Origin: a virus
Taxonomy: Duplodnaviria > Caudoviricetes
Virus record (IMG/VR): IMGVR_UViG_3300010429_000387
Coordinates: 128,001-192,000 of that record
Reading direction: 5' to 3' (one strand)
Length of the DNA: 64,000 nucleotides
Positions 1 through 64,000 of the stretch are shown here, one piece after another. A program made the position numbers and the translations under genes. The notes under the pieces are model-generated. The model was not told the DNA's origin. It saw only the letters and a program-made list of their open reading frames with translations, and did no database searches. The number at the start of each line of letters is the position of its first letter. Position 1 is the first letter of the stretch.

Positions 1-7
1 CGAGGGG

Positions 8-583
8 ATGGTTCCGGATTCAAGGTTCCGAGCTGCATTGGACCTTGCCATTCGAGATGTTGAGGGTGGCAAGTACGGCTCAGCCATTGATGCCAACCTC
101 TACAACATGCTCCTAGCGAAGCTCGCTGGGGAGTCCCAGACAGAGACACTTCTGACCATTCGTGAAGCCGCCTCAAACCGAACAGAGGGTACTGACATGA
201 CCATCAAGATCGCCAAGGAAGACGCAAACAAGGCTCTCAGCCGTATCGACCGTATCGCTGGGCTCATCCAGGCCAACGCAGAAAACTGGAAGATCCCCTT
301 TGAGACGGCCAAGGCCATTGTCAACGATCTTGACAAGACGGCGGACGAGATCGAGAAGTCGGCCTACGGTGCAGAGTCCCTCGCCAAGCGTCAGGTCGAA
401 GTCCTGAAGAACGCCAAGGTCCTTCAGCATGACTCGGACGAAGGCTACATGGGCACGTTCAATGCCCCGACGGCTCCCAAGCAGACCGACTCGGACGAGA
501 CCTATATGAGCCTTTTCAAGGATGACCAGACGGTCTCCGTGGTGGATGGCAAGTCCTCCACCGGCCGCCCCCTGGCTCCCTGA
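8..583 (+). CDS. 3' part of a head-associated hypothetical protein (reading frame enters from upstream; possible internal start at 197)
   Basis: Open frame from window edge; AGAGGGT precedes in-frame ATG 197; contains REAAS, KTA and KSA motifs; lies just upstream of the head module. Confidence 0.6.
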   Translation: MVPDSRFRAALDLAIRDVEGGKYGSAIDANLYNMLLAKLAGESQTETLLTIREAASNRTEGTDMTIKIAKEDANKALSRIDRIAGLIQANAENWKIPFETAKAIVNDLDKTADEIEKSAYGAESLAKRQVEVLKNAKVLQHDSDEGYMGTFNAPTAPKQTDSDETYMSLFKDDQTVSVVDGKSSTGRPLAP

Positions 584-628
584 GAGCGGACACGTAGAGA
601 CGCAACCTCTCGCCCGATTGGAGCTACC

Positions 629-1375
629 GTGGCTATCGACTACTGGAAACTGACAAAGGAGTTCACCCAAGGGGATTGTGTGCAGAAGCTCACGATCACC
701 ACGGGATTCCTGTCCCCTTACGTTGGTGCCGTCACCGCTGTCCACAAGGGCCTCGGTGTTGTCGATGTCCAGTGGCCGTTTGGCAACGAGCGTTGCTTCC
801 CCGATGACATTGTGAAGGTGAACCCCAAGTTCATGGCGTTCACCCCACCAGCATTCGACCAGAGCTATGTCACTGTCGAGATCGAGAGGGCTCGAAAGGA
901 GGCTTCCGCCTCTACCCTCTGGAGGAATCGTCAGTTCCAGCCCTCCGTCTACATCGAACTGGCTCGGTCCTGGCACAAGGGGGCGAGCGAGGTCATTGCC
1001 TATGATGACCTCTACCGTTCCATCCCCAACGTGGATGACGAGGCTCTCCGGGATGAGGTGTCGAAGTTCTACCGCTTCGCTGCCAATGCTGGGGAGCTTC
1101 GGATCCAGTCTCACATCCGGGACTGCTTCGAGAAGAATGCTGCCTACTGGGTAGCCCAGAATCGTCAGTACAGGGCCACAGGGGAAGACCTCAAGGCGGG
1201 GAAGCCTGCCTGCCCCAAGTGTGCCTCTCGGATGCGAAGGGCTACCTACAAGATGCACGAGGGGTCGAAGCACAAGGTCTTCGCCTGCCCCAAGTGCCTC
1301 TATCTCATTGACCCAGCCTCAATCCTTGGACCAGGCGGGGAACCCCATGACTGGTTCGGAACAGGTGGTATCTGA
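629..1375 (+). CDS. Hypothetical head-module protein with C-terminal Zn ribbon
   Basis: GTG start with GGAG RBS; CPKC...CPKC pair near the C-terminus. Confidence 0.7.
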   Translation: MAIDYWKLTKEFTQGDCVQKLTITTGFLSPYVGAVTAVHKGLGVVDVQWPFGNERCFPDDIVKVNPKFMAFTPPAFDQSYVTVEIERARKEASASTLWRNRQFQPSVYIELARSWHKGASEVIAYDDLYRSIPNVDDEALRDEVSKFYRFAANAGELRIQSHIRDCFEKNAAYWVAQNRQYRATGEDLKAGKPACPKCASRMRRATYKMHEGSKHKVFACPKCLYLIDPASILGPGGEPHDWFGTGGI

Positions 1376-1377
1376 CC

Positions 1378-3024
1378 ATGGGCTTCGCCAAGACTGCCAG
1401 GGCTAGGGTCACTCAACCGGTCATCAACCAGGCTGGGTGGGTGGACATTCGCTCGAAGGCGTCTTTCCCGGTACCTTCGTTTGAATTGAGGAGTGCTGCT
1501 CAGGTTGTCCTTCAACAGTACGACCCTGCACAGTACCTCCTGTCCCATTGTACCATCATCGCCTCGGTTGACACTGAGAACCCTGGACTCCCCACCGGGG
1601 TCCAGATGTACGACGGAACTCAGATCAACCGGAAATACCCCGACTACCAAGTCACCCTCGGCACCACCAAGTACATCAACAACAACAACGATTGCTGGGA
1701 GCGCAAGCTCCTCCTGGCTTCGTTCCGTACTTTCATTGGTGGTGAGAACTACGTTGAGCACATCCAGATCCCCGAACTCTCCAAGGGGAAGATCATTGAT
1801 GCTGCTGCCCGTGACATCGGTGACTCGGTCTACGTAGACATCTTGATTGCCACTGACCGCAAGCACAAGCCTCTGATTGAGGCTATCACCAGCGGTCAGC
1901 TCAGCACCCTTTCAATGGGGTGTCACGTTGGTTTCACCATCTGTACGAAGTGCGGCAACGTTGCTGAGGATGAGACCCAGCTCTGCCGCCACATCAAGTA
2001 CGAGAAGGGCAATGTCTTCCTAGACTCCAGGGGCCAGCGACGGAAGGTTGCTGAGCTATGCGGGCACATCACGGCCGAACCGGGTTCGGTCAAGTTCATT
2101 GAAGGCAGTTGGGTTGCCAATCCTGCCTTTGCTGGGGCCGTCCTACGGGCCATTCTGGACCCCAAGACTGCTCTTCTGGCTGAAGCTGCCAGGCAGAAGA
2201 TTCAAGTTGCGTTCTCTCGACCAGTAGAGGTTTTCGACTCCTCCTCAATGCAGAAGGCTGCCAGGATTGCCCCGATTGGAGTTGGTGCAAAGGCTGTCCC
2301 ATCGGACCACCTTGCCTACCTCTATGATGGGCCTTCACTTGGGGCACTCAAGGCCCCCCCAGCCTTCTCTGGGTCTGCCAAGGCATCTGAGGCTCGTGAG
2401 GCTCGTTTGAGCCAGATCACGTCAGCTCAGCAGGACTTCCCAGGTCAGGCTGAGCTGAGTGTGGAGCAGAAGGGTCCAGCCCCAGAAGAGGATGGGAACC
2501 CTTTCAAGAAGACCATTGATGACCTCTACAAGTCTCTCGTTGACGAGGTGACTCAGAAGGTTCGCAAGGACCTGTCTCAGGTGGAACAAGACAAAACCAG
2601 AGGCATCCTTGACGAGAATCGCTCGAATCAATCACTCATCAAGTCGGCTATGCGCTACCCCAAGTGGCGTGAGCGGGCGAAGGTGGTTTTGGCTACCGTG
2701 CGAGAGCCCACCAAGGCTCAAAGCATCCTAGCTGGCCTCATTCTCCATGACTTCGGTGGGTGGGAAGCCGTAGCTTCGACCCGACGTTTCACCGGACGTG
2801 AGATTCTTGTTATAGACCGGTTTCTGACACGGATGACCAAGAAGTCTTCCATGGCAGGGGACGGTAGGGTCTACCGCACCGTAATCGCTGTAGGCGGTAC
2901 GGCACCATACGCAGATGTAAATGCCTACCTCACGGCTTGTCGTGGGGTTATGGGCCGTACACCGACAGGGTCCGAGAGGACTCAGCTCTTGGAGAAGGGC
3001 AAACTTTTTGCTCTCGGCCTCTAA
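1378..3024 (+). CDS. Prohead (capsid maturation) serine protease with C-terminal extension
   Basis: NYVEH His motif, GKIIDA, LSMGC Ser motif followed by CTKC, IEGSWVANPAF; position upstream of scaffold, decoration and capsid genes. Confidence 0.75.
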   Translation: MGFAKTARARVTQPVINQAGWVDIRSKASFPVPSFELRSAAQVVLQQYDPAQYLLSHCTIIASVDTENPGLPTGVQMYDGTQINRKYPDYQVTLGTTKYINNNNDCWERKLLLASFRTFIGGENYVEHIQIPELSKGKIIDAAARDIGDSVYVDILIATDRKHKPLIEAITSGQLSTLSMGCHVGFTICTKCGNVAEDETQLCRHIKYEKGNVFLDSRGQRRKVAELCGHITAEPGSVKFIEGSWVANPAFAGAVLRAILDPKTALLAEAARQKIQVAFSRPVEVFDSSSMQKAARIAPIGVGAKAVPSDHLAYLYDGPSLGALKAPPAFSGSAKASEAREARLSQITSAQQDFPGQAELSVEQKGPAPEEDGNPFKKTIDDLYKSLVDEVTQKVRKDLSQVEQDKTRGILDENRSNQSLIKSAMRYPKWRERAKVVLATVREPTKAQSILAGLILHDFGGWEAVASTRRFTGREILVIDRFLTRMTKKSSMAGDGRVYRTVIAVGGTAPYADVNAYLTACRGVMGRTPTGSERTQLLEKGKLFALGL

Positions 3025-3070
3025 GGAACTTTTTATACGAGTCCTCGATTCAAGGAAAGGATCTCCCTCC

Positions 3071-4348
3071 ATGCCCCGTGAGCGCACTACTTGGAACCGC
3101 ACAGAAATCGCAAGGACGGCTGGCCTCAAGGTTGCCGATCCCTACACCATGAACCAGGATCACCCGCAACCGAAAGCGGATGCGTATGTGACTGGGGATC
3201 CCTCTTCCTTTGGTGAGGATGTTCATCCTGCCAACGGGACCTGGGAAGCTGAGTACGCAGGAGGGCAGGTCAAGAGGAACGAGATCGGGATGCCGGAGAT
3301 GAGGGGTGATACCTTCAACCATCCCGAGAAGACCGCCTCTGAAGAGGTCCTGACCAAGAAGGCGGCTCTCTGTGTCGCCATCGCTCGGGCGATCCTCCCC
3401 AAGACGGCATCCTCCACCGAGATCGAAGACCAGTCCCTTTCCTTCATGCACCTTCCCGACTCAGAGGTCATGAGCACCTACACCCGACTGGCACAGGACC
3501 AGAAGGAAGGTCAGGAGGAGCAGGCCCAGGCTCAGCAGAAGCAGGGTGGCGAGATGCCTCCCCAGTTCAAGGAGAACGCTGAGAAGAAGAAGGAAGAGGC
3601 CGAGGCCAAGAAGGAGCAGGACAAGAAGGCTCAGGACCAGAAGGAAGGTCAGGGACAGCAGGATCAGGCTCAGGGACAGCAGAAGCAGGCTCAGCAGGAG
3701 CAGATCGCCCAGCTCCAGCAGCAGGCTCAGCAGATCCAGCAGCAGATCGCCCAGCTCCAGCAGCAAGCTCAGGCCCAGCAGCAGGCTCCTGTCGCCCAGG
3801 GTCAGCAGGTCCAGAGCCAGGCTCAGCAGGTTGCCCAGGCAGTCCAGCAAGCCATCGCTCAGGGTCAGGACCCAGTCCAGGCCGTTCAACAGATCATGCA
3901 GCAGCAGGTCCCTGTTGCCCAGCAGCAGGCTCCTATCGGACAGGATGCTGAACTCATCGACGCCATGCTTGCTCAGGACCCCATCCAGGCCCCCACGGCT
4001 GAGATGGAGATCCAGATCGAGACACCCTCGATGGATGTTGGTGAAGTCCAGCTTGGACCGGAGGATGATGTCCTCAACCAGCTCTTCGCCAGCAATGCTG
4101 AAGTTCGTCTGGCCCAGCAGGCTCAGGGACAGGACCCAGACCAGGATCAGGGTCAGGCCCAGCAGAAGCAGGCCCATGTGGTCCGCACTGCCTCCATGCG
4201 TACCGTCGGGACTCGTCCCACTGGTGGCGTGAGCCAGATTGGTGGCCTCCCCTCAGCCGGTTCTTCTGGTGGTGGGGACAAGCTGTCGAGCCTCTGGAAC
4301 TCGGCACCCGATGTTCGTGAGGCATTTGGCCTTCCGACAAACCGATGA
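3071..4348 (+). CDS. Putative scaffolding protein, Gln-rich
   Basis: AAGGAAAGGA RBS before ATG 3071; long Q/E/A-rich helical region; sits between protease and decoration/capsid genes. Confidence 0.65.
   Translation: MPRERTTWNRTEIARTAGLKVADPYTMNQDHPQPKADAYVTGDPSSFGEDVHPANGTWEAEYAGGQVKRNEIGMPEMRGDTFNHPEKTASEEVLTKKAALCVAIARAILPKTASSTEIEDQSLSFMHLPDSEVMSTYTRLAQDQKEGQEEQAQAQQKQGGEMPPQFKENAEKKKEEAEAKKEQDKKAQDQKEGQGQQDQAQGQQKQAQQEQIAQLQQQAQQIQQQIAQLQQQAQAQQQAPVAQGQQVQSQAQQVAQAVQQAIAQGQDPVQAVQQIMQQQVPVAQQQAPIGQDAELIDAMLAQDPIQAPTAEMEIQIETPSMDVGEVQLGPEDDVLNQLFASNAEVRLAQQAQGQDPDQDQGQAQQKQAHVVRTASMRTVGTRPTGGVSQIGGLPSAGSSGGGDKLSSLWNSAPDVREAFGLPTNR
3490..3930 (+). repeat. Low-complexity CAG-rich (poly-Gln) coding repeat
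   Basis: Repeated CAGATCGCCCAGCTCCAGCAGCA and CAGGACCAGAAGGAAGGTCAG units. Confidence 0.8.
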
Positions 4349-4355
4349 ATCTACT

Positions 4356-4386
4356 TGTACGGGGACTCTAGGTGAGTCCCCGTACA
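4356..4386 (+). other. Perfect 13-bp hairpin upstream of the decoration/capsid genes
   Basis: TGTACGGGGACTC-taggt-GAGTCCCCGTACA; no U-tract. Confidence 0.7.
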
Positions 4387-4415
4387 GTGAGACTCCCTCA
4401 ACCCTCTGGGTTGCC

Positions 4416-4433
4416 TAGATGTAGATGAAGATG
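4416..4433 (+). promoter_or_regulatory. AGAT-repeat leader element
   Basis: TAGATGTAGATGAAGATG; the same motif recurs at 11509, 30411, 44316 and 58275. Confidence 0.6.
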
Positions 4434-4470
4434 CGAAGGACCCCCAACTTTTCCGCCAAAGGAGTAACAC

Positions 4471-5094
4471 ATGTCGCTACGCGGACAAAGCTCGGGAGAC
4501 TTCAGGGAGACTAGCGGTCGAGTGCAGCTCTTCCATGTCGTCACACGCAACAGCGTGGGCGCCCTGGTAGCAGATGCGTTCACCCAGGACAACCCGGTCG
4601 TCTACACGAGCGCCAACGTCAAGTCCACCACCCTCACGGGTATCACCAAGAAGGGCGTTCTTGGTGGCTCGGTGGCATTCACTCGCCCTCAGGCCGGGAA
4701 CAACGTCATTGGTGGACCCTCTGTCACCGCTGGCCCAGCATTCCTTGCTGGCATCCGCCCCCTCGGCATCTTCATCAATGATGCAGTGGGCAACGCCTAC
4801 GAGAACACTCCCGGACCAGCCTCCGGTCGTGGACCGTATGTCTCGGGCTCCGGCTCGACCATTGGCGTCACCCTCTACGAGACTCAGAAGCTCCAGGGTG
4901 CTGGTGCTGGTGATGCTCTCACGTACACCCCCGGACAGAAGCTCTACGCCTCTGCCAACGGACTCCTCACGAACCGGATCGAGGACGCATACGAGTACCT
5001 TCAGGGTGACACCACGGGCGTCACTGTGATGGGCATCGTCAAGGCTGCTCCGGACGCCAACACCCCCATGCTCGTGCTGGACCTCCGAGTCTGA
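4471..5094 (+). CDS. Putative head decoration/cement protein
   Basis: AAGGAG RBS; about 200-aa beta-rich protein (RPLGIF, YTPGQKLYASANGLLT, VMGIV) directly upstream of the major capsid gene. Confidence 0.65.
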   Translation: MSLRGQSSGDFRETSGRVQLFHVVTRNSVGALVADAFTQDNPVVYTSANVKSTTLTGITKKGVLGGSVAFTRPQAGNNVIGGPSVTAGPAFLAGIRPLGIFINDAVGNAYENTPGPASGRGPYVSGSGSTIGVTLYETQKLQGAGAGDALTYTPGQKLYASANGLLTNRIEDAYEYLQGDTTGVTVMGIVKAAPDANTPMLVLDLRV

Positions 5095-5117
5095 GCAGAA
5101 AGGAATTAGGCACGAAC

Positions 5118-5990
5118 ATGGTAACCAACGAGATCAAGCAACAGATCATCTCGGAGTACATCAAGACTGCCGCTGGCCGAGCCAAGCTGGCTGCCTCGAT
5201 GATCCAGCCCCTCCGCCTCCGTCGTGACTACACGGCAGTGGGTCGCAAGACCTTCCTTGTCGAGCAGTTGCCTGACGGAGCACTCCCGATCTATGACAAG
5301 GATCCGGATGTGACCGCCTACGTCGTGGGTGAGGAAGGTGAGAACATTCTCGCCATCCAGAAGCCTCGCCGGGTCATCTTCCCCTTGTTCGAGATCGCCT
5401 CGAACCCGGAGATCCCCCTCACCCAGATCAAGGAGCGTCGCTTCGATCTGATTGAGAGGGCTCAGGACCTCGCCAAGGCCCAGATCCAGGCTGCTGAGGA
5501 TGAGCGTGTGTTTGCGGTTCTGGACAGCATTGCTGTCTCGGGCTTCGACACCCTCCCCGGCCAGACCAACCCGGACATCAACGTGGTTGCCCCCATCTCT
5601 CCGAGCGTCCTCGCTGACGCATTCGCTGAGGTGGAGCGTCACGACCTCCGAGTTGCCAGGATCTACATGAATGCGACGGACTATGCGGACATCCGCAAGT
5701 TCGGTCGTGACATCCTGGACATCGAGAGCCAGGCCGTTCTGCTCAAGACTGGTCTCCAGGCCACCCTCTGGGGCGCCCAGATCATCACGAGCCGTCTGGT
5801 CCCTGCTGGCTTCGTGTACATCGCTGCTGAGCCCGAGAACTTCGGTCGCTTCCCCGTCCGCACGGAACTCACCGTTCTGTCGGCCGACGACCCCAAGGCT
5901 CGGACCATCGGCTTCTCCTGCTTCGAGAACGTCGGCATCGGCGCCTTCAACCCCCGTGGCCTCACCCGCCTGGTGGTTACCCGAGTCTGA
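5118..5990 (+). CDS. Major capsid protein (HK97-like fold, short)
   Basis: Strong codon bias; E-loop-like segment (FLVEQLPDGALPIYDKD...VGEEG), spine helix (LIERAQDLAKAQIQAAEDERVF), C-terminal FENVGIGAFNPRG; followed by a terminator. Confidence 0.85.
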   Translation: MVTNEIKQQIISEYIKTAAGRAKLAASMIQPLRLRRDYTAVGRKTFLVEQLPDGALPIYDKDPDVTAYVVGEEGENILAIQKPRRVIFPLFEIASNPEIPLTQIKERRFDLIERAQDLAKAQIQAAEDERVFAVLDSIAVSGFDTLPGQTNPDINVVAPISPSVLADAFAEVERHDLRVARIYMNATDYADIRKFGRDILDIESQAVLLKTGLQATLWGAQIITSRLVPAGFVYIAAEPENFGRFPVRTELTVLSADDPKARTIGFSCFENVGIGAFNPRGLTRLVVTRV

Positions 5991-6016
5991 TTCAGTCCTC
6001 GGACGTAGTCCCCTGG

Positions 6017-6053
6017 AAGGCCAGCCTGGAAACAGGTTGGCCTTTCGGCTTTT
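6017..6053 (+). terminator. Rho-independent terminator after capsid gene
   Basis: AAGGCCAGCCTG-GAAA-CAGGTTGGCCTT stem then T-rich tract. Confidence 0.75.
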
Positions 6054-6264
6054 CTGGACCCGCCCTCCGAGTGTTACCGGGTAGTTACGAGCCTAGGAGG
6101 GGTACCCGGTTTTCGGCTAGACGGGTACCTCAACTTCAGGTCAGTAGCCTGAGGTTGCCCATGGTTTCAGGCACTTATCTGCCATTTCAAGGCGGAAACT
6201 AACTTTTTTCACCTCGGCACCAGGACCCCCCTCGATTACCCCTGGTTCTGGTGTACCTCGGGGC

Positions 6265-6669
6265 ATGGGCATCCTCACCACCGTAGCTGAAGCGCTCCAC
6301 TTGCTTGGGAAGGCCATTGACCCCCAAGCCATCACGAAGGTCCACTTTGACTTCGACCACTCCCCATCAGACCTGCCCGGTCAGGTGATCTGGAAGTTCA
6401 AGGCTACCCTACTAGGCTCCAAGGAGATTGGAGATGAGGGTGCTGAGATAGCCTTCAAGCAGGAGTGGGTGGGGGAGGGCACTACGGAAGAGGAAGCTCT
6501 CTCGGTGGCTCACAAGATCATCGTGGAACACCTTCAGTCCTTCTTGCAGCTACGGCAAGAAGAGGCTAAGTACGCAGAACAAGCGATGATGACGGCTTGC
6601 TCCCAGCAACCAGACCTAGCTTCGATGTGGCCCGCTGCTGACCCAGTGGACCAGGGGGCGTGTGGGTAA
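6265..6669 (+). CDS. Hypothetical protein (probably leaderless)
   Basis: 134-aa ORF; TGGTGTA motif 9 nt before ATG; no SD. Confidence 0.6.
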   Translation: MGILTTVAEALHLLGKAIDPQAITKVHFDFDHSPSDLPGQVIWKFKATLLGSKEIGDEGAEIAFKQEWVGEGTTEEEALSVAHKIIVEHLQSFLQLRQEEAKYAEQAMMTACSQQPDLASMWPAADPVDQGACG

Positions 6670-6711
6670 TAGGTACCTACAGTCTCAATTTCACCTAGCC
6701 AACGTTGACCC

Positions 6712-6720
6712 GTCGGTGTA
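6712..6720 (+). promoter_or_regulatory. GTCGGTGTA promoter-like motif
   Basis: Identical 9-mer also intergenic at 7220 and 54809. Confidence 0.5.
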
Positions 6721-6788
6721 AAGCTGAGAGCCTACAAGCACACCAGAGTGCCCTCGGTAAGACCTCTCAGAGATCGGAAGGAACCCAA

Positions 6789-7139
6789 ATGACCAAGACA
6801 CAGTTGATCAATGCCGTTGCAGATGAGATGGAAGGGACCACCAAGACTCACGTCCGTGCATTCCTTGCTGCCCTGAACACGGTGGCAGGAAAGACCCTCA
6901 AGAAGGAGGGCAAGTTCGTCCTGCCCGGAGTCGTGAAGTTCGTCCTGGTGAAGGTTGCGGCAAAGCCGGAGCGCAAGGCCAGGAATCCTGCAACGGGAGC
7001 CATCATGACGGTTCCGCCGAAGGCCGCCAGCAAGAAGCTCAAGGCCCGTTTCCTCAAGGCCATCAAGGTCGAGGTGGGTCAGCTCCCCCCTTCGCAGCCC
7101 AAGGCCAAGAAGGCTCCTGCCAAGAAGGCCGCCAAGTAA
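6789..7139 (+). CDS. hup: HU/IHF-family DNA-binding protein with K/A/P-rich tail
   Basis: MTKTQLINAVA...LPGVVKF...RKARNPATG HU signature; GGAAGGA RBS before 6789. Confidence 0.9.
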   Translation: MTKTQLINAVADEMEGTTKTHVRAFLAALNTVAGKTLKKEGKFVLPGVVKFVLVKVAAKPERKARNPATGAIMTVPPKAASKKLKARFLKAIKVEVGQLPPSQPKAKKAPAKKAAK

Positions 7140-7159
7140 AGGGCGGTTTCTCCGAGAGG

Positions 7160-7207
7160 TACCGTGGGTTGAGAAACCCTCAACCCACGGTAGTCCTTCT
7201 CAAGTTT
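7160..7207 (+). terminator. Perfect 14-bp hairpin after HU (likely terminator)
   Basis: TACCGTGGGTTGAG-aaacc-CTCAACCCACGGTA. Confidence 0.65.
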
Positions 7208-7281
7208 TCAAGTATGTAGGTCGGTGTAGTCACTAAAGTCCTTGTCTATAGGCCCCCTATGAAGCCAGGAGGCCAAACAAG

Positions 7282-8601
7282 ATGACAACCGATCAGATCA
7301 GATTCACACCAGGCAAGCCCGACCGTTACATCTCCACCAAGTCGTTCCAGCTCGGAAATACCGGGCAGAGTGTGTTGGACGGGATGGAGATCATGTTCGA
7401 TGGAACCAACGTCGAACTGAACGGCAGTAAGTTCGTTCTCCCCACCCTTCGTGGTGCAATCAAGCTCGGGTGGCTTGTGAGGGAGGACTGCTACAACCCG
7501 GATGACGCCCCCCCAGCGGCAATCTCCGCTAACATCGGGGTCAGGTCTGCCAACGACCTTGGGCAGAATCCTCTCAGCCCTGCCAAGAGGAGTGCCATCG
7601 TTACCGTCGAGTCTGACGAGCGAGTGGTCATGTCCCGTGGGCAGAGGACTCAGCAGGCGAACCAGCAGACCCAGAACGTCCGAGCCAGCCAGGGTCGAGC
7701 GGGTGCCTTCGTGGCCCGTGGGAACGCTCCTGACGTGGGTGGGGCTGAGTTCGGAGTGGAGGTTCAGAGGACCTTCCAGACCCCTGCCAAGATGGGTATG
7801 GAACTGACCCCCAACAACGTGGGGAGCGCCATTCGTCAGGCAGACCAGGTGAAGATTCAACCAGGTCAGGGGGTGACTGAAGAGGACCTTGTCTCTCAGA
7901 TGGACGAGGGGCAGAGGGCTCAATACTTCGCTGAGAAGGAAGCCCGCAAGGCCGATGTGCTGACTCGGACCCCTGGGTATGTCCCCCCTCCAGCGGTCAC
8001 CACTAACCTGGCCTCTTACAACCAGCCAGGGATGAAGCGCCAAGAGGCCCCTGCAAAGGCCCCAGCTCGCTCTGTGACGGCCTCTGCCCCGGTTCAGGTG
8101 GGTCGAGTGGCTCCAACCCAATCTCGAACCGTGGAGGGCATCTCTGTGGGCGTGACCACAGGTGGTGGCACCGAGGTGTTCGATGCCTCAGGGACCGATC
8201 AGAAGGCCCAGGAGACCCTGGTGACGGCAGAGGGCATCACGTTCCGGAACACCAACGGACCCAAGAAGGCGTTCCCAGGGGTGGTTCCGATGAACCCAGC
8301 TCCGGCCCCTGCTCCCGTCCAGGAGATTTCTGCCTCTCAGCTCCCCACCGGATACCAGGAAGACACCCAGTCTCGTATCGAGCGGGATGGGACAGCCGAT
8401 GCTCGAAAGAGCATTGCCAAGGCCATCTGCAAGGACTTCCCCGAGGAGTACAACTTCTCGGACCACTGGAAGCGTCGTCTTGCTATGGTCCGCCTCAACT
8501 TCGAGGGCCGGACTGACGTGATTCGGGCCATCTTCGCCGCTGAGTCTGATGACTTCAAGAGGGTCATCATGGAAGAGTTCCCCGAGGCGTTCCAATCCTG
8601 A
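7282..8601 (+). CDS. Hypothetical protein (folded N- and C-terminal domains, Q/P/A-rich middle)
   Basis: AGGAGG RBS; 439-aa ORF with phage-like codon usage. Confidence 0.75.
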   Translation: MTTDQIRFTPGKPDRYISTKSFQLGNTGQSVLDGMEIMFDGTNVELNGSKFVLPTLRGAIKLGWLVREDCYNPDDAPPAAISANIGVRSANDLGQNPLSPAKRSAIVTVESDERVVMSRGQRTQQANQQTQNVRASQGRAGAFVARGNAPDVGGAEFGVEVQRTFQTPAKMGMELTPNNVGSAIRQADQVKIQPGQGVTEEDLVSQMDEGQRAQYFAEKEARKADVLTRTPGYVPPPAVTTNLASYNQPGMKRQEAPAKAPARSVTASAPVQVGRVAPTQSRTVEGISVGVTTGGGTEVFDASGTDQKAQETLVTAEGITFRNTNGPKKAFPGVVPMNPAPAPAPVQEISASQLPTGYQEDTQSRIERDGTADARKSIAKAICKDFPEEYNFSDHWKRRLAMVRLNFEGRTDVIRAIFAAESDDFKRVIMEEFPEAFQS

Positions 8602-8651
8602 TCAGCCTACGCTAGTCCTCTTGTAGCTCGCTCGTTTCGACGAGGAGCTGC

Positions 8652-9605
8652 ATGAAGCCTGAATCCAAGACCAGCACGACCCCCGAGTTCCCCGAGGCCA
8701 CTTCGAGGGACCTCGTCACTGCCGCTGTTGCAAAAGAGGCGGGTATCACAGTCTACCTCATGGAGGAGCTGACTGATGCCCGCCTTCGTTGCGAACAGCT
8801 CAAGAAGTTCGTTGCTCAGGCAGTCAGGCTCGTAGCCCAGTCCAGCCACCGAGACCACTTCTACGAGGTGGCTGGGGATGTCATCTATGGGCTTCCAGAC
8901 TCCTTGTTCAAGCTGGACAAGGCCCTGGCAGCTACCGCTTTGGCGGCCTCTCGGTTGGATTACGAGGAGCTGAAGAGTCAGCTCAAACCAGAGAAAGTCA
9001 CGGAGTTGGAGGACGTTCTGAGGAACGTTCGACTCCGGCAGATTGACCGTAGGGCTCCATTCATTCAGCCCATACCTGAAACTTCAGCAGTTCCTACCAA
9101 TCAACCCCAAGGAAAGACCGCCATGTATAAGGCTGCCTCCACGAACCACATTGCAAGTGCCCTTCGGCGCATTGCCTCTGACGTAGAGGCTGCCCGTATC
9201 TCCCCCAAGGAAGCCTCTCTCCGACTCAATCGGATCAAGATGGCCCTCTCCCAGACGGCTCAGGAAGCTGTTGAAGCCATGGGGAATCTTCAGGCCAACA
9301 GCCGGGAAGAGGTCATGAAGGGGTTCAAGTCGGCCAATCCTGACCTCACTGACGATCAGCTCGAAGAGATCGCTGACCAGTGGGAGAAGAACAAGGATGT
9401 GGTCAAGGACAAGTCCGCTGCGGAAGGTGACATCCCTGAGGGTGTCAAGTTGGTACCACTTCGCATTCCAGTCGAAGGGGACTTGGACTCAAGCGACAAG
9501 ACCAAGCTGCTTACAGCGATCCTGGAGTGTGTCACTGGGTTCAAGTCCCGACTGACAGGCCCCTCGAAGAAGGTGATTGAGCAAGTTTACCTGGGAGACT
9601 TCTGA
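8652..9605 (+). CDS. Helical hypothetical protein, candidate internal head protein (possible internal start 9123)
   Basis: GAGGAG RBS; late-type motif at 8613; KEA, KTA, KAAS, RRIAS, KSAA motifs. Confidence 0.7.
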   Translation: MKPESKTSTTPEFPEATSRDLVTAAVAKEAGITVYLMEELTDARLRCEQLKKFVAQAVRLVAQSSHRDHFYEVAGDVIYGLPDSLFKLDKALAATALAASRLDYEELKSQLKPEKVTELEDVLRNVRLRQIDRRAPFIQPIPETSAVPTNQPQGKTAMYKAASTNHIASALRRIASDVEAARISPKEASLRLNRIKMALSQTAQEAVEAMGNLQANSREEVMKGFKSANPDLTDDQLEEIADQWEKNKDVVKDKSAAEGDIPEGVKLVPLRIPVEGDLDSSDKTKLLTAILECVTGFKSRLTGPSKKVIEQVYLGDF

Positions 9606-9608
9606 GCC

Positions 9609-10631
9609 ATGCGAGACCCCTGGAAAGTATCGTCCGAAGACGACAAGCAGTCCCGGTTCGAGGAGGGCAAGCCTGCTGACCCCACCAAGAACATGAGCCC
9701 CGAAGACGCCAAGGAGTGGAAGGCTCAGAACGACAAGAACAAGGACAACTTCAAGTCCGCTGCCTCCGCCTCTGAGCTGAAAGAGATGCAGGAGCTTCTG
9801 AAGGAGAAGGGGTACGACCCCAAGGATGCCAAGAAGCTCCAAGGCGAGGGGATGGGTACTCATGAGCTGGAGCGTCGTCTGAAGGAGAAGGGGGGTCTTG
9901 AAAGGACCCACGGCCTCAAGAAGAAGACGGCTGCCTCTGAGGATGACAGGATCAACCGCTTAGTTCAGTCCATCGAGGGTGATCTGGAGCAGTTCAAGTC
10001 TGCCTGGAAGAAGTACCAGGGCGACCCTGGGAAGTACAAGCCCCAGCTCGAAAACGCCAAGCGGGACCTGACTGCTATCGGTACCGCTACCCGTACTGCC
10101 ATCCGAACCCTTGAGGGTCTGAGCAAGACAGCCTCCCTTCGCAACTTTGTTCGTTTGGCGAACATGAAGTTTGCCACCATCAGCGACCAGGACACACTCG
10201 AAGGTCTCCTTGAGATGGAGATCGAGTCGATGGACGGGGACCGGTCTGAGGCCAGCCTGAACTCTGAGATCAAGAGTGCGGCCAAAGCCTATGACTCAGC
10301 CGTTGAGAAGTCTCTCAAGGAATGGGCCACCAAGAACCTCGACAAGTTCGACCTGGAAGACGGACCTCTGAAGGGGTCCAAGGATGCTGATGATGTGGTG
10401 GGTGTCCTGATGGACCTCCGTGGTGGGGCAGGATACCTCTACTTCATGGAAGCCGAGGGTCATGGTGTTGGTACTTGGGACGGGGATTGGGATCCCTGCT
10501 TCAAGGAGACCAAGACCATCGAGGAGTTGTCCAAGTGGATGAAGGGCAAGACCAAGGGCCAGTACCAGAAGCTCAAGAGCGCTCTGGAGGAACGGGCGAT
10601 GGAGCTTGTTCCGGAGCCTGACGAGGAATGA
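9609..10631 (+). CDS. Highly charged modular protein, candidate internal head protein
   Basis: K/E/D-rich modules delimited by KSAAS, KTAAS, KTAS. Confidence 0.7.
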   Translation: MRDPWKVSSEDDKQSRFEEGKPADPTKNMSPEDAKEWKAQNDKNKDNFKSAASASELKEMQELLKEKGYDPKDAKKLQGEGMGTHELERRLKEKGGLERTHGLKKKTAASEDDRINRLVQSIEGDLEQFKSAWKKYQGDPGKYKPQLENAKRDLTAIGTATRTAIRTLEGLSKTASLRNFVRLANMKFATISDQDTLEGLLEMEIESMDGDRSEASLNSEIKSAAKAYDSAVEKSLKEWATKNLDKFDLEDGPLKGSKDADDVVGVLMDLRGGAGYLYFMEAEGHGVGTWDGDWDPCFKETKTIEELSKWMKGKTKGQYQKLKSALEERAMELVPEPDEE

Positions 10632-11512
10632 ACCAACCTCTCGTCAGCCGACCCCCCTACGGATCTCCCGTTTCCCAGTCGGGTCTCCCTCAAGGGGACC
10701 CTGCTGGGAAGGGTGTGTCGTTGGACCCGTCCATTCCAGGGGTCTCCACCTACGTCAAGCCCTCTGGGGAGGCCCCCAGGGAGCCCAGCGTGGAAGACTC
10801 CTCCATGTACCGGGTGGATAACGCCGACAACCTCCTAAAGGACCAGGGGCGGCAAGACGAGATAGACCACTCCCAGGCCAAGCCAACCTACCAACGCCCA
10901 GGGGAGCAGAACAGCAGCCCCAAGACCAAGTACCCCTATCGGGATGGGGTACCCAACCGACACAACGCAGCCCTCATCGAGCGTGTAGCTCGGAGGGCTG
11001 CTGATGAGGTCATCGTCCAGAACGTGGTCAACCTCTGGCTGCTCAAGACAGCCCATGAGGTGACCATCCCACTGGAGGGGCAGGTCAAGGTAGCAGTCAA
11101 GCTCTCTGAGGTGGAGTCCGGGCTCAACCCAAAAGTGTTGGAGAGAGCCCAGAAGTGCTCCGTTGGACTCAAGAGGGCTGATACAGGAAACCTCAGGTGG
11201 ATCTTTACTGTTGACGCCGGGAACGGTCCAAAGTTGGTTCGCCTGAAGGCTACCCGCAAGGGGAACACCACAGCCCTCGCCAAGATGGACGTGGCCTTCT
11301 CTTGCTCTTGTAAGGCTTGGAGGTGGCTTGGTTCCGAGTACCATGCCAAGGGGGAAAAGTATCTCGATGGGAAGCCCACCGGGACTGCTTCGACCCCTGA
11401 CATCAAGGACCCGGAGAGGATCAATCGGGTCTGTAAGCACGTTGCCGCTGTGATCAACCAAGTTCGGGGCTGGACAGTCCCGGTCAAGAAGAAGAAGGCG
11501 GCTCCCAAATGA
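10628..11512 (+). CDS. SWIM-type zinc-finger protein
   Basis: CSC...CKH motif (FSCSCKAWRW...VCKHVAAV); ATGA overlap with the previous gene. Confidence 0.7.
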   Translation: MNQPLVSRPPYGSPVSQSGLPQGDPAGKGVSLDPSIPGVSTYVKPSGEAPREPSVEDSSMYRVDNADNLLKDQGRQDEIDHSQAKPTYQRPGEQNSSPKTKYPYRDGVPNRHNAALIERVARRAADEVIVQNVVNLWLLKTAHEVTIPLEGQVKVAVKLSEVESGLNPKVLERAQKCSVGLKRADTGNLRWIFTVDAGNGPKLVRLKATRKGNTTALAKMDVAFSCSCKAWRWLGSEYHAKGEKYLDGKPTGTASTPDIKDPERINRVCKHVAAVINQVRGWTVPVKKKKAAPK

Positions 11513-11540
11513 AGATGAAGATGACAGAGGAGGCTGCTAG

Positions 11541-11954
11541 ATGCCCACATATCAGATCGAATGCCATGAATGCGGAACGACCAGAGACCAACGCCTCACC
11601 TTCTCCGAGTACGACAAGGTGAAGTCTGGTGAAAAGGCCATCCAGTGTAGCAACTGTGGCCTTCCTGCACAGATCGGCTTCTCTCCTGGAACCCTTGGAT
11701 TCGTCCTCAAAGAGGGTGAGTCTGGTGGGTGGGCCTCTAAGTCAATCAAAGAGAATGCCTACCGCAAGAAGAGGCGTCAAGAGATGGCCCGTAGGGAGAA
11801 GGATCACGTATTCAAGGCAAGCCTCCAACCCAACTATGACGGCACAGAAACCGGCACCTGGAGGGAGGCCCAGGAGCTAGCTCGTAAAGAGAAGGGCGAT
11901 GGTTCTGCGCAAACCTATGATCCTCTTGTCAAGAAGGAGCAGGTGGCATCATGA
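11541..11954 (+). CDS. FmdB-like zinc-ribbon protein
   Basis: MPTYQIECHECG...CSNCG signature; GAGGAGG RBS. Confidence 0.8.
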   Translation: MPTYQIECHECGTTRDQRLTFSEYDKVKSGEKAIQCSNCGLPAQIGFSPGTLGFVLKEGESGGWASKSIKENAYRKKRRQEMARREKDHVFKASLQPNYDGTETGTWREAQELARKEKGDGSAQTYDPLVKKEQVAS

Positions 11955-12595
11955 ACACTCGTCTTTTTTCAGTCCTCCGACGCAAGCCCAGTCTTCTGGA
12001 CTTCAGCATCCCACCCAGGCCACTCTCTGAGGGGGTTGCAGGGTATCGGTTCAAGACGGACACAGATCCGGGAGGTACTTTTGCCACTGTGGCGTTCACC
12101 TCTCCGATCTATGGCTTCGTGGACCCAGAGGTAGCGGGTCCTCAGAACGTGATCCAGCCGGGAAACAACATCCGAGTCATCATCGACCCCTCGAAGCATG
12201 GGATTGATGACAACTACGCCTTCTGGGTGAAGCTGGTTTTCGTGGATGGGGCTGATGCTGAGATGACCAACCCGGCCCCCAGTGCGGCCACCCTGGTGCT
12301 CCCACCTTTCGTGGGGAACGAGCAGTCTGGGTTCAACGGAACTGCCCCGAGTGCAGTTGACCTTGCCCACTCGTTGAGGATTGACCTCCCGAGGGCGATG
12401 GAGAACTTCCGAATCCGTAACCTGGATTCTGCAAGGGCTCTTCAGGTGGCCTACCAAGAAGGGGGTCCTGAGGTCACCATCCCCGCTGGGATTGAGAGTT
12501 CGGAGATTTACGGCCTGGTTTCATCTATCTGGGTCCGAGGAGTCGGAGGTACAGCAGCCTTTACGGCGCAATTTGTGTACGCCAACCCCCGCTGA
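11951..12595 (+). CDS. Hypothetical virion protein (beta-rich)
   Basis: 214-aa ORF, ATGA-coupled, in the structural cluster. Confidence 0.65.
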   Translation: MNTRLFSVLRRKPSLLDFSIPPRPLSEGVAGYRFKTDTDPGGTFATVAFTSPIYGFVDPEVAGPQNVIQPGNNIRVIIDPSKHGIDDNYAFWVKLVFVDGADAEMTNPAPSAATLVLPPFVGNEQSGFNGTAPSAVDLAHSLRIDLPRAMENFRIRNLDSARALQVAYQEGGPEVTIPAGIESSEIYGLVSSIWVRGVGGTAAFTAQFVYANPR

Positions 12596-12631
12596 GCCTG
12601 TAGGTGACACCTCTAGCGGTGGGAGACGTGC

Positions 12632-12949
12632 GTGTACCTGATCAATTACCTGAACCTCCAAACCGCACTACAGCTATTTATAGCAGTAGGACGGTTTCGC
12701 ACGGGCCAAGGGTTGATTGGTACTCGGGACCACGTTAACCACGTATTCCGTATTTCAGGCGGGGAGAAGTTTACCCACAACCTCCCCTTCCTGACCATTT
12801 CCGTCTACGTCAACGGAGTTCGGTTGACGTTGCTTGACGATTACGTCATTTCGGAGAGTGGTGGTCCAGGAACCGGGTATGATACTGTCATACTGAGCCA
12901 GGCCCCCTACTCCAATGACCACGTAACCGCCGATTACGTGGTGACTTAG
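12632..12949 (+). CDS. Small beta-sandwich virion protein
   Basis: VYVNGVRL...DDYVISESGG...V.ADY, a motif common in large-phage structural proteins. Confidence 0.6.
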   Translation: MYLINYLNLQTALQLFIAVGRFRTGQGLIGTRDHVNHVFRISGGEKFTHNLPFLTISVYVNGVRLTLLDDYVISESGGPGTGYDTVILSQAPYSNDHVTADYVVT

Positions 12950-12962
12950 GAGTTGGGCCAGC

Positions 12963-13571
12963 ATGGGCGAGACTAAGATCAGATACGGAGTAGTCAGGGT
13001 TGCCGATAATACGGATGACCAGAAGACTGCCGTTGCGATCTTGAACGCCCTGGCCTCTTCGGTCAGCCAGGAGGACCTTCAGGAGTTCATTCTCAGTCAG
13101 ATCAAGAGGATCATCCACGGAGACAACCCAGGGACTTGGCGAGACCTGGTAGGCCCTCAGGGGGTTCCGAGCCTTGAGGACCTAGCTCATCGGAGTGGCT
13201 TCGAGGAGCCTGCAAACTGCCTGTCTAGTGATGCCATAGGTGATGTTGTCCACATTTCCGGGGACAGCGTATCGGGTCGGGTCCAGGTCACCAAGGTAGA
13301 CATCCTCGACTACTCCAAGATGCCAGGGGTGGGGGTGATTGTAAGTAAAGCCTCGGCCACGGACTGCATGATCCTTCGATACGGGATCCTGAATGTGGCT
13401 GGTCTTCTTCCTGGTAAGACGTACTTCGTGGGGGCTGATGGTAGACCCACGAACATCCCCCCGGTCGCACCTTCCGGTGGGAAAGCGTTTGTCCAGGTAG
13501 TAGGAGTGGCAATGGATTCATCCAGGCTGCTGCTCAATCCGTCGTTCAACCTGACAAGGGTGATCACATGA
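12963..13571 (+). CDS. Virion protein with capsid-cement-like C-terminal domain
   Basis: GDVVHISG...GVGVI...GKTYFVGADG...QVVGVA; similar to the C-terminus of 14110..15966. Confidence 0.6.
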   Translation: MGETKIRYGVVRVADNTDDQKTAVAILNALASSVSQEDLQEFILSQIKRIIHGDNPGTWRDLVGPQGVPSLEDLAHRSGFEEPANCLSSDAIGDVVHISGDSVSGRVQVTKVDILDYSKMPGVGVIVSKASATDCMILRYGILNVAGLLPGKTYFVGADGRPTNIPPVAPSGGKAFVQVVGVAMDSSRLLLNPSFNLTRVIT

Positions 13572-14059
13572 ATACCAAATCCAAATCAAATCAGAGGAAA
13601 ACCAAGGCTACAGGCTGGGGCAAGGCGCCTGCCCAGAATCCTGAGCCGGACGAGGTTTCGGAAAGTGTTTCGGGGGAGTCTGAAGCCCAGGGCCAGCTCG
13701 AAGCTGAGAACCCCATCGAGGGGGTTCAGCGAGTTACCGAGTTGGAGGCGGCCAAGTTCTCAGCTCTGGATGCTGAACTGCGGAACACTCTTCAGGGGAT
13801 CCGTATTCTGGACCTGGAAACTGAGACTGCTGAAAACAACCTCCGGAATATCATCGCTAGACATCAGAGTGACCAGGCCCAGCGGCAGAGTCAGAAGAAA
13901 CTGCTGGAGGGAGTCGTGGTCACGAAGCGTGATGAATACACACGCTTCGTGAAGACTCTAGCTGATACCTACGGTCTTGACCCAGCAAAGATGTCTATCG
14001 ACCCGGAAACACGAACGCTTCGGGATCTACGTGGAGATGCAGGTACAGGCGCAGGATAA
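13568..14059 (+). CDS. Coiled-coil protein, possible fibre chaperone; paralog of 36824..37198
   Basis: AKF..L...LDLE...GL.P...ID..T pattern shared with 36824. Confidence 0.6.
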   Translation: MNTKSKSNQRKTKATGWGKAPAQNPEPDEVSESVSGESEAQGQLEAENPIEGVQRVTELEAAKFSALDAELRNTLQGIRILDLETETAENNLRNIIARHQSDQAQRQSQKKLLEGVVVTKRDEYTRFVKTLADTYGLDPAKMSIDPETRTLRDLRGDAGTGAG

Positions 14060-14109
14060 CCCAAGCCCCATAACAGGGGTACGCTCACCGATCTTGAAAG
14101 GAACCAACA

Positions 14110-15966
14110 ATGGCTGCTGAACGCAAACCCCTGTTCATGGACCAGACCGAGGGCTTCCACGAGGAAATGGCCCTCAATGACTACTTGTCGATTGGCAAGT
14201 TGACGATTGCTGCCCCTGGCTCGGGTGGTGTCGGCATCTTGATGGGTGGCAACAAGATCACCGGTCTTGCAGATGGCACTGCAACCGGTGATGCCCTAGC
14301 TTGGGGTCAGAGTGGGGCTTACCTAGGTAACACCACGTTCACTGGCAACGTGGACATGAGTAACAACCTCATCCAGAACCTTGGTACCCCCGTCCTTCCA
14401 GACGATGCGGCCAACAAGGCATACGTGGATGCTCTTGCCCAGGGCCTAGACCCGCATCCTTCCTGTATTGTCAAGGTGGCCCGTGGTCTTGGCACTCAGG
14501 CCGTCCTGGTTGGTTCTGGTGGCTCTGGTTCGGTGACCCTCACCACCGAGACGATGCAGGTCAAGCTCCACAGTGAAGCTGCTTGGACGACCATCACCTT
14601 CTCCAGCCCGGCTGACATCGCAGCAGTTGCAGCCGCCATCAACACCCAGTACGGCTCGACCATTGCCTTCGTCAACGGCAACAACATCGACCTGAAGGAC
14701 ACCTACTGGGGCAAGAACTCCAAGGTCGAGACCCAGAACGTTGCCGCCCAGATCACGACCGATGTTGGTATCCCCAACAACGGAAGTGCCACTGGAACCG
14801 GGTTCACGGCTGCTGGATCTGGCGTAGGCAAGACGCTCACTGCTCCGACCAATTCGGCCACCTACAACTCCATCGACGGGTTCACCTTCACCGCTACGGG
14901 AGCCTCCCAGCGTGTTCTCGTTTCGATGGAAGGTGGAGCGGATACCGTTGCCGATGTAGACAACGGTATCTATTACGTTTCTGCACTCGGAAACGGATCC
15001 AGTACCAGCTTCACTCTGACTCGTGCTACAGACTGTGACCAGACCAGCGCTACTGAGTTCCATCAGGGCGTCTATGTGTATGTCACATCTGGCACCCTGA
15101 ACAAGGACACTGGTTGGAGCTGCGTCACCGTAGACCCGATCACAGTGGACACTACCCCGAACGCCTGGTCTCAGTTCTCGGGTGCCCCGAGCTACACCTA
15201 CGACCAAGGCTTGAAGAAGGTCGTCACGAGTATCCAGGTGGACCTGGATGATGGGGCGGATGCTCAGGGCGTCGGAAATCCATCAGGGACCCGTAAGTCT
15301 GGCTTGGAGTTTGATGTAGACACTGCAAGCGGCAAACTCCGGGTGGCCGTTGCGGCTGCTGGTGGTATCCAGCGCAACCAGACGGCTGGTGGTATCGAGA
15401 TCAAGGTCAACACCACCCCCAACGCCACAGTGGCCGTGGGTGCAGGTGGCCTCTCGGTCCTCGGTGTTCCGGCTACCTTCACCATCGGTGGAACGGCAGT
15501 CAGTGCCAACGTCACGGCAACCAACCTCAACACTCTGACGGCTGGCTCGTCCAGCAACGCTGACTCCCTCCACACCCACTCCAGCCTCGTGAGCACTTCG
15601 GCCCCCAAGGTCATCGTGCCCATGACGGCTACCTCCGGTAGCACTGTGGTTGCTGGGGACCCCGTGTACATCAACGCCAGCAACACGGTGGATGCAGCGG
15701 ATTGTGCCGTTGACGCTAAGTCTCGTGTCATTGGCCTCTCGCTCTCTGCACCTGGGGCCTTGGATGCGGTCAGCGTTCAGGTCACGGGCATCATGACGGG
15801 GATTCTCTCGGGAGCTTCGGCTGGAGCACCCTACTACCTCGCCACGACCCATGGCCTCAGTAATGCCCTGCCCTCTGGCGGGAAGCGAGTGGTTCAGTGT
15901 GGCTTCGCATTGAATGCCACCGACTTGTTCATCCGGATCGTGGACTACGGCAAGAAGGCTGCCTGA
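14110..15966 (+). CDS. Head/tail fibre protein
   Basis: G/T/A/S-rich; fibre repeats (NKITGLADG, DAANKAYVD), DNGIYYV...LTRATD; cement-like C-terminal domain; AAAGGA RBS. Confidence 0.75.
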   Translation: MAAERKPLFMDQTEGFHEEMALNDYLSIGKLTIAAPGSGGVGILMGGNKITGLADGTATGDALAWGQSGAYLGNTTFTGNVDMSNNLIQNLGTPVLPDDAANKAYVDALAQGLDPHPSCIVKVARGLGTQAVLVGSGGSGSVTLTTETMQVKLHSEAAWTTITFSSPADIAAVAAAINTQYGSTIAFVNGNNIDLKDTYWGKNSKVETQNVAAQITTDVGIPNNGSATGTGFTAAGSGVGKTLTAPTNSATYNSIDGFTFTATGASQRVLVSMEGGADTVADVDNGIYYVSALGNGSSTSFTLTRATDCDQTSATEFHQGVYVYVTSGTLNKDTGWSCVTVDPITVDTTPNAWSQFSGAPSYTYDQGLKKVVTSIQVDLDDGADAQGVGNPSGTRKSGLEFDVDTASGKLRVAVAAAGGIQRNQTAGGIEIKVNTTPNATVAVGAGGLSVLGVPATFTIGGTAVSANVTATNLNTLTAGSSSNADSLHTHSSLVSTSAPKVIVPMTATSGSTVVAGDPVYINASNTVDAADCAVDAKSRVIGLSLSAPGALDAVSVQVTGIMTGILSGASAGAPYYLATTHGLSNALPSGGKRVVQCGFALNATDLFIRIVDYGKKAA

Positions 15967-15988
15967 TAACCCAGCGGTAGTACGGTAG

Positions 15989-16041
15989 ACCTTCTGTGCC
16001 GATAGATTCTACCAGGACTCTTCGGCACAGAAGGTTTTTTT
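15989..16041 (+). terminator. Rho-independent terminator
   Basis: ACCTTCTGTGCCGA...TCGGCACAGAAGGT 14-bp stem followed by T-run. Confidence 0.8.
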
Positions 16042-16056
16042 CTAAGAGGGACCCCT

Positions 16057-16593
16057 GTGGCAATAGACCGAGTACAACCTCTGAAGCTCGAAGCCCCCGA
16101 CACGGGTGGAGAGGACACTGACGAGTTTCCTACTGCGGTCAACGTCCAGGAAGATCACATCGAGTGTGCAGGTATCGTTCTTGATGATGCAGATCATCGG
16201 GATGAGACTACTCGAATCTGGAGGGTAGGGGACAATCTCACCTTCATAGACCCCTCTAATCCAACCCCACACACCCTTACCGACTTGCTTGCTGGCTCGG
16301 GTGGGCTGACTGAGGAGTCTCATCGGCTCCTCGACCAGCTCACTCACGAGATCGACGAATCAAGTTTCGATGAGATCACCAGGGTCAGTGGGAAAGTCAC
16401 GAACATCACCGTTTGGGACGGACCCTCAAAGCTCAAGAAGATCCGGGAGGCGGTCATCTCCCGCACCGGAGGGAAGGTCTCTCAGATCGTGACCACTCAG
16501 TACGATGCAGCAGGTTTGGTCAAGGAAACCCTGACCGAGGTCATCGCAAGGACCGGCGGAAAGGTTGTTTCGATCACTAGGACGAGGTCTTGA
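16057..16593 (+). CDS. Hypothetical fibre-associated protein
   Basis: GTG start with GAGGG; three repeated R-x-x-GKV-x-x-I units at the C-terminus. Confidence 0.65.
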   Translation: MAIDRVQPLKLEAPDTGGEDTDEFPTAVNVQEDHIECAGIVLDDADHRDETTRIWRVGDNLTFIDPSNPTPHTLTDLLAGSGGLTEESHRLLDQLTHEIDESSFDEITRVSGKVTNITVWDGPSKLKKIREAVISRTGGKVSQIVTTQYDAAGLVKETLTEVIARTGGKVVSITRTRS

Positions 16594-16594
16594 G

Positions 16595-19243
16595 ATGGGC
16601 ACTTTCGTAATCGGTGAGGTAGAGGTCACCAACGAGGTTAGCCTCGCTCCTAGTGCAGCTCTTTATGATGGTTCGGTGGTTTCGGATGGGGACCTGACCG
16701 TCAAGGTCAACGGCTTCTACTATGACATGAGTGGAACCAAGGGGAAGTACCTTGGTTCCGTTGGCAATGCTGTCACCGATGACGCTACCAACTATGTCTA
16801 CCTCAACGGATCCGCTGCTCTAGTCATCAACACCACTGGGTATCCTGTTGGAGACCACATCCGTCTTGCTCGGGTCATTGCAGCCGGTGGGATCATCGTT
16901 CGTATCGTTCTCGAACGAGCCTTCCTCACGTCAGCCTCCAATCCCTCTGGGTCGGTCCCTATCAACCGGGAGATCAACACCACCAACGGGCTCCAAGGAG
17001 GTGGAGACCTCACTACAAACAGGACCCTGTCCCCGGTCTACGGGAACACGGCCAACACGGTCACTCAGGGGGATGACTCTCGACTCTCCAACGACCGAAC
17101 TGCCTCTGGGGTCAGGACAGCTACCACGGTCGTTTCGGTTTCCGCTTCTCCCGAGCCCACAGCAGGTCAGGTTCTTGTAGCCACAAGCGGGACGGCTGCC
17201 GTTTGGTCCAACATCGTTGCTGGAAGTGACGGCTGGGTTCAGTTCAATGACAACGGGGTACTCGGGGCTCAGTCGGGGTTCTCCTACGATAAGGCGAGTG
17301 GAACCCTCACCATTGGGCCAGCTACCATCTACCCGTTCAATCCTCTGGATATCGCAGGAAACACCGACGGCTACCTGCAAGTCATCATCCAGAACAAGAG
17401 CGCAGGCACAGCAGCTTCCACCGACCTATGCCTCACGGCTGATAACGGGGACGACTCGGTCAACTTCATCGACCTAGGGATCGGTGGGTCGAACTATGCT
17501 GACCCCAACTGGAGCATCCTCGAAGCGAACGATGGTTACCTCTACGTCCAGGGAAACAACCTGGCGATTGGGACCGATACCACTGGGAAGTACGTCAACT
17601 TCTTCACGGGTGGTACGACCAGTGACGAGCTTCGGGCTACCATTGATGACAACGGGATCAACCTTCCAACAGGTCTGACCTATCGGGTCAACAGTGTCGC
17701 CCTACCTCTCCTCACTTCCTCGGCTCCGGCAGATGTCACCAAGGATACAGCGGCAGTAGGTACAGCCACAGACGCAGCCAGGTCCGACCACAAGCACAAC
17801 ATCTCCACCGGAACAGCTTCAGCTCAGACCCCCGGAGACTCTGCTGCTGAGGGCACGGCAACCTCTCTGGCTCGGTCGGACCACAAGCACTCTCTCCCGT
17901 CCTTCGGTACGACCTCTGGGACCTTCGCCCAGGGCAACGACTCTAGGTTCTCGGATGCTCGGACCCCTACTGCCCATGCCTCAACCCACATTCCAGGAGG
18001 TAGTGATGCCCTTGCTACTGGGACCCCGGTCGATGTAGGCTCTGCCAACGCTGAAGGGTCAGGGACCAGCTTCTCCCGGTCGGACCACGTACACAAGCAC
18101 GGTGACCAGGCCGGTGGGAGTCAGCACTCGGCTGCCACCACCTCGGTGGCTGGGTTCCTCTCAGCTACCGACAAGTCGAAGCTCGATGGCATCGCTGCTG
18201 GGGCCACGAACAGCCCCTTGACGAGTTCGGCCCCGGCCAATGTCACTAAGACCACGGCGGGGGTCGGGACCTCGGGGGAGGCAGCAAGAGCCGACCACAA
18301 GCACGACATCTCCACAGCTTCGGCCTCGGGTGGGGTCACCATCGGAGCCTCGGCCGCTGAAGGTACAGCAACCTCACTGGCCCGCTCAGACCACGTTCAT
18401 GCTGTTGGTACCCCTGGTGACCCGGCGGATGTGACCAAAGCGACTGCCTCCGCTGGTTCGAGTTCGACCCCAGCAAGAGCCGACCACAAGCACGACATCT
18501 CTACCGCTGCCCCTGGTTCGGCTGCCATCGGAGACACAGCCACAGAGGGTACAGCAACCTCGCTGGCCCGCTCAGACCACAAGCATGGGATCTCAGCCGG
18601 GATCCCAGTGGATGTCGGGACCTCCAATACGGCTGGGTCTGCCTCCACCTTCTCTCGGTCGGACCACGTCCACAACACCCCCTTCAGTGCCGTTCAGACT
18701 GCCTTGGGGGCTGCTTCTGGTTCGGTCAGCTTCAATGGGCAGTCCCTAACCAACGTTGCTGAGATCAACGGGATTCGGAACTACGGACCCCTCAATGCAG
18801 ACCCTTCTAGCCCTGCCCCCGAGACTGGGGACACTTACTACAACACGGTCATTGACGCCCCGATGTTCTACGATGGGACCAAAGCCAAGTGGCTTGGGGC
18901 AGCGGTCCCCCCCATCTATGCAGGGGCTAGTGGACTCACGGCGGCTGGGAGCTACTTCCGTGGGATGGATGGTCTAGCTTTCGGCACGAATCGAGGGATC
19001 CCAGTCCCGAAGGGGACTCTGGTCGGGCTTCTCATCTCGATGACAACCAACGCCACCTCTGACGTGGAAGTTCTTGTGGATACCACTGTGATTGCGACGG
19101 TTGGAGTCACTACTGCGGGACTCACCTCGGATACGACTCTCAATGCTGACTTCAGTGCAGGACTCATGAAGTTCAGGAACAAGTCAACCGGGGCAACCAT
19201 GTTCAACGTACAAATCACAGCTCAGATGAAGAGGAGAGCCTGA
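16595..19243 (+). CDS. Fibre protein with R-x-D-H-x-H repeats
   Basis: Eight R(S/A)DH(K/V)H repeats in a T/A/S/G-rich shaft; start reassigned to ATG 16595 just after the upstream stop. Confidence 0.8.
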   Translation: MGTFVIGEVEVTNEVSLAPSAALYDGSVVSDGDLTVKVNGFYYDMSGTKGKYLGSVGNAVTDDATNYVYLNGSAALVINTTGYPVGDHIRLARVIAAGGIIVRIVLERAFLTSASNPSGSVPINREINTTNGLQGGGDLTTNRTLSPVYGNTANTVTQGDDSRLSNDRTASGVRTATTVVSVSASPEPTAGQVLVATSGTAAVWSNIVAGSDGWVQFNDNGVLGAQSGFSYDKASGTLTIGPATIYPFNPLDIAGNTDGYLQVIIQNKSAGTAASTDLCLTADNGDDSVNFIDLGIGGSNYADPNWSILEANDGYLYVQGNNLAIGTDTTGKYVNFFTGGTTSDELRATIDDNGINLPTGLTYRVNSVALPLLTSSAPADVTKDTAAVGTATDAARSDHKHNISTGTASAQTPGDSAAEGTATSLARSDHKHSLPSFGTTSGTFAQGNDSRFSDARTPTAHASTHIPGGSDALATGTPVDVGSANAEGSGTSFSRSDHVHKHGDQAGGSQHSAATTSVAGFLSATDKSKLDGIAAGATNSPLTSSAPANVTKTTAGVGTSGEAARADHKHDISTASASGGVTIGASAAEGTATSLARSDHVHAVGTPGDPADVTKATASAGSSSTPARADHKHDISTAAPGSAAIGDTATEGTATSLARSDHKHGISAGIPVDVGTSNTAGSASTFSRSDHVHNTPFSAVQTALGAASGSVSFNGQSLTNVAEINGIRNYGPLNADPSSPAPETGDTYYNTVIDAPMFYDGTKAKWLGAAVPPIYAGASGLTAAGSYFRGMDGLAFGTNRGIPVPKGTLVGLLISMTTNATSDVEVLVDTTVIATVGVTTAGLTSDTTLNADFSAGLMKFRNKSTGATMFNVQITAQMKRRA

Positions 19244-22200
19244 TGGCAGCCCCGATCTACATTGCCGTCAACCAGACGGTTTCTGACATTGAGTTGGTCG
19301 AGCTTCGCCTTACCGTTCCAGCCAGCGGGCAGGTCAACCTCTCGAACTTCAACCCCACTTGGAGGATCCAGTCTGACCTTGAGTTGCTGGCAGCCATCAA
19401 TGGGAACAGCATCCTCCTGAACGACGGGACCTCAACTCTCGACAAGCCTACCTCCCTTCAATATCTGTCTCCGACAGCCTCTAAGGAGGTCTTGATCAAC
19501 GTTCAAGCTGGGGCCGATGTGACTGCCTGGAGCAATGTCTCGACCTCTCTTGGGGGTGAGGCGGGGGCCACAGCAGGTCTCGTCTTCAAGTCCGATGGGG
19601 CTGGGGGCGGGTCGATGGGTAAGAACACCCAAACCATCACTCGAAGGATCACAGTAGGTCTTGCTGGTGACGTAGATTACAACTCGATTGCAGCAGCTCT
19701 TTCGGCTGCTGATTCCGGGGGTTGTAGCGCATCCAGCCCTTGGCAGATCGAGGTCTACCCAGGGACCTATACCGAAGCTCCGATGAACCTGAAGCCAGGG
19801 ATGACCCTGGTCGCTGCCCAGCAGCGAATGGACACGGTCTTCGTAGTTGCATCCAACTCAGCAGCCGACCTGTTCACCTGTACGGGCGGTTATGTGTCCG
19901 GGATCGTGGCTTCGGGCGTCACTGACTCAGCAAAATGCCTTTTCAGGTGTGCTACTGCCAACTCCCAGGTGACCTTCTTCGGAGTCAAGATCCGAAACTG
20001 TTCGACCGGGTGGGATGTCTCAGGGGGTGCCACGGTCTTCCAGAGCATCTGCTCTGCCGTCATCACAGGTCCAAGCCAGGGTATCACGACTTTTTCCAAG
20101 GTGTCGGGGTCTACCTCATACCTTGGGGTCCACAGCAACGTTCTTTCCTGTGTCTCGGCTCTTCTCCCCTACTACTCGGGGAATCCCATCCAGACGGTCT
20201 ACTGGGTTACGGACGAGGCTACTTTGTTCGTCCTGGGGGCCACCTATCGGGTTGCCCCTAAAGACTCTACCGCTGACATCTTTTTCGCTGATGAGGGGTC
20301 GAACGTCTATTGCATCTCCACTGAGATCGCTAACGTTGGAAATGCCTTCCACATTGGTTCCAGCGGAACCAACACGACGATCACCGTACAATCTACGGTA
20401 CTCACCAACAACACGCTCAACGTCTTGATCGAGTCTTCTACTGGAACTGTTTTCGCCCAAGTTTCCACTGACACTCAGAGAAAGAGCATCGTTTCAGGGG
20501 GTAAGCTACTAGGTACCATCCAGTACAGAACGGATGAGATCGAGCGATTGGTGGGTGACGTTCGGTACAGGTTTGCAGCTTCAGACAAGGATGTGAACCT
20601 GGAGGACTATTTCTCCGACTTCACTTCTACCGGAGTCTGTGAGGGTGGGGTTGTTACGGCTGGGACTGGACTGCATGTAGATGTGTCCGAGGGGGATGGC
20701 TGGTGTGTCCGACCGGACCCGTATGATGACGCTGAGTGGGTCACTTGGGCAGATGTAACGGCCCTCGATCTGACTGCCTCTTCCACTAACTACGTCCACT
20801 ATAGCCAGACTTCTCAGTCTATCGAGGTGGGAACTTCACCCCCTGGAGTTTCGGACATTCTACTTGCCACGGTTGTCACGGATGGGAGTGGGATTCGATA
20901 CCTTCACAACACCCGAACTGTTGTAGATGACCCGACTGGAAGGCTCCACCAGTACCTCCTTGCTACTAGGAAGCAGGCACTCAAGAGTGGGTGTGCGGTC
21001 ACACAGGGAACCAGTGCCCGGAAGATTTCTGTTGGGTCAGGTTCCTACTATCTGGCCCTGAATCCCATCAGCTATGCTGGAACAGGTGGAGATGCCACAT
21101 TCAGCTACTTCTACGGGACCAACGGAGCCACTGAGGTAGCCAGCCAGACTCAGCTCAGTATCACCGAGTATGACAACGCAGGGACACTGACTACCATGAC
21201 AGGCGGGTATTACCGCTTGGACACGGTTATTCTCACCTCGGATGGGCGAGTCAACGTCATCTATGGAACAGCCCAGTATTCAACCAAGGCTTTAGCTGAG
21301 GCTGCAAGCCTTGGGAACACTCCAACATTCATGGAGCCCTCGGCCTTTCCGGTGGCTCGGGTTGTTGTGCAAGAGGGGGTTGGGATCTCGGCTATCCTGG
21401 ATGCTCGACCTGCTTACGGTGGATCTGGTGGGGCTGGGGGTGTTTCCGTTCACTCCTCTCTTGCTGGGCTTGATGCAGACGACCATACTCAGTACCTCTT
21501 GGTGAGTGGTTCCCGGTCGATGAATGGGAACCTCGGCATGGGTTCCCACAACATCACTAATGTTGGAACTGTGGATGGGGTCACCGTCTCGGCTCACGCT
21601 TCCAGACATAACCCAGGTGGGGCTGATGCCCTTTCTACAGGCACCCCGGTCGCTATCTCGGTTGGGGCCAGCCCTTCTGCTGGAACAGGTTCCTCTTACG
21701 CCCTGAACGACCACCAGCATGGGATCACGGCTGGGTCCCCCTCATCTATTGGAACCGCCAACTCGGCTGGAACCGCCTCTTCTGTCGCCCGCTCGGACCA
21801 TGTTCACAACCATGGGGCTCAGACGGATGGGAGCCTTCATGCGGTTGCTACCACTACGGTAGCTGGGTTCCTTTCAGCAGCAGATAAGCTGGCCCTTGAC
21901 ACTCTGGTACTGGGTAACACCACAGTACCCGTCCGGAATGAGACCGGATCCACTCTTCTCAAGGGACGAGCTGTCACTGTTGTTGGCTGGAGCACCCCCA
22001 ACAATGTGAAGCTCGTTGCCTATGCTGACAAGGACGACCCGAATCTTCGTCCAGCTATTGGTGTTCTTCAAGCAAATCTCAGCAATAATACCACTGGAAC
22101 CGCCACCACTCAGGGCCTAATCGAGGGCATTGATACCTCTTCTTGGAGCCTCACCGACCAGTTGGTCCTTGGGAACAGTGGACTTCTGGTTAGGCCGCCA

Positions 22201-25200
22201 CCGGACAACACACCATTCACAGGGGAAGTTCAGAACATTGGCATCGTTTCCAGGGTCCATGTTTCTGACGGACATCTGATCATCGCCCTTGATGGGCTGG
22301 AAGTTGTTACCGGTCCCCAGGTATTTGCTCTTACTGGCACTTCTGGAACTCCTGGTCCCACCAACAAGTATGTCACCAACTCAGATGCTAGGGTGACTGC
22401 CGATCAGGCTGCTGGGACGGCCTCTATCCGAACTCTTGGTACGGGGGCTCTTCAAGCTACAGCAGGAAACGACTCCAGGCTCTCAGACGACCGAACTGCT
22501 TCGGGTCTCCGAACAGCTACTACGGTAGTCTCGGTCTCAGGGGCAACAGCCCCGACCGCCGGTCAGGCACTCATCGCTACTGGGGGGTCTGCTGCTACCT
22601 GGCAGACCCTCTTGGCCTTGACCTCTTCGGCCCCAGCCAACGTGACCAAGGCTACAGCCTCGGTCGGGACCTCAGGGGAGGCAGCAAGGGCCGACCACAA
22701 GCACGACATCACGACGGCCACGGCTGTCTCGGTTGGGACCGCCAACGCAGAAGGAACCTCTACTTCCCTTTCCAGGGCTGATCACGTTCACTCTGGGTTG
22801 ACCCGAGGGGCTTCCGACTTCTCTACCTTTGCGGCGAAGACCACCCCGGTTTCAGCGGACGTGTTCCTCTTGGAGGACTCGGCAGCGGGTGGGGCCAAGA
22901 AGTCCATCACCTACAGCAACCTTATGTCTATTGCTGCTGGGTACTTCGCCAACGGAGGGGATGCGGCTACTGCTACAAGGTCCCTTGGTAACACCACAGC
23001 ATTTGACCTGAACCTCATCACCAACGGGGTCACTCGGCTCACGATCACGGCTGCTGGGAACGTCACGGCTTCTGGAAGGTTGGCTTCTACAACCTACATC
23101 ATGGGTACAGGACCGGATCTCTCGTGCATTCCTGTAGTCGGGGGTCAATCCGTCATCACGACCTGGTGGGGGATGCAGCTTGTTGGGAACAAGCAATCCA
23201 ACGTCGAGTACACTCCCACCAACTACGGGGCTGCTGGGGACTACGGGATCATCATCCCTGCCCAGCAGGCGGCTGCTACAGCAGTCATGATCCGAGGGGC
23301 TACTGGGCAGTCAGGGAACCTGACCCAGTGGCAGAACCAGGCTGGATCTGTTCTGGCTTCGGTTGATGCCAGTGGCAACTTCACGGGCGGTACCTACAAC
23401 AACGTGACAGTTGCGGGCCATGCTTCTCGGCATCAGCCAGGCGGGGCAGACGCCATCCCGACAGCAACAGCGGTCTCGATTGGAACGGCCAACTCAGCGG
23501 GAACCTCGACTTCTCTGGCTCGGGCCGATCACGTCCACAACCATGGGGCTCAGACGGATGGGACTCTCCATGCAGCAGTAGTGGCTGGGGGAACTTCTGG
23601 CTTCATGACTGGGGCCGACAAGACCAAGCTGGATGGGATTGCCTCAGGGGCTACTGCCACTCCTCTGGCTTCTACTTCCCCGGCAGATGTAACCAAGGCC
23701 ACGGCAGCCGTTGGGGTTGGTTCAACAGCAGCCAGGGCCGACCACAAGCACGATGTTTCTACGGCTGCTGCTTCTTCACTTACCGTAGGTGGGGCAAGCT
23801 CGGAAGGAACCGCCACCTCTCTGGCTCGGTCGGATCACACACATGCCCTACCAGCCTTTGGCACTACAGCGGGTACCTTTGCCCAGGGCAACGACTCCCG
23901 GCTCTCAGATGACCGAACGGCTTCGGGTCTGAGGTCCGCAACTACAGTAGTTGGAGTGAGTGCGGCAACAGCCCCGACTGCCGGTCAGGCCCTCATCGCC
24001 ACCTCGGGGACCGCTGCCTCCTGGCAGACCCTCTTGACCTCGAACCTCCCAGCTAACGTGACCAAGGCTGCTGCCTCGGCTGGGACGGCCACGGATGTTT
24101 CCAGGTCGGACCACAAGCACGACATCACGACGGCAACAGCAGTTTCAGTCGGAACTGCCAACGCTGAAGGAACCGCCACTTCCCTTGCTCGGGCCGATCA
24201 CGTTCACTCAGGTCTGACCCGAGGGGCGTCGGACTTCTCGGCTTTCACCTTGAAGGCTGCTCCTGTTGCAGCGGATGTGATCCTGATTGAGGACTCGGCT
24301 GCTGCTGGGGCCAAGAAGTATGTCACTGCTGGGACGCTTCCCACTACAGACTCCAACGCTCTGCACAAGACCACCTCGGCAGAAATCTCGGCTCTGACCG
24401 AGAAGACCACCCCAGTGGATGCTGACGTGGTGGTGATCGAGGACTCGGCTGCCAGCTACGCCAAGAAGAAGGTCCAACTTCTCAACCTTCCAAGGGGTGC
24501 AACCCTAGCGGCTGCCTGTGCGACTCGAACCACAACCCAGGCAATCACCAACACATTCTCGAACATCACCTATGACACCACGGTGATCGAGACAGATGCC
24601 AACATTATCGACCATCTGGCAGCCAACCTAGACCGAATCCAGGTCAAGGTGGCTGGGACATATCTGGTCTCGTACTCCCTCAACGTTACCCCATCTGCCA
24701 CTGAGCGTTCTTACACGCAGGCCGTGAAAAATGGGTCGGTCGTGATTCCAGGGTCAGGGACCAGTACCCAGAACTATACTAATGAGGACAACCCTCATTC
24801 TACCACTTTTGTGGTATCCTTGGCTGTAAACGACTACATTAGCATCCAGGCGAGGGTCGGCTCTGGCACTGGTACAGTCACTATCCCAGCCAACATCACC
24901 GTTTACAAGCTAGATGGGACAACTGGAGCAACTGGTTCTGGATCGACCATCACGGTTCAGGAGGATGGGATCCCTGTAACGGGGACCCCCCACTCAACTC
25001 TGAACTTCGGATCTGGTATCACCACCACGAATGCTGGCTCTGGAGTTGCCCAGGTCGCTCTCGATACCTATCCGCCCCTTGGGGACAGCACAACAAGTCC
25101 CTCAGCTCCAACCAGCGGATCCCTGCTTTTTGCCAAGTTCCGTGCTGGAAGAAGGATGGCAGCTCAGATTGGCCCTTCTGGGATTGATTACTCCTTCCAA

Positions 25201-25905
25201 CCAGCTCTGTTTGGCAACAAGATTGGCCTTTGGTCGGCTCAAGGTAATGGCTCTAGTGTCAGCACCCTCAACTTTGGCACCTCGAACACCGGTACAGCCA
25301 CGACCAGGAACGTAGCCACCACCAGTTTCTTCACTACGATTCGACGGTTGGGGTTTGTGTCTTCTACTACGGCTGGAAGCTCCGCTGGTGTCAGACACAA
25401 CCTAGCTCAGTTCTTCAGTGGGAACGGAGCTGGAATCGGAGGGTTCTTCTTTGTAGCTAGGTTCGGGATCTCCCAAACCCAGACCGGGTATAGGTTCTTC
25501 GTTGGGTTGAGTGCTACAACTGGGGCATTTGGTAATGCAGACCCGTCGTCCCTCCTAAACCTCATCGGTATTGGCATGGACACTGGGGATACCAACATAC
25601 AGTTCATGCACAATGATGGTGCTGGAACTGCTACCAAGGTGACCCTAGGGGCCTCTTGGCCTCGCCCGACGGCAAATACCCAATTCTACGAACTTCGGTT
25701 GTTCGTGGCGCCCAACACGACTACTTTCTACTGGTCATTGGAGAACCTTGACCCGGCAAACAACCTGATTGTTGAGGGGAGTGTTACCACCAACATCCCC
25801 TCCAATACGACCCTCTTGAGCCCACAGGTTTGGATCAACAATGCGGCTCAGGCGGCAGCAGTTGCAATCGACGTTTCCTCTCTCTACATCGAGACGGACA
25901 ACTGA
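19243..25905 (+). CDS. Giant multidomain fibre/receptor-binding protein (2220 aa)
   Basis: Pectin-lyase-like N-terminal motif (DYNSIAAAL...IEVYPGTYTE), cement-like domain, about nine DHxH repeats, C1q-like and lectin-like C-terminal domains. Confidence 0.8.
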   Translation: MAAPIYIAVNQTVSDIELVELRLTVPASGQVNLSNFNPTWRIQSDLELLAAINGNSILLNDGTSTLDKPTSLQYLSPTASKEVLINVQAGADVTAWSNVSTSLGGEAGATAGLVFKSDGAGGGSMGKNTQTITRRITVGLAGDVDYNSIAAALSAADSGGCSASSPWQIEVYPGTYTEAPMNLKPGMTLVAAQQRMDTVFVVASNSAADLFTCTGGYVSGIVASGVTDSAKCLFRCATANSQVTFFGVKIRNCSTGWDVSGGATVFQSICSAVITGPSQGITTFSKVSGSTSYLGVHSNVLSCVSALLPYYSGNPIQTVYWVTDEATLFVLGATYRVAPKDSTADIFFADEGSNVYCISTEIANVGNAFHIGSSGTNTTITVQSTVLTNNTLNVLIESSTGTVFAQVSTDTQRKSIVSGGKLLGTIQYRTDEIERLVGDVRYRFAASDKDVNLEDYFSDFTSTGVCEGGVVTAGTGLHVDVSEGDGWCVRPDPYDDAEWVTWADVTALDLTASSTNYVHYSQTSQSIEVGTSPPGVSDILLATVVTDGSGIRYLHNTRTVVDDPTGRLHQYLLATRKQALKSGCAVTQGTSARKISVGSGSYYLALNPISYAGTGGDATFSYFYGTNGATEVASQTQLSITEYDNAGTLTTMTGGYYRLDTVILTSDGRVNVIYGTAQYSTKALAEAASLGNTPTFMEPSAFPVARVVVQEGVGISAILDARPAYGGSGGAGGVSVHSSLAGLDADDHTQYLLVSGSRSMNGNLGMGSHNITNVGTVDGVTVSAHASRHNPGGADALSTGTPVAISVGASPSAGTGSSYALNDHQHGITAGSPSSIGTANSAGTASSVARSDHVHNHGAQTDGSLHAVATTTVAGFLSAADKLALDTLVLGNTTVPVRNETGSTLLKGRAVTVVGWSTPNNVKLVAYADKDDPNLRPAIGVLQANLSNNTTGTATTQGLIEGIDTSSWSLTDQLVLGNSGLLVRPPPDNTPFTGEVQNIGIVSRVHVSDGHLIIALDGLEVVTGPQVFALTGTSGTPGPTNKYVTNSDARVTADQAAGTASIRTLGTGALQATAGNDSRLSDDRTASGLRTATTVVSVSGATAPTAGQALIATGGSAATWQTLLALTSSAPANVTKATASVGTSGEAARADHKHDITTATAVSVGTANAEGTSTSLSRADHVHSGLTRGASDFSTFAAKTTPVSADVFLLEDSAAGGAKKSITYSNLMSIAAGYFANGGDAATATRSLGNTTAFDLNLITNGVTRLTITAAGNVTASGRLASTTYIMGTGPDLSCIPVVGGQSVITTWWGMQLVGNKQSNVEYTPTNYGAAGDYGIIIPAQQAAATAVMIRGATGQSGNLTQWQNQAGSVLASVDASGNFTGGTYNNVTVAGHASRHQPGGADAIPTATAVSIGTANSAGTSTSLARADHVHNHGAQTDGTLHAAVVAGGTSGFMTGADKTKLDGIASGATATPLASTSPADVTKATAAVGVGSTAARADHKHDVSTAAASSLTVGGASSEGTATSLARSDHTHALPAFGTTAGTFAQGNDSRLSDDRTASGLRSATTVVGVSAATAPTAGQALIATSGTAASWQTLLTSNLPANVTKAAASAGTATDVSRSDHKHDITTATAVSVGTANAEGTATSLARADHVHSGLTRGASDFSAFTLKAAPVAADVILIEDSAAAGAKKYVTAGTLPTTDSNALHKTTSAEISALTEKTTPVDADVVVIEDSAASYAKKKVQLLNLPRGATLAAACATRTTTQAITNTFSNITYDTTVIETDANIIDHLAANLDRIQVKVAGTYLVSYSLNVTPSATERSYTQAVKNGSVVIPGSGTSTQNYTNEDNPHSTTFVVSLAVNDYISIQARVGSGTGTVTIPANITVYKLDGTTGATGSGSTITVQEDGIPVTGTPHSTLNFGSGITTTNAGSGVAQVALDTYPPLGDSTTSPSAPTSGSLLFAKFRAGRRMAAQIGPSGIDYSFQPALFGNKIGLWSAQGNGSSVSTLNFGTSNTGTATTRNVATTSFFTTIRRLGFVSSTTAGSSAGVRHNLAQFFSGNGAGIGGFFFVARFGISQTQTGYRFFVGLSATTGAFGNADPSSLLNLIGIGMDTGDTNIQFMHNDGAGTATKVTLGASWPRPTANTQFYELRLFVAPNTTTFYWSLENLDPANNLIVEGSVTTNIPSNTTLLSPQVWINNAAQAAAVAIDVSSLYIETDN
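22460..24330 (+). repeat. Internal duplication of about 450 bp (22460-22920 vs 23885-24330)
   Basis: GNDSRLSDDRTASGLR...GLTRGASDFS...EDSAA.GAKK occurs twice with clear DNA similarity. Confidence 0.8.
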
Positions 25906-25913
25906 GGTAGGTC

Positions 25914-27050
25914 ATGAAGCGATACGAATACACAGTTGACTCGGATGAGACCTTCCCGAACAAGAAGGTTGACCTGCCTCGGTTCACCCAAGAGATCCAG
26001 GCCAGCACCATCACCATCGCCCTGGCTGGACCCCTGAAGGTCCTCGCTGGGAACTGCTGCATCGACTTCAAGGTGGACCTCCCCCCAGCGGACCTAGCCA
26101 CCCTCGACCAGCTTGTCCTCCACCACAGCGGGGAACCTCTTCCCGACCCTCACGTCCTTCCGGACGGGACCCCTGTTGTGGCCCTCAAGACCAGGCAGGA
26201 CAACGACATCCCCCTGGTCGTCATGGCCCCTCGGAAGGGCAACGAGTGGGTGGTGGGGAGTCACAACTTTGCCGACCCTTGTTCCTGGTTCGGGGACTCC
26301 GAGAGGTCGGTCACGGAGACCCTCGTTGACTCAGGGGATGGGCTTGTTTTCAACAGTGCCCACCCCTACTGGATCGACATGATCTCGGGTCGGATGCACA
26401 ACGACTCGATGTGGGTCCGGCTCCAGCAAGAGTCCACCCCTCTCGACCCTCATGGGTATCAGGTGGAGGTCCGGGCCAACGGGGTTCACATGGTCATGCG
26501 AGAGCCCTTCGAGCCTACTGGGGGGGACTACGAGGTCCTATGGGAGGACGGGAAGATTAGGTTCTTTGAGAGCCAGGCTGGGAAGCAGGTCACAGCTTCC
26601 TACTCCTATTCTGATGGGTCCACTTTCTATATCCGTCCTAGGATCCCTGGGACCTCTGTTGTAGTCGAGGATGCCGAGGCAGATATCTCGGTTGATGCTG
26701 TCATGACCGATGAGATCGTCTACTCTTGGTGGTACTTCAACACCGAGATCAATGACTGGTCATGTGCTGGTGAGTATTCGTACAACCGGGCATCGCAGAT
26801 TGTCACTGAGGCTAGGGGAAACTACCCCATTTGTTCTGCCATTGGGGCGACATCGGAAGACAAGGCCCTACCCATTCCAGAGTTCAGAAGGAAGAGTCGT
26901 GGTATGCGTGTGGACAGGCAGGCTACCCCCTTCAACTACTCCACCACTCGGACACTTACCCTTGGGACCGAGCTTCGACTGTACCTCCGGCACAATCGCC
27001 CGTTCGGTGGTGAGCATGTTTCTATGACACTCTACTGCACGGAGGTATGA
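25914..27050 (+). CDS. Hypothetical fibre-associated protein
   Basis: 378-aa ORF with GAGGT RBS immediately after the giant fibre. Confidence 0.7.
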   Translation: MKRYEYTVDSDETFPNKKVDLPRFTQEIQASTITIALAGPLKVLAGNCCIDFKVDLPPADLATLDQLVLHHSGEPLPDPHVLPDGTPVVALKTRQDNDIPLVVMAPRKGNEWVVGSHNFADPCSWFGDSERSVTETLVDSGDGLVFNSAHPYWIDMISGRMHNDSMWVRLQQESTPLDPHGYQVEVRANGVHMVMREPFEPTGGDYEVLWEDGKIRFFESQAGKQVTASYSYSDGSTFYIRPRIPGTSVVVEDAEADISVDAVMTDEIVYSWWYFNTEINDWSCAGEYSYNRASQIVTEARGNYPICSAIGATSEDKALPIPEFRRKSRGMRVDRQATPFNYSTTRTLTLGTELRLYLRHNRPFGGEHVSMTLYCTEV

Positions 27051-27086
27051 GTGATCCATGGGATCTAACAGGAGAAGAGGCGCAAC

Positions 27087-27344
27087 ATGACGGTTGTCGT
27101 CTACAACTGCACCAGAGGACCTGTTAGGATCGGGGACCTACTCGTACCCCGCTGGAGTTCTATCTCAATCGAGAACCTCACTCAGGAGCAGCAGGCCCGG
27201 CTGATGAAGGCTGAGGCATACGGGGAGGTCCGTTGTACCCCAAGTCTTCTACCCCCAGTGCCGCCTCCGAAACCCACTGTTGAGGTCCCTTCTAGCCAAC
27301 CACCTGAGCCTTCGCCGCCACCTCCCAAGAAGCGTAAGCGCTAG
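27087..27344 (+). CDS. Small hypothetical protein with Pro-rich, basic C-terminus
   Basis: AGGAGAAGAGG RBS; 85 aa. Confidence 0.6.
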   Translation: MTVVVYNCTRGPVRIGDLLVPRWSSISIENLTQEQQARLMKAEAYGEVRCTPSLLPPVPPPKPTVEVPSSQPPEPSPPPPKKRKR

Positions 27345-27385
27345 AACTTGGGTCCGCCAACCTTTTTATCCAAAGCAGGTAGCTG

Positions 27386-28246
27386 ATGAAAGCTCTTGTG
27401 TTGTCTGGTGGGGGCTCCAAGGGGGCCTATCAAGTGGGTGCCCTCAAGAAGTGGATGTTCGAGGATGGCATCGAGTACGATGCCTTCTGCGGGATCTCTG
27501 TTGGGAGCCTCAATGGGTCATTCTTGGCTCAGTTCCCGGCCGGTGACCCTCAAGGAGCTTGGGAGAAGCTCAAATGGGTGTGGGACCGAGTAGGACCCAA
27601 CAACGTCAAGAAGAGCTGGTGTCCTTTCGGGAAGCTGTCCTCCCTTTGGAAGCCATCTGTCTACAACTCAGAACCCCTACAGAAGTGGGTTCTTTCCGAG
27701 TTGAGTCAAGAGCGGATCTCCAACTCTGGCAAGAAGCTCAGGGTGGTTTCGGTCTCCTGGAACACAGCCAAGTCCCATGTGGCAGACGAGATGGATCCCG
27801 AGATCGCTCTTCGGGTGATTGCCAGCTCATCTTTCCCCGTCATGCTGCTCCCAGCCGAGATAGGTGGGGAACAGTGGACGGATGGGGGACTTCGGAGTGT
27901 AACCCCTCTTGGTGAGGCTATTCGTCTTGGTGCTGATGAGATCGACGTGATCATGTGCTCCAATCCGGAGCTGTTCTCGCCCTTCGACCCGAAGTCGGCA
28001 GCCATTCCAGCGAGGCTGGAGCGAGCCCTGGACATCATCCTCGCTCAGATTGAGGTCTCGGACCTGAAAATCTGTGGGTACAAGAACGACCTTGCCGAAC
28101 TCAAGCCCGAGTACCGGAAGGTCAAGGTCCGGCTTCTCCAGCCCAGCGAGATCCTTCCTGGATCTTCACTCTCCTTCGACCAAGAGACCATTCAACTCAA
28201 GATGCAGAAGGGGTACGAGGACGCCTGCAAGCTGGGCTCCGGTTGA
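27386..28246 (+). CDS. Patatin-like phospholipase
   Basis: ALVLSGGGSKGAYQVG oxyanion motif, GISVG nucleophile, DGG catalytic Asp. Confidence 0.92.
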   Translation: MKALVLSGGGSKGAYQVGALKKWMFEDGIEYDAFCGISVGSLNGSFLAQFPAGDPQGAWEKLKWVWDRVGPNNVKKSWCPFGKLSSLWKPSVYNSEPLQKWVLSELSQERISNSGKKLRVVSVSWNTAKSHVADEMDPEIALRVIASSSFPVMLLPAEIGGEQWTDGGLRSVTPLGEAIRLGADEIDVIMCSNPELFSPFDPKSAAIPARLERALDIILAQIEVSDLKICGYKNDLAELKPEYRKVKVRLLQPSEILPGSSLSFDQETIQLKMQKGYEDACKLGSG

Positions 28247-28301
28247 TCTTCTTATGAACCCTAATCCGTGGAACCCTCTCCCTTTACTAGGAGCACGCTA
28301 G

Positions 28302-29213
28302 ATGCTGAGGCTCACTCACAACCAGACAGTTCAGGGACCTATCATCCTCACCGACATTGATGATGGCCTCCCCAACAAAACGGCAAAGCACGGGACAGGT
28401 GATCCCGACAAGTACCACAGGGATGGCAACTCCCTTGGTGGAGCGGACAAGAGCGTCGAGCCCGACGTGAACTGGCCGAAGCAGAAGTGCTACATCCCCA
28501 AGAGGAAGCTCACCGACTCCACTGTGGCGGGGTACATCGACCTCAAGGAGACCGACCGGGTCCTCATGAGCCAGTACAAGGGGGCCATTGCGGGCTTCCT
28601 GTCTGGTGGCTTCATCACGGTCACCTCCTTCACGGATGCCGATGTGGCTGCTCCTACCGTGACCTCGGCTCAGATCAACAACGTGACCAATGCCCTGAGC
28701 ATTGGTGGGACGAACTTCACCTCGCTCGCCCCCAACGTCTCGAAGGTCGTCATCACCGGAACCGGTGCTGTGACCCTGACCCAGGCGCAGATTCTCACGG
28801 GTGGTGGTACCTTCTCGGCTACGGCCATCGCCATCCCGGCTGCTCTGGTTCCTGGGATCTCGGACACCACCTCCTTCGTCCAGGTCATTGCTGACGACCA
28901 GATCACCCCGGTTCGTGCTTTGGTCGAGGCCCCCGTCATCACGGGAGCTGAGATCGATGTCCCGACTGCTGGTGACCTGACCCTCACGGGAACGGAGTTC
29001 ACCTCCATCTCCCCGACCCTCTCTTCGGTCATCATCACAGGGGACGGTGCTGTGACCCTGACCCAGACTCAGATCACGACGGGTGGCGGAACTGTCTCGA
29101 ACACCTCCATCGTGATCCCGGCAGCCTTGGTCCCAGGTCTCGCAGCAACAACCTCCTCGGCACAGGTTCAGGCAGACACCCTGCTTTCCAATGTGTTCGT
29201 GGTGACAACCTGA
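28302..29213 (+). CDS. Virion protein with two tandem Ig/IPT-like domains
   Basis: Two copies of AP.IT.A.I...L...GT.FTS...VIITG.GAVTLTQ.QI.TGGGT.S...I.IPAALVPG. Confidence 0.7.
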   Translation: MLRLTHNQTVQGPIILTDIDDGLPNKTAKHGTGDPDKYHRDGNSLGGADKSVEPDVNWPKQKCYIPKRKLTDSTVAGYIDLKETDRVLMSQYKGAIAGFLSGGFITVTSFTDADVAAPTVTSAQINNVTNALSIGGTNFTSLAPNVSKVVITGTGAVTLTQAQILTGGGTFSATAIAIPAALVPGISDTTSFVQVIADDQITPVRALVEAPVITGAEIDVPTAGDLTLTGTEFTSISPTLSSVIITGDGAVTLTQTQITTGGGTVSNTSIVIPAALVPGLAATTSSAQVQADTLLSNVFVVTT

Positions 29214-29214
29214 G

Positions 29215-29589
29215 ATGAAACAGGCGCCTTCCCTTCTCGGGCTTCTGGATGCTGAGGCTGGTTCATTCCAGAGGCTCGATAATACCTGGCGCCCTAAGGA
29301 TCTCTTTTTCGAGTTGCAGACTCAAGAGTTGTTGAGGGACATGGTCCACCGATACGAGGCACTGAAGGCTTCAGAGGGAGAGTTCCAAGGACTCGACCGG
29401 GCGGACCTGTACCTCAAGCTCACACGTCGCATGAGCTTCATCATACGGCGTGCAAAGTTTGTCCGCCGGGCCAATCAGCTTGCCTTCGGCCAGGCGGTGG
29501 CGGAGTTCTACACAGCCTACGGTCAAGTGCTCCGCTATCTCAGGATCGATCAAGCGAGGGGCCGTCTACAGCAGCCACAGCCCATCTAG
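29215..29589 (+). CDS. Hypothetical helical protein
   Basis: 124-aa ORF filling the gap between two paralogs. Confidence 0.55.
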   Translation: MKQAPSLLGLLDAEAGSFQRLDNTWRPKDLFFELQTQELLRDMVHRYEALKASEGEFQGLDRADLYLKLTRRMSFIIRRAKFVRRANQLAFGQAVAEFYTAYGQVLRYLRIDQARGRLQQPQPI

Positions 29590-29606
29590 GTTCAGGAGGA
29601 CATCAC

Positions 29607-30365
29607 ATGTTCGTCGCAGTCATTCGTGGAGATATCTCAAAGCCGCTCTTCATCGCTGATGTGGAGCCCAAGTCCACTGCCAATCCGTCCACAGAGTCCC
29701 CTCTCGGGCAGTCACGGTACATCTCCCGTCCTGACCCGACGAAGATTCAGGCTTACCTGGACGGACAGAGCCTTGTGGCAACGGCCTCAGCTCTCATCAC
29801 GGCCACTGTTCCCGTCGGGGGTCCGGTGGACATCTCGCCCACAACCATCAAGGCCGTTGGGAGCCTTTCTGGATCCAGCAACGCCCAGGTTGCGGCTCTC
29901 CAGGCTCTCCTGGCAGCCAAGTTCGTCGAGACCGATGTGGTCAAGAAGAGCTTCCTCTACGGCAACCTTGCAGGGTACCGTTCGGCCAGCTTCAATCCGG
30001 ATACACGTCGGGTTCCGCCCCTTTCCAATGGGGCCGCCATCGCCCTCGTTCAGGATGATGGGGTCACGGCCTTCACAGTTGGGGTCCCGACCATCTCGAC
30101 GGCAGACCTGGACACCCCCACCACGGGAGCCCTTCGCATCACGGGCACCAGCTTCGGGGCTACGGGGCTCTACGAGTTGACGGTCATCCTGGTTGGCACC
30201 GGAGCCAAGAAGCTCACCAAGTCCGCCATCTTGGCGGGAGGCGGGTCCGTGACGGCCACCCAGATCGACATTCCAGCAGCCCTCATCCCAGGAGTCCTCA
30301 CGGGGTACACCTCGGCCAGGGTTCGGGTGAACGACCTGCTCTCGAATGCAGTGGCGCTCAACTGA
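29607..30365 (+). CDS. Virion protein, paralog of 28302 with one Ig-like domain
   Basis: PTISTADLD.PT.G.L.ITGT.F...ILAGGGSV.ATQI.IPAALIPG matches the 28302 repeat; AGGAGG RBS. Confidence 0.7.
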   Translation: MFVAVIRGDISKPLFIADVEPKSTANPSTESPLGQSRYISRPDPTKIQAYLDGQSLVATASALITATVPVGGPVDISPTTIKAVGSLSGSSNAQVAALQALLAAKFVETDVVKKSFLYGNLAGYRSASFNPDTRRVPPLSNGAAIALVQDDGVTAFTVGVPTISTADLDTPTTGALRITGTSFGATGLYELTVILVGTGAKKLTKSAILAGGGSVTATQIDIPAALIPGVLTGYTSARVRVNDLLSNAVALN

Positions 30366-30384
30366 TCTGTGAGTTCAACAAGCT

Positions 30385-30408
30385 CGGCCCCCGGTTTTCC
30401 GGGGGCCG
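30385..30408 (+). other. GC hairpin followed by AGAT element
   Basis: CGGCCCCCGG-TTTT-CCGGGGGCCG then CATAGATGTA. Confidence 0.65.
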
Positions 30409-30477
30409 CATAGATGTATAACGGGACCCAAATCACATCTCTTGACCGAGATAGACCCAGATTTAGATGAGGCTGAA

Positions 30478-30732
30478 ATGTCAAAGGGAAACGGCGCCAA
30501 GGAGTTCCGCACCCCAGACCTGTACTTCGCTGCTTATTTGCAGACAGCAGGTGTGGAGATGAAGCGGACAGATCGAGAAAACAACCGAGTTTACTTCGTG
30601 TTCGATACCTCAATCGCCAACGTTGAGGAGCTGAAGACGGGATGGTTCAACAACACCAGCAAGGTACCCGCTCAGCCGTATGCGAACAACATCAAGAGCT
30701 TAAAATCTGTCTGCCATATGCAAGGCTCTTGA
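30478..30732 (+). CDS. Small putative nucleic-acid-binding protein (DUF5659-like)
   Basis: FRTPDLYFAAYL...RVYFVF motif; GAGG RBS before 30478. Confidence 0.65.
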   Translation: MSKGNGAKEFRTPDLYFAAYLQTAGVEMKRTDRENNRVYFVFDTSIANVEELKTGWFNNTSKVPAQPYANNIKSLKSVCHMQGS

Positions 30733-30860
30733 CTGAGGCTCGGACTCGGATACGCAGGGCACCCCTACGGAACCCCGTTTCTTTGATTCGGGTCCGCTAG
30801 GATAGGTGCCCTTGATGACTGTCCACTGCCCCACAATGTTGCGGCTAACCCGGAGGGGCC

Positions 30861-33116
30861 ATGGCGTTCACGGGTAAGCTAGGAACGGACCAAAGCCAGC
30901 TTGGAAACTTCCTGCTGGGCTCAGAGGGAAGCGGAGGAGGTGGGACTGCCATTGCAGTTGACGCCTCCCTCTCTGGTTCTTCCTCTGTCACGGTTGAGCT
31001 GACCTCGATAGTTCGGGTCGATGCTACGCTCCCAGGCGAGGCTTCGATCACTCCTGAGGCAGTGGTCGTCTATGCCCTTGCCACTACGCTCCCAGGGGAG
31101 GCTTCGGTCACCTCTGACGTGGTGCTGGTTTTTGCAGGGGTTGCTACGCTCCCAGGGGAGGCTTCCACCACTTTCGATATGGGAGTGGTCTTGGATGAGT
31201 CGGCCACCCTAGCTGGGGGGTCCACTCTATCCTCTGAGCTTTCCAATGTGGTGGTGTTGGACTCCACTCTGAGTGGGAGTTCGGACCTAGCTGCCCCTAG
31301 GTTGACTGACGAGTTGAGCGCCAACCTGTCTGGTGATTCTTCCGTCACCTCAGACCCGGTGTTCCTGTTTGCCCTGGATGTTTCCCTACCAGGAGAGTCC
31401 ACCCTCGCATCTGACCTGGCTGTGGTGTTGGCTGGGTCTTTAGCCTTACTCGGGGAGGCTAGTACCTCCTTTGACTTCGGTCTCATCCTAAGTGGGGAGG
31501 CGACCCTAACTGGCGACTCCTCTCTTTCCGGGACCCCCTCTTCCTCTATAGTTGTGGATGCCACGCTAGGAGGCGACTCCAGCTTTAGCCCACCACAGTT
31601 GACCGATGAGATCGGTGCGATCCTGAATGGTGGCTCTAGTCTTGATTCAGACTTTGGGCTGTCCTTGTCCCTTGAGGTTACTCTTGAAGGGTCCTCCAGC
31701 TTCAGCCCGGCCAACCTGGTGGATGAGCTGGCACTTGACCTCAGTGGAGAGGCGACACTATCAGCCCCACGTCTGACCGATGAGATCGTCTCCAACCTCA
31801 ATGGTGAGTCCACTCTTGAAGCCCCTCAACTGACCGATGAGCTGACTGCTAGCCTGTCTTCGAGTTCGAGTGGGACCTTTGATGCCACGGTTGTGTATGG
31901 GGTTGGTCTCGACCTTCTGTCTGAGTCCACCTTCATACCGGTTCTACAGGCCGTCTACAACCTCACTCGGGACATCACAGGGAACTCTAACCTTGGTGCT
32001 CAGCTAGCCTACCTTCTCACGATAGAGCTAGCTGGAAGTTCAACCCTCATCCCTCAACTGACCGATGAGATCACCGCTTCCCTTGCTGGGGACTCCACCT
32101 GTGATGCGGTCAAGCTCATCGACAACATCACCGCTTCCCTTTCTGGGGAGTCCTCTATTGACGCAACGATAGAGAAGAGTGGTCAGATCATTGCCTCACT
32201 GGCAGGGTCTTCGTCGATAGCAGCGGAACTTGATGCTCAAACCGGGGCTAGTTGCACCTTCAACGGGGACTCGTCTGTTTCCGCGACCCTCTTGAAAGTC
32301 CAGGTTCTCGATGCAACCCTTGCTGGAACGTCTACCTTCTCCTCAACCGAGCTTCTTGCCCTCCGGCCACTAGAAAGCTCGTTGGTAGGGGACTCAAACC
32401 TCACAGCTTCGGTTGTCAGGAAGTTCACAACCTTCTCGGTCCTTACCGGTATTGCGGACATCGTCTCGACCCCAAGGGTTGACTTTTCGGTCAATGCAAC
32501 CCTTGCAGGGAACTCTTCAGTTGGAGCTGGGTCTCGGGTTGTGGGGAGCATGACCGCTAGCCTAGCGGGAAGCTCAACCCTGGTAATCCCCTACCTGATC
32601 GACCAGAACAACTTTGACCCCTTGCACCTACAGGGTTCTTCCACTCTCGCTTCAGAGCTTTCGACTCGGGTCTCTGTGGATGCAGCTTTGGGGGCAGATT
32701 CCTCTGTGGAATCGGAAACCTCAGTCGTTCTGGCTCTGGAGGCTACCCTATCTGGGGACTCGACTTCGGAAGCCTCCCTGACGGCACTCTACCCTGTCGA
32801 GGCTAGTTTGGGTGGGGACTCGGAGATGACCACCGACCTGGCGACCCTGATCGAAGCTCAGATGGCTGGCGACTCTGACTTCGTTTTGGAGGACTTCGTT
32901 CGTGTTCGGTACTTGGACGTTGTGATTCAGGGCTATGCCGCCATGGACCTGGAGCTTTCCTGGCAGGGGCACCCTGGACCGCCACCTCTACAGCCCACGG
33001 TCAACTCGGCTGTCACCCTCCAAAAATTCATTGATGCCACTGGCGTAGCAAGGGAGGCATCACGGACCCCCACACCAGATCACCTCACCGTGGTTGTGAA
33101 CCCACGCCACCTATGA
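30861..33116 (+). CDS. Acidic repetitive virion protein (L-x-G-x-S repeats)
   Basis: About 30 repeats of roughly 20 aa each carrying L(S/A/P)G(D/E/S)S; GGAGG RBS. Confidence 0.75.
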   Translation: MAFTGKLGTDQSQLGNFLLGSEGSGGGGTAIAVDASLSGSSSVTVELTSIVRVDATLPGEASITPEAVVVYALATTLPGEASVTSDVVLVFAGVATLPGEASTTFDMGVVLDESATLAGGSTLSSELSNVVVLDSTLSGSSDLAAPRLTDELSANLSGDSSVTSDPVFLFALDVSLPGESTLASDLAVVLAGSLALLGEASTSFDFGLILSGEATLTGDSSLSGTPSSSIVVDATLGGDSSFSPPQLTDEIGAILNGGSSLDSDFGLSLSLEVTLEGSSSFSPANLVDELALDLSGEATLSAPRLTDEIVSNLNGESTLEAPQLTDELTASLSSSSSGTFDATVVYGVGLDLLSESTFIPVLQAVYNLTRDITGNSNLGAQLAYLLTIELAGSSTLIPQLTDEITASLAGDSTCDAVKLIDNITASLSGESSIDATIEKSGQIIASLAGSSSIAAELDAQTGASCTFNGDSSVSATLLKVQVLDATLAGTSTFSSTELLALRPLESSLVGDSNLTASVVRKFTTFSVLTGIADIVSTPRVDFSVNATLAGNSSVGAGSRVVGSMTASLAGSSTLVIPYLIDQNNFDPLHLQGSSTLASELSTRVSVDAALGADSSVESETSVVLALEATLSGDSTSEASLTALYPVEASLGGDSEMTTDLATLIEAQMAGDSDFVLEDFVRVRYLDVVIQGYAAMDLELSWQGHPGPPPLQPTVNSAVTLQKFIDATGVAREASRTPTPDHLTVVVNPRHL

Positions 33117-33134
33117 GAGGGCTGAGGACCTAGC

Positions 33135-33647
33135 ATGGCTGAAATCATCTACAACCTCGGACCTCCGTATGAGAATGACTGGACAGACCCGTTCGAGGGT
33201 GGTTCGGATCTTGGCGCAGACCCGTCTTTGGTCATCGACCCTACCGAGGGGTCATTTCTGCTCGATGGTGAAGCTGACGTGGGTGCAGAGCCCACTGTGC
33301 TGTTCTCTCTCGAAGCCTCACTATCTGGGGGGTCAGATATTGGTGGGTCTCTGATTCCACTGTTTGACCTTGACTTCTCGGTGGTTGGAGAGTCCTTCCT
33401 CGTAGCAAACGGGTCCTTCCTCTTGGGAGTCTCTTCAAGTCTGTCAGAAGAGTCCCATTTGCTGGGGGATATCTCTTGGTGGGCGGCTCCTGGGGCACCC
33501 CCTAAGAGGCCCTCATCCAACTCGGCTGCGACCCTCCAACAATTCATTGATGCGACTGGTGTTGGCAGGTCCGCACCAAGGACGGCTCCGACACATTCTG
33601 TGGTGGTTGACCCCAATCCTCCGAGGAAGCCTCAAAGCCCACGGTAA
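33135..33647 (+). CDS. Short paralog of 30861 with shared C-terminal motif
   Basis: L-x-G-x-S repeats plus NSAATLQQFIDATGV. Confidence 0.7.
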   Translation: MAEIIYNLGPPYENDWTDPFEGGSDLGADPSLVIDPTEGSFLLDGEADVGAEPTVLFSLEASLSGGSDIGGSLIPLFDLDFSVVGESFLVANGSFLLGVSSSLSEESHLLGDISWWAAPGAPPKRPSSNSAATLQQFIDATGVGRSAPRTAPTHSVVVDPNPPRKPQSPR

Positions 33648-33668
33648 CTAGGAGAGCAGGAGATAACA

Positions 33669-34067
33669 ATGGCTGCGAAGACAACGTACATCAAGAACCG
33701 ATCCCTCGACCGCATTCTCAAGAACAATGCTGACTTCAGCTACACCTTCCCAGCGACGGTGTATGCAGCTCTGTTCACGGCTGACCCGACCGACTCGGGA
33801 TCCTTGACGAATGAAGTCACGGGCGGGTCCTACGCTCGTCAGTCCATCACCTGGGGGACCATCTCCAACGGGTCCATTGCCAACTCGGCAGCAGTGACCT
33901 TCCCGGTCGCCACGGCTTCCTGGGGTACGATCACCCATGTAGGCATCTGTGACCTCGGTTCGGCCGGGAACATGATGTATCACGGAGCCTTGGGAACCTC
34001 CAAGACCGTTGGCACGGGCGACCAGGTGTCGTTTGCCATCGGAGCCCTCACGGTTTCTGAGACCTGA
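33669..34067 (+). CDS. Conserved small virion/minor tail protein (mycobacteriophage Gp80-like)
   Basis: ALFTADP...NEV.GGSYARQ...FP.ATASWGTITHVGI.D...GN...G.L...KTV..GD signature. Confidence 0.75.
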   Translation: MAAKTTYIKNRSLDRILKNNADFSYTFPATVYAALFTADPTDSGSLTNEVTGGSYARQSITWGTISNGSIANSAAVTFPVATASWGTITHVGICDLGSAGNMMYHGALGTSKTVGTGDQVSFAIGALTVSET

Positions 34068-34087
34068 TCTTCTTCGAGGAGTAGCGG

Positions 34088-34741
34088 GTGGACATCGACC
34101 TTGATACCAGTTTGTCTGGAGCCTCCTCAGTTTCGGCTGAGGCTTGGTTGGCGCTACCCCTTACCCTACCTCTCGATGGAGATTCAACTACCGGGGCTGA
34201 TGCCGACGTGATCTGGACGGTCACGTCGGCATTCTTGGCGGGCTCCTCCATCAGCGGAGACCTGACTGCTTCATTTAGGGCGATCTTCTCTGCCCCAGGT
34301 GAAGCTCAACTTGGTGCCAACCTCACCCTGATCCCAGGGTATCAGGCCCCGATCAGGTACCAACCCCCATGCCGTACTTCCCCGACGGGGAAGATGATCC
34401 TTGAGCAAGTAGACTTTTTCCTGGTGGACGGCAGAACCAGGGCACAGGGGCTTGTCCCAGGGGACCTCCAACTGAAGGTATTCTTGAATGATGCCCAGGT
34501 GGACTGGCCCCTTGTCTCTGGGGCTGGGATTCAGAACGTTCGGGTGACTGCTGGGAGGGTCTACTGGACTGAGTTCTCTTCGGGGTACTACAGCATCCGG
34601 TTCTACCCCAACATGGCTGGGACCTGGAGGGTGATCGTCACTTACCCCGATCAGGACCAGGCTATCTCCCTTTCCTATGACGTTGCACCCCAGTATGCAC
34701 CTCCACCTTCAGGGATGAGGGCGTCCCTGCTACGAAGGTAG
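34088..34741 (+). CDS. Virion protein: L-x-G-x-S repeats plus Ig-like domain A
   Basis: N-terminal repeats as in 30861; C-terminal domain similar to 34783. Confidence 0.7.
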   Translation: MDIDLDTSLSGASSVSAEAWLALPLTLPLDGDSTTGADADVIWTVTSAFLAGSSISGDLTASFRAIFSAPGEAQLGANLTLIPGYQAPIRYQPPCRTSPTGKMILEQVDFFLVDGRTRAQGLVPGDLQLKVFLNDAQVDWPLVSGAGIQNVRVTAGRVYWTEFSSGYYSIRFYPNMAGTWRVIVTYPDQDQAISLSYDVAPQYAPPPSGMRASLLRR

Positions 34742-34782
34742 TGGGACGCCCCAGAAACCTCTTGTAGGGGGCGTGGGAAGAG

Positions 34783-35193
34783 ATGCCCACGACACGAGGT
34801 CGGCTTGTCTACAACAACTTGGTCGTCTATGACCAAGCCGACTTTTTTCAGCTAGACGGCTACACTAGAGTACCGGGACTTACCCCGTCGCAACTAGTGT
34901 GCCAGGTCTACCACAACAACGTGCTCTTGGCGTGGCCCCTCATATCTGGGGCCGGTCTGATTGAAAACCAGATCACTGCTGGGCACGTTTACTGGGATGA
35001 CCTGTCGAGTGGCTATGGAGTCAGGTGGCGCCCAAACGCTTTGGGTTACTGGCGCATTCTCATCACCTATCCAGTCGGGTCCCAGATCCTCGGGCAAGAC
35101 TACGATGTGAGTTCTGGAACCGGGGTTCTCCCTCCTGGTGGGGGCCTGAAGGCTTCATTTGTGGGACCTGGAGGTAAGCCCAATGATTGTTAA
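34783..35193 (+). CDS. Stand-alone Ig-like domain A virion protein
   Basis: DFF.LDG.TR..GL...WPL.SGAG...TAG.VYW...SSG...R..PN..G.WR...TYP shared with 34088. Confidence 0.7.
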   Translation: MPTTRGRLVYNNLVVYDQADFFQLDGYTRVPGLTPSQLVCQVYHNNVLLAWPLISGAGLIENQITAGHVYWDDLSSGYGVRWRPNALGYWRILITYPVGSQILGQDYDVSSGTGVLPPGGGLKASFVGPGGKPNDC

Positions 35194-35632
35194 AGCCAGC
35201 CCAGGCGTCTTCCGATACGGTCAGCTCTTTCAACGAGGGGACCTTCCCATCTTCATCACCGACACGGTTGGGAGCCCTTTCGACCCCTACAGCATTCGGT
35301 ACACACTCCTTTATCAGCCGAAGGATGCCCAATGCCTGGTCAAGGCTGGAGCATGTGGTCGGACCCCGGTCAAGGCAGACACGGGTGAATACTACGCAAC
35401 GGGCTATGCTGGTGAGTGCGGGCAGCCGGGCCAGTGGTTCGTTCGGTGGTGCATCCAGGAATACTTCGAGGGACCTCTGACGACCCAGGAGTTTGGGTTC
35501 TCGGTCTATGATACGGCAGCCTTCTGTGCCCCCAATGGGGGGCTACCTGCACAGCCTTCTGGCTGTGGGGGGAGAAGGCACGGGTGGAACTGTGGTGGTG
35601 GCTGCTCCGGCTGCTCCCAGGGAGGCTGGTGA
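35183..35632 (+). CDS. Ig-like domain B protein with Cys/Gly-rich tail
   Basis: GGAGGT RBS before 35183; similar to the N-terminus of 35636. Confidence 0.65.
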   Translation: MIVKASPGVFRYGQLFQRGDLPIFITDTVGSPFDPYSIRYTLLYQPKDAQCLVKAGACGRTPVKADTGEYYATGYAGECGQPGQWFVRWCIQEYFEGPLTTQEFGFSVYDTAAFCAPNGGLPAQPSGCGGRRHGWNCGGGCSGCSQGGW

Positions 35633-35635
35633 GTC

Positions 35636-36526
35636 ATGGGAGTTTCATTCCTTCGGGGGCAACAACTTGGTCGGAACGACCTCAACATCTTCCTCACCAA
35701 TGCCTCTGGGCACCCCACCAATGCGGCAGAGATCACCTACTCGCTCTACGACTACACGACGGGCATGGAGGTCCTGGTAGGCCCCCAGAGACGAGTACCG
35801 GCCAATGCTGCTGTGGGTGAATACTTTGCCTCGGTCATCATCCCCACGGATGCCAACATCGGGGGGTACCGTATCCGGTGGACCATGCGGGAGATGGTCG
35901 GGGGACCCCTTCAAACGGTAATCCAGGAGTTCGACGTTCGGGACAGGGAGACCAAGAACCCTGTAATCTACACTCCCATTGAAACTGACCTGATGAGACG
36001 GCTCAGGATCCTCCTGAGGGACCAGAACCCGGATAGGAACTACAAGTTTCGCCCCCCAGCACATGAAGAAACTGTTGACCAGTTCAGCAGAGTCTTCGGG
36101 TACATCTGGGAGGAGGAGGAGCTGCTGGAGTACCTTGAGCGTGGGATGGACATGGTGGTTGCGGCCCCACCTAGGACCCCCTTCAGCAGCTTGGACCAGA
36201 TGGTCCAGACTCGACACGAGTGGACGACGCTTCTCCTCACCGGGGCCATGTACTGGGCACTTCAGGCGCTCCAGATCAACTGGACCGCTGATGAGTTCGA
36301 CTATTCTATCGGTGGGGTCTCCCTCACTCTTGAGAAGTCCAGCAAGTATGAGTCTCTGAAGCAGGGAGCCAGCGACCAGTTCGACAAGATGCTGGAGAAG
36401 GCCAAGGCGACCGTCAAGGTCATCAAGGGTTTGCAGCAGCCGAAGTACGGGGCTGGTATTCGTTCCAGCTTCGGACCCTACGTTGGCAGAGGGGTACTTG
36501 CCCCGAGCAAGTTCCTCGGTGTCTAG
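35636..36526 (+). CDS. Putative head-tail adaptor (neck) protein with N-terminal Ig-like domain
   Basis: Helical domain LRILLRD...WEEEELLEYL...FDYSIGGVSLTL typical of adaptor proteins; gene position. Confidence 0.6.
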   Translation: MGVSFLRGQQLGRNDLNIFLTNASGHPTNAAEITYSLYDYTTGMEVLVGPQRRVPANAAVGEYFASVIIPTDANIGGYRIRWTMREMVGGPLQTVIQEFDVRDRETKNPVIYTPIETDLMRRLRILLRDQNPDRNYKFRPPAHEETVDQFSRVFGYIWEEEELLEYLERGMDMVVAAPPRTPFSSLDQMVQTRHEWTTLLLTGAMYWALQALQINWTADEFDYSIGGVSLTLEKSSKYESLKQGASDQFDKMLEKAKATVKVIKGLQQPKYGAGIRSSFGPYVGRGVLAPSKFLGV

Positions 36527-36535
36527 TAGCCAGGC

Positions 36536-36751
36536 ATGTTCGGTGTACCCTTTGACTGCAACGAGCCCCTCTCCCCTGAGGACTTTGGGAGATGCCTTAC
36601 CGCTATCAACGAGGGGACCAGATCCCTTGCTCTCAAGGGGGCAAAGCTGCTACGACTCCGATATGAAAAGGGAACCCTCTACTTGATCCCAGACCAGGGA
36701 GCCGAACTTGCGTATCTTCTCAAGAGAGGTTGCCCAGGCTGCCCGGATTGA
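36536..36751 (+). CDS. Small hypothetical protein (C-terminal CPGC)
   Basis: 71-aa ORF filling the intergenic gap. Confidence 0.45.
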   Translation: MFGVPFDCNEPLSPEDFGRCLTAINEGTRSLALKGAKLLRLRYEKGTLYLIPDQGAELAYLLKRGCPGCPD

Positions 36752-36823
36752 TCCGAGGATCTTCTTATCTATCAGTGCTAATGCCGCTAGGCACACCGTA
36801 AACCAATCCTGGAGACAGATCAA

Positions 36824-37198
36824 ATGAGCACCCAGACCGAACCCACAGAGCAGAAGACCATCGACACCCCGGTTTCCGCTGAGGACCTTGCCAAGTTCGC
36901 TCAGCTTCAAGGGGCCAGGCTTCAGATTGCCGAGCGTGTTCTCGACCTGGAGCAGGAGAAAGTCCGGGCTCTGAGGGCGGCAGCGAACATCGACGCTGAG
37001 CGGCAGAAGCTCTTCGAGAAGATCCTGGTGGAGCGTGGCCTTCCTCCTGGGTTCCCCGTGGAGATCGACTCCAAGACTGGCAGCATGAAGCCGGTTGAGG
37101 GGGCGATGGAGGCTTTCGTTCGGCAGCAGGCTGCCCAGTCGGTACCCTCTGTGATGGAGGCAGCTCCGGCGACGGACCCTGCCAACCCACCCTCTTGA
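36824..37198 (+). CDS. Coiled-coil protein, paralog of 13568
   Basis: GGAG RBS; shared motif with 13568. Confidence 0.65.
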   Translation: MSTQTEPTEQKTIDTPVSAEDLAKFAQLQGARLQIAERVLDLEQEKVRALRAAANIDAERQKLFEKILVERGLPPGFPVEIDSKTGSMKPVEGAMEAFVRQQAAQSVPSVMEAAPATDPANPPS

Positions 37199-37253
37199 GT
37201 CCAACTTCGTGCGGGTGATCCCCTTATCAGGGGTGACCCAATGAGGACTCAAC

Positions 37254-38603
37254 ATGGCGGATGTGAGCAATAGGGACAGAGATCCCCAGCTACTCGAAAT
37301 CACCAAGGCTCCCTGGCCTGCTCCGCCGCTCAACCTGCTCATGCTGGATGGGACTCGTGGGGTCATCGACCTTCGGTGGGATGACCCTGCGTACCTTTCC
37401 ATCAATAGCCGATACCAAATCCTCGGGGTGAACCTCTACCGGAGCTTCGACTCCGAGTTTGGCCCTTACAAGAGGGTCACAGAGCTTCCGGTCGGGAGCA
37501 CCTTCTGGCGGGACCAGACCGACAACGAGTTGATCGTTGAGGAGGACGTGACTGATAGGTTCATCCTCTTTGGTACAGCTTCAACGGGCCAGGATGGGCC
37601 TCGGTACGTCTTCACGACCCTTCACTCCCCAATCGTTGGGGAGGCTGCCAGGGGTTACTCAACGAACCTGAGAAATGAGGTCCGGGTCTTCGTGGATGGG
37701 GTTGAGGCTCGGGTCCGGGCGGTCAACGGAGCCACGGGAGAGGTGGAGATCGATCCAGACATCCATCCAGATGTCGGGACCCAGAAGTACATGACCCCAG
37801 TGGTCCCGACTACCAAGAGTCGGGTCACCTGCACCTATCGGTACACGAGGGACTTCCTCAAGACCGACTTGAACCAGCGCATCTTCTATCGAGTCACAAC
37901 GGTTGGGATTCCAGCCGATTGTTCCTGGCATGGGGCAACTTCCCAGGACTTGGTGGAGACCCCCCTCGAACATGCAGCGGCCACCAACACCTTCGAGATC
38001 GAGAAGCTGGACTACATCTGGAGGGAGGCCATCCGTCGGAACCGATGGATCCTGGAGCAGGGTGGTGAGCGGGTGAAGGTCTTCCTCCGAAAGGTTGTAG
38101 GAGTCACCTGCCCATGTGTGTCTCAGACCCACAAGCAGCCCATCTCGGACTGCCTCCACTGCTTTGGTACGGGGATCGTGGGTGGCTATGAGGGGCCTTA
38201 CGAGCTTCTGGTAGCCCCTGACGACGCTGAAGTGAAGATTTCCCAACGGGACATCGGCCGGACCACCGAGCACGTCTACGAGGTCTGGACGGGGCCACAA
38301 CCCCTGCTGAGTCACCGGGACTTCATCCTGAAGATCAACGGGGACAGGTACAGCATTGGTCCAGTTCGGATGCCCTCGAACCGGGGCAACCTTCTTCAGC
38401 AACACTTCCAGATCAGCTCTTTTGATGACAAGGACATCCGGTACAAGGTCCCGGTTGGGGACCCCGTCAAGTTCGTTGCCACTCAGTTCAGTCCGAGGGG
38501 GCCAGAGTTTGGTGCTCCGGACCAGGTAACGGAGAAGCCCAACATCGGCAACGAGCGTGAGCTTCGTGGGAGGACACTAGCCTGGAAGAACCAGAACTAC
38601 TGA
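37254..38603 (+). CDS. Putative head-closure/neck protein with FN3-like N-terminus and Zn finger
   Basis: PAPPLNL...LRWD...GVNLYRS; CPC...CLHCFGTG..GGY motif seen in large-phage neck proteins. Confidence 0.6.
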   Translation: MADVSNRDRDPQLLEITKAPWPAPPLNLLMLDGTRGVIDLRWDDPAYLSINSRYQILGVNLYRSFDSEFGPYKRVTELPVGSTFWRDQTDNELIVEEDVTDRFILFGTASTGQDGPRYVFTTLHSPIVGEAARGYSTNLRNEVRVFVDGVEARVRAVNGATGEVEIDPDIHPDVGTQKYMTPVVPTTKSRVTCTYRYTRDFLKTDLNQRIFYRVTTVGIPADCSWHGATSQDLVETPLEHAAATNTFEIEKLDYIWREAIRRNRWILEQGGERVKVFLRKVVGVTCPCVSQTHKQPISDCLHCFGTGIVGGYEGPYELLVAPDDAEVKISQRDIGRTTEHVYEVWTGPQPLLSHRDFILKINGDRYSIGPVRMPSNRGNLLQQHFQISSFDDKDIRYKVPVGDPVKFVATQFSPRGPEFGAPDQVTEKPNIGNERELRGRTLAWKNQNY

Positions 38604-38611
38604 GGTGCTGA

Positions 38612-39115
38612 ATGGACAGTCTTGGATCCATCTACGGGAAGCCCTTAGTCAAGGGCTTGGATGCCTCACCGGACAAGGCCCTTCAGAGGGTAAAGTTCAG
38701 TGTTCTCCGTAGGTTGCGTGACAAGCTCGTTCAATCCACCTTCTCAGAGCGGGCCAAGAAAGCACTCTCCAAAGCCCTTCAGGTGGTCATCGGGGAGTCC
38801 TCCCTGACGATCTACTCCAACCACCCGGCCTTCGTTCACCTCATGAGGGGGCAGAAGAAGGGCCAGATGACCTGGTTGGTGAAGGCACGAGCCCCGATTC
38901 CAATCATCACCGAGTCCGGAGAGTTGATCTTTCGGTCTGCTACGATCAAGTCAATGAGGGATGGGAAGTGGGTACACCCAGGTAGACCCCCCTACAACTT
39001 CGTTGAAAAAGCCAAAGATGAAGCAAAGACCCAGATTCGCAAGGCTATGGCTGCTGAAATGCGACGTGTCGCCAAGGAAGCTGCTGCACAAGCCAAGCGG
39101 GCTGTTCAGAGGTAG
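38612..39115 (+). CDS. Putative neck/tail-completion protein (basic)
   Basis: W.HPG...NFVEKA C-terminal motif resembling HK97 gp10-type proteins. Confidence 0.5.
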   Translation: MDSLGSIYGKPLVKGLDASPDKALQRVKFSVLRRLRDKLVQSTFSERAKKALSKALQVVIGESSLTIYSNHPAFVHLMRGQKKGQMTWLVKARAPIPIITESGELIFRSATIKSMRDGKWVHPGRPPYNFVEKAKDEAKTQIRKAMAAEMRRVAKEAAAQAKRAVQR

Positions 39116-39117
39116 CT

Positions 39118-39771
39118 ATGAACCCAGGTGACATGGTAGTTTGCGGTGTTTCAGCGGACATTGTGGTTGAAGACATCGGGTTGAACGTCCCTAAGGGGAT
39201 GGCTGTGCCCGTTCCGGGGGATAGTGCCCAAAGGTCTAAGGACCTTTGGAGGTACATCTCACAAGGGCTGATCTTCAAGTGCGATGTCAGCAACATCGTG
39301 AGGTCAGCTCCTCCTGCCCCTGCCCCGGTGGAAAGCCTGAAGTACATCGAGGTCTACAACTCGAACCTCTCCCGGATTCAAGGCGAACTGGCCCAGGTGA
39401 AAACGGCCAAGGCTGATCTGGAGACGGACCTCGGCCGCCTTCAGGCAGAGAACGCCAAGCTGAGGGCTGAGCTGGCCGAAGAGAGGGCTAAGATTCAGAA
39501 GCTCGACAAGCTCGATGACATCCTGACCCTCCTACAGAAGCAGCCAGCCGCTCAACAGTCCCTACGGTCTGCTCTTGTGACGTTGCCAAACAACGGTGGT
39601 AACGGCTCTTCTTCGGTAGAAGAAGCCGCCCCAATGTACATTCCCTCACAGATCAAGCCAGACGGCTCATCTGACGGGGTCGGCCTTGTTGCAAGAGTCG
39701 GACAATCCGATGGTGGGGCGGTTACAGGGGCAGCTCAGGCCCTACGCAACGTCCGGAAGCGGGGTCAATAA
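39118..39771 (+). CDS. Hypothetical coiled-coil protein
   Basis: Heptad-rich central region; GAGGT RBS. Confidence 0.65.
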   Translation: MNPGDMVVCGVSADIVVEDIGLNVPKGMAVPVPGDSAQRSKDLWRYISQGLIFKCDVSNIVRSAPPAPAPVESLKYIEVYNSNLSRIQGELAQVKTAKADLETDLGRLQAENAKLRAELAEERAKIQKLDKLDDILTLLQKQPAAQQSLRSALVTLPNNGGNGSSSVEEAAPMYIPSQIKPDGSSDGVGLVARVGQSDGGAVTGAAQALRNVRKRGQ

Positions 39772-39811
39772 AGTTCTTTCGGACTTGGCAGTTGAGGAGA
39801 CTTCCAAGCCC

Positions 39812-40816
39812 ATGAACGACCCCAAGCACGCCCTCCTTGCCCGTGCCGCCTCCTTGGTTGAGAAGACTGCCGCCCCGATGCTGTGGAAGTACACAGACGA
39901 GGACGGGAAGGACTTCTATCTCACTGAGAAGCGGACTGGAACCGTCAAGTCTCCCTACTCAGGGAAGAGCTTCACTCCGAAGCCAACCAGGTCCTCCCTA
40001 TCGGACGTGGGCAAGGAGCTGAAGCAGGATGACGCCAAGGTGAAGGGCTCCTTGTGGAAGTACGTGGATGGGGAAGGCAAGGAGTTCTACCTTCCGGAGC
40101 GCCTCACAGGGACCCTCAAGAGCCCCTACAGCGGCAAGAGCTTCACCCCCAAGGCGGAGAAGTCCACCCTCTCGGACGTGGGCAAGGAACTGAAGCAGGA
40201 CGCCAAGGCAGAGAAGAAGGCCGCTGATGAAGACCCCGAGCAAGGCCAGCAGGGTCAGGACAAGACCGCTGCCCTTGCCGATTCGGACAAGAAGGTCGTG
40301 GACGCCTTCTACGAGAAGAAGCCAGCCGAGGGCAAGATGCTCACGACGGATGGCAAGGTTCTGGAGAAGATTGGTCTCGGTGGCAAGGGCTTTGCCAAGT
40401 GGGAGGGTGGCAAGATCGTGGTCGATGCAAGCCGTCCCCAGGTGAAGAACGACGAAGAGATCCTTCGCTACATGAAGAAGTCGATTCCGGCCGGGACTCT
40501 TGCCCCCCACTCCTTCTTCGGGAACTCCAAGAAGGCGACCTCTGAGGAGCAGTGGGAGCTGGCCTCGGAGATCATCAAGCAAGGGGAGAAGCACCCCGCC
40601 TTGGCCGTCATCAAGAAGCAGTACGACGCCATCCTTGAGGGGGTCAAGACAGCCGCCAAACGCTCTGCTGCCATGAAGCGGATTGGGGTTGGGCGAACTG
40701 AAGACCCCAACTTTGTTCTGATCGAGATCCGACCCGAGATCGAGAAGTTGAGCAAGGTCTCCGAGGCTGTTGCGGCACAACTCACTCAACGTCTCACTGG
40801 ATCGGGGAAGTGGTGA
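39812..40816 (+). CDS. Modular charged protein with tandem duplicated domain; candidate internal head protein
   Basis: GAGGAG RBS; two LWKY.D..GK.FYL...KSPYSGKSFTPK...LSDVGKELKQD units; KTAA motifs. Confidence 0.75.
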   Translation: MNDPKHALLARAASLVEKTAAPMLWKYTDEDGKDFYLTEKRTGTVKSPYSGKSFTPKPTRSSLSDVGKELKQDDAKVKGSLWKYVDGEGKEFYLPERLTGTLKSPYSGKSFTPKAEKSTLSDVGKELKQDAKAEKKAADEDPEQGQQGQDKTAALADSDKKVVDAFYEKKPAEGKMLTTDGKVLEKIGLGGKGFAKWEGGKIVVDASRPQVKNDEEILRYMKKSIPAGTLAPHSFFGNSKKATSEEQWELASEIIKQGEKHPALAVIKKQYDAILEGVKTAAKRSAAMKRIGVGRTEDPNFVLIEIRPEIEKLSKVSEAVAAQLTQRLTGSGKW

Positions 40817-41541
40817 TGAACCCTCTCGCTTGGAAGACTCGGGTTGCACAGGCGTACCCCTTTGCACCTCAACCTCATCATCCAGGCGTGAGCCCTTCTG
40901 ACACACCCCCGGATGATGCAACTCACGTCATTTGGCAGGACCCGTCGTCCTACGACCCGTTCTTTCATGGACCCCCGTACCTGCCAGGAATGAAGGTCCG
41001 CATGGACAAGGCAGCCTCCTCCCGTTCTATCGTAGCCAAGGTGGTCTCGGCAGCAGGCCCGGACCTGTCCTCGGTTCTTGTGTTCCTCCGGTCCCTCGCC
41101 TTCATCCACCAGAGCCATCACTGGCTGACCTTCGGTGGTGACTACTACGGGGACCACCTGCTCTTCGAGCGTCTGTACGACCAGACCACAGAGGAGATCG
41201 ACCAGATTGCTGAGAAGGCAGTTGGGGTCGGGACCCCTGTTCAGAAGCTCCATCCTGGACTTCAGGCCAGCCTGGTCGCCCAAGTGGTGGCGAGCTTCTG
41301 CGGGAACGGGGTGACAGAAGGAGCGGGGGAGAGCCCCAACTCCTATGTGGAGACCAGCCTGAAGGCCGAAAGGCACTTCATCAACTGCATGAAGCAGATT
41401 GCCGAGGGGCTGAAGGCTACCGGCACACTCTCACGAGGGGTTGATAACCTCCTCGCTGGGATCGAAGACAAGCACGAGGGGCACATCTACCTCCTCGGGC
41501 AACGTTCCAAGGGTGACCCTTGGAAGGCTACCGGGGCCTGA
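40816..41541 (+). CDS. Dps/ferritin-like four-helix-bundle protein with N-terminal extension
   Basis: HQSHHW...YGDHLLFERLY...EIDQIAEK...HE...YLL Dps-type pattern. Confidence 0.75.
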   Translation: MNPLAWKTRVAQAYPFAPQPHHPGVSPSDTPPDDATHVIWQDPSSYDPFFHGPPYLPGMKVRMDKAASSRSIVAKVVSAAGPDLSSVLVFLRSLAFIHQSHHWLTFGGDYYGDHLLFERLYDQTTEEIDQIAEKAVGVGTPVQKLHPGLQASLVAQVVASFCGNGVTEGAGESPNSYVETSLKAERHFINCMKQIAEGLKATGTLSRGVDNLLAGIEDKHEGHIYLLGQRSKGDPWKATGA

Positions 41542-41575
41542 TACTCGGCATATCCAGATGAAAAGGAAGACCCAA

Positions 41576-42601
41576 ATGGCAAATGAATCGAACCAGACGT
41601 ATGGCGTCGGGGTGGATGTTGGTACCATGAACATCGTCTCCGCTCGCCAAGAGGGCGGAGTTGTCAAGACCAAGAGGGTGCGGGACGCCTTCATCGACCT
41701 CGAAGTAGAGGCGAAGAAGTCCCTCAAGATGGGGAAGGTCTCCTTCTACGAGGATGAGGACTCCGGTCAGCTCATCGTTCTCGGGGACTCAGCCCTCAAC
41801 ATGGCGAACCTCTTCAAGCGTGAAGTCCGGAGGCCCTTGGCGAAGGGCCTCATCTCTGCCGGGGAGCTAGATGCCCAGCGGGTTCTCTCCAAGCTCATTT
41901 TCAGCGTCCTGGGGGAGCCACTGACCGACAAGGAGCACTGCTACTACAGTGTTCCTGCTGAGCCCATCGACATGATGGACCAGGATGTGGTCTACCACAC
42001 CGAGGTCTTCCGTCAGATCGTGGAGGAGCACGACTACAAGGCTCACCCCATGAATGAGGCCATGGCGATCATCTACAGCCAGTGCCCAGACACCAGCTTT
42101 TCTGGCTTGGCAGTCTCCTTTGGCTCAGGGATGTGCAATGTTGCCCTGTCCTACCAGACGATGATGGGGTTGGACTTCTCCCTGGCCCGAGGTGGGGACT
42201 GGATTGACACCCATGCTGCCAAGGCCATCGGGTCCACGGCCAGTAGGATCTGCTCGCTCAAGGAGCGTGGTGGGTTCGACCTCTCTAGCCCACCAAGGGG
42301 GAATCGGGAGGCTGAGGCCATCTCCCTCTACATTCGTTCCCTCGTCCGGTACTGCCTGGAGAAGATTGCTGAGAAGGTTCGCCGTGAGCGCTCTGGGGCT
42401 GATCTGGAGGAGCCGATCCCCTTCGTTGTCTCAGGTGGGACAACCCTTGCCGAGGGCTTCATGACAGTCTTCCAGGAGGAGTTCCACTCTATCAAGAAGC
42501 GTGGGTTCCCCATTGCCATCTCGGAGGTTCGTCGGGCTAAGGACCCGATGACAGCGGTTGCAGAGGGGCTCCTTGTTCTAGCTATGCAGGAACACGAGTA
42601 A
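41576..42601 (+). CDS. Actin-fold ATPase (MreB/FtsA/ParM-like)
   Basis: Phosphate-1 GVDVGTMNI, NEAMA, phosphate-2 SFGSGMCN, adenosine VVSGGT, C-terminal DPMTAVAEG. Confidence 0.85.
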   Translation: MANESNQTYGVGVDVGTMNIVSARQEGGVVKTKRVRDAFIDLEVEAKKSLKMGKVSFYEDEDSGQLIVLGDSALNMANLFKREVRRPLAKGLISAGELDAQRVLSKLIFSVLGEPLTDKEHCYYSVPAEPIDMMDQDVVYHTEVFRQIVEEHDYKAHPMNEAMAIIYSQCPDTSFSGLAVSFGSGMCNVALSYQTMMGLDFSLARGGDWIDTHAAKAIGSTASRICSLKERGGFDLSSPPRGNREAEAISLYIRSLVRYCLEKIAEKVRRERSGADLEEPIPFVVSGGTTLAEGFMTVFQEEFHSIKKRGFPIAISEVRRAKDPMTAVAEGLLVLAMQEHE

Positions 42602-42605
42602 CCCT

Positions 42606-43799
42606 GTGTACTACTACCTGATCTCATCCCTGAAGAGGCGCCTGGTTCTGGAGCTGCAAGACAGCTTCAGTAAGCATCCTGTGTACGAGAAGGCAGTCCC
42701 GTATATCCAGAACAAGTACGCCTTCGATGAGCGACCTCAGTTCGGGATTGTGGTCAAGGGGGCCTCTGGGAACAAGGTCCAGCTCTCAGCCGAGAACTTC
42801 GTTGGCGTGGTTCAGAGCCACGTCATGTTGGCCTTCCTGGACACCCCCTCCTATCTGTTGGAGTGGGTTCGAGAGGACCTGAACACCATCAAGGAGAATG
42901 GGGATCAGGTCCCCGTTCAAGCGGGGGTCTACTACATCGAGTGCCTGACTGCCCCAACCAATCAGGGGGAGGCTGGCACCTTCGTGATAGACCCCCTTCT
43001 CACTGTCACCGATGAGCCCCTCCTCAAGGTGATCTCAGGGGTTGAGCGGACAGCCCACCTTCAGAATGAGCCGGTCTCTGGAACTCTGAGGCTCTGGGAG
43101 AACCGTAGGACCCCCCTTCTTGAGGGTCGGGACTACACTGTCGATGGGCAGGAGGTCACGATCCTCGGGAGGCTCCTCCCAGGGGCGGTCATCACAGCGG
43201 ACTACCGCTATGCTGCCCCGTCGATAGGCCCCATTGAGTGGAAGTGGAACACCTCGAACTGGAAGACTCTTCCAGGGGTGGTCATGGCCTTCGGGAAGAG
43301 GGGTAAGCCTGGTGACAAGCAGGCGGTGGTGATCTACGAGGACAGAGTTGATGTCGCCAACGCCTACGGGGGTCGCTTCGAGGCTTCCTTCGACCTTGAC
43401 GTGATTGCCCAGGACCCGATCCAGATGGAGGAGATGGCAGACTACGTTGTCATGTCTCTCTGGGGAGAGAAGAGAAGTGCCCTTTCATTCGAGGGCATCG
43501 AGATTCTTGACCTTTCAATGGGTGGTGAGGCAGAGGAAGCGTATGACGAGAACGCTGACCTCTACTACTACAATGCTTCCCTGTCTATTCAGTTGCAAGC
43601 GGACTGGGAGATTCACGTCCCCATGCCGTTTACAGTCAGTCGTGCCGTTGCTTTCACACGTTCTGCCGAGGCAGCCATGAACGCAGATCGTAGTGGGTAC
43701 GGAGAGTCAAGCATAAGGGCCTACTCTCAAGGTGGTCTCTTCTTGGCTACAGTCCCGGTCATTGTTGGTCGGAACAGCTCGTATGAGCGAATCACATAA
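42606..43799 (+). CDS. Putative tail terminator/completion protein
   Basis: GTG start; beta-rich with FDLDVIAQD; lies shortly before the sheath gene. Confidence 0.55.
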   Translation: MYYYLISSLKRRLVLELQDSFSKHPVYEKAVPYIQNKYAFDERPQFGIVVKGASGNKVQLSAENFVGVVQSHVMLAFLDTPSYLLEWVREDLNTIKENGDQVPVQAGVYYIECLTAPTNQGEAGTFVIDPLLTVTDEPLLKVISGVERTAHLQNEPVSGTLRLWENRRTPLLEGRDYTVDGQEVTILGRLLPGAVITADYRYAAPSIGPIEWKWNTSNWKTLPGVVMAFGKRGKPGDKQAVVIYEDRVDVANAYGGRFEASFDLDVIAQDPIQMEEMADYVVMSLWGEKRSALSFEGIEILDLSMGGEAEEAYDENADLYYYNASLSIQLQADWEIHVPMPFTVSRAVAFTRSAEAAMNADRSGYGESSIRAYSQGGLFLATVPVIVGRNSSYERIT

Positions 43800-43819
43800 G
43801 ATGAAGAAGGAATGAACCC

Positions 43820-44260
43820 ATGCCCAAGTACGTCTTTGAGTGCCAGACCTGCTCTACACGGTTCGAGCGTACCCTGAAGATGGGGGACCACCCGACTCAG
43901 CCCTGTCCTTCTTGCAAGGAGGATGCCCCTAGACTCTTTGCAGGTAATGGGTTTGGGTTCGGATTCTCTGCCCCTGCCAACGCTGCCCCAGCAAATACAG
44001 GGGTTCACAGTCAGGACTACCCGACTGCTGACCAGATTGTTGGTCGGAGTGCAGAGCAACGGTGGGGAACCTACAACAAGCGGGACGAAGTCAAGAAGAA
44101 GGTGCGTGAAGAGGGCAAGAGCCCAGCCCTGGCTCGCTTGGATGGAGATGGATACACCGAGTATTCGGCTATGGCCCCGGAAGAGCGAGGGGCTAGGGAG
44201 AAACTGGTGGACTATGCCGTCCAGATAGAGAAACAGCCCGAAGCAAAGCCACCCCAATAA
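43820..44260 (+). CDS. FmdB-like zinc-ribbon protein
   Basis: MPKYVFECQTCSTRFE...CPSC signature. Confidence 0.8.
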   Translation: MPKYVFECQTCSTRFERTLKMGDHPTQPCPSCKEDAPRLFAGNGFGFGFSAPANAAPANTGVHSQDYPTADQIVGRSAEQRWGTYNKRDEVKKKVREEGKSPALARLDGDGYTEYSAMAPEERGAREKLVDYAVQIEKQPEAKPPQ

Positions 44261-44294
44261 AGTGTTGTTTTGACTTGTGTAGGGTAGAAACCAT

Positions 44295-44445
44295 CCGGTA
44301 CTCGCAGACCGGACACTAGATGTAGATCGACTCAAATCAGATTGCTGCCAGATGGTTGCCCTCTGGGGCCATCACAAACACCGAGGAATTTCCTCGGAAG
44401 ATCAGATCGGATGACATCCCCCAGAACTGATTTGAGGAGAATCGG
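44295..44445 (+). promoter_or_regulatory. Structured 5' leader of the sheath gene with AGAT repeats
   Basis: Six AGAT units (44318-44407) interleaved with hairpins, e.g. CCGAGGAA-T-TTCCTCGG at 44381-44397. Confidence 0.6.
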
Positions 44446-47400
44446 ATGGCCCTCGGACCTTTCTCTACCTACGTACCCCCTGGCGTTTACTCTCGCACCC
44501 TGACCGAAGCGAACGTTGCGGCCCTAGTGGCTGGACTTCGCATCCCCGTGATCATCGGGGTCGGCCAAGAGGAGCTGGAACAGCTCGACCTTGAAATGGT
44601 GCGAGGCTCTTCTTCGACTCTCGATCAGCAGATCGTGAACGAGGATGTGACCCTCCGCTGGATCGTGGACGACACCAACCCCACGAACCCGACCCTTGGT
44701 GCGAACGACGGGACCAAGACCCGGTTCAAGGTTCGCAACTTCCCGTTGGTTGACGGGCAAGGCTTCGGCCGTACCACGAACGATGTCCGGTCTGTGACCG
44801 TGACCGTCGATGGGATCCCGGTGGCCGTTGGATCTGTTCGGGGCTCCTCTGGAGAGGTCATCCTTCAGGTTCCCCCTCCTTCCACGGCAGTGGTCCGATG
44901 CACCTACTTCTTCCATCGTGGTGACACGGCCTTCACGGATGACGTGTCGGACCAGGTCACTGCTACGGCTGCCACGATCATCACCCCTGGCTTCGAGCCC
45001 TACAACATCGTGGCTGGCTCCAACGACACCCTGAAGATCCGGGTGGACGGTGGAGTGGAGTACACGGTGACGTTCCTCCCTGGTTCTGGAACCACGGCGG
45101 CTTCGCTCAAGACCCAGATTGATGCCGGAGTCATTGCCGGGCTGTCTACCTCGGTCTTCGTCGCCAACGACGGAAGCAACCACCTTCAGTTCACGGCCCA
45201 GACCTCTATCGAGATCGGGACCGGAAGTGTCAACGGGATCCTCGGTCTCTCCAATGGGCAGAAGACCTCCCGGAACCAGAGCTTCAGGGTCTACCAGATC
45301 CCGATGGTCGATGGGACCTCTGGGGGCGTTACCACTACCGACCCCTCGAAGGTGGTGGTCAAAGTCAACAACGTCCAGGTGATCCCGACCTCGGTCGATG
45401 GTACTCATGGTCTTGTGACCCTTGGCTTCGCACCCCCTCCAGGGTCGAGCGTGGTCATCACCTACTGGGCCAACACCTGGCAGGACACCTTTGACTACCT
45501 CCCCAACACCCTGGTCACCAACGTCATTCGGGCGGGAATCTCCCCGAACCGTAGCGACTACATCCAGGGCCAGGACTTCGTGGTGAGCAACCCGTCTCCG
45601 GACGTGTCGATCATCCACTGGGGTGCCAGCTACTCCGTCTCCTCGACCCTCAGGACACCCGGTGCTGAGCCTCTGGATGAGTCTCAGATTATCCCGACGA
45701 TGGTGGACGACAAGCTGTGGTTGGCCCCTTGCACGGCCTTCGTGGACACCTCGGTCATCCCGGCCAGGGCAAGCACCACGGTCTTCGTGCTCCCCGAGGT
45801 CCCCACCACAGGGAACGGCCGTGACACGGTTCTCGGGACCCAGACCTACAGCAGCATCGCCAATAGCCGGATGGACCTCGTCACGAACCGTCCGGACCTG
45901 GTGATTGCCCGAGTGGGCAGAACCCTCCGTGATGCCCTCGGTCGCCCAGCGGCCAAGGTGGTTGCGGTGGATGGGTCTTCCAAGAAGATCGTCCTCAAGG
46001 ACCCGCTTCCCCCGGACTGGAACGTGTATGCCACGTTCAACTACAGCCGTCTGGTGGATGACACCTATATCTTCACCAACAAGACCCCAGGCCCCATCGG
46101 CCAGGGTCAGTACGAGGTCTTCTCCTCGCTCTTCAACTCGAACCTCTATCAGGTTCGGTTCGGGAGCAAGGGTGGTGGTCTTGTTGAGACCGTCCAGTGG
46201 CCCCGTGGTGTCGAGCAGGTTCCGGATGCCATGCACGTTGGTGGCACCCCGGTTGGCGAGACCGTGACTGTGACCTTCGGTCAGGCAGCCGCTACGAATG
46301 CGGTGTTCACGAACAAGGGTGCCCAGCCCTTCTCGTTCTACAGCCCTTCTTCGGCTACCTGGAGGACCCTCCTCAACGGGAATCCGGTGGTCAGCACCAA
46401 CCTGGTGACTGCCTCCCGAGCCTACATGGTCAGCAAGCCGGTCAAGCTGTCTGGTGGAGGGAACATCACCATCACCAGTGCCTCGAACGACCTGTTCAAC
46501 CTCACCATCGACGGTGTGGACATCGACGTTTCACTGACCCCCGGAACCAGGACCCCGGCCCAGATCGCTACAGACATCAATGCAGCGATTGATGCCGACC
46601 CGGCCTTCTCCTCGGTCACGAACAACTACATGTGTACGGCAATCCCTGGCCCTGGGACTGGCTACACCTTCTTCGTGATCCGTAGCTACTCGACTCCGGG
46701 TGCTCTCCCTGGTGGCTTCGATCACCAGAGCTACGTCCGGATTCGTCAGGGAACGGCGGAAAGCACTCTCGGGTTCACGACCTTCCAGCGTGCTGACGGT
46801 ACCACGGGTGCAGTCAACAAGCCTGCAACCCTCGTTGGGGCCAATGCGGAGGCTTTCGTCTTCACAAGCGGCCTGAACGATGTGCTCAAGGTCCGGATCA
46901 ATGGGGTGGACTTCCAGGTCACGATCAACCCCTCTTCGACCACGGCAACCCTGGTGGTGGCGGACATCAATGCCGTCATCGCTTCTCAGGGCACTGCCTC
47001 GGTAGGAACTCTGGGCAACCTGAACCACGTCCGTATCACGAGCAACATCAACTCCGAGCAGTCCTCGGTGGTGATCCTCAATGGTTCGGCAAATGCCACT
47101 CTCGGCTTCAGTGAGGGTGACTTCGCCAGCCAGTCTCGGGTCAACGTCCAAGAGGTGGTCAACCGCCTCATGGCTACCCCGAACATTGCAGTCACCTCCT
47201 GGGGTTCTGCTGGAAGCCCTGGAACGGCTCCGACTGCCAACACCACGGGTGCGGTGGTCTACCCGACAACCATCGCTGGGCAGGTCTACTTGACCATCGA
47301 GTCCCTGGTGGTGGGTTCTGCCTCCTCCATCGCCTTCGGGACGGGTGCCAACTCGGCCTTCAACATCCTCACTGGAACCCAGATCACCCCTGGGACCGAT

Positions 47401-48765
47401 GGGGACAATGGGGAAGATGCCACGGACAACTTCGTGGTCACCTCGACCAACCCCTATGGCTCTGCCGGAACGGGCGTCCCTGGGCAGACCTACACGGATG
47501 AGCGCACGGGCCTCAGGTTCACGGTCCTCCCGGCTTCGGGTGGTTCGTACACCTCTGGTGGGCACTTCTCCCTGAACGTCTCCCAGACCTTCGAGGTGAA
47601 CCCTGGGGTCCCCTTCCTGGCAATCCCAGGCTTGGAGACCATCGTGACGAACACGGTCAACGTGGGAGTCAACGACACGGCCAACGTCCAGACCTTCAAC
47701 CCGAGCGGGCTGGAGCCGAAGAACGGGGACTTCTACTTCATCTCCTACCGGTTCCTGAAGCAGGACTACTCGACCAGGATCTACCGTCAGTTCAAGACCA
47801 TCGAGGCGAACTACGGCAAGCTCTCAGCCGAGAACCGGGTCACCCTTGGAGCCTACTTGGCGATCCTCAACGGGGCCGTCCTGGTGGGTGTCAAGCAAGT
47901 CCACAAGGTCCCCAACACGAACCAGGCGTCTGCTCAGGTCTTCATCGACGCCATCAACAACCTCGCAACCCCGCTGCCTGGGAACATCAAGCCTGACCTC
48001 CTGGTCCCCCTCTCGACGGACACAGCGGTCTACTCGTTCCTGACCCAGCATTGCGAGATCATGAGCAACATCCGCAACCAGTCGGAGCGGATGGGCTTCA
48101 TCGGGTTCGCTTCGGGTACCAGCCCCACGAATGCTCAGACGGTGGCCCGTAGCCTCTTCAGCCAGAGGATCGTCGCCTTCTACCCGGACTCGGCAGTCAT
48201 CACCCTCTCGAATGAGCTTGGTGAGACCTTCGAGACCCTGGTGGACGGAACCTTCTTCGCTGCTGCTGCTTCGGGTGCGGTCTGCTCCCCAGCAGTTGAC
48301 GTGGCAACCCCCTACACCCGTCGTCGGATTCAGGGCTTCACCCGGATCCCCCGTATCCTCGACCCGGTGGAAGCCAACCAGACTGCGGTTGCTGGTGTGA
48401 CCCTCCTGGAGGACCTGGACCCCATCGTCCGGATTCGTCAGGGCCTCACGACCAACATGACCTCGGTCCTCACCCGTCTCCCGACGGTCACCCAGATTGC
48501 TGACTATGTCAGCATCAACAGCCGCTCGGTCCTCGATGCCTTCGTCGGGACCAAGTTCCTGTCGAGCCGGACCAATGAAGTCGAGGTCTCGATGACCTCG
48601 CTCTTCAACCAGCTCATCCAGCAGGAGATCGTGGCTGCCTTCACGGGTATCTCGGCAGTCATCGACCCAGAGGATCCCACGATTCTCCGTGCCGAAGCCT
48701 ACTACCAGCCGATCTTCCCGCTCCTGTACCTGGTCCTCACGTTCAACCTGCGTGCCCGGATCTGA
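44446..48765 (+). CDS. Contractile tail sheath protein with large insertions
   Basis: N-terminal YVPPGVYSRT; C-terminal sheath core (RIRQGLTT...IADYV...YQPIFPLLYLVLTFNL); GAGGAG RBS. Confidence 0.88.
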   Translation: MALGPFSTYVPPGVYSRTLTEANVAALVAGLRIPVIIGVGQEELEQLDLEMVRGSSSTLDQQIVNEDVTLRWIVDDTNPTNPTLGANDGTKTRFKVRNFPLVDGQGFGRTTNDVRSVTVTVDGIPVAVGSVRGSSGEVILQVPPPSTAVVRCTYFFHRGDTAFTDDVSDQVTATAATIITPGFEPYNIVAGSNDTLKIRVDGGVEYTVTFLPGSGTTAASLKTQIDAGVIAGLSTSVFVANDGSNHLQFTAQTSIEIGTGSVNGILGLSNGQKTSRNQSFRVYQIPMVDGTSGGVTTTDPSKVVVKVNNVQVIPTSVDGTHGLVTLGFAPPPGSSVVITYWANTWQDTFDYLPNTLVTNVIRAGISPNRSDYIQGQDFVVSNPSPDVSIIHWGASYSVSSTLRTPGAEPLDESQIIPTMVDDKLWLAPCTAFVDTSVIPARASTTVFVLPEVPTTGNGRDTVLGTQTYSSIANSRMDLVTNRPDLVIARVGRTLRDALGRPAAKVVAVDGSSKKIVLKDPLPPDWNVYATFNYSRLVDDTYIFTNKTPGPIGQGQYEVFSSLFNSNLYQVRFGSKGGGLVETVQWPRGVEQVPDAMHVGGTPVGETVTVTFGQAAATNAVFTNKGAQPFSFYSPSSATWRTLLNGNPVVSTNLVTASRAYMVSKPVKLSGGGNITITSASNDLFNLTIDGVDIDVSLTPGTRTPAQIATDINAAIDADPAFSSVTNNYMCTAIPGPGTGYTFFVIRSYSTPGALPGGFDHQSYVRIRQGTAESTLGFTTFQRADGTTGAVNKPATLVGANAEAFVFTSGLNDVLKVRINGVDFQVTINPSSTTATLVVADINAVIASQGTASVGTLGNLNHVRITSNINSEQSSVVILNGSANATLGFSEGDFASQSRVNVQEVVNRLMATPNIAVTSWGSAGSPGTAPTANTTGAVVYPTTIAGQVYLTIESLVVGSASSIAFGTGANSAFNILTGTQITPGTDGDNGEDATDNFVVTSTNPYGSAGTGVPGQTYTDERTGLRFTVLPASGGSYTSGGHFSLNVSQTFEVNPGVPFLAIPGLETIVTNTVNVGVNDTANVQTFNPSGLEPKNGDFYFISYRFLKQDYSTRIYRQFKTIEANYGKLSAENRVTLGAYLAILNGAVLVGVKQVHKVPNTNQASAQVFIDAINNLATPLPGNIKPDLLVPLSTDTAVYSFLTQHCEIMSNIRNQSERMGFIGFASGTSPTNAQTVARSLFSQRIVAFYPDSAVITLSNELGETFETLVDGTFFAAAASGAVCSPAVDVATPYTRRRIQGFTRIPRILDPVEANQTAVAGVTLLEDLDPIVRIRQGLTTNMTSVLTRLPTVTQIADYVSINSRSVLDAFVGTKFLSSRTNEVEVSMTSLFNQLIQQEIVAAFTGISAVIDPEDPTILRAEAYYQPIFPLLYLVLTFNLRARI

Positions 48766-48782
48766 TTCGTAAGTAGGCTTGG

Positions 48783-48824
48783 AAACGGCCGTATCTCTTC
48801 GGAGGTACGGCCGTTTTCGTTTTA
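48783..48824 (+). terminator. Rho-independent terminator after sheath
   Basis: AAACGGCCGTATCTC-TTCG-GAGGTACGGCCGTTTT. Confidence 0.85.
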
Positions 48825-48839
48825 TGACCCTCTGTGAGT

Positions 48840-49598
48840 ATGGCCTACGTCCCGTCCACTATCTATCGAACGGTGTACGACATCAACTTCACTGCCGAGA
48901 GTTCCCAGACTTTCAGCGCTGATCAGAACTACACCATGGGCGGGGCGACATGGGTGAAGCAGGGGACCTCTTATGAAGACTCGGCCGCTTCTGTTGGCTC
49001 CGGGGGCCTTGTCATACGCCCAAACCAGACTTCAGATTGGAACATTACGGGAAGCGGACGCAACCTTCCTATGTTGAAGCTCCCTATCAAGAACGCATTC
49101 AGTGGGTTCTCCATGCCAAGTAGGCTTAGGGTCTGGGCCTACAACCCAAGCAATGATGCCGCCAACAACTATGAGGATGCGGTCATCACCGTTGGGTCTG
49201 GGGATTCAACTCTTGAGTTTGTTGTCAAGAGAGGACGGGGTCTGAGTGGGAATGGACTCTCACCGGCCTACACGTCTACAGTCGTCAGGGGTAACAACTA
49301 CCTAGACAACGTGATGACCCTAGGAACTTCAAATGATGTCATCGTGTTTGACATTCCAAGCCTGTACATGGCGAACTTCAAGGTGTACTACGGCGCATAC
49401 ACTGCGAACGGTTGGCCTGGACTTGGATCGATGAGTTTGGCCTTGCCTTGGGACTACTACGCCAGCAACTTGGTCTCAGCCTCTATCCTCACTGCTTTGG
49501 CCTCTGATAAAGTCTCAGTGTGCCTAGGGGCTCAGAGGTCTGGTTCTGGGACAGCCTACACAGTCAGGTTTGACCGACTCCGGATCGATGTGGGCTAG
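48840..49598 (+). CDS. Hypothetical beta-sandwich (lectin/concanavalin-like) protein
   Basis: S/N/G/Y-rich; ends VRFDRLRID; less biased codon usage than neighbours. Confidence 0.6.
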   Translation: MAYVPSTIYRTVYDINFTAESSQTFSADQNYTMGGATWVKQGTSYEDSAASVGSGGLVIRPNQTSDWNITGSGRNLPMLKLPIKNAFSGFSMPSRLRVWAYNPSNDAANNYEDAVITVGSGDSTLEFVVKRGRGLSGNGLSPAYTSTVVRGNNYLDNVMTLGTSNDVIVFDIPSLYMANFKVYYGAYTANGWPGLGSMSLALPWDYYASNLVSASILTALASDKVSVCLGAQRSGSGTAYTVRFDRLRIDVG

Positions 49599-49626
49599 AA
49601 TCCTTCTATGCAGCGGAGCAAGTGAC

Positions 49627-50850
49627 ATGTACACCAATCGGACTGCCCGAGAGCTTCACGCCAGGCTTCTCCTCTCTATGTCAATGGAGGATGCCAAGGA
49701 AATCCTAGGCTTTCCACCTGGGTCAAGCCCTTCCCCTTCGGAAGTAGCCAGGGCGTACAAGCGCAAGGCCCTGGAGAACCACCCTGATCGGGGTGGGGAC
49801 CCAAGGAAGATGGTGGAGGTCAATGTTGCCAAGGAAGTCTTGGACGGGAAGTCTCGTGGTGACTTCGTCCGGCAGCAGAACGAGGAGGAGAAGAAGAGGC
49901 GTGAAGCCCTTCTGAGGGACCTCGCTACCATCGACCGGGCCAAGAAGCAGGCCGTTCAGGCTATGGCAAACCACTCTCTGTACGTGTTTTCCTTCCGGAT
50001 TCGGGAGCCCTTCCGGGTTTTCCTTATGGATGACTTCGCAGAGGTCCTGGACTTGGTTCATGACCATGCTGAGAAGGGACTCAAGAAGCCCGCCTCCAAG
50101 GATGACGAGAAGGCCCTGAAGAGTGTCCTGGGGGTCATTAAGGAGATGAACGGGATCACCCTTCGGATTGCCAGTAAGTACCGTGGGCTCTCCAACCCTG
50201 GGGAGATCATGCTCTCCCAGCTTGAGGACCGGTACGAGAGTGGCGTGGCTATCCAGAAGATGATGGAAGACCTCTTCGCCAAGTCGAGGCAACTGAATGG
50301 CCTTCTGATGACGGGCCTTGGTCCGACCTATGAAGATGCCATCTCCATCCCGGATAAGGTCTGTGATCGCTACCTGAATGCCCATTCTTGGTTGGAGTCC
50401 TACATACGGGACCTCTCATCCTTCGACCCGAGTGACCTTCAGAAGGTACTGAAGAAGGTCGAGGAGGCTGTGACCGAGGTGCTCGACATCCTGAAGGACC
50501 GGAAGGTGAACCCCAGGGACTTCGACATCTCGCCCAACTGGCAGAGCTGGGACATCCCGGACAGCTTCGACCTTGCCGAGGTGGCAATCCGAAACCCAGT
50601 CAAGCACGCAAGCCAGGACGACGTGATTGCCCTTCGTGTGGCAGCCAGATACAAGGAGGCCGCCCCAAGAGGTAAGGCCCAGGTAGCCATCATGGAGTAC
50701 CTCAAGAGCGGAGATGAGGTACAGCTCACCGACATGACCCGACACCCGTCCTTTCGAGGGGTTCACTTTTCGGCCATCCAGTCGGCTGCTGAAGCCCTGA
50801 AGAAGCAAGGGCTGATCGAGTACAACGGCAAGACTCTCAAGAAAAAGTAA
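49627..50850 (+). CDS. DnaJ J-domain protein with C-terminal winged-helix-like module
   Basis: AKEILG...VARAYKRKALENHPDRGGD J-domain; C-terminal IMEYLK...EALKKQGLIEY. Confidence 0.8.
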   Translation: MYTNRTARELHARLLLSMSMEDAKEILGFPPGSSPSPSEVARAYKRKALENHPDRGGDPRKMVEVNVAKEVLDGKSRGDFVRQQNEEEKKRREALLRDLATIDRAKKQAVQAMANHSLYVFSFRIREPFRVFLMDDFAEVLDLVHDHAEKGLKKPASKDDEKALKSVLGVIKEMNGITLRIASKYRGLSNPGEIMLSQLEDRYESGVAIQKMMEDLFAKSRQLNGLLMTGLGPTYEDAISIPDKVCDRYLNAHSWLESYIRDLSSFDPSDLQKVLKKVEEAVTEVLDILKDRKVNPRDFDISPNWQSWDIPDSFDLAEVAIRNPVKHASQDDVIALRVAARYKEAAPRGKAQVAIMEYLKSGDEVQLTDMTRHPSFRGVHFSAIQSAAEALKKQGLIEYNGKTLKKK

Positions 50851-50891
50851 CCTCTTGGTTGAAAGAACCTCCCCTGGTCCGTTGTAGAGCT

Positions 50892-51233
50892 ATGACGACC
50901 TCGAACTACTCCAAGACGGACTGGGAAGTTGACCTGACCTCGGACCTCGTGTCCACGGGCTACAATGAGGACGGCGAGGAAGTCATCCGGGAGTGCTTCT
51001 ACGTGACCCTGACGAACAGCTTCGGGGACCGATACCGCTCGAACTTCTCGTCTTTCAACAGGAAGGACGTTGAGGTTCATGAGAAGAAGGTGGCTCGTCA
51101 CCTGGTCCTCGGTTGTTCACCTGTGGGCTCCTCCAAGTGGACCCCGCACTACCCGGTGTACGGTTCACCGGCATATTCGTCTTACGGGGCGGCAGAAGAG
51201 GTCGCCTGGGAACGCAAGATGGATGCAGCATGA
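50892..51233 (+). CDS. Hypothetical protein
   Basis: PVYGSPAY motif common in small phage accessory proteins; CGTTGTA just upstream. Confidence 0.6.
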   Translation: MTTSNYSKTDWEVDLTSDLVSTGYNEDGEEVIRECFYVTLTNSFGDRYRSNFSSFNRKDVEVHEKKVARHLVLGCSPVGSSKWTPHYPVYGSPAYSSYGAAEEVAWERKMDAA

Positions 51234-51289
51234 TTGATGCTCTTTGGTTGGGGGTTCTTTCTATGAGCCCCCACTGAAGATACCTGGAG

Positions 51290-54200
51290 ATGGACATGGC
51301 CTTGAAGATCGACGAACGGCTCCTCGTTGCAGCGGCAGACGGTACCCCCAAGAATGACGACCGGGAGACCGCTCCAGGCCGTCTGCTGGACCTCATGGTC
51401 CTGGTGCTGGCAATCGACGCCTACACCATCGGTGGGGACGACCAGCAGTTCCTCGACAAGGGCCTGGCTCTCTACAGGATGCACCGTAGTTCCATTGAAG
51501 AGGCTGCCAAGAAGCACCTCGACTCACTGATGGAGCGTCCTGATGCGGGAACGGTCAGTGCGAAGTACCGACTCATGGAGCAGGTGGACCCGAGCAAGAA
51601 GGCTCGGTTCATCGAGGAGTTCATGGTCTGGATCAAGCGCCGGACCACCCTCATGCGGGACGTGTTCCCCGGCCGGACCTATGCCAATGCTGCCAAGGTA
51701 GCGGCTGCCTGTGAGGAGCCGGATCTCGAAACCAGGATGCAAAAGCTGGCGGTTGTTCCGACCAGCTCAGGTCTTTCCTCGATGTTCAAGTGGGTCCGCA
51801 AGGGTGCAGAACTCTTGGGAGCCCCAGCCCCGACGGTCGAAGCCATCTCTGCCCAGGTCGAGGGTGCTCAGGCGATTGCTGAGGAGATGAAGGAAGCTGA
51901 CCGGAAGATCAATGTGGAGCCGGTGGGTTCCCCGACTCGGGCAGCCCTGGAAGACAGGAAGCTCGACCTGGCTGCTGACCTCAATGAGGCAGTCGAGGAG
52001 TCTGACGACCCTCAGATTGTTGGGTCAGCAGCAGCTAGCAAGTTTGCGGCACCTTCCAGGACGGCTCAGAAGTTTGGCCTGACTCCCGAGCAGGAAGACG
52101 TGATGCGCTCGATGGGGAAGGTGGTCATCGCTGCTGGAGCAGGTTCGGGCAAGACCCAGACCCTTGTTGCCACCATCGCCCACCTCGTTGAGGAGAAGGG
52201 CTACATGCCGAGCCAGATCATGGCTTGCTCCTTCACGGTGGCTGCCTCCACTGAGCTTGAGGCTCGTGTGACCGAGAGGGCAGGGATCCATGGGGCCAGG
52301 ATTGGCACCACCCACTCGATGGCTCGTGAGATCATCACGAAGAACCGACCTGGCCTGGCTCAGGCAGTCAAGAACACCAAGGCAGCGGACAAGCTCTTCA
52401 AGATTGCCATGAAGCAGGTCCCTCTGGACCCCAAGGCTCATGAGAAGGCTCTGGAGCAGAACAAGGATACGATGGCTCGGATCGAAGCCATCCCTGGGTG
52501 GCGTTCGATTGAGATCCTACGCTCCTTCCATGACCAGCTCGCAAGGGGTCGGACCCTCTCTGAAAAGCAGATGGCCGTCATCCCCAAGTTCGAGGGTCGT
52601 GGAGGTGGTGGCTACGGGGGTGGAGGGTACCGCCGTCGGTATGCTGAGGAAGAGGTACCGGCTGTCAACGCAGTTCGGGCAGCTATGTCCCAAGCTCAGC
52701 TCCCCCTCCCAGGGGTTCCGGTTGTTGCCGCTGACTCGGATGCCCCTAGTGACGACCGGATCAGTCCCTACTGGACCACTCCCTGTGGTCAGTGGTTCAA
52801 CATTGGCAAGCCCATCGTGGGTGATGACCAGAAGCCGATGGGGGAGAAGAGGGCCAAGCTGGCCGTCGAGAACTTCAAGAATGCGGGTCAGACGGTAGAG
52901 CAGGTCCGGGCAGAGATGGGTGATGACCATCCTCTGGCGGCTCTCTATGGGGCCTACGAATGGCTCAAGCAGAACGACCCGGTGATGGCCCCGGCTATGG
53001 ATTTCACCGATCAGCTCGTTGTGGCTCTGGACATCCTGAAGAACGACCCGGCAGCTCGGGCAGCCGAACAGCGTCGTTTCAAGGCAGTTCTGGTTGATGA
53101 GGCTCAGGATCTCAACCAGATCCAGTTCGAGATGTTCCAGATCCTTGGGGAGAAGGCAGACCTTCTCGGCTTCATTGGGGATGACAAGCAGAGCATCTAC
53201 GCCTTCCGTGGCGCAAAGCCCAAGAACTACGTGGATTTGTCCAAGCAGGAGGGCTTCCAGACCAAGCTCATGACGATGAACTTCCGCTCTGGGAAGGCCA
53301 TCGTCGATGCTGCCAACAAGCTCATCGCCCACAATGCGGATCGTCAGATCCCGATGACTTGTGACGCTGACGTGGAGCGCAAGGGCATGGGGGCTATCCG
53401 GACTCGGGATGCAGCCGACCATGAGGATGCAGCCGACCAGGTAGCTCAGGAGATCAAGGACTCGTGTGATGCCGGGGACTCCCCCAAGGACTTCGGGATC
53501 CTGGTCCGGAACAATGCCGAGCACGACGCCTACACCCTGGCCCTCTTGGTTCGGGGCATCCCCTACCGCCTTCTCAAGCGTGGTGATGGTGGGTACTTTG
53601 GAAAGCCACTGGTCCGGGCTCTGACTGCCTGGATGCGGTTGGTGGTTGGCGGGAGCAACGAAGCCGTCAACGAAGCCGTTCTTGATGCCCACATGACCCC
53701 TGGCTTCGGGCTGGACAAGCAGTTCGGTGCGGGCCTCTCTCGAAGTGCTCGGGGTCAGAGCTACCTCGACTACATTCTAGGTGGGAACCCAGTGTACTTC
53801 GGGAAGGCTGACTGGATGAACAAGCGTGTGGCTGAGTATGCCAACGCTATCCGGACTGTTTCCGCTGTTGGGGGCATGGACTCCCCCTCTCTCATCCGGG
53901 CCATCCTGAACATCAAGGGTCAGAAGGGAACCTTCGAGGACGCCCTGATGAAGTTGGTGGATGAGGATGACGTGATCGAGGAGGACGGTGCTGAAGCCGG
54001 TGAGGAGGCCATCCGGAATGCGGCTATGGCACCTCTTCGCCCTCTCATGATCATGGCTGAGAACTTCAAGGACCCAGAGAATCTCCTTGGGTTCATCGCT
54101 AAGATGAAGGCGGCCAACGAGAAGGCCCAGAAGAAGAACCCAGAGGACAAGGAAGACTGGAAGGAGCCTGCTGTTCTGGTTGGCACCGTCCACGGGTGGA

Positions 54201-54805
54201 AGGGCCTCCAGGCTAAGCACTGCTATGTGTGCATGGCGGGAGGGGTCTTCCCCAACTTCCGGAGTGACGAGAAGGAAGCAGCAGGGGACGAGACCGCTTT
54301 CGATGAAGAGCGTCGTCTAGCCTATGTCGCCATCACCCGAGGCGAACAATCGGTGACGGTCATGGCCCCCCAGAAGAACTACCTCGGGAAGCCTGCCCCT
54401 ATGTCCCGGTTCATCGCTGAGGCGTGTATTCCAGTGGTGGGTGAGAAGGCCCAGGCTGAAGCAGAGCGAGGGGACGCCCCGAACGATGAGCAGCTTGTCT
54501 TTGCTGACCCAAGTCAGGACCAAGCAGGACCAAACGACAGGACCGCAAGCACGATCAGGTCAGGTCTTTTCCAGAGGGCCTTCCTGGCCTTCAGCCATGG
54601 TATGGAGCCTTCGGCCTTCGATGACCTGGTGGAGTCGGACCTTCTGACGGACCCGACGATTGGTACCTCCGGACCTTGTGGGGGTGACTGCGAAGGCGGC
54701 TGCAAGGATGGTGGCGAGTGTGAAGGCGGCTGCAAGGGCGGTTGTGGAGACAAGGCATCCGAGGATGGGGTGACCTGCCCCTGTGAGTACGACTACGCTC
54801 GGTAG
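51290..54805 (+). CDS. UvrD/PcrA-like SF1 helicase with N-terminal extension, insertion and Cys-rich tail
   Basis: AGAGSGKT, LVDEAQD, GDDKQSIYAFRGA, NFRS, ILVRNN, TVHGWKGLQ, EERRLAYVAITR. Confidence 0.93.
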   Translation: MDMALKIDERLLVAAADGTPKNDDRETAPGRLLDLMVLVLAIDAYTIGGDDQQFLDKGLALYRMHRSSIEEAAKKHLDSLMERPDAGTVSAKYRLMEQVDPSKKARFIEEFMVWIKRRTTLMRDVFPGRTYANAAKVAAACEEPDLETRMQKLAVVPTSSGLSSMFKWVRKGAELLGAPAPTVEAISAQVEGAQAIAEEMKEADRKINVEPVGSPTRAALEDRKLDLAADLNEAVEESDDPQIVGSAAASKFAAPSRTAQKFGLTPEQEDVMRSMGKVVIAAGAGSGKTQTLVATIAHLVEEKGYMPSQIMACSFTVAASTELEARVTERAGIHGARIGTTHSMAREIITKNRPGLAQAVKNTKAADKLFKIAMKQVPLDPKAHEKALEQNKDTMARIEAIPGWRSIEILRSFHDQLARGRTLSEKQMAVIPKFEGRGGGGYGGGGYRRRYAEEEVPAVNAVRAAMSQAQLPLPGVPVVAADSDAPSDDRISPYWTTPCGQWFNIGKPIVGDDQKPMGEKRAKLAVENFKNAGQTVEQVRAEMGDDHPLAALYGAYEWLKQNDPVMAPAMDFTDQLVVALDILKNDPAARAAEQRRFKAVLVDEAQDLNQIQFEMFQILGEKADLLGFIGDDKQSIYAFRGAKPKNYVDLSKQEGFQTKLMTMNFRSGKAIVDAANKLIAHNADRQIPMTCDADVERKGMGAIRTRDAADHEDAADQVAQEIKDSCDAGDSPKDFGILVRNNAEHDAYTLALLVRGIPYRLLKRGDGGYFGKPLVRALTAWMRLVVGGSNEAVNEAVLDAHMTPGFGLDKQFGAGLSRSARGQSYLDYILGGNPVYFGKADWMNKRVAEYANAIRTVSAVGGMDSPSLIRAILNIKGQKGTFEDALMKLVDEDDVIEEDGAEAGEEAIRNAAMAPLRPLMIMAENFKDPENLLGFIAKMKAANEKAQKKNPEDKEDWKEPAVLVGTVHGWKGLQAKHCYVCMAGGVFPNFRSDEKEAAGDETAFDEERRLAYVAITRGEQSVTVMAPQKNYLGKPAPMSRFIAEACIPVVGEKAQAEAERGDAPNDEQLVFADPSQDQAGPNDRTASTIRSGLFQRAFLAFSHGMEPSAFDDLVESDLLTDPTIGTSGPCGGDCEGGCKDGGECEGGCKGGCGDKASEDGVTCPCEYDYAR

Positions 54806-54808
54806 CCG

Positions 54809-54817
54809 GTCGGTGTA
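54809..54817 (+). promoter_or_regulatory. GTCGGTGTA promoter-like motif (leaderless gene)
   Basis: CGGTG-TAGACT-6 nt-ATG 54828. Confidence 0.55.
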
Positions 54818-54827
54818 GACTCCGACC

Positions 54828-55679
54828 ATGCAGGTGTCGGAGCTTCAGTTCCAAGTTCTCGTTGACCCAGGGCTCCCCTCGATTGTGAGTGGAGCCCTGT
54901 GCTTTGAGACCGGAGCTACTCGGGAGCAGTTGGGTCCTGGGGTCTACGAGCACCATGGTGCTGGGTTCCGACCTGAGGACCCTGGAGCCCTCACTCGGTT
55001 CTACGAGGACCTTCTCCTGGGAACACCCCTACCCCTCGTCTTTGCCACCAAAGAGGTTCGTGGGCCTGACACCCTCCTGGCGATAGCTCTCTTCCTGCAC
55101 CGGGAGCTTGCCCTTGTCCCAGCCGCTACAGGGTTGGTGGCCGGGGTAGACCTCTACCATCGTTGGGGGCCTCCACTCCTTGCCCATATCGAACCGGCCC
55201 TTGCTGGGTTCCTCCGGACCTTCGACAAGTTCTTCCCCTCCAACCTGACCAAGAGGGAGCGTGGAGAGAGGATCGGAATGGGTGCTCAATGGGTTCGAGA
55301 GTTCCTTCTGGAAGGGAACCTCCCCAACCTGGGGACTCCTCTGCCTGAGGTTCGAGTAGTGGACATTGGGTCTAACAGCTTCGTTCTTGCTGAAACCATG
55401 TCCCCCTCCGTTGAAGCCTGGGAGGTACTGTACAGATCCGGGCACCTACGAGGGGTCCTTCTGGGACCTGATCTTGAGGGTCTTCGAGTTGTTCTTGCCT
55501 CCAGGAAGCACGAGCGAGCATGGCCTGGGATGGGCAATGCTGTGGTGTTCCTAAATGACTTGGAGGGTCTTTCTGGGGGTCAACCCGAGTGGACCTGTGA
55601 TGGGTCCTATCTACGTTCACCACCTGTGGGCTCACGGATCCTCCCCTCCCACCTGCTGGAAGTATTTTTGAGAATGTAA
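54828..55679 (+). CDS. Hypothetical protein, possibly degenerate DHH-like fold
   Basis: 283-aa ORF; YEHH and DTLLAIALF are reminiscent of DHH-like proteins. Confidence 0.55.
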   Translation: MQVSELQFQVLVDPGLPSIVSGALCFETGATREQLGPGVYEHHGAGFRPEDPGALTRFYEDLLLGTPLPLVFATKEVRGPDTLLAIALFLHRELALVPAATGLVAGVDLYHRWGPPLLAHIEPALAGFLRTFDKFFPSNLTKRERGERIGMGAQWVREFLLEGNLPNLGTPLPEVRVVDIGSNSFVLAETMSPSVEAWEVLYRSGHLRGVLLGPDLEGLRVVLASRKHERAWPGMGNAVVFLNDLEGLSGGQPEWTCDGSYLRSPPVGSRILPSHLLEVFLRM

Positions 55680-55699
55680 GGGCAACCCAGGGGGTTATC

Positions 55700-55906
55700 G
55701 TGTTGCCAGTGACTATCGACCAAGAGACACGAGAAAGTCGTGTAGTTGAGAGACTTTACCCTCTTACCGAGGACGGGTTGGACCTTCTGAGTGAGGTCGA
55801 TGCTTTACCCCCTCCCCCGCTAGTTCCAGGTTTCGCCAGGGACACTATCCCTTGTCCTCCCCCGGATCCCAACGAGTGGACCTCGGATGAGGATCCGGGG
55901 TGGTGA
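55700..55906 (+). CDS. Small acidic Pro-rich hypothetical protein
   Basis: GTG start after GGGGG; RDTIPCPPP motif. Confidence 0.45.
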   Translation: MLPVTIDQETRESRVVERLYPLTEDGLDLLSEVDALPPPPLVPGFARDTIPCPPPDPNEWTSDEDPGW

Positions 55907-55935
55907 ATCTTGTTGTCCGTCTTCTGCTCTAGGAG

Positions 55936-57498
55936 ATGGCACCCTCACTCATCACAGTCGCTACCGACGGGTTCCGGGACTACGTTGACCTCCCAGACGG
56001 AAGGCAGCTCAATCTCGGGTCTGTTTCGGTCCTGAAGTTGGTGACCTCTCTTGTCTCCAGCTCGACTGACTGTCGAAAAGCACTCGACGGATTCCTAAGC
56101 AAAGGTTCGACCACCATCAAGGTTGACCTGCAAGCTCTGGAGGGGCTTTTGCGTCCTCGCAGGGCACGATGGGCGGGGCATGGTGATCCGTTTATCCCTG
56201 CTGATTCTCGTCTACACTTCAGAGGCGCAAGCATGAACCCAGTCCAAGCTATCCACACCCACATCGACGAAATCGAGAGGCATGTCGCTGCGCTTCAGCA
56301 AGAAGCTGGGCAGGGACAAGAGCAACAGGAGAAGTCCGCTGGCCTTCACAGGGTCGTGGCGGCACTTCTGGGCCTGGTGACTCAAACGGAGGCCGAAGGG
56401 CTCAGCGCTAAGCTGTCAGCCATCGAGTCCACGATTGATGCCATCAACAAGGCTGGCTCTGCCCCCAAGGGCTCGGTTGAGACCCTTCGTGGCCTCACTG
56501 CAAGCCTCTGTGAGGTGGTGACAGGCAAGACTGCTGCTGTGGACGAGGATGCCAAGCGGGAACTCGAACTCTACATGGAGAACGAGTCGAGGCTCTATCG
56601 TCAGAAGCAGGACATCATCAAGAACATCATGCGGAAGATGAAGGGTGGCAAGTACAACCACTCTCTCGCCCCCAAGTTGTGGATGTACTGGGTTGACGAA
56701 GGCGCCAAGATGTACGTCCGTGAGTTCGGTGGGGACGTGAAGACCATGTTCCCGAAGCAACTTCGTGAGGAGTTGGCGAAAGAGATCGCCAACGACCAGA
56801 AGAAGCTCATCGAGGATGGGGAGTACGACAGCCTCAAGGTCGCTGCTGAACAGGATTGGTCAGTTACAGCCTCCGTCAAGTGGAATGAGGGGGATGGGTC
56901 CTGGACAGCTAATGGCGAGGGCGACTTCATCAAGAAGGTCACCATCACAGAGATCAAGGGTCCTGGGATTCCTCTGTACGTGCTGAAACTCACTACTGAG
57001 AAGGGTGAGTTCAAGTACAAGAAGGAGTACAAGAAGCTCAATGACGCCAAGAAGGATGGTGAGACCTGGGTGAAGTCTGATGAGGACGGGGCAAGCCTGA
57101 TCCTCACAGACTTCAAGAAGGTCGCTTCTCAGGGACAGGACCAGCAAGGTCAAGACGAGCAGGAGGCCCCTGAAGAGCAGGCCAAGCAGGCTCAGGACCA
57201 ACAGCAAGACCAGCAAGGGCAGGACAAGGAAGCCTCCCTCCGAATCTCTTCTGAAGAAGTTCTGGTGATCAACGAAGCTCTAGCACACTCGGTCATGGCG
57301 AAGGTCGAGAGTGCTCTGAAGGTGGTCGAGGCAAGTGGACTGCCCGGAACTCAAGTTGCCAAGAAGGACTTGAACACCATCTCGATCAAGCTGGCAAAGC
57401 TGGTTGAGGCGTCGGACCTCAAGAACCCGAGCCTCCGATCCGACCTCACGAAGCTCGCCAGCATGGCAGACAAAGTTCACTCTCACTTCGCCGCCTGA
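55936..57498 (+). CDS. Modular protein, candidate internal head polyprotein (possible internal start 56233)
   Basis: Modules separated by KSA, KTAA, KVAA, KVAS, KQA, KEAS and Q/D/E-rich linkers like the scaffold's. Confidence 0.7.
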   Translation: MAPSLITVATDGFRDYVDLPDGRQLNLGSVSVLKLVTSLVSSSTDCRKALDGFLSKGSTTIKVDLQALEGLLRPRRARWAGHGDPFIPADSRLHFRGASMNPVQAIHTHIDEIERHVAALQQEAGQGQEQQEKSAGLHRVVAALLGLVTQTEAEGLSAKLSAIESTIDAINKAGSAPKGSVETLRGLTASLCEVVTGKTAAVDEDAKRELELYMENESRLYRQKQDIIKNIMRKMKGGKYNHSLAPKLWMYWVDEGAKMYVREFGGDVKTMFPKQLREELAKEIANDQKKLIEDGEYDSLKVAAEQDWSVTASVKWNEGDGSWTANGEGDFIKKVTITEIKGPGIPLYVLKLTTEKGEFKYKKEYKKLNDAKKDGETWVKSDEDGASLILTDFKKVASQGQDQQGQDEQEAPEEQAKQAQDQQQDQQGQDKEASLRISSEEVLVINEALAHSVMAKVESALKVVEASGLPGTQVAKKDLNTISIKLAKLVEASDLKNPSLRSDLTKLASMADKVHSHFAA

Positions 57499-57517
57499 CC
57501 AAAGAGGAGCCTGACCG

Positions 57518-58240
57518 ATGGGAAACCCGAGGGAACTCAACACTTACATCTACCGAATGGGGACCGCCCCCAACACTCGTGTAGCCGTCAGCCAGAAGAA
57601 CAAGGTCTACGGCTACATGGTTGGAAAGAACAAGTTCCAACAGATCGGTGTGGTCTCTGAGTTCGGCTTCGATGAGAGCCGGACCATCGATCCCGTCCGT
57701 GGCGTAGGCTTTGGTGACACGGTTGCCGAGCTTGTGCCGGGCGTGACCGAGCCGATGGCCCTGACCTTGAACCGGACCCTGCTCTACACCGTGAACATCT
57801 TCCAGGTGCTCGGGTACAAGGGTGGCGTCGAAGGTCTGGTCAGGTCGCTCCGGCATCACCGCTGGCCGTTCGACATCAAGCAAGAGCTGGTCTTCTCCGA
57901 GCTGTCCTCGAAGGAGGACACGGTTGGTGTGGACTCGAAGAACATCAAGAAGGCCGTTCAGCAGCCCCAGGGTACTTCGAGCCTCTACACGAGTGACATC
58001 AAGGCCCTCTTCACCTTCTACGAGGGTTGCTGGCTCAACAGCTACTCCGCCTCGTTCACGAGCGATGCAGCCATCGTGGCTGAGAACTCTTCGGTGACTG
58101 TCACGGACATCATCGACGGTTTCTCGACCTACGGTGAGTTCATCGACACGGGCCTCAGCCCCGGTGGTGGTGGAACCGCTGGTGGTGGCTACTCGCTCCG
58201 GTTCGCCGGAGGAGCACAGCCCTCAACAACCGTCGGCTGA
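57518..58240 (+). CDS. Tail tube protein
   Basis: IGVVSEF...SRTIDPVRGVGFGD..AELVPG...LNRTLLY...PFDI...YEGCWLNSYS tube pattern; GAGGAG RBS. Confidence 0.82.
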   Translation: MGNPRELNTYIYRMGTAPNTRVAVSQKNKVYGYMVGKNKFQQIGVVSEFGFDESRTIDPVRGVGFGDTVAELVPGVTEPMALTLNRTLLYTVNIFQVLGYKGGVEGLVRSLRHHRWPFDIKQELVFSELSSKEDTVGVDSKNIKKAVQQPQGTSSLYTSDIKALFTFYEGCWLNSYSASFTSDAAIVAENSSVTVTDIIDGFSTYGEFIDTGLSPGGGGTAGGGYSLRFAGGAQPSTTVG

Positions 58241-58246
58241 TGGCTG

Positions 58247-58413
58247 AGATAGGCCCCCTTCAAGGAGGGGGCCTTAGATGAGATTGGACATGCGGCAACG
58301 GATGTAGATGTAGAAGTATCAGATCAGACCCAGATTGTTCCCTCACTCTCCCCGCTTGGTCCTCTGGGCGGGGAGGCTAGATCGGACCCCCGAACTAGAT
58401 GGGATGTAGATGT
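58247..58413 (+). promoter_or_regulatory. AGAT-repeat/hairpin element between tube and tail-assembly genes
   Basis: Nine AGAT units in about 165 nt with hairpins at 58251-58274 and 58348-58375. Confidence 0.65.
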
Positions 58414-58479
58414 ACACATTCACCTCTGCCGTCACCGCTGTCCTTCTCCACCACAACCCCAAACTGGTAGGGTGCGAGA

Positions 58480-59661
58480 ATGGCAAAGTTGCAAGCGAAG
58501 AAGATCACCGAAGCTCTCAAGAAGGCCCAGCGAGTAGGAGAGGTAGAGGTTTCGTTCACCGTTGCTGACTGCAACGTAGTGCTCAGGAGTCTCCGACCTG
58601 AGGAGTATGAAGCCGCTATGCAAGCGGCTCAGGAGTTCGAGGAACTCCAGTACATCAACGCCTTCAAGCGGGAGCACATCTCCCGTGCCGTCTGCGAAAT
58701 CAACGGAGAGTCTCTCCGTGAGTATGATTTCGTGGAGGTGGACGTTGAGGAAACGGACCCTCGAACAGGCAAGGTTTCAACCAAGACTGTAGCCTTGGAA
58801 CGGCATCAGTTCGTCTCCGAGTACATCTTGGCAACCTGGTCTCGGGAAGTCATCGACACCACCTTCCGGAAGTTCAACGAGGTGGTAGCCAAGTCTGAGA
58901 AGGCTTCCACTGAAGGGGTTGAGTTCACCATCCCCGATGAGACCCCGGAGGAGAAGTACCGCCGTCTGCTCATCGAGGCCAAGGAGATTGAAGGGCAAAT
59001 CCCCTTCGAGCTGGTTGGTCGGATCCTGGACGAGGTGGGGTATATGTCCCGGTCGTCCAAGGGTGAGTTGGAAGGGGTCGATCAGAAGCTCGCCCAGGTG
59101 GCGGAGGAGATCCCCCCTGGAGAGGTTCCCGAACCCCAGCCAGTCCCGGTAGCAGCCCCTCAGAGGGCTCCGGTTCGAGCACAAGCTCCAAGCCACCAGG
59201 CACCAGCAAACCCCCCTCAGGAGGCCCCTGAAGTGCCCCTGGCCCGCCCGGTGCGCCCCAACCTCCCTCCGGAGCTTCAGCATCCCGATCCCGAGGTGCT
59301 CATGAGGAGCCGGAAGCCTCTGAACCAGGTGGCCTCCCCGGTTCCCCAACCACCCCAGGCTCAGGTCCCCCAGGCGACTCAGCCCGCCCAGCCCCCTCCG
59401 GCAATGCAGGCCCGCCCGGTCATCCCAGCCACTCCGGCAGCCCTTCGTAGGGCTCAGGAGATCGAGGCGATGGAGCAGCAGGCAGCTCTTCCAGATGACC
59501 CAACTCCTCCCCCCATCCAGGGTGGAACCAGGTTGGCCGAAGGCATCCCTGAGTTGGCCGAGAACATCGCCAAGGTCAACCCTCAGGCAGCCGAACGGAT
59601 CTTCGAGCAGCCCCCGGTTGCAGGGATCAACCCCAGGTTCAAAGCCCCCCCACGTCTTTGA
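58480..59661 (+). CDS. Putative tail assembly chaperone with Pro/Gln-rich C-terminus
   Basis: VVLRSLRPEE...ISRAVCEING pattern; position after the tube gene. Confidence 0.6.
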   Translation: MAKLQAKKITEALKKAQRVGEVEVSFTVADCNVVLRSLRPEEYEAAMQAAQEFEELQYINAFKREHISRAVCEINGESLREYDFVEVDVEETDPRTGKVSTKTVALERHQFVSEYILATWSREVIDTTFRKFNEVVAKSEKASTEGVEFTIPDETPEEKYRRLLIEAKEIEGQIPFELVGRILDEVGYMSRSSKGELEGVDQKLAQVAEEIPPGEVPEPQPVPVAAPQRAPVRAQAPSHQAPANPPQEAPEVPLARPVRPNLPPELQHPDPEVLMRSRKPLNQVASPVPQPPQAQVPQATQPAQPPPAMQARPVIPATPAALRRAQEIEAMEQQAALPDDPTPPPIQGGTRLAEGIPELAENIAKVNPQAAERIFEQPPVAGINPRFKAPPRL

Positions 59662-59669
59662 GGTAAGCC

Positions 59670-60968
59670 ATGCCACGGCCTAGCCTCAACGACCGGATCA
59701 ACGAAATCGTCGAGGGGGCCGAAGAGGCCCTAGCATCCGGCGAGGTTGATCCCGAGGACATTCGGATTCCGGCTCCAAAAGAGCCGGAAGTCAACCCAGA
59801 GGTCTATCGAGATGTGGAAAGCCTCTTGTTCAGGGGCTTTCTCATTTTGCCCGCTGAGATCAACGGGGTTCAGTTCCTCTTCAAGTCAATCAACCATCGG
59901 GAGTTCGAGTACCTTCAGTGGGCCTCGGGCACACTCGGGGAGATGACTGGGAAGTCCATGGATCGCTACTACAGCGCTTTCATGGCTTACGGGGTCTTCA
60001 TGATTGACGGGCAGAACATCCTGCCCGACCGAGACCAGTGGGTCCCAAAGCTCCAAGAGGTCTTCTCTGGGTTCCCAACAGGGGCTCGGGGGAAGATCAT
60101 CCGTCACCTCTCAGAGGTCAACTCCAAGGCGGCTGGGGCAGTGACCCTGACCGAAGCCTACCAGATGGAGAACTACTCCAGGTTCCGGTGGGCTCAGTAT
60201 CGGGGGCTCGACCCAATGTCTTCGACCTCTACTGGGATCTTGGGTACAGAGCGTTTGGGTCTCAACTTCGCCCAACTCGTTTGGAGGGCACTCAACTACT
60301 ACGAGGACACCCGAGACTCAGCCGAGAGGGAGTGGGACAACGCCAAGTTCATCGGGTCCTGCTTCGCGGGCAAGGGCATCCAGAAAATCTACAACCAGGA
60401 CAAGGACCGTCGCCAGAAGGAGCGTGAGGAGCGGGTCAAGCGTCGGGACCAGCTCATTCGTCAGGTGGTCCTTCGAGAAGACCCTGACAAGGCCAAGGAG
60501 AGCGGGCGCTATGTCATGAACGTGGCCCGGTCTGTTGAGGAGTTGGCCGACCAGTTGGAGAAGAACCTTCGAGGAGAGAAGGACTGGCACGATGAGGTGG
60601 TTGCCCGTGAAGAAGCTCGACTCAGGTCTGAGATGACTGCCCGCCAGAAGAAGATCCAAGAGCTGGCTCGGGAGCGTGAGAAGGAGCAGGCCCGCCCCTA
60701 TGCAGCGAGTTCGGAACTCACAGGGCTCACGAAGGAAGAGGTAGCCCAGAGAATCCAGCGGAAGCGTCAGCTTGAAGCCCAACAGGCTGCCTCCCGCATG
60801 GTGCATCCAGAGCTGATGGATGAGCGTATGGAGGGGTTCATGCAGAAGTACCTCGGGGATCAGGACGGAACTTATCAGGATCCTGGTGTGGGGACCACAG
60901 ACCGTGACCCCTCCGAGGTCTTGCCTCTGCCACCTCCACGGCCAAGGGCGACCCCATTCCGGAGATGA
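59670..60968 (+). CDS. Putative second tail assembly protein (pre-tape-measure)
   Basis: Position directly before the tape measure gene; charged helical C-terminus. Confidence 0.55.
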   Translation: MPRPSLNDRINEIVEGAEEALASGEVDPEDIRIPAPKEPEVNPEVYRDVESLLFRGFLILPAEINGVQFLFKSINHREFEYLQWASGTLGEMTGKSMDRYYSAFMAYGVFMIDGQNILPDRDQWVPKLQEVFSGFPTGARGKIIRHLSEVNSKAAGAVTLTEAYQMENYSRFRWAQYRGLDPMSSTSTGILGTERLGLNFAQLVWRALNYYEDTRDSAEREWDNAKFIGSCFAGKGIQKIYNQDKDRRQKEREERVKRRDQLIRQVVLREDPDKAKESGRYVMNVARSVEELADQLEKNLRGEKDWHDEVVAREEARLRSEMTARQKKIQELAREREKEQARPYAASSELTGLTKEEVAQRIQRKRQLEAQQAASRMVHPELMDERMEGFMQKYLGDQDGTYQDPGVGTTDRDPSEVLPLPPPRPRATPFRR

Positions 60969-60971
60969 CCT

Positions 60972-63900
60972 ATGGCGAGTACCCGTGAGCAAGTCGAACT
61001 AGCGTTCAATATCGAGCTTGAGACTCGTAAGGCTCTCGGTGCCCTCAGCAAGATGGACAAGTCGCTCAAGGCGATGGTGTCCAAGAAGCTGAAGTTCGAC
61101 GCTTTCGACTCCAAGTCCCTCAAGAAGGCCGAAAAGGGTGTCGGTCGGATTGGGGACGAGCTGAAGGACATGATGTCCTTGATGTCGAAGAAGAGCAGGG
61201 GGGCTATTTCCAAGCAGTTTGTTGAGGCCGAGTCAGCAGCTAGGAACCTCACCAGGGTCGTCACAGCCGAGCGGGAGAAGATTGCCAAGGCTGAGGAAGC
61301 CATCAACAGGGAGTCTGACAAGGCCAGGAAGGCAGCCCTTCAGGAGACCCTCAAGGACCTCCAAAAGGAGAGTTCTCTTGTCATCAAAGAGGCCAAGAAG
61401 TCCTACAGCGAGAAGAGCAAGATCCTCTCCAAGAAGATGGAGAAGACTGGGGTCCACAATGAGATCCAGCGTAGGGCAGAGAGTAAGGGTGCCACTGCCA
61501 AGGGGCTGAAAGACACCCTGGATGCAGCTCAGTCCTACAGCATGGGCGAGGAACTCTTCGAGGGGTTCAAGGACGGTATCGACTCCCTCAAGGGCAAGGA
61601 CGTTCTTGGGATTGCCAAGGCTGGACTCAAGATGTCCGCCTCGGTCTTCAAGAAGGCTGGTGCCGTAGCGTTGCCCAAGATTCTGAAGGGTGGGTTTGCC
61701 CTTCAGGATAAGGGGCAAGAGATGAAGAACAAGGGCAAAGACATGAAGGGCTTTGCCGGGGCCGGGATGCAGGGCCTAGGTTCCGCCATGAAGGGCATTG
61801 GCGGGATGATGAAATCCATCGGCCCTCTCGTTGGTACCCTTGCCAAGATGGGACCCATCCTCAGTGCCTCGGCCGCCATCTTTGCTGCCATCGTCAAGAT
61901 TGCCCTGGATGCTGAGTCGGCTGCCAAGGAGATGAACAAGAACCTCCTTGATGGGGCCTCGGCCGCTGAGTTCCTGTATGAGGGTGGGAAGAAGTCGGAG
62001 GGTGCCTTCCGCAAGCTGGACTCAACCCTGGACCAGGTCAGGAAGGATGCCACTGACATAGGTGAGAACTTCAAGTGGGGCACCAAGGCAGATGACATCA
62101 TCAAGACCACCAACGCCTTGGCCCAGCAGGGGATCACACTCAAGAGCATGACCCAGGCGTTCAAGAACGCTGGGGACTCTTCCGACCAGGCAGCTCGTCA
62201 GATCAAGGGTTTTGGCGATATGGCCCGGATGAGCTTTGCCTACTCACGGCTCATGGGTGTGAGCATCAACGAGATCACTGACCTCCAAGGGGAGATGTTC
62301 ACCGAGATGGGGACCAGCTTGTCTGGCCTCAAGTTGGAGTTCGCCCGGATGACGAAGGAGGCCAACGAATCCGGGATGGCTACCAACAAGTTCTTCGCCA
62401 TCCTTCGAGGTGTTTCCGCTGACCTTGGTCTCTACACGACACGTATTGGTCAGGCTGCCACGATGCTCAAGCTCCTCGGGAAGGTGATGAACCCGAGGGA
62501 GGCCCAGAAGTTCTTCCAGACCGCCATGCAGGGCATGAAGCAGATGTCCGAGGAAGAGCGACTCCGCATGACGCTCTTGGCGGGTGAGGGTGCCACCAAG
62601 GACATTGTGACCAAGGACCTCGCCCGGAAGTCGAAGCTAGCCTACGCTGACATGGCCTCCTCTGCTGGTATGACCGTTGAAGAGGTCAAGAAGGCAGTTG
62701 ATAAGGGTGGTAGTGAGCTTGATGCGATGTTGCAGAAGGTCCCCGAGAACCAGAGGGCAGCCTTCAAGAGCTTCTTGGCAGAGGCCAAAATGGACAAGAA
62801 CGCCCTTGAGAAGGGCGGGATCATGGGCATCCAGGAGGCAGCCTCCAACCTCTCGGCTGCTGGTGCTCTTACCCTGACCAAGAAGGCCCTACAGCGCTTC
62901 GGTGGTGGTGGGAAGCTCCGGGACATGACTGGGGTCCAAGCCTTTGCTGCCCGTAAGGCAGCCGGTGTCTCGCTGGAGCAGTTCCGGGGGATGGCGAAGT
63001 TGGAGGCCGCCGTAGATGACCAGAAGGAGGAGATGATCAAGCTCCTCAAGAAGCCACCACAGGAGTTGACTGAGGGGGACAAGCAGATGCTTGCCCGCAT
63101 GGATGCCATGGGCCTCAAAGATGAGAAGGCCATCAAGGCAGCCGATGATGCAGATGTCATCGCCACGATGGAGAAGAGTGCTCAGGACAACCTGGCAGCC
63201 GCCCAAGAGCAGACAGACTACGCTGCTGAGACCTTCAAGGCCACAACCAGCATCTCCGACAAGATAGAGATGGTCATCGAGGGTATCTTCGAGTTTCTCT
63301 ACGTCAAACTCAAGAGGATCCTTGAGGACATCAACGAGTTCATCGACCTGGTTGCCGGGTGGTGGAATAAGACTGATCCAAGGAAGCAAGCCAAAGCGGT
63401 TGACGATGCTCTCTCAAAGACCAAGACCGAGGGGAACGCCAAGCTCATCGACGCCATGGTGGAGGCTGGTAGGAACGAAACAACCGCTGGGGGTAAGGCA
63501 GCCAGGTGGATTGAAACAGTTGGTCCTGTTCTTGACAAGGCATTGAGTGAGTCCGGAGCCAAGGACAAAGAAGCGAGCCGAACAGCTTCTATTGCGGCAC
63601 ATGAGAAGACCCTCGGTCGGTCTATGACCAAAGAAGAGCTGGGGGACTTCAATAAGGGCTTTGAGGAGCGGTTCAGTAAACTCACTACGATGCAGAAGAA
63701 CCCCTCAATGCAGAATGCCTTGAGTGACGTTCTTGTTCGTGGAGGCTTGGATACCACTGAGGGAGGCAAGAAAACTGTCGGAATGACAGGGATCGATGCT
63801 GCGAAGAAGAAGAAGTTTGACGAGTCCCTTGCTGCACAGGAAGCCCAATCGAAGAAGGATGGTGGGGCAACCCTAATCAGTGTCCAAAGAGCCATGAGAG

Positions 63901-64000
63901 AGGCTGGTTTTGAGGAGAAGGACTACAAGGAGTTCATCCAAAAGTCCCTCCGGGCTATGAGTCCAGAGGGATTGGCTCAGACTCTTCCCAATATGGACAT
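60972..64000 (+). CDS. Tape measure protein (5' partial; runs off the window)
   Basis: GGAG RBS then ATG GCG AGT ACC (MASTREQVELAF...); apparently open for about 1009 codons; A/K/M/G-rich helical; follows tube and chaperone genes. Confidence 0.85.
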   Translation, partial: MASTREQVELAFNIELETRKALGALSKMDKSLKAMVSKKLKFDAFDSKSLKKAEKGVGRIGDELKDMMSLMSKKSRGAISKQFVEAESAARNLTRVVTAEREKIAKAEEAINRESDKARKAALQETLKDLQKESSLVIKEAKKSYSEKSKILSKKMEKTGVHNEIQRRAESKGATAKGLKDTLDAAQSYSMGEELFEGFKDGIDSLKGKDVLGIAKAGLKMSASVFKKAGAVALPKILKGGFALQDKGQEMKNKGKDMKGFAGAGMQGLGSAMKGIGGMMKSIGPLVGTLAKMGPILSASAAIFAAIVKIALDAESAAKEMNKNLLDGASAAEFLYEGGKKSEGAFRKLDSTLDQVRKDATDIGENFKWGTKADDIIKTTNALAQQGITLKSMTQAFKNAGDSSDQAARQIKGFGDMARMSFAYSRLMGVSINEITDLQGEMFTEMGTSLSGLKLEFARMTKEANESGMATNKFFAILRGVSADLGLYTTRIGQAATMLKLLGKVMNPREAQKFFQTAMQGMKQMSEEERLRMTLLAGEGATKDIVTKDLARKSKLAYADMASSAGMTVEEVKKAVDKGGSELDAMLQKVPENQRAAFKSFLAEAKMDKNALEKGGIMGIQEAASNLSAAGALTLTKKALQRFGGGGKLRDMTGVQAFAARKAAGVSLEQFRGMAKLEAAVDDQKEEMIKLLKKPPQELTEGDKQMLARMDAMGLKDEKAIKAADDADVIATMEKSAQDNLAAAQEQTDYAAETFKATTSISDKIEMVIEGIFEFLYVKLKRILEDINEFIDLVAGWWNKTDPRKQAKAVDDALSKTKTEGNAKLIDAMVEAGRNETTAGGKAARWIETVGPVLDKALSESGAKDKEASRTASIAAHEKTLGRSMTKEELGDFNKGFEERFSKLTTMQKNPSMQNALSDVLVRGGLDTTEGGKKTVGMTGIDAAKKKKFDESLAAQEAQSKKDGGATLISVQRAMREAGFEEKDYKEFIQKSLRAMSPEGLAQTLPNMD

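Follow-up and report, generated by a model that had tools for sequence, protein, structure and literature searches.

A Lys/Arg-x-Ala motif as candidate processing signal of the prohead protease in an uncultured huge phage

Described capsid proteases and the predicted prohead protease of the present phage

In phage T4, the prohead core involves the protease gp21 (MEROPS S77) and its substrates gp22, gp67, gp68, gp23, gp24, IPI-III and Alt, with a capsid-targeting sequence. Prohead proteases of the T4 and phiKZ type cut after Glu, which stands in [LI]-x-E in T4 and in [S/A/G]-x-E for the enzymes of phiKZ and SPN3US. The herpesvirus assemblin cuts [V/L/I]-x-Ala, followed by Ser, at its maturation and release sites. 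In HK97, the capsid protein is cut between K103 and S104 (sequence TFNK then SLGS). For the giant phages, the proteases phiKZ gp175 and SPN3US gp245 have been described along with inner-body and ejection proteins (PMC10052503, PMC5694885), and the propeptides contain multiple copies of the cleavage motif of those phages (PMC10052503). Assemblin (MEROPS S21) is taken here from Welch et al. (1991), as cited in PMC5512222. Polyvalent proteins are multi-module proteins of phages and conjugative elements, some of which have assemblin-like peptidase domains (Iyer et al., 2017, PMC5512222). In the literature that we searched, no mapped Lys/Arg-x-Ala site was found for any phage head protease.

Here we analysed a window, that is, a stretch of 64 kb, from the complete, 407-kb genome of an uncultured phage; the window features described below lie on the + strand. 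The 548-residue protein encoded at 1378..3024 is a predicted prohead (head maturation) protease. It matches phrog_18299 ('head maturation protease', E 2.6e-11) and phrog_2774 (E 3e-22), and it is 38% identical to gp331 of Tunturi_5, which is annotated 'head maturation protease'. Its layout comprises a catalytic domain at about residues 45-290, a variable linker and a helical C-terminal domain (residues 420-548), with a Cys3-His zinc ribbon at residues 189-205. All of the 29 close and 12 distant homologues that were aligned keep His128 (1759..1761) and Ser179 (1912..1914, in LSMGC), and one homologue, P0047, has an intein inserted between LSMG and C, two residues past Ser179. In hhalign comparisons the two residues fall on the catalytic positions 85 and 140 of T4 gp21 (E 0.059), and the Ser motif aligns with that of HK97 gp4 (E 0.096). 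Unlike gp21, the protein has the zinc ribbon and a 250-residue helical tail, and the Pfam S77 model was not reached; indeed, no Pfam or NCBIfam protease model matched the domain, even at E 10. The AlphaFold model of the domain is poor (pLDDT < 50), with a weak Atlas lead to Peptidase_S77 (0.91). The protein probably belongs, as a remote relative, to the HK97/T4/herpesvirus capsid-protease superfamily, and its nucleophile is predicted to be Ser179.

The gene order is portal, a 1062-residue protein, 629..1375, protease, scaffold, 4471..5094 and capsid, and L001, Tunturi_5 and Bacillus phage G share the portal-to-capsid order. The major capsid protein (5118..5990) is of the phage G gp27 type (PDB 6wkk, phage G gp27, E 1e-60; phrog_2522, E 2e-52; PF05065), and gp27 is reportedly processed. 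Phage G gp19, a candidate prohead protease, is 31% identical to the protease described here, shares the SMGC motif and has KTAA, KVAS and KIAS around its catalytic domain. The phage resembles phiKZ and SPN3US in being a jumbo phage, and those phages have many head proteins with propeptides and multiple motif copies, but its capsid and protease families are those of phage G and not of phiKZ.

Copies of a Lys/Arg-x-Ala motif lie on both sides of the catalytic domain. R38-S-A-A (1489..1500), a candidate N-terminal autoprocessing site, is part of F-E-x-R-x-A-[AST]-Q-V-V, which is kept in 26 of 29 homologues; its counterparts in the alignment are the KTAA copies that phage G gp19 has at residue 43 and Tunturi gp331 at residue 33. 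K293-A-A-R (2254..2265), the candidate C-terminal site, lies at the end of the catalytic domain and is directly followed by a hypervariable, indel-rich linker; all 29 homologues have [KR]-A-A there, A294 and A295 are invariant, and the same region contains KVAS and KIAS in phage G gp19 and KVAS in Tunturi gp331. We propose that the protease would act inside the assembled prohead and would trim itself on both sides of the catalytic domain, at these two sites. Processing by the host enzyme Prp, as in staphylococcal phage 80alpha, offers a precedent for a different agent, either a host enzyme or an unrecognised phage protease, and the lack of a curated family match for the domain, whose activity is predicted, leaves some room for it. 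Yet the motif flanks the catalytic domain of this very protease in 29 of 29 aligned homologues, and it goes with the protease family in hosts that range from Lysinibacillus and Mycobacterium to Acidobacteria, and in the uncultured clade. Moreover, no other ClpP-, S78- or S77-type protease was detectable in the complete genome, where a profile search returned neither PF04586 nor PF03420 and the S77 control itself matched nowhere. Cutting by another protease is thus highly unlikely in our opinion.

Frequency of the motif in the window and in related phages

Motif counts were made on the 60 + strand ORFs of the window, with expectations from per-protein shuffles. [KR]xA[AS] was seen 72 times against 38.1 expected (z 5.7), and the shorter [KR]xA 266 times against 213 (z 4.2). 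All motif instances listed in the original prediction are present in the genes that it named, and the enrichment over shuffled sequences that it anticipated is borne out: its eight proteins (629, scaffold, 8652, 9609, 10628, 39686, 49570 and 55936) hold 36 copies of [KR]xA[AS] against 7.2 expected (z 11), an excess that is the same with 20-residue local shuffles (expected 7.5). These eight were picked by eye for the motif itself, and the remaining 52 proteins are close to expectation (36 vs 31); the whole-window excess is nonetheless independent of any protein selection. No excess was seen for the reversed motif [AS]Ax[KR], for five permuted forms or for the variants [DE]xA[AS] and [KR]xG[AS]. 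Codons at motif sites match general usage, so that selection acts on the peptide. The enrichment is non-random, directional, at the level of the protein and not compositional.

Could the motif have no function at all, and reflect Lys/Ala-rich composition, helix propensity, shared ancestry or picking by eye? Lys, Ala, Ser and Thr occur frequently in the motif-rich proteins, the protein set was chosen after looking, and per-protein p values are modest in one genome, where no single protein clears the genome-wide FDR with the loose [KR]xA[AS] (best q 0.08). Against this, local shuffles and the reversed and permuted controls fail to reproduce the excess, which also speaks against the Lys/Ala composition that had been named as a possible cause; the window-wide z of 5.7 was obtained without selecting proteins; no paralogy or internal repeat was found among the motif-rich proteins; sites avoid helices in one good model (55936); and the bias is replicated in 77 scaffolds and in four phage lineages besides this one. 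We consider a motif without function extremely improbable. The tighter core [KR]TA[AS] does clear the FDR, with three copies each in the scaffold (0.04 expected, q 0.006), in the 39686 protein (0.06 expected, q 0.007) and in a protein at genome positions 115221..117296 (0.12 expected, q 0.04).

The motif is confined to head-module proteins and conserved in linkers. Its excess falls on the scaffold, the protease, internal proteins and the N-terminus of the capsid protein, and tail proteins do not share it; as expected from the original prediction, it is sparse in sheath (1 vs 1.2) and tube (0 vs 0.3). The 10628 protein is not above chance (2 vs 0.6), and the eight copies of the fibre (3.5 expected) are partly due to internal repeats. 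Conservation is lower around motif sites than around other Lys/Arg residues (flanks 0.41 vs 0.51, p 9e-11), in the scaffolds too (0.23 vs 0.35, p 3e-25). As a control, the known [LI]-x-E motif of T4 is enriched in gp22 (16 vs 5.8), gp21, gp68, gp23 and inh, and unenriched in terminase, sheath, tube and Hoc; [KR]xA[AS] is unenriched in T4. The present phage is like T4 in its pattern of motif enrichment over proteins, with a single head protease and a short motif that recurs in the scaffold and is found also in the protease, in the capsid N-terminus and behind the leaders of proteins that are presumably packaged, and unlike T4 in that the conserved element is Lys/Arg-x-Ala-small.

The motif recurs in every tested phage with this protease family. 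Two proteins of L001 are enriched (10 vs 1.4 and 8 vs 2.4), as are Tunturi_5 gp328 (11 vs 2.6) and gp332 (7 vs 1.7), and the bias is common to Tunturi_5, LR745208, phage G and mycobacteriophage Alice, all of which have this protease family. In Alice it takes the form R-x-A-A, in gp89 (8 vs 2.6) and in the protease fusion gp90 (8 vs 3.3). In phage G it is found in gp19 (3 vs 0.5), gp7 (6 vs 1.5) and the portal (3 vs 0.7), but it is weaker there, K.A being raised 2-2.5 fold; the phage G capsid N-arm and putative scaffold gp21 are without [KR]xA[AS], and K.A in gp21 is 7 against 2.8.

Scaffold, capsid and the proposed cleavage site

The scaffolding protein (3071..4348, 425 residues) has a Gln-rich central coiled-coil region and is encoded between the protease and capsid genes; its N-terminus matches the scaffold of L001. 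An alternative start at 2921 was set aside in favour of 3071. Besides further K-x-A copies, it contains RTAG (3113..3124), KTAS (3329..3340), KTAS (3401..3412) and RTAS (4184..4195). Across 77 positional scaffold orthologues, the forward motif occurs 413 times against 64 expected and the reversed motif 82 times against 63, in pooled counts that, like those of the other orthologue sets below, are inflated by shared descent; most of these orthologues are unalignable and beyond recognition by BLAST. Unbiased words in 47 non-redundant scaffolds lead to the same element, with K.AS at 80 vs 7.4 and TAS at 78 vs 6.2. All scaffolds have sites, 3-10 each. The KTAS at 3329 is kept in 40 of 48 and the RTAS at 4184 in 44 of 48, while 82 sites stand on 59 lineage-specific columns.

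In the capsid protein, the N-arm has KTAA (5163..5174) and KLAAS (5184..5198), and the combination K-[TS]-A-A-G-R-x-K-L-A-A-S is kept in L001 and Tunturi_5 and absent in phage G. Directly upstream of the protease, the 248-residue protein at 629..1375, with a C-terminal zinc ribbon, has the motif at 896, 977, 1073, 1133 and 1217; its five copies against 0.5 expected give the best single-protein p in the genome (1.8e-4). Its 68 orthologues hold 171 forward copies (32 expected) and 19 reversed ones (32 expected), and two of the positions are kept in 22 of 40. The sites lie in well-aligned blocks and may therefore be buried. The head-module proteins at 8652..9605 and 9609..10631 have four copies each, against 1.0 and 0.7 expected; the latter has [KR]TA[AS] twice (0.04 expected), and the orthologues of the former hold 186 copies against 62, with KAAS at 9129 kept in 15 of 18. 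The 1062-residue protein encoded after the portal gene (genome 125395..128583), whose C-terminal end reaches into the window at 2..583, is mildly enriched: 87 orthologous ORFs have 263 forward copies (165 expected) and 160 reversed ones (166 expected), with R-[VI]-A-[AS]-R-[YF] copies among them. The 207-residue protein just upstream of the capsid gene (4471..5094) is motif-depleted, with no copy, and its 78 orthologues have 3 forward copies against 17 and 14 reversed against 18. By position alone it would correspond to the phage G decoration protein gp26, and depletion is what would be expected of a shell component that must survive.

From these patterns we consider it likely that the protease at 1378..3024 recognises and processes its substrates at [KR]-x-A-[A/S/G], where x is preferably Thr, and probably cuts after Ala. 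The candidate substrates are the classical ones, namely the scaffold, the termini of the protease, the N-arm of the capsid protein and proteins inside the head. Cutting of the scaffold at 3-10 sites would let it leave the shell, and about 18-25 residues would be taken off the capsid N-arm; head-internal proteins would be cut behind short leaders (the 39812 protein, and a topoisomerase IB encoded upstream of the window) or between modules (55936..57498, 8652 and 9609). The original prediction had this protease cut after (K/R)-x-A, and the comparative evidence agrees with it in that the motif behaves like the cleavage code of a prohead protease; by sequence alone, the cut could fall after Ala or after Lys/Arg. 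The scissile bond would most likely follow Ala, with Lys/Arg at P3, Ala at P1 and a small residue at P1', in the same P3-x-P1 register as in T4, phiKZ/SPN3US and assemblin. With such a cut, the likeness to assemblin would extend to P1 Ala, P1' Ser/Ala, the scaffold as main substrate and a site freeing a scaffold C-terminal peptide (RTAS 4184..4195, 54 residues from the end), although P3 is basic here and hydrophobic there, and no sequence similarity to S21 was detected. Alternatively, the HK97 capsid, cut after Lys, indicates that the bond could fall after Lys/Arg. HK97 is alike in its gp4 serine motif and in a capsid precursor, gp5, cut next to Lys, but this Lys is at P1, and HK97 has no separate scaffold or internal proteins.

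If the proposal is true, it gives a rule by which propeptides and the ends of mature proteins can be read in >1300 genomes of uncultured huge phages, and the same rule for phage G, cluster C mycobacteriophages and Tunturi_5; it points to the orphan proteins that go into the head, and it links phage and herpesvirus capsid proteases by specificity as well as fold. Phage G and mycobacteriophages are cultivated, so that the prediction is directly testable.

Distal motif-rich proteins and N-terminal leaders

Further from the capsid gene, the protein at 39812..40816 (ORF 39686, whose start is probably 39812) consists of a 20-residue N-terminal leader, a twice-repeated LWKY[TV]D domain, a variable linker and a C-terminal block. 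The motif (6 vs 1.0) is found in the leader (RAAS 39842, KTAA 39863), in the linker (KKAA 40214, KTAA 40262) and in the C-terminal block (KTAA 40646). Its orthologues L088 and L090 keep K-[TV]-A-A two to three residues ahead of LWKYTD, in L090 just 7 residues past the protein start.

The 520-residue protein at 55936..57498 (6 vs 1.2) has five modules, in which no Pfam, PHROG or NCBIfam domain was found. Its AlphaFold model (pLDDT 71) has domains at 1-75, 102-195, 204-293, 314-363 and 439-519 and low-confidence breaks at 76-101, 197-200, 305-330 and 362-436. The idea that sites lie at domain borders holds in this model for five of the six (RGAS 56221, KTAA 56527, KVAA 56836, KVAS 57118 and KEAS 57226), which are at most 1 residue from a low-pLDDT inter-domain segment (34% expected, P 0.02), but not for KLAS 57451, which is within a helix. 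Three sites are position-conserved among 30 homologues (~40% identity) and adjoin indels. The protein shares its location, upstream of a homologue of 57518..58240, with the motif-rich Tunturi gp328. Like polyvalent proteins, it is multi-module and encoded among virion genes, with packaging and processing predicted; unlike polyvalent proteins, in which several recognisable, unrelated domains share one polypeptide, its modules match no enzyme family, the J-domain, Dps-like and helicase proteins each have a gene of their own, and the protease is a separate gene here and fused in Alice gp90. A 'polyprotein', as originally proposed, fits 55936..57498 and its positional analogues and nothing else.

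The J-domain protein (49627..50850; ORF 49570, start probably 49627; PF00226, E 1.5e-6) has five copies against 1.0 expected, including RVAARY at 50635..50652, and its relatives pooled have 14 against 7 (~2-fold); it is a weak candidate substrate. The notion that J-domain, Dps-like, SWIM, helicase and winged-helix payloads are loaded as cleavable cassettes into the head finds no support in this form: neither the Dps-like protein at 40810 (1 vs 0.3) nor the helicase (6 vs 3.5) exceeds chance.

The RVAARY hexapeptide of the J-domain protein is common to two N-terminal leaders upstream of the window. One, M-R-x-P-x-L-D-E-x-S-L-RVAARY, precedes topoisomerase IB in nine loci, and a leader of the RVAARY type is also present on a 129-residue protein. 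R-[VI]-A-[AS]-R-[YF] is carried by five or more unrelated protein families, in many cases as an N-terminal leader, as is typical of targeting peptides, and some motif copies are within helices or conserved blocks; sites such as those of 629..1375, KLAS 57451 and KTAA 40646 may be structural. The motif might be a peptide for docking or targeting, bound without being cut, that brings proteins to the portal, the scaffold core or the inner face of the capsid, or that is read by a chaperone. The T4 capsid-targeting sequence combines targeting and cleavage roles, so that binding and cutting are not exclusive. We find a tag for docking alone unlikely: it has no need for 3-10 copies per scaffold or for copies that flank the protease domain, one would not expect its turnover between lineages in variable linkers, as seen in the lineage-specific scaffold columns, and the distribution over proteins mirrors that of T4's proven cleavage motif. 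Returning to the processing motif, we infer that cutting takes place, by this protease and at the Ala bond, and that the distal proteins reside in the head. A wider reading is speculative and rather unlikely. In it, a large clade of huge phages with phage G type capsids would have a capsid protease with herpesvirus-like Ala/Ser specificity and basic P3, and the Lys/Arg-x-Ala tag, in its extended form hydrophobic-x-R-V-A-A-R-Y, would double as an address-and-release label. By this label, unrelated enzymes (type IB topoisomerase, J-domain co-chaperone, module chains like 55936..57498) would be loaded into the head and injected together with the DNA.

Short N-terminal leaders ending in the motif stand on otherwise unrelated proteins (39812 and orthologues, topoisomerase IB and the 129-residue protein), and within the first 34 residues of proteins the motif is seen 11 times against 4.7 expected. 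Finally, one module of about 100 residues of the 55936 protein is a stand-alone protein in other viruses.

A Lys/Arg-x-Ala-Ala/Ser motif in the structural block

The genome is that of an uncultured jumbo phage (407,078 bp, 58% G+C, direct terminal repeats, rated complete), and the window covers bases 128001-192000 of its single contig; the long ORFs of the window lie without exception on the plus strand. The gene order starts upstream of the window with the large terminase, a type IB topoisomerase (PF01028, E 5e-27; L104:12348-13415 in the upstream locus, genome 120348..121415, 6.6-7.7 kb upstream of the window) and the portal, followed by a protein of 1062 aa whose gene runs into the window as far as base 583. 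A protein at 629..1375 comes between the latter and the head maturation protease (1378..3024), behind which lie the scaffold (from 3071), the protein 4471..5094 and a major capsid protein of the phage G gp27 type (5118..5990; PDB 6wkk, E 1e-60). Between 7282 and 11512 lie several orphan proteins; tail and fibre genes come next and neck genes after them, leading to the 39812 protein and a Dps-like protein, and onwards to a Volactin-like protein (41441..42601; PF25216, E 6e-66), the tail terminator, the sheath (44446..48765) and the probable tube. The J-domain protein, a UvrD-type helicase, the protein 55936..57498 and a homologue of Tunturi_5 gp329 follow in that order. The Volactin family is actin-like, and its gene sits here amid phage neck and tail genes. 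For three genes the longest-ORF start is probably wrong and should be moved from 2921 to 3071 (scaffold), from 39686 to 39812 and from 49570 to 49627 (J-domain protein). The public gene call for the 55936 protein (P0121, 421 aa) starts at residue 100; the long form is real, since its first 95 residues are conserved in homologues. Evolutionary rates within the head module are very unequal: orthologues have a median identity of 94% for the capsid protein and 50% for the protease, and scaffold orthologues mostly fall below BLAST detection.

The original prediction held that (K/R)-x-A-(A/S) punctuates many of these proteins as a protease code. Every instance it cited is present in the sequence, and per-protein shuffling confirms an excess of [KR]xA[AS] over the 60 ORFs of the window (72 observed vs 38 expected, z 5.7). 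Eight proteins, picked by eye for their motif copies, hold the entire excess (36 vs 7.2 in whole-protein shuffles), namely 629..1375, the scaffold, the proteins at 8652, 9609 and 10628, the 39812 protein, the J-domain protein and 55936..57498; the other 52 carry 36 vs 31. Local Lys/Ala-rich composition is not the explanation, because the excess in the eight persists (36 vs 7.5) when shuffling is confined to blocks of 20 residues. Shuffle tests on the window proteins put every control at expectation: the motif in reverse, five of its permutations, and four variants ([DE]xA[AS], [KR]xG[AS], [KR]xA[DE] and [KR]xA[LIVM]). A word at the DNA level is ruled out by codon usage: Ala codons at the sites (GCC/GCT/GCA/GCG 19/14/7/4) mirror general usage (187/121/54/39) and Thr is encoded there by all four of its codons, so that the signal is one of peptide. 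Paralogy or internal repeats can also be discarded, as the motif-rich proteins are neither paralogous nor internally repeated.

Along the genome, only the structural block shows the excess: the ratio is about 2 at 120-140 and 160-180 kb and about 1 in the remainder. With the loose motif no single protein is significant after correction over the 451 ORFs of the genome (best q 0.08). When the motif is narrowed to [KR]TA[AS], three proteins are significant after genome-wide correction: the scaffold (3 vs 0.04, q 0.006), the 39812 protein (3 vs 0.06, q 0.007) and one of 691 aa encoded upstream of the window (3 vs 0.12, q 0.04). Taken one by one, the helicase (6 vs 3.5), the Dps-like protein (1 vs 0.3) and 10628 (2 vs 0.6) are not above chance for the motif. 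Another tag of this genome, [TS]RF[DES]R[IV]L, shows no co-occurrence with the motif and represents a separate system. Internal repeats of the fibre-like protein 19243..25905 (2220 aa) abound in His words (HKH 9 vs 0.24, DHKH 8, RSDH 9, DHVH 7), and the protein's motif count is inflated by repeated RTAS-GLR and RGAS-DF units.

Position of the sites and the candidate protease

The putative protease (1378..3024) has a hit to PHROG 18299 ('head maturation protease'), while searches with Pfam and NCBIfam models, and of PDB sequences with its protease domain, gave no match. His128 and Ser179 (in LSMGC) are invariant among homologues; in a statistically weak profile comparison they fall on T4 gp21 positions 85 and 140, and in a similarly weak one the Ser falls on the HK97 gp4 Ser motif. 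No ClpP, S78 or S77 homologue was found elsewhere in the complete genome. AlphaFold, with 29 close homologues, returned no usable model of the catalytic domain. Several homologues (P0047, P0058, P0061, P0065) carry inteins, which are characteristically located in active sites; that of P0047 (about 415 residues) lies exactly at LSMG|C, two residues past the presumed catalytic Ser.

The protease itself bears two clade-wide copies of the motif, in which the Ala positions are invariant. F-E-x-R-x-A-[AST] (residues 38-41) is N-terminal of the catalytic domain, and [KR]-A-A (residues 293-295, both Ala invariant) marks the exact border between the conserved domain and a hypervariable, indel-rich linker. 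Equivalent places in phage G gp19 and Tunturi gp331 also bear copies. In the capsid protein, residues 16-27 read K-T-A-A-G-R-A-K-L-A-A-S, a stretch kept in LR745208 and Tunturi_5 and not in phage G. The 39812 protein starts with a 20-residue leader ending in K-T-A-A, two residues ahead of the first folded LWKYTD domain, and its orthologues keep K-[TV]-A-A at the same spot even with the leader reduced to seven residues.

The placement of the motif at domain borders is also borne out by 55936..57498, whose AlphaFold model (pLDDT 71) consists of five folded modules with low-confidence segments between them. Five of its six motif copies lie in such segments or within one residue of them (P 0.02), K198-T-A-A falling in a four-residue break (197-200); the sixth is inside a helix. 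Across 30 homologues (about 40% identical), three sites keep their positions, each adjoining indels: [RK]-G-A-[SG]-M, G-K-x-A-A-V-D-E-D and L-K-[VT]-A-[ASG]-[ED]. Sequence next to a motif site is less conserved than sequence next to other Lys/Arg residues, both in this family (p 9e-11) and in the scaffolds (p 3e-25). One module of about 100 residues occurs in other viruses, including Klosneuvirus, as stand-alone proteins of 99-115 aa (TM 0.8 on target, 29-47% identity).

The motif in related head modules

The protease has more than 1300 metagenomic homologues, and its named relatives belong to LR745208 (a 485-kb uncultured phage), Tunturiibacter phage Tunturi_5, Bacillus phage G, cluster C mycobacteriophages and Erwinia jumbo phages. 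We ran the motif test blind on every ORF of four related head modules. In LR745208 it picked out the protein following the protease (8 vs 2.4) and a 614-aa protein (10 vs 1.4), and in Tunturi_5 gp332, which also follows the protease (7 vs 1.7), and gp328, annotated 'DNA ejection protein' (11 vs 2.6). Phage G has the motif in the protease gp19 (3 vs 0.5; predicted sites at residues 43-46, 248-251 and 274-277), gp7 (6 vs 1.5; eight predicted sites) and the portal gp14 (3 vs 0.7); the Glu-type motifs [LI]xE and [LIVA]xE[AGS] were tried there and are not enriched. In the mycobacteriophage Alice the form is R-x-A-A, in gp90 (8 vs 3.3) and gp89 (8 vs 2.6); in Alice-like phages, gp92 also has predicted R-x-A-A sites. 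Alice gp90 (L003:11872-16407, 1511 aa, annotated hypothetical) has the same protease domain at its N-terminus, the arrangement of the cluster C mycobacteriophages, and the long tail behind it bears R-x-A-A copies including a tandem RTAA-V-RTAA. Sheath, fibre and other tail proteins of the four loci have the motif at or below expectation.

We also pooled 80 related head modules grouped by orthology, in which the totals are inflated by shared descent. The 77 positional scaffolds, only three of them recognisable to BLAST as homologous, hold 413 vs 64 copies (6.5-fold; reversed control 82 vs 63). Orthologues of 629..1375 (171 vs 32) and of 8652 (186 vs 62) are enriched as well, as are the capsid proteins (132 vs 40), and orthologues of the protein just before the capsid gene are depleted (3 vs 17). 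All 48 of 48 scaffolds keep 3-10 copies despite divergence otherwise beyond recognition, and this retention is the signal itself. Unbiased word statistics on 47 non-redundant scaffolds place K.AS (80 vs 7.4), TAS (78 vs 6.2) and K.A (415 vs 142) among the top words, outranked only by Gln runs and a few conserved blocks; the motif logo in this set has K (64%) or R (36%) first, T (40%) next, then A, and S (54%) or A (46%) last. Pattern scans for relatives returned none for the J-domain or Volactin-like proteins and two for the helicase.

Proposed cleavage and the cargo claim

The motif copies are probably cleavage sites of the prohead protease. That many head proteins are processed at a short motif is textbook knowledge for T4 and phiKZ-like phages. 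T4 served as method control: the same test recovered [LI]-x-E in exactly the known gp21 substrates (gp22 16 vs 5.8, gp21 7 vs 2.5, then gp68, gp23 and inh), with no enrichment in terminase, sheath, tube, Hoc or UvsW, and [KR]xA[AS] was flat. The sequence does not fix the scissile bond. A cut after Ala, with K/R at P3 and Ala at P1 before a small residue, is favoured by the conserved P3-x-P1 register of T4, phiKZ/SPN3US and the herpesvirus assemblin; the predicted specificity would resemble the [VLI]-x-A followed by S of assemblin. Alternatively, a cut after Lys/Arg is possible, given that the HK97 protease cuts after Lys. A cut at the RTAS located 54 residues from the scaffold C-terminus would release a C-terminal peptide, which may be the capsid-binding part, as in many phages. 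As far as we found in the literature, neither the predicted Lys/Arg-x-Ala specificity nor its spread across the phage G-type clade has been described; our searches returned no mapped prohead-protease site of this kind, though one could still have been reported. In the 2025 multi-omics study of phage G, where peptide searches were fully tryptic, no processing sites are given, nor does a preprint on actinobacteriophage capsids name a cleavage site in cluster C. Trypsin itself cleaves at the Lys/Arg of the motif.

The further idea that unrelated enzymes are loaded into the head as cleavable cassettes finds only partial support. Related head-module loci contain 34 copies of an extended tag, R-[VI]-A-[AS]-R-[YF] (about 0.7 expected), on at least five unrelated families, but J-domain relatives are only 2-fold enriched in the motif, the Dps-like protein has a single copy, and the helicase site before the core is only partly conserved (KFAA, RLAA, RLSS). 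Against about 0.01 expected, the proteome has three copies of the hexapeptide [KR]VAARY, on three unrelated proteins (genome 117293.., genome 120348.. and window 50635..50652). The tag forms a conserved N-terminal leader on a 129-aa protein and lies near the C-terminus of the J-domain protein. In nine related loci, the topoisomerase IB encoded between terminase and portal has a conserved 12-residue N-terminal leader with RVAARY at its end; the enzyme is a candidate for packaging in the virion, as in poxviruses. Finally, similar leaders are present far from the head module (genome 254714..254992, 255002..255898, 297977..299419 and 344186..344659), in forms such as ...DQFIA[AS]RVK.RFA[AS]... or ...ATKVAQRFAA...; these proteins are perhaps additional substrates, or else members of a paralogous family of leaders. 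Counted over the first 34 residues, [KR][VFILM]A[AS] occurs 11 times vs 4.7 expected.

What the first reader, a model, noticed from the sequence alone, without database searches (positions are those of the whole stretch)
58247..58413. Strand-specific AGAT-repeat plus hairpin element recurring in late-gene leaders (candidate undescribed regulatory system)
Seen: AGAT occurs at 58247, 58276, 58281, 58306, 58321, 58332, 58379, 58397 and 58408. The units fall in short runs with 5-6 nt period (GATGTAGATGTAGAAG; AGATCAGACCCAGATT; TAGATGGGATGTAGATG), only on the sense strand and mostly between GC hairpins. The same element lies before the decoration/capsid genes (4416), the sheath gene (44316), gene 30478 (30411-30468) and, in short form AAGATGAAG, before both Zn-ribbon genes (11512, 43798). 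Established: short periodic sense-strand repeats in leaders are how ring-shaped RNA-binding proteins such as TRAP ((G/U)AG repeats) and Hfq recognise targets. Inference: a phage-wide operator controlling antitermination, processing, or translation/stoichiometry of late genes.
Basis: partly seen in the sequence, partly recalled or inferred. Interest (0 to 1): 0.8.

Follow-up and report, generated by a model that had tools for sequence, protein, structure and literature searches.

The report
Repeated A-R-A-Y leader arrays, megaphage
A 407-kb phage and its many uncultivated relatives carry one-strand-only runs of a four-letter unit (AGAT/AGAC/AAAT) spaced every 5-6 bases, next to hairpins, in front of their capsid, tail-sheath and tail-chaperone genes; this looks like an undescribed control signal for late virion genes, but what reads it is unknown.

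Summary
All nine AGAT positions are exact. The 239-nt spacer 58241-58479 is the most AGAT-rich intergenic region of the whole 407-kb genome: 9 sense copies, none antisense, and 0 of 2000 shuffles reach 9. It lies between a tail-tube-like gene and a tail-assembly-chaperone-like gene.

The real unit is A-R-A-Y, repeated every 5-6 nt. Bare AGAT is not enriched in intergenic DNA genome-wide. The arrays are confined to about six leaders, all in the virion module.

Conservation in relatives is the strongest evidence:
- In 60 orthologous sheath-gene leaders, AGAT occurs 197 times sense and 39 antisense; CAGATC occurs 65 times sense and 0 antisense.
- Unit spacing peaks at 6, 5, 12 and 11 nt.
- The capsid-operon array keeps A-x-A-T every 6 nt, next to a hairpin whose stem covaries.
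- The orthologous tube-chaperone spacers keep the array, plus a hairpin that buries the ribosome-binding site and AUG.

No known RNA family, TRAP gene or Hfq gene matches. My best reading (about 0.45) is a single-stranded RNA platform for an oligomeric binding factor. A DNA-level reading (promoter or pause element) is a serious rival (about 0.3). No transcript data could be obtained. Earlier first-stage notes of this scan flagged the same stretch and the sheath-leader array.

The parts
57518..58240 (+). Upstream gene (240 aa), probably the tail tube protein
   Evidence: 68-93% identical in 11 relatives. ESM-Atlas look-alike clusters carry Phi812_tail_tube (28% of members) and DUF2001 (19%); this is a lead only. 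The AlphaFold model failed at pLDDT 30.
58251..58274 (+). Hairpin 1: 9-bp GC stem (AGGCCCCCT / AGGGGGCCT), 6-nt loop, no U tract, followed directly by TAGATGAGATTGG
   Evidence: It is not called as an intrinsic terminator. A hairpin at the same place followed by (C)AGATGAGATTGG is seen in L006, L201 and L198.
58280..58316 (+). Most conserved block of the spacer, GAGATTGGACATGCGGCAACGGATGTAGATGTAGAAG. It holds the first copy of the 13-nt repeat (58300-58312).
   Evidence: Nearly identical in L005, L006, L009, L011, L201 and L198, where the flanking chaperone protein is only about 46-70% identical. The invariant spacer columns in 7 sequences are G-A-T-G-x-A-x-A-T at 58301-58309.
58300..58336 (+). 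Longest run of units: GGAT-gt-AGAT-gt-AGAA-gt-atc-AGAT-c-AGAC-cc-AGAT (period 5-6 nt)
   Evidence: Orthologues keep cAGATyrGAyCcAGAt here.
58348..58375 (+). Hairpin 2: 8-bp stem (CTCCCCGC / GCGGGGAG), extendable to about 12 bp, no U tract. Present in only some relatives.
   Evidence: Shorter in L005, L006, L201 and L198; absent in L009 and L011.
58377..58414 (+). Third cluster, CTAGATCGGACCCCCGAACTAGATGGGATGTAGATGTA, with the second copy of the 13-nt repeat (58402-58414)
   Evidence: An (A/G)ATGTA(G/A/T)ATGTA block at the equivalent place in L005, L006, L201, L198, L194 and L010.
58440..58484 (+). Hairpin in which GTCCTTCTCCACC pairs with GGGTGCGAGAATGGC, burying the SD-like GGTG/GAGA and the AUG of the chaperone gene
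   Evidence: It is in the MFE structure in most of the 12 orthologous leaders, with different arm sequences in L010, L008 and L197 (also 69). Pairing probability of -14..+3 is 0.83, rank 152 of 156 leaders in this genome. The shuffle test was not significant, because base composition alone favours this pairing.
58480..59661 (+). Downstream gene (393 aa): a well-folded N-terminal domain like a tail assembly chaperone, then a disordered proline-rich tail
   Evidence: AlphaFold pLDDT is above 90 for residues about 20-145. The best PDB match is the HK97 tail assembly chaperone 2ob9 (prob 0.97, TM 0.58, E 0.07, weak). 78 homologues, all in huge-phage contigs. Synteny tube-spacer-this gene-432 aa-roughly 1100-1300 aa is conserved.
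4399..4433 (+). Capsid-operon copy: short hairpin CAACCC-tct-GGGTTG, then three hexamers TAGATG-TAGATG-AAGATG, 38 nt before the 4471 gene and the major head protein gene 5118-5990
   Evidence: 26 of 31 distinct orthologous upstream regions keep an array here. Of those arrays, A1, A3 and T4 recur every 6 nt in nearly all, and in the closer relatives the adjacent stem covaries (CAACCC/GGGTTG, CAGCC/GGCTG, CAATCAC/GTGATTG, CAGGGGC/GCCCCTG). Major head protein by PHROG 2522, E 2e-52.
30385..30468 (+). Copy before gene 30478 (DUF5659, 84 aa): GC hairpin 30385-30408, then TAGATGTA and AGAT-AGAC-cc-AGAT-tt-AGAT up to the SD
44295..44412 (+). Copy in the 185-nt leader of the 1439-aa sheath-like gene (44446-48765): hairpin 44295-44312, units at 44318, 44324, 44334, 44339 and 44350, two hairpins, then units at 44399 and 44404
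   Evidence: Conserved as arrays in about 58 orthologous leaders. Sheath-family look-alike clusters score 0.90-0.92; lead only.
11507..11525 (+). Short form AAATGAAGATGAAGATGAC (three units) spanning the stop of gene 10628-11512, before Zn-ribbon gene 11541
   Evidence: Zn_ribbon_8 match is below the curated cut-off.
43798..43812 (+). Weak short form TAAGATGAAGAAGGA (one AGAT) before Zn-ribbon gene 43820-44260 (FmdB-type Zn_ribbon_8)
   Evidence: Relatives often carry 2-3 units before the orthologous Zn-ribbon gene.

Best explanation
The element is a family-conserved cis-signal. It consists of arrays of 3-7 sense-strand A-R-A-Y units (consensus YCAGAYC or AGATGT) spaced 5-6 nt apart, set beside GC hairpins that lack U tracts. 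It lies in the untranslated leaders of a few virion-gene units: the capsid operon, the sheath gene, the tube-to-chaperone junction, gene 30478 and the Zn-ribbon genes.

I think it most likely acts in the mRNA. The unpaired units would form a multi-site platform on which an oligomeric single-strand RNA-binding factor assembles, with the neighbouring hairpin as anchor or boundary. That factor could be phage-encoded (the syntenic FmdB-type Zn-ribbon proteins are one untested candidate) or host-encoded. Binding would then set how much of each late message is translated or survives.

In the spacer of the finding, the arrays lie upstream of a conserved hairpin that occludes the ribosome-binding site and AUG of the tail-assembly-chaperone gene. 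The system would then tune chaperone output relative to the tube protein made just upstream.

Shown: the arrays, their periodicity, strand bias, conservation and gene set, and the occluding hairpin. Inferred: that the arrays are transcribed, that something binds them, and what the outcome is.
For: 1. The arrays are real and non-random: 9 AGAT against 1.56 expected, 0 of 2000 shuffles, and no antisense copies.
2. Sixty orthologous sheath leaders carry them: ARAY 409 sense against 115 antisense, and 51/80 in coding controls. CAGATC is 65 against 0, present in 43 of 60 leaders. Unit-to-unit lags peak at 6 (109), 5 (53), 12 (57) and 11 (39). Units sit mostly between -140 and -20 of the start codon.
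3. Spacing that varies between 5 and 6 nt, strict one-strand orientation with no inverted copies, and cluster positions that drift between relatives are what single-strand recognition gives (as in the TRAP operator, from established knowledge). They are not typical of a fixed double-strand operator.
4. Capsid-operon arrays keep A-x-A-T every 6 nt, while the TGTA word is present in only about 60% of them. The unit, not a promoter-like hexamer, is what is conserved.
5. The adjacent hairpin at the capsid site keeps its structure through compensatory changes.
6. The hairpins next to arrays lack U tracts, although canonical hairpin-plus-T-run terminators exist elsewhere in the window.
7. Units are less base-paired than the rest of the leader in 47 of 59 leaders.
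8. In relatives, a conserved motif (ATAAwGCTTTCGTT / CTTTTGT) lies 20-60 nt upstream of the sheath arrays, independent of the upstream stop codon. This is compatible with a promoter that would put the arrays inside the transcript.
9. The chaperone leader keeps an RBS/AUG-occluding hairpin in most of 12 orthologues and ranks 152 of 156 for RBS pairing.
Against:
- No binding protein is identified. TRAP and Hfq families are absent from the phage.
- The unpaired-ness of the units is modest (0.48 against 0.58), and other A-rich tetramers are even less paired.
- RBS occlusion is not common to all array leaders. The capsid-operon RBS is among the most open (rank 7 of 156).
- The shuffle test for the chaperone hairpin is not significant.
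- The 37-nt block 58280-58316 is conserved almost letter for letter without covariation, which looks more like a protein-DNA or promoter site.
- The GATGTA words resemble the phage's other promoter-like hexamers GGTGTA and GTTGTA.
Confidence: 0.45

Rival explanations
1. DNA-level reading. The GATGTAGATGTA blocks are late promoters of the phage's own NNTGTA type, recognised by a phage sigma-like factor. The downstream units, read on the non-template strand, re-engage that factor or a NusG-like protein and cause promoter-proximal pausing or loading of an elongation factor. This would be analogous to sigma-dependent pausing at lambda PR' or RfaH at ops.
For: - The genome has two very clear promoter-like classes built on a TGTA core: GGTTGAAAG-N13/14-aCGTTGTAg-N4-ATG (about 30 copies) and YGGTGTA 9-10 nt before ATG.
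- The target spacer has TTGGAC-N17-GATGTAG, which resembles class A.
- GGTGTAGATCAGA precedes tRNA genes.
- The block 58280-58316 is conserved without covariation.
- The phage encodes a protein with two sigma70 region-4 domains (53.8 bits), two ORFs with weak region-2 matches, and an NGN/KOW-containing protein. It has no RNAP beta subunit detectable with PF00562.
- Non-template-strand reading would also explain the strand specificity.
Against: - TGTA is not the conserved part of the capsid-operon array; A-x-A-T is.
- Only 26 of 60 sheath leaders contain RATGTA at all.
- Classes A and B sit at a fixed 5 or 9-10 nt from the start codon, whereas these sites are 38-179 nt away.
- There is no sigma-70-type promoter in the spacer.
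- The 12-mer TAGATGTAGATG with up to 1 mismatch is no commoner than its reversed control in five related genomes.
Confidence: 0.3
2. RNA punctuation. The hairpin plus (C)UAGAU units mark endonuclease processing sites that cut the long late transcripts between cistrons. The upstream message is left with a protective 3' hairpin, which gives neighbouring genes different stabilities.
For: - A hairpin lies 0-4 nt before the first TAGAT at 58274, 58375, 4413, 44312 and 30408.
- The hairpins lack U tracts.
- The site after the abundant tube gene and before the chaperone gene is where differential stability would be useful.
- Phage T4 uses RNase E and RegB cuts in this way (PMC3014915).
Against: - One cut site would suffice, so 3-7 periodic units spread over 100 nt are not explained.
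- Distant relatives keep arrays without an adjacent hairpin.
- No nuclease is identified.
Confidence: 0.1
3. Passive single-stranded spacer or ribosome standby site. The repeats are simply a way to keep a stretch of a 58%-GC leader unpaired (no complementary RTYT words), so that 30S subunits can wait next to a structured RBS. No dedicated factor is involved.
For: - There are zero RTYT words in the 239-nt spacer, against 2.6 expected.
- Units are less paired than the rest of the leader.
- The chaperone RBS is strongly occluded.
Against: - An unstructured spacer needs no specific A-R-A-Y word and no 5-6 nt period, yet both are conserved over a whole phage family.
- The capsid leader has an open RBS and still keeps the array.
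Confidence: 0.1
4. No function: low-complexity DNA produced by slippage, or chance.
For: Bare AGAT is not enriched in intergenic DNA overall.
Against: - 0 of 2000 shuffles reach the observed count.
- The arrays are kept at three orthologous positions across dozens of relatives, with strand bias up to 65:0.
Confidence: 0.03

Closest known systems
TRAP operator of the Bacillus trp leader (11 (G/U)AG triplets separated by 2-3 nt, wrapped round an 11-mer ring)
   Same: Short sense-strand units with a variable period of 5-6 nt lie in a 5' leader next to alternative hairpins. Most units contain NAG.
   Different: The unit is four bases (A-R-A-Y) and allows A for G in 28% of copies. Runs are 3-7 units, not 9-11. 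No TRAP-family gene is present in the phage. The controlled genes are virion genes.
T4 gene 32 translational operator (5' pseudoknot nucleates cooperative gp32 binding along UUAA(A) repeats to the RBS; PMC3014915)
   Same: A structured element is followed by a run of short repeated single-strand units in a phage leader, giving translational control.
   Different: Here the repeats stop 55 nt or more before the chaperone RBS. They occur on several unrelated genes, so this would not be autoregulation of one SSB. The structured element is a simple hairpin.
HutP / hut antiterminator (two sets of three UAG triplets with 4-nt spacers on a hexamer)
   Same: Sets of three units, as at the capsid operon, could fit a trimeric face.
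   Different: The period is 5-6 nt, not 7. The unit is ARAY, not UAG. No terminator-antiterminator alternative was demonstrated.
Sigma-dependent promoter-proximal pause elements and ops/RfaH (non-template-strand words in the leaders of long operons)
   Same: Strand-specific words lie in the leaders of long operons. The phage encodes sigma-like and NGN/KOW proteins.
   Different: Those systems use one element at a fixed distance from the start site, not periodic arrays. The reading here is purely inferential.
The same phage's own promoter-like classes (TTGAAR-N16-GTTGTA-N5-ATG and YGGTGTA-N9/10-ATG)
   Same: The GATGTA words share the NNTGTA shape, and the spacer has TTGGAC 17 nt upstream of one of them.
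   Different: Distance to the start codon is not fixed. TGTA is not conserved in orthologous arrays. The word is tandemly repeated.

Membership tests
TRAP-type (G/U)AG operator | 9-11 (G/U)AG triplets separated by 2-3 nt | tested here: not met
   The period of 5-6 nt fits. However, the longest run is about 7 units, the second base is A in 28% of units, and the base before the unit is mostly C (54%).
TRAP-type (G/U)AG operator | A TRAP (TrpBP, PF02081) protein available to bind it | tested here: not met
   No match in the 407-kb phage genome at E<=0.1, while the control found Bacillus subtilis. The host is unknown and was not tested.
Hfq distal-face (A-R-N)n site | Contiguous A-R-N triplets (period 3) | tested here: not met
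   The period is 5-6 nt, and ARA is followed by YC/YG. No Hfq (PF17209) in the phage.
HutP site | Three UAG triplets with 4-nt spacers (period 7), twice | tested here: not met
   In the lag histogram, 7 nt is rare (12) against 6 nt (109) and 5 nt (53).
T4 gp32-type operator | Structured nucleation site followed by repeats that run over the RBS | tested here: not met
   A hairpin followed by repeats is present. But the last unit cluster ends at 58414 and the SD-like region starts at 58470. In the capsid leader the gap is 38 nt to the start codon.
Sigma-70-type promoter | TTGACA-16/18-TATAAT, at least 9 of 12 matches | tested here: not met
   0 sites in 58100-58600.
Phage's own TGTA promoter classes A/B | NNTGTA hexamer at a fixed 5 nt (A) or 9-10 nt (B) before the start codon; TGTA invariant | tested here: not met
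   The hexamer is present at 58301, 58307, 58403 and 58409, but 71-179 nt from the ATG. TGTA is absent from about 40% of orthologous capsid arrays and from 34 of 60 sheath leaders.
Intrinsic terminator | GC hairpin followed by a U tract | tested here: not met
   None was called in the spacer. Both hairpins are followed by (C)TAGAT. Canonical terminators with T runs exist at 15967-16056 and 48766-48839.
Any Rfam family | Covariance-model match at the gathering score | tested here: not met
   0 matches in the window at gathering score. Only two far sub-threshold matches in 58200-58520.
Leader peptide / small ORF | Conserved reading frame with synonymous-type variation | tested here: not met
   The 9-codon ORF 58278-58307 (read) loses its ATG in L009 and L011, and the substitutions are non-synonymous. 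Indels in the spacer are not multiples of 3.

The most novel reading that the evidence does not exclude
Huge phages of this clade possess a dedicated post-transcriptional regulon. A small phage-encoded oligomeric protein would bind A-R-A-Y arrays in the leaders of the capsid, sheath, tail-chaperone and its own mRNAs, and so time and scale virion-protein synthesis. The conserved FmdB-type Zn-ribbon proteins are candidates: one of them is encoded immediately upstream of the sheath leader (43820; the other is at 11541), and they are themselves often preceded by 2-3 units. This would be a new operator-regulator pair with TRAP-like geometry but unrelated parts.
Probability: 0.2. Interest if true: 0.8.

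Novelty: new variant of a known kind. Interest (0 to 1): 0.58.

Why it matters
Almost nothing is known about how uncultivated 350-530-kb phages schedule gene expression. This phage shows clear, separable sequence signals: two promoter-like classes that would give leaderless or near-leaderless mRNAs, plus this distinct array signal restricted to the major virion genes.

If the arrays are an RNA operator, they would be a rare example of periodic-repeat recognition outside the Bacillus trp and hut systems. They would also give a handle on late-gene stoichiometry (tube against chaperone, capsid against decoration) in megaphages.

Even as a pure annotation aid, the motif marks the major structural operons in a clade whose proteins mostly lack database matches. 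The claim is directly testable with one transcriptome and a few binding assays.

Tried and rejected
2. Close relatives among deposited phage genomes: only one 78-bp match.
3. The exact 12-mer TAGATGTAGATG (up to 1 mismatch) in five related genomes is no more frequent than its reversed control. The strict triple-unit pattern is only about 2-fold over its control (28 against 13). The motif is therefore degenerate and the regulon small.
4. RNAalifold on the MAFFT alignment of 12 chaperone leaders returned no pairs, because loop-length differences misalign the arms. I relied on per-sequence folds instead.
5. The shuffle test of RBS occlusion was not significant for most orthologues, because the pyrimidine-rich composition alone pairs with the purine-rich RBS.
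6. The AlphaFold model of the 240-aa upstream protein failed (pLDDT 30). The tube assignment rests on Atlas look-alikes only.
7. Dam/GATC-cluster reading: GATC is enriched in sheath leaders (135 in 60 leaders). But it is palindromic, so it cannot give a 65:0 strand bias, and only about a third of units contain it.
8. Pairing to the 16S 3' tail (GAUCC against GGAUC): this would explain only the AGATCC subtype, not the invariant A-R-A. Considered from memory and not tested.
9. Antisense-RNA partner: no RTYT arrays were found on the opposite strand in any intergenic region of the genome.
10. Leader-peptide reading of 58278-58307: rejected.
11. Genome sites 77324 and 42134 matched the pattern, but one is a start codon plus coding sequence and the other is of unclear context.
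12. Literature searches found no description of this motif.

Full report
**Setting.** The window is bases 128001-192000 of a 407,078-bp virus record with direct terminal repeats. It is about 58% GC, and almost all genes are on the + strand. The finding lies in the 239-nt spacer 58241-58479, between a 240-aa gene and a 393-aa gene.

The 240-aa protein is highly conserved (68-93% identity in 11 relatives). Its Atlas look-alikes include tail-tube families, which is a lead only.

The 393-aa protein has a confidently folded N-terminal domain. Its best PDB match is the HK97 tail assembly chaperone (prob 0.97, E 0.07). A disordered proline-rich tail follows. Downstream come a 432-aa gene and a 1307-aa gene, an order kept in relatives. 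So the spacer is the tube-to-chaperone junction of a contractile-tail module.

**The observation.** The nine AGAT positions are exact. With AGAC at 58326 there are ten AGAY units and no RTYT word on the same strand. Dinucleotide shuffles give 1.56 AGAT on average, and none of 2000 reaches nine. Among all 60-600-nt intergenic regions of the genome, on both strands, this one ranks first. The sheath-gene leader and the 30478 leader rank second and third, all on the sense strand.

The anatomy, in order:
- hairpin 1 (58251-58274), followed directly by TAGATGAGATTGG;
- a 37-nt block ending in GGATGTAGATGTAGAAG;
- the run AGAT-c-AGAC-cc-AGAT;
- hairpin 2 (58348-58375);
- CTAGATCGG...CTAGATGGGATGTAGATGTA, which holds the second copy of a 13-nt exact repeat;
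- a pyrimidine-rich leader.

Longer words pass. TAGATG is 13 sense against 1 antisense. In the 43 intergenic regions of the virion module, TAGAT(G) is the most enriched word of all. Chains of three or more units at 5-6 nt occur six times in intergenic DNA (10.7% of the genome) against seven times in coding DNA, and all six are on the + strand. The signal is thus a handful of dense arrays, not a general bias.

**Conservation.** This is the decisive evidence. The major head protein is more than 93% identical in hundreds of uncultivated contigs of up to 529 kb, so the phage belongs to a large clade. Three orthologous leaders were compared.

1. Capsid operon. 26 of 31 distinct upstream regions carry an array at the same place. 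Within the arrays, A1, A3 and T4 recur every six bases in nearly all, while the sixth base varies. TGTA therefore appears in only about 60% of them. In the closer relatives a short hairpin abuts the array, and its stem changes by compensatory substitutions.

2. Sheath-like gene. In 60 leaders:
   - AGAT is 197 sense against 39 antisense (20/10 in coding controls).
   - ARAY is 409 sense against 115 antisense.
   - CAGATC is 65 sense against 0 antisense, and occurs in 43 leaders.
   - Unit-to-unit distances peak at 6, 5, 12 and 11 nt.
   - Units lie mostly between -140 and -20 of the start codon.

3. The spacer of the finding. Eleven relatives keep the tube gene and a 96-222-nt spacer before the chaperone gene, and most keep a hairpin after the tube gene. 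The closer relatives also keep the GAGAyTGGACAwGCGG...GGATGTArATGnAGA block, a run of AGAT/AGAC/AAAT units and a second rATGTArATGTA block. Most keep a leader in which GTCCTTCTCnCACC pairs with GGTGnGAGAATGGC. In a 7-sequence alignment, nearly all the invariant spacer columns fall in three places: G-A-T-G-x-A-x-A-T at 58301-58309, two bases of the pyrimidine arm, and the ATG.

**What it is not.**
- No Rfam family matches.
- There is no sigma-70-type promoter and no intrinsic terminator in the spacer. Ordinary hairpin-plus-T-run terminators do exist elsewhere in the window.
- It is not a conserved small ORF.
- The phage has no TRAP, Hfq or PF00562-type RNAP beta gene.

**RNA or DNA?** This could not be settled, because no transcript data were obtainable.

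Points for an RNA-level array:
- The spacing varies between 5 and 6 nt, and copies never invert.
- Clusters drift in position between relatives.
- The conserved feature is the unit rather than a promoter-like hexamer.
- The adjacent hairpin covaries.
- Units tend to be unpaired (47 of 59 leaders, a modest effect).
- In relatives a separate conserved motif (ATAAwGCTTTCGTT / CTTTTGT) lies upstream of the sheath arrays and could be the promoter.
- The chaperone leader buries its RBS and AUG in a hairpin found in most of 12 orthologues, with a pairing probability of 0.83, rank 152 of 156 leaders in this genome.

Points for a DNA-level reading:
- The genome has two unmistakable promoter-like classes built on NNTGTA: GGTTGAAAG-N13/14-aCGTTGTAg-N4-ATG, and YGGTGTA 9-10 nt before ATG. 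First-stage notes on other windows saw the same classes independently.
- The spacer contains TTGGAC 17 nt before GATGTAG.
- The 37-nt block is conserved without covariation.
- The phage encodes a protein with two sigma region-4 domains, two weak region-2 ORFs and an NGN/KOW-containing protein.

I therefore put the RNA-platform reading at about 0.45 and the promoter/pause reading at about 0.3. Processing sites and a passive standby spacer get about 0.1 each.

**Gene set.** Arrays precede these genes:
- the decoration-like gene plus the major head protein gene (4471, 5118);
- gene 30478 (DUF5659);
- the sheath-like gene 44446;
- the chaperone-like gene 58480;
- in short form, Zn-ribbon gene 11541.

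A single weak unit precedes the second FmdB-type Zn-ribbon gene, 43820. The Zn-ribbon gene directly upstream of the sheath gene is syntenic across the clade, and in relatives it is often itself preceded by 2-3 units. That makes it a cheap candidate for the trans factor, but nothing here tests that.

**Comparison with known systems.** In geometry the arrays most resemble the TRAP operator. In architecture (structured element plus repeated single-strand units in a phage leader) they resemble the T4 gene 32 operator (PMC3014915). Each defining feature of those families that I could test was not met, so this is not a member of either. It may work like them.

**Verdict.** The feature is real, conserved and apparently undescribed. 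The mechanism is open.

Noticed in passing
window 50859-50891; about 30 further copies elsewhere in the genome: Bipartite promoter-like motif GGTTGAAAG-N13/14-aCGTTGTAg, with the ATG exactly 5 nt after GTTGTA and no Shine-Dalgarno. It resembles ECF-type promoters (TGAAAC-N16-CGTA, from memory) and implies leaderless mRNAs.
   Followed up: partly
window 6250 and 54812; many further copies elsewhere in the genome: Second promoter-like class, (t)tc(T)GGTGTA, 9-10 nt before start codons without an SD. GGTGTAGATCAGA versions precede tRNA genes at genome 67387 and 68561.
   Followed up: partly
window 8620, 28251, 34762, 36764 and 51253, all just after stop codons in short spacers: Recurrent pyrimidine-rich word in virion-module spacers (CCTCTTGTA, CTTCTTAT, TTCTTTCTAT). 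CTTAT, TTCTAT and TATGA are among the most enriched sense-only words there. It is possibly the general late promoter. CTTGTA and CTTGTGTA also lie upstream of the capsid and sheath arrays.
   Followed up: partly
genome 110110-111975 (L206:2110-3975), outside the window: 621-aa fusion protein with a weak NusG N-terminal-like match, a KOW motif (26.6 bits, above the cut-off) and a complete 5'-3' exonuclease/FEN domain. It sits between a clamp-loader-like gene and a sigma region-4 gene.
   Followed up: partly
genome 111989-112621 (L206:3989-4621): 210-aa protein with two sigma-70 region-4 HTH domains (53.8 bits) and no region 2. It could be a promoter-recognition or co-activator subunit.
   Followed up: no
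genome 58648-59811 and 59820-60614 (L207): Two adjacent ORFs (387 and 264 aa), each with a weak sub-threshold match to the first half of sigma-70 region 2. They are possible gp55-like minimal sigma factors.
   Followed up: no
window 58440-58484: Conserved hairpin that pairs a CU-rich leader segment with the SD-like GGTG/GAGA and the AUG of the chaperone-like gene. It is one of the four most occluded start sites among 156 leaders of the genome.
   Followed up: yes
window 43820-44260 and 11541-11954: Two small FmdB-type Zn-ribbon (Zn_ribbon_8) genes starting MPxYxFEC. The first is syntenic with the sheath gene across the clade.
   Followed up: partly
L114-L193, 20-60 nt upstream of the sheath-leader arrays: Motif (c/g)ATAA(t/a)GCTTTCGTT / CTTTTGT(T/G), conserved across relatives whether or not it overlaps the upstream stop codon, often followed about 12-18 nt later by GGTAGA.
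   Followed up: partly
window 5118-5990: The major head protein is 93-99% identical in the 80 best contigs shown (583 related stretches in all), while neighbouring tail proteins fall to 40-70% identity. This is unusually strong constraint on the capsid protein.
   Followed up: no
window 4002-4023 (inside gene 3071-4348): A four-unit chain, AGATGGAGATCCAGATCGAGAC, lies in coding sense about 400 nt upstream of the capsid-operon array. It may be chance or an internal copy.
   Followed up: no
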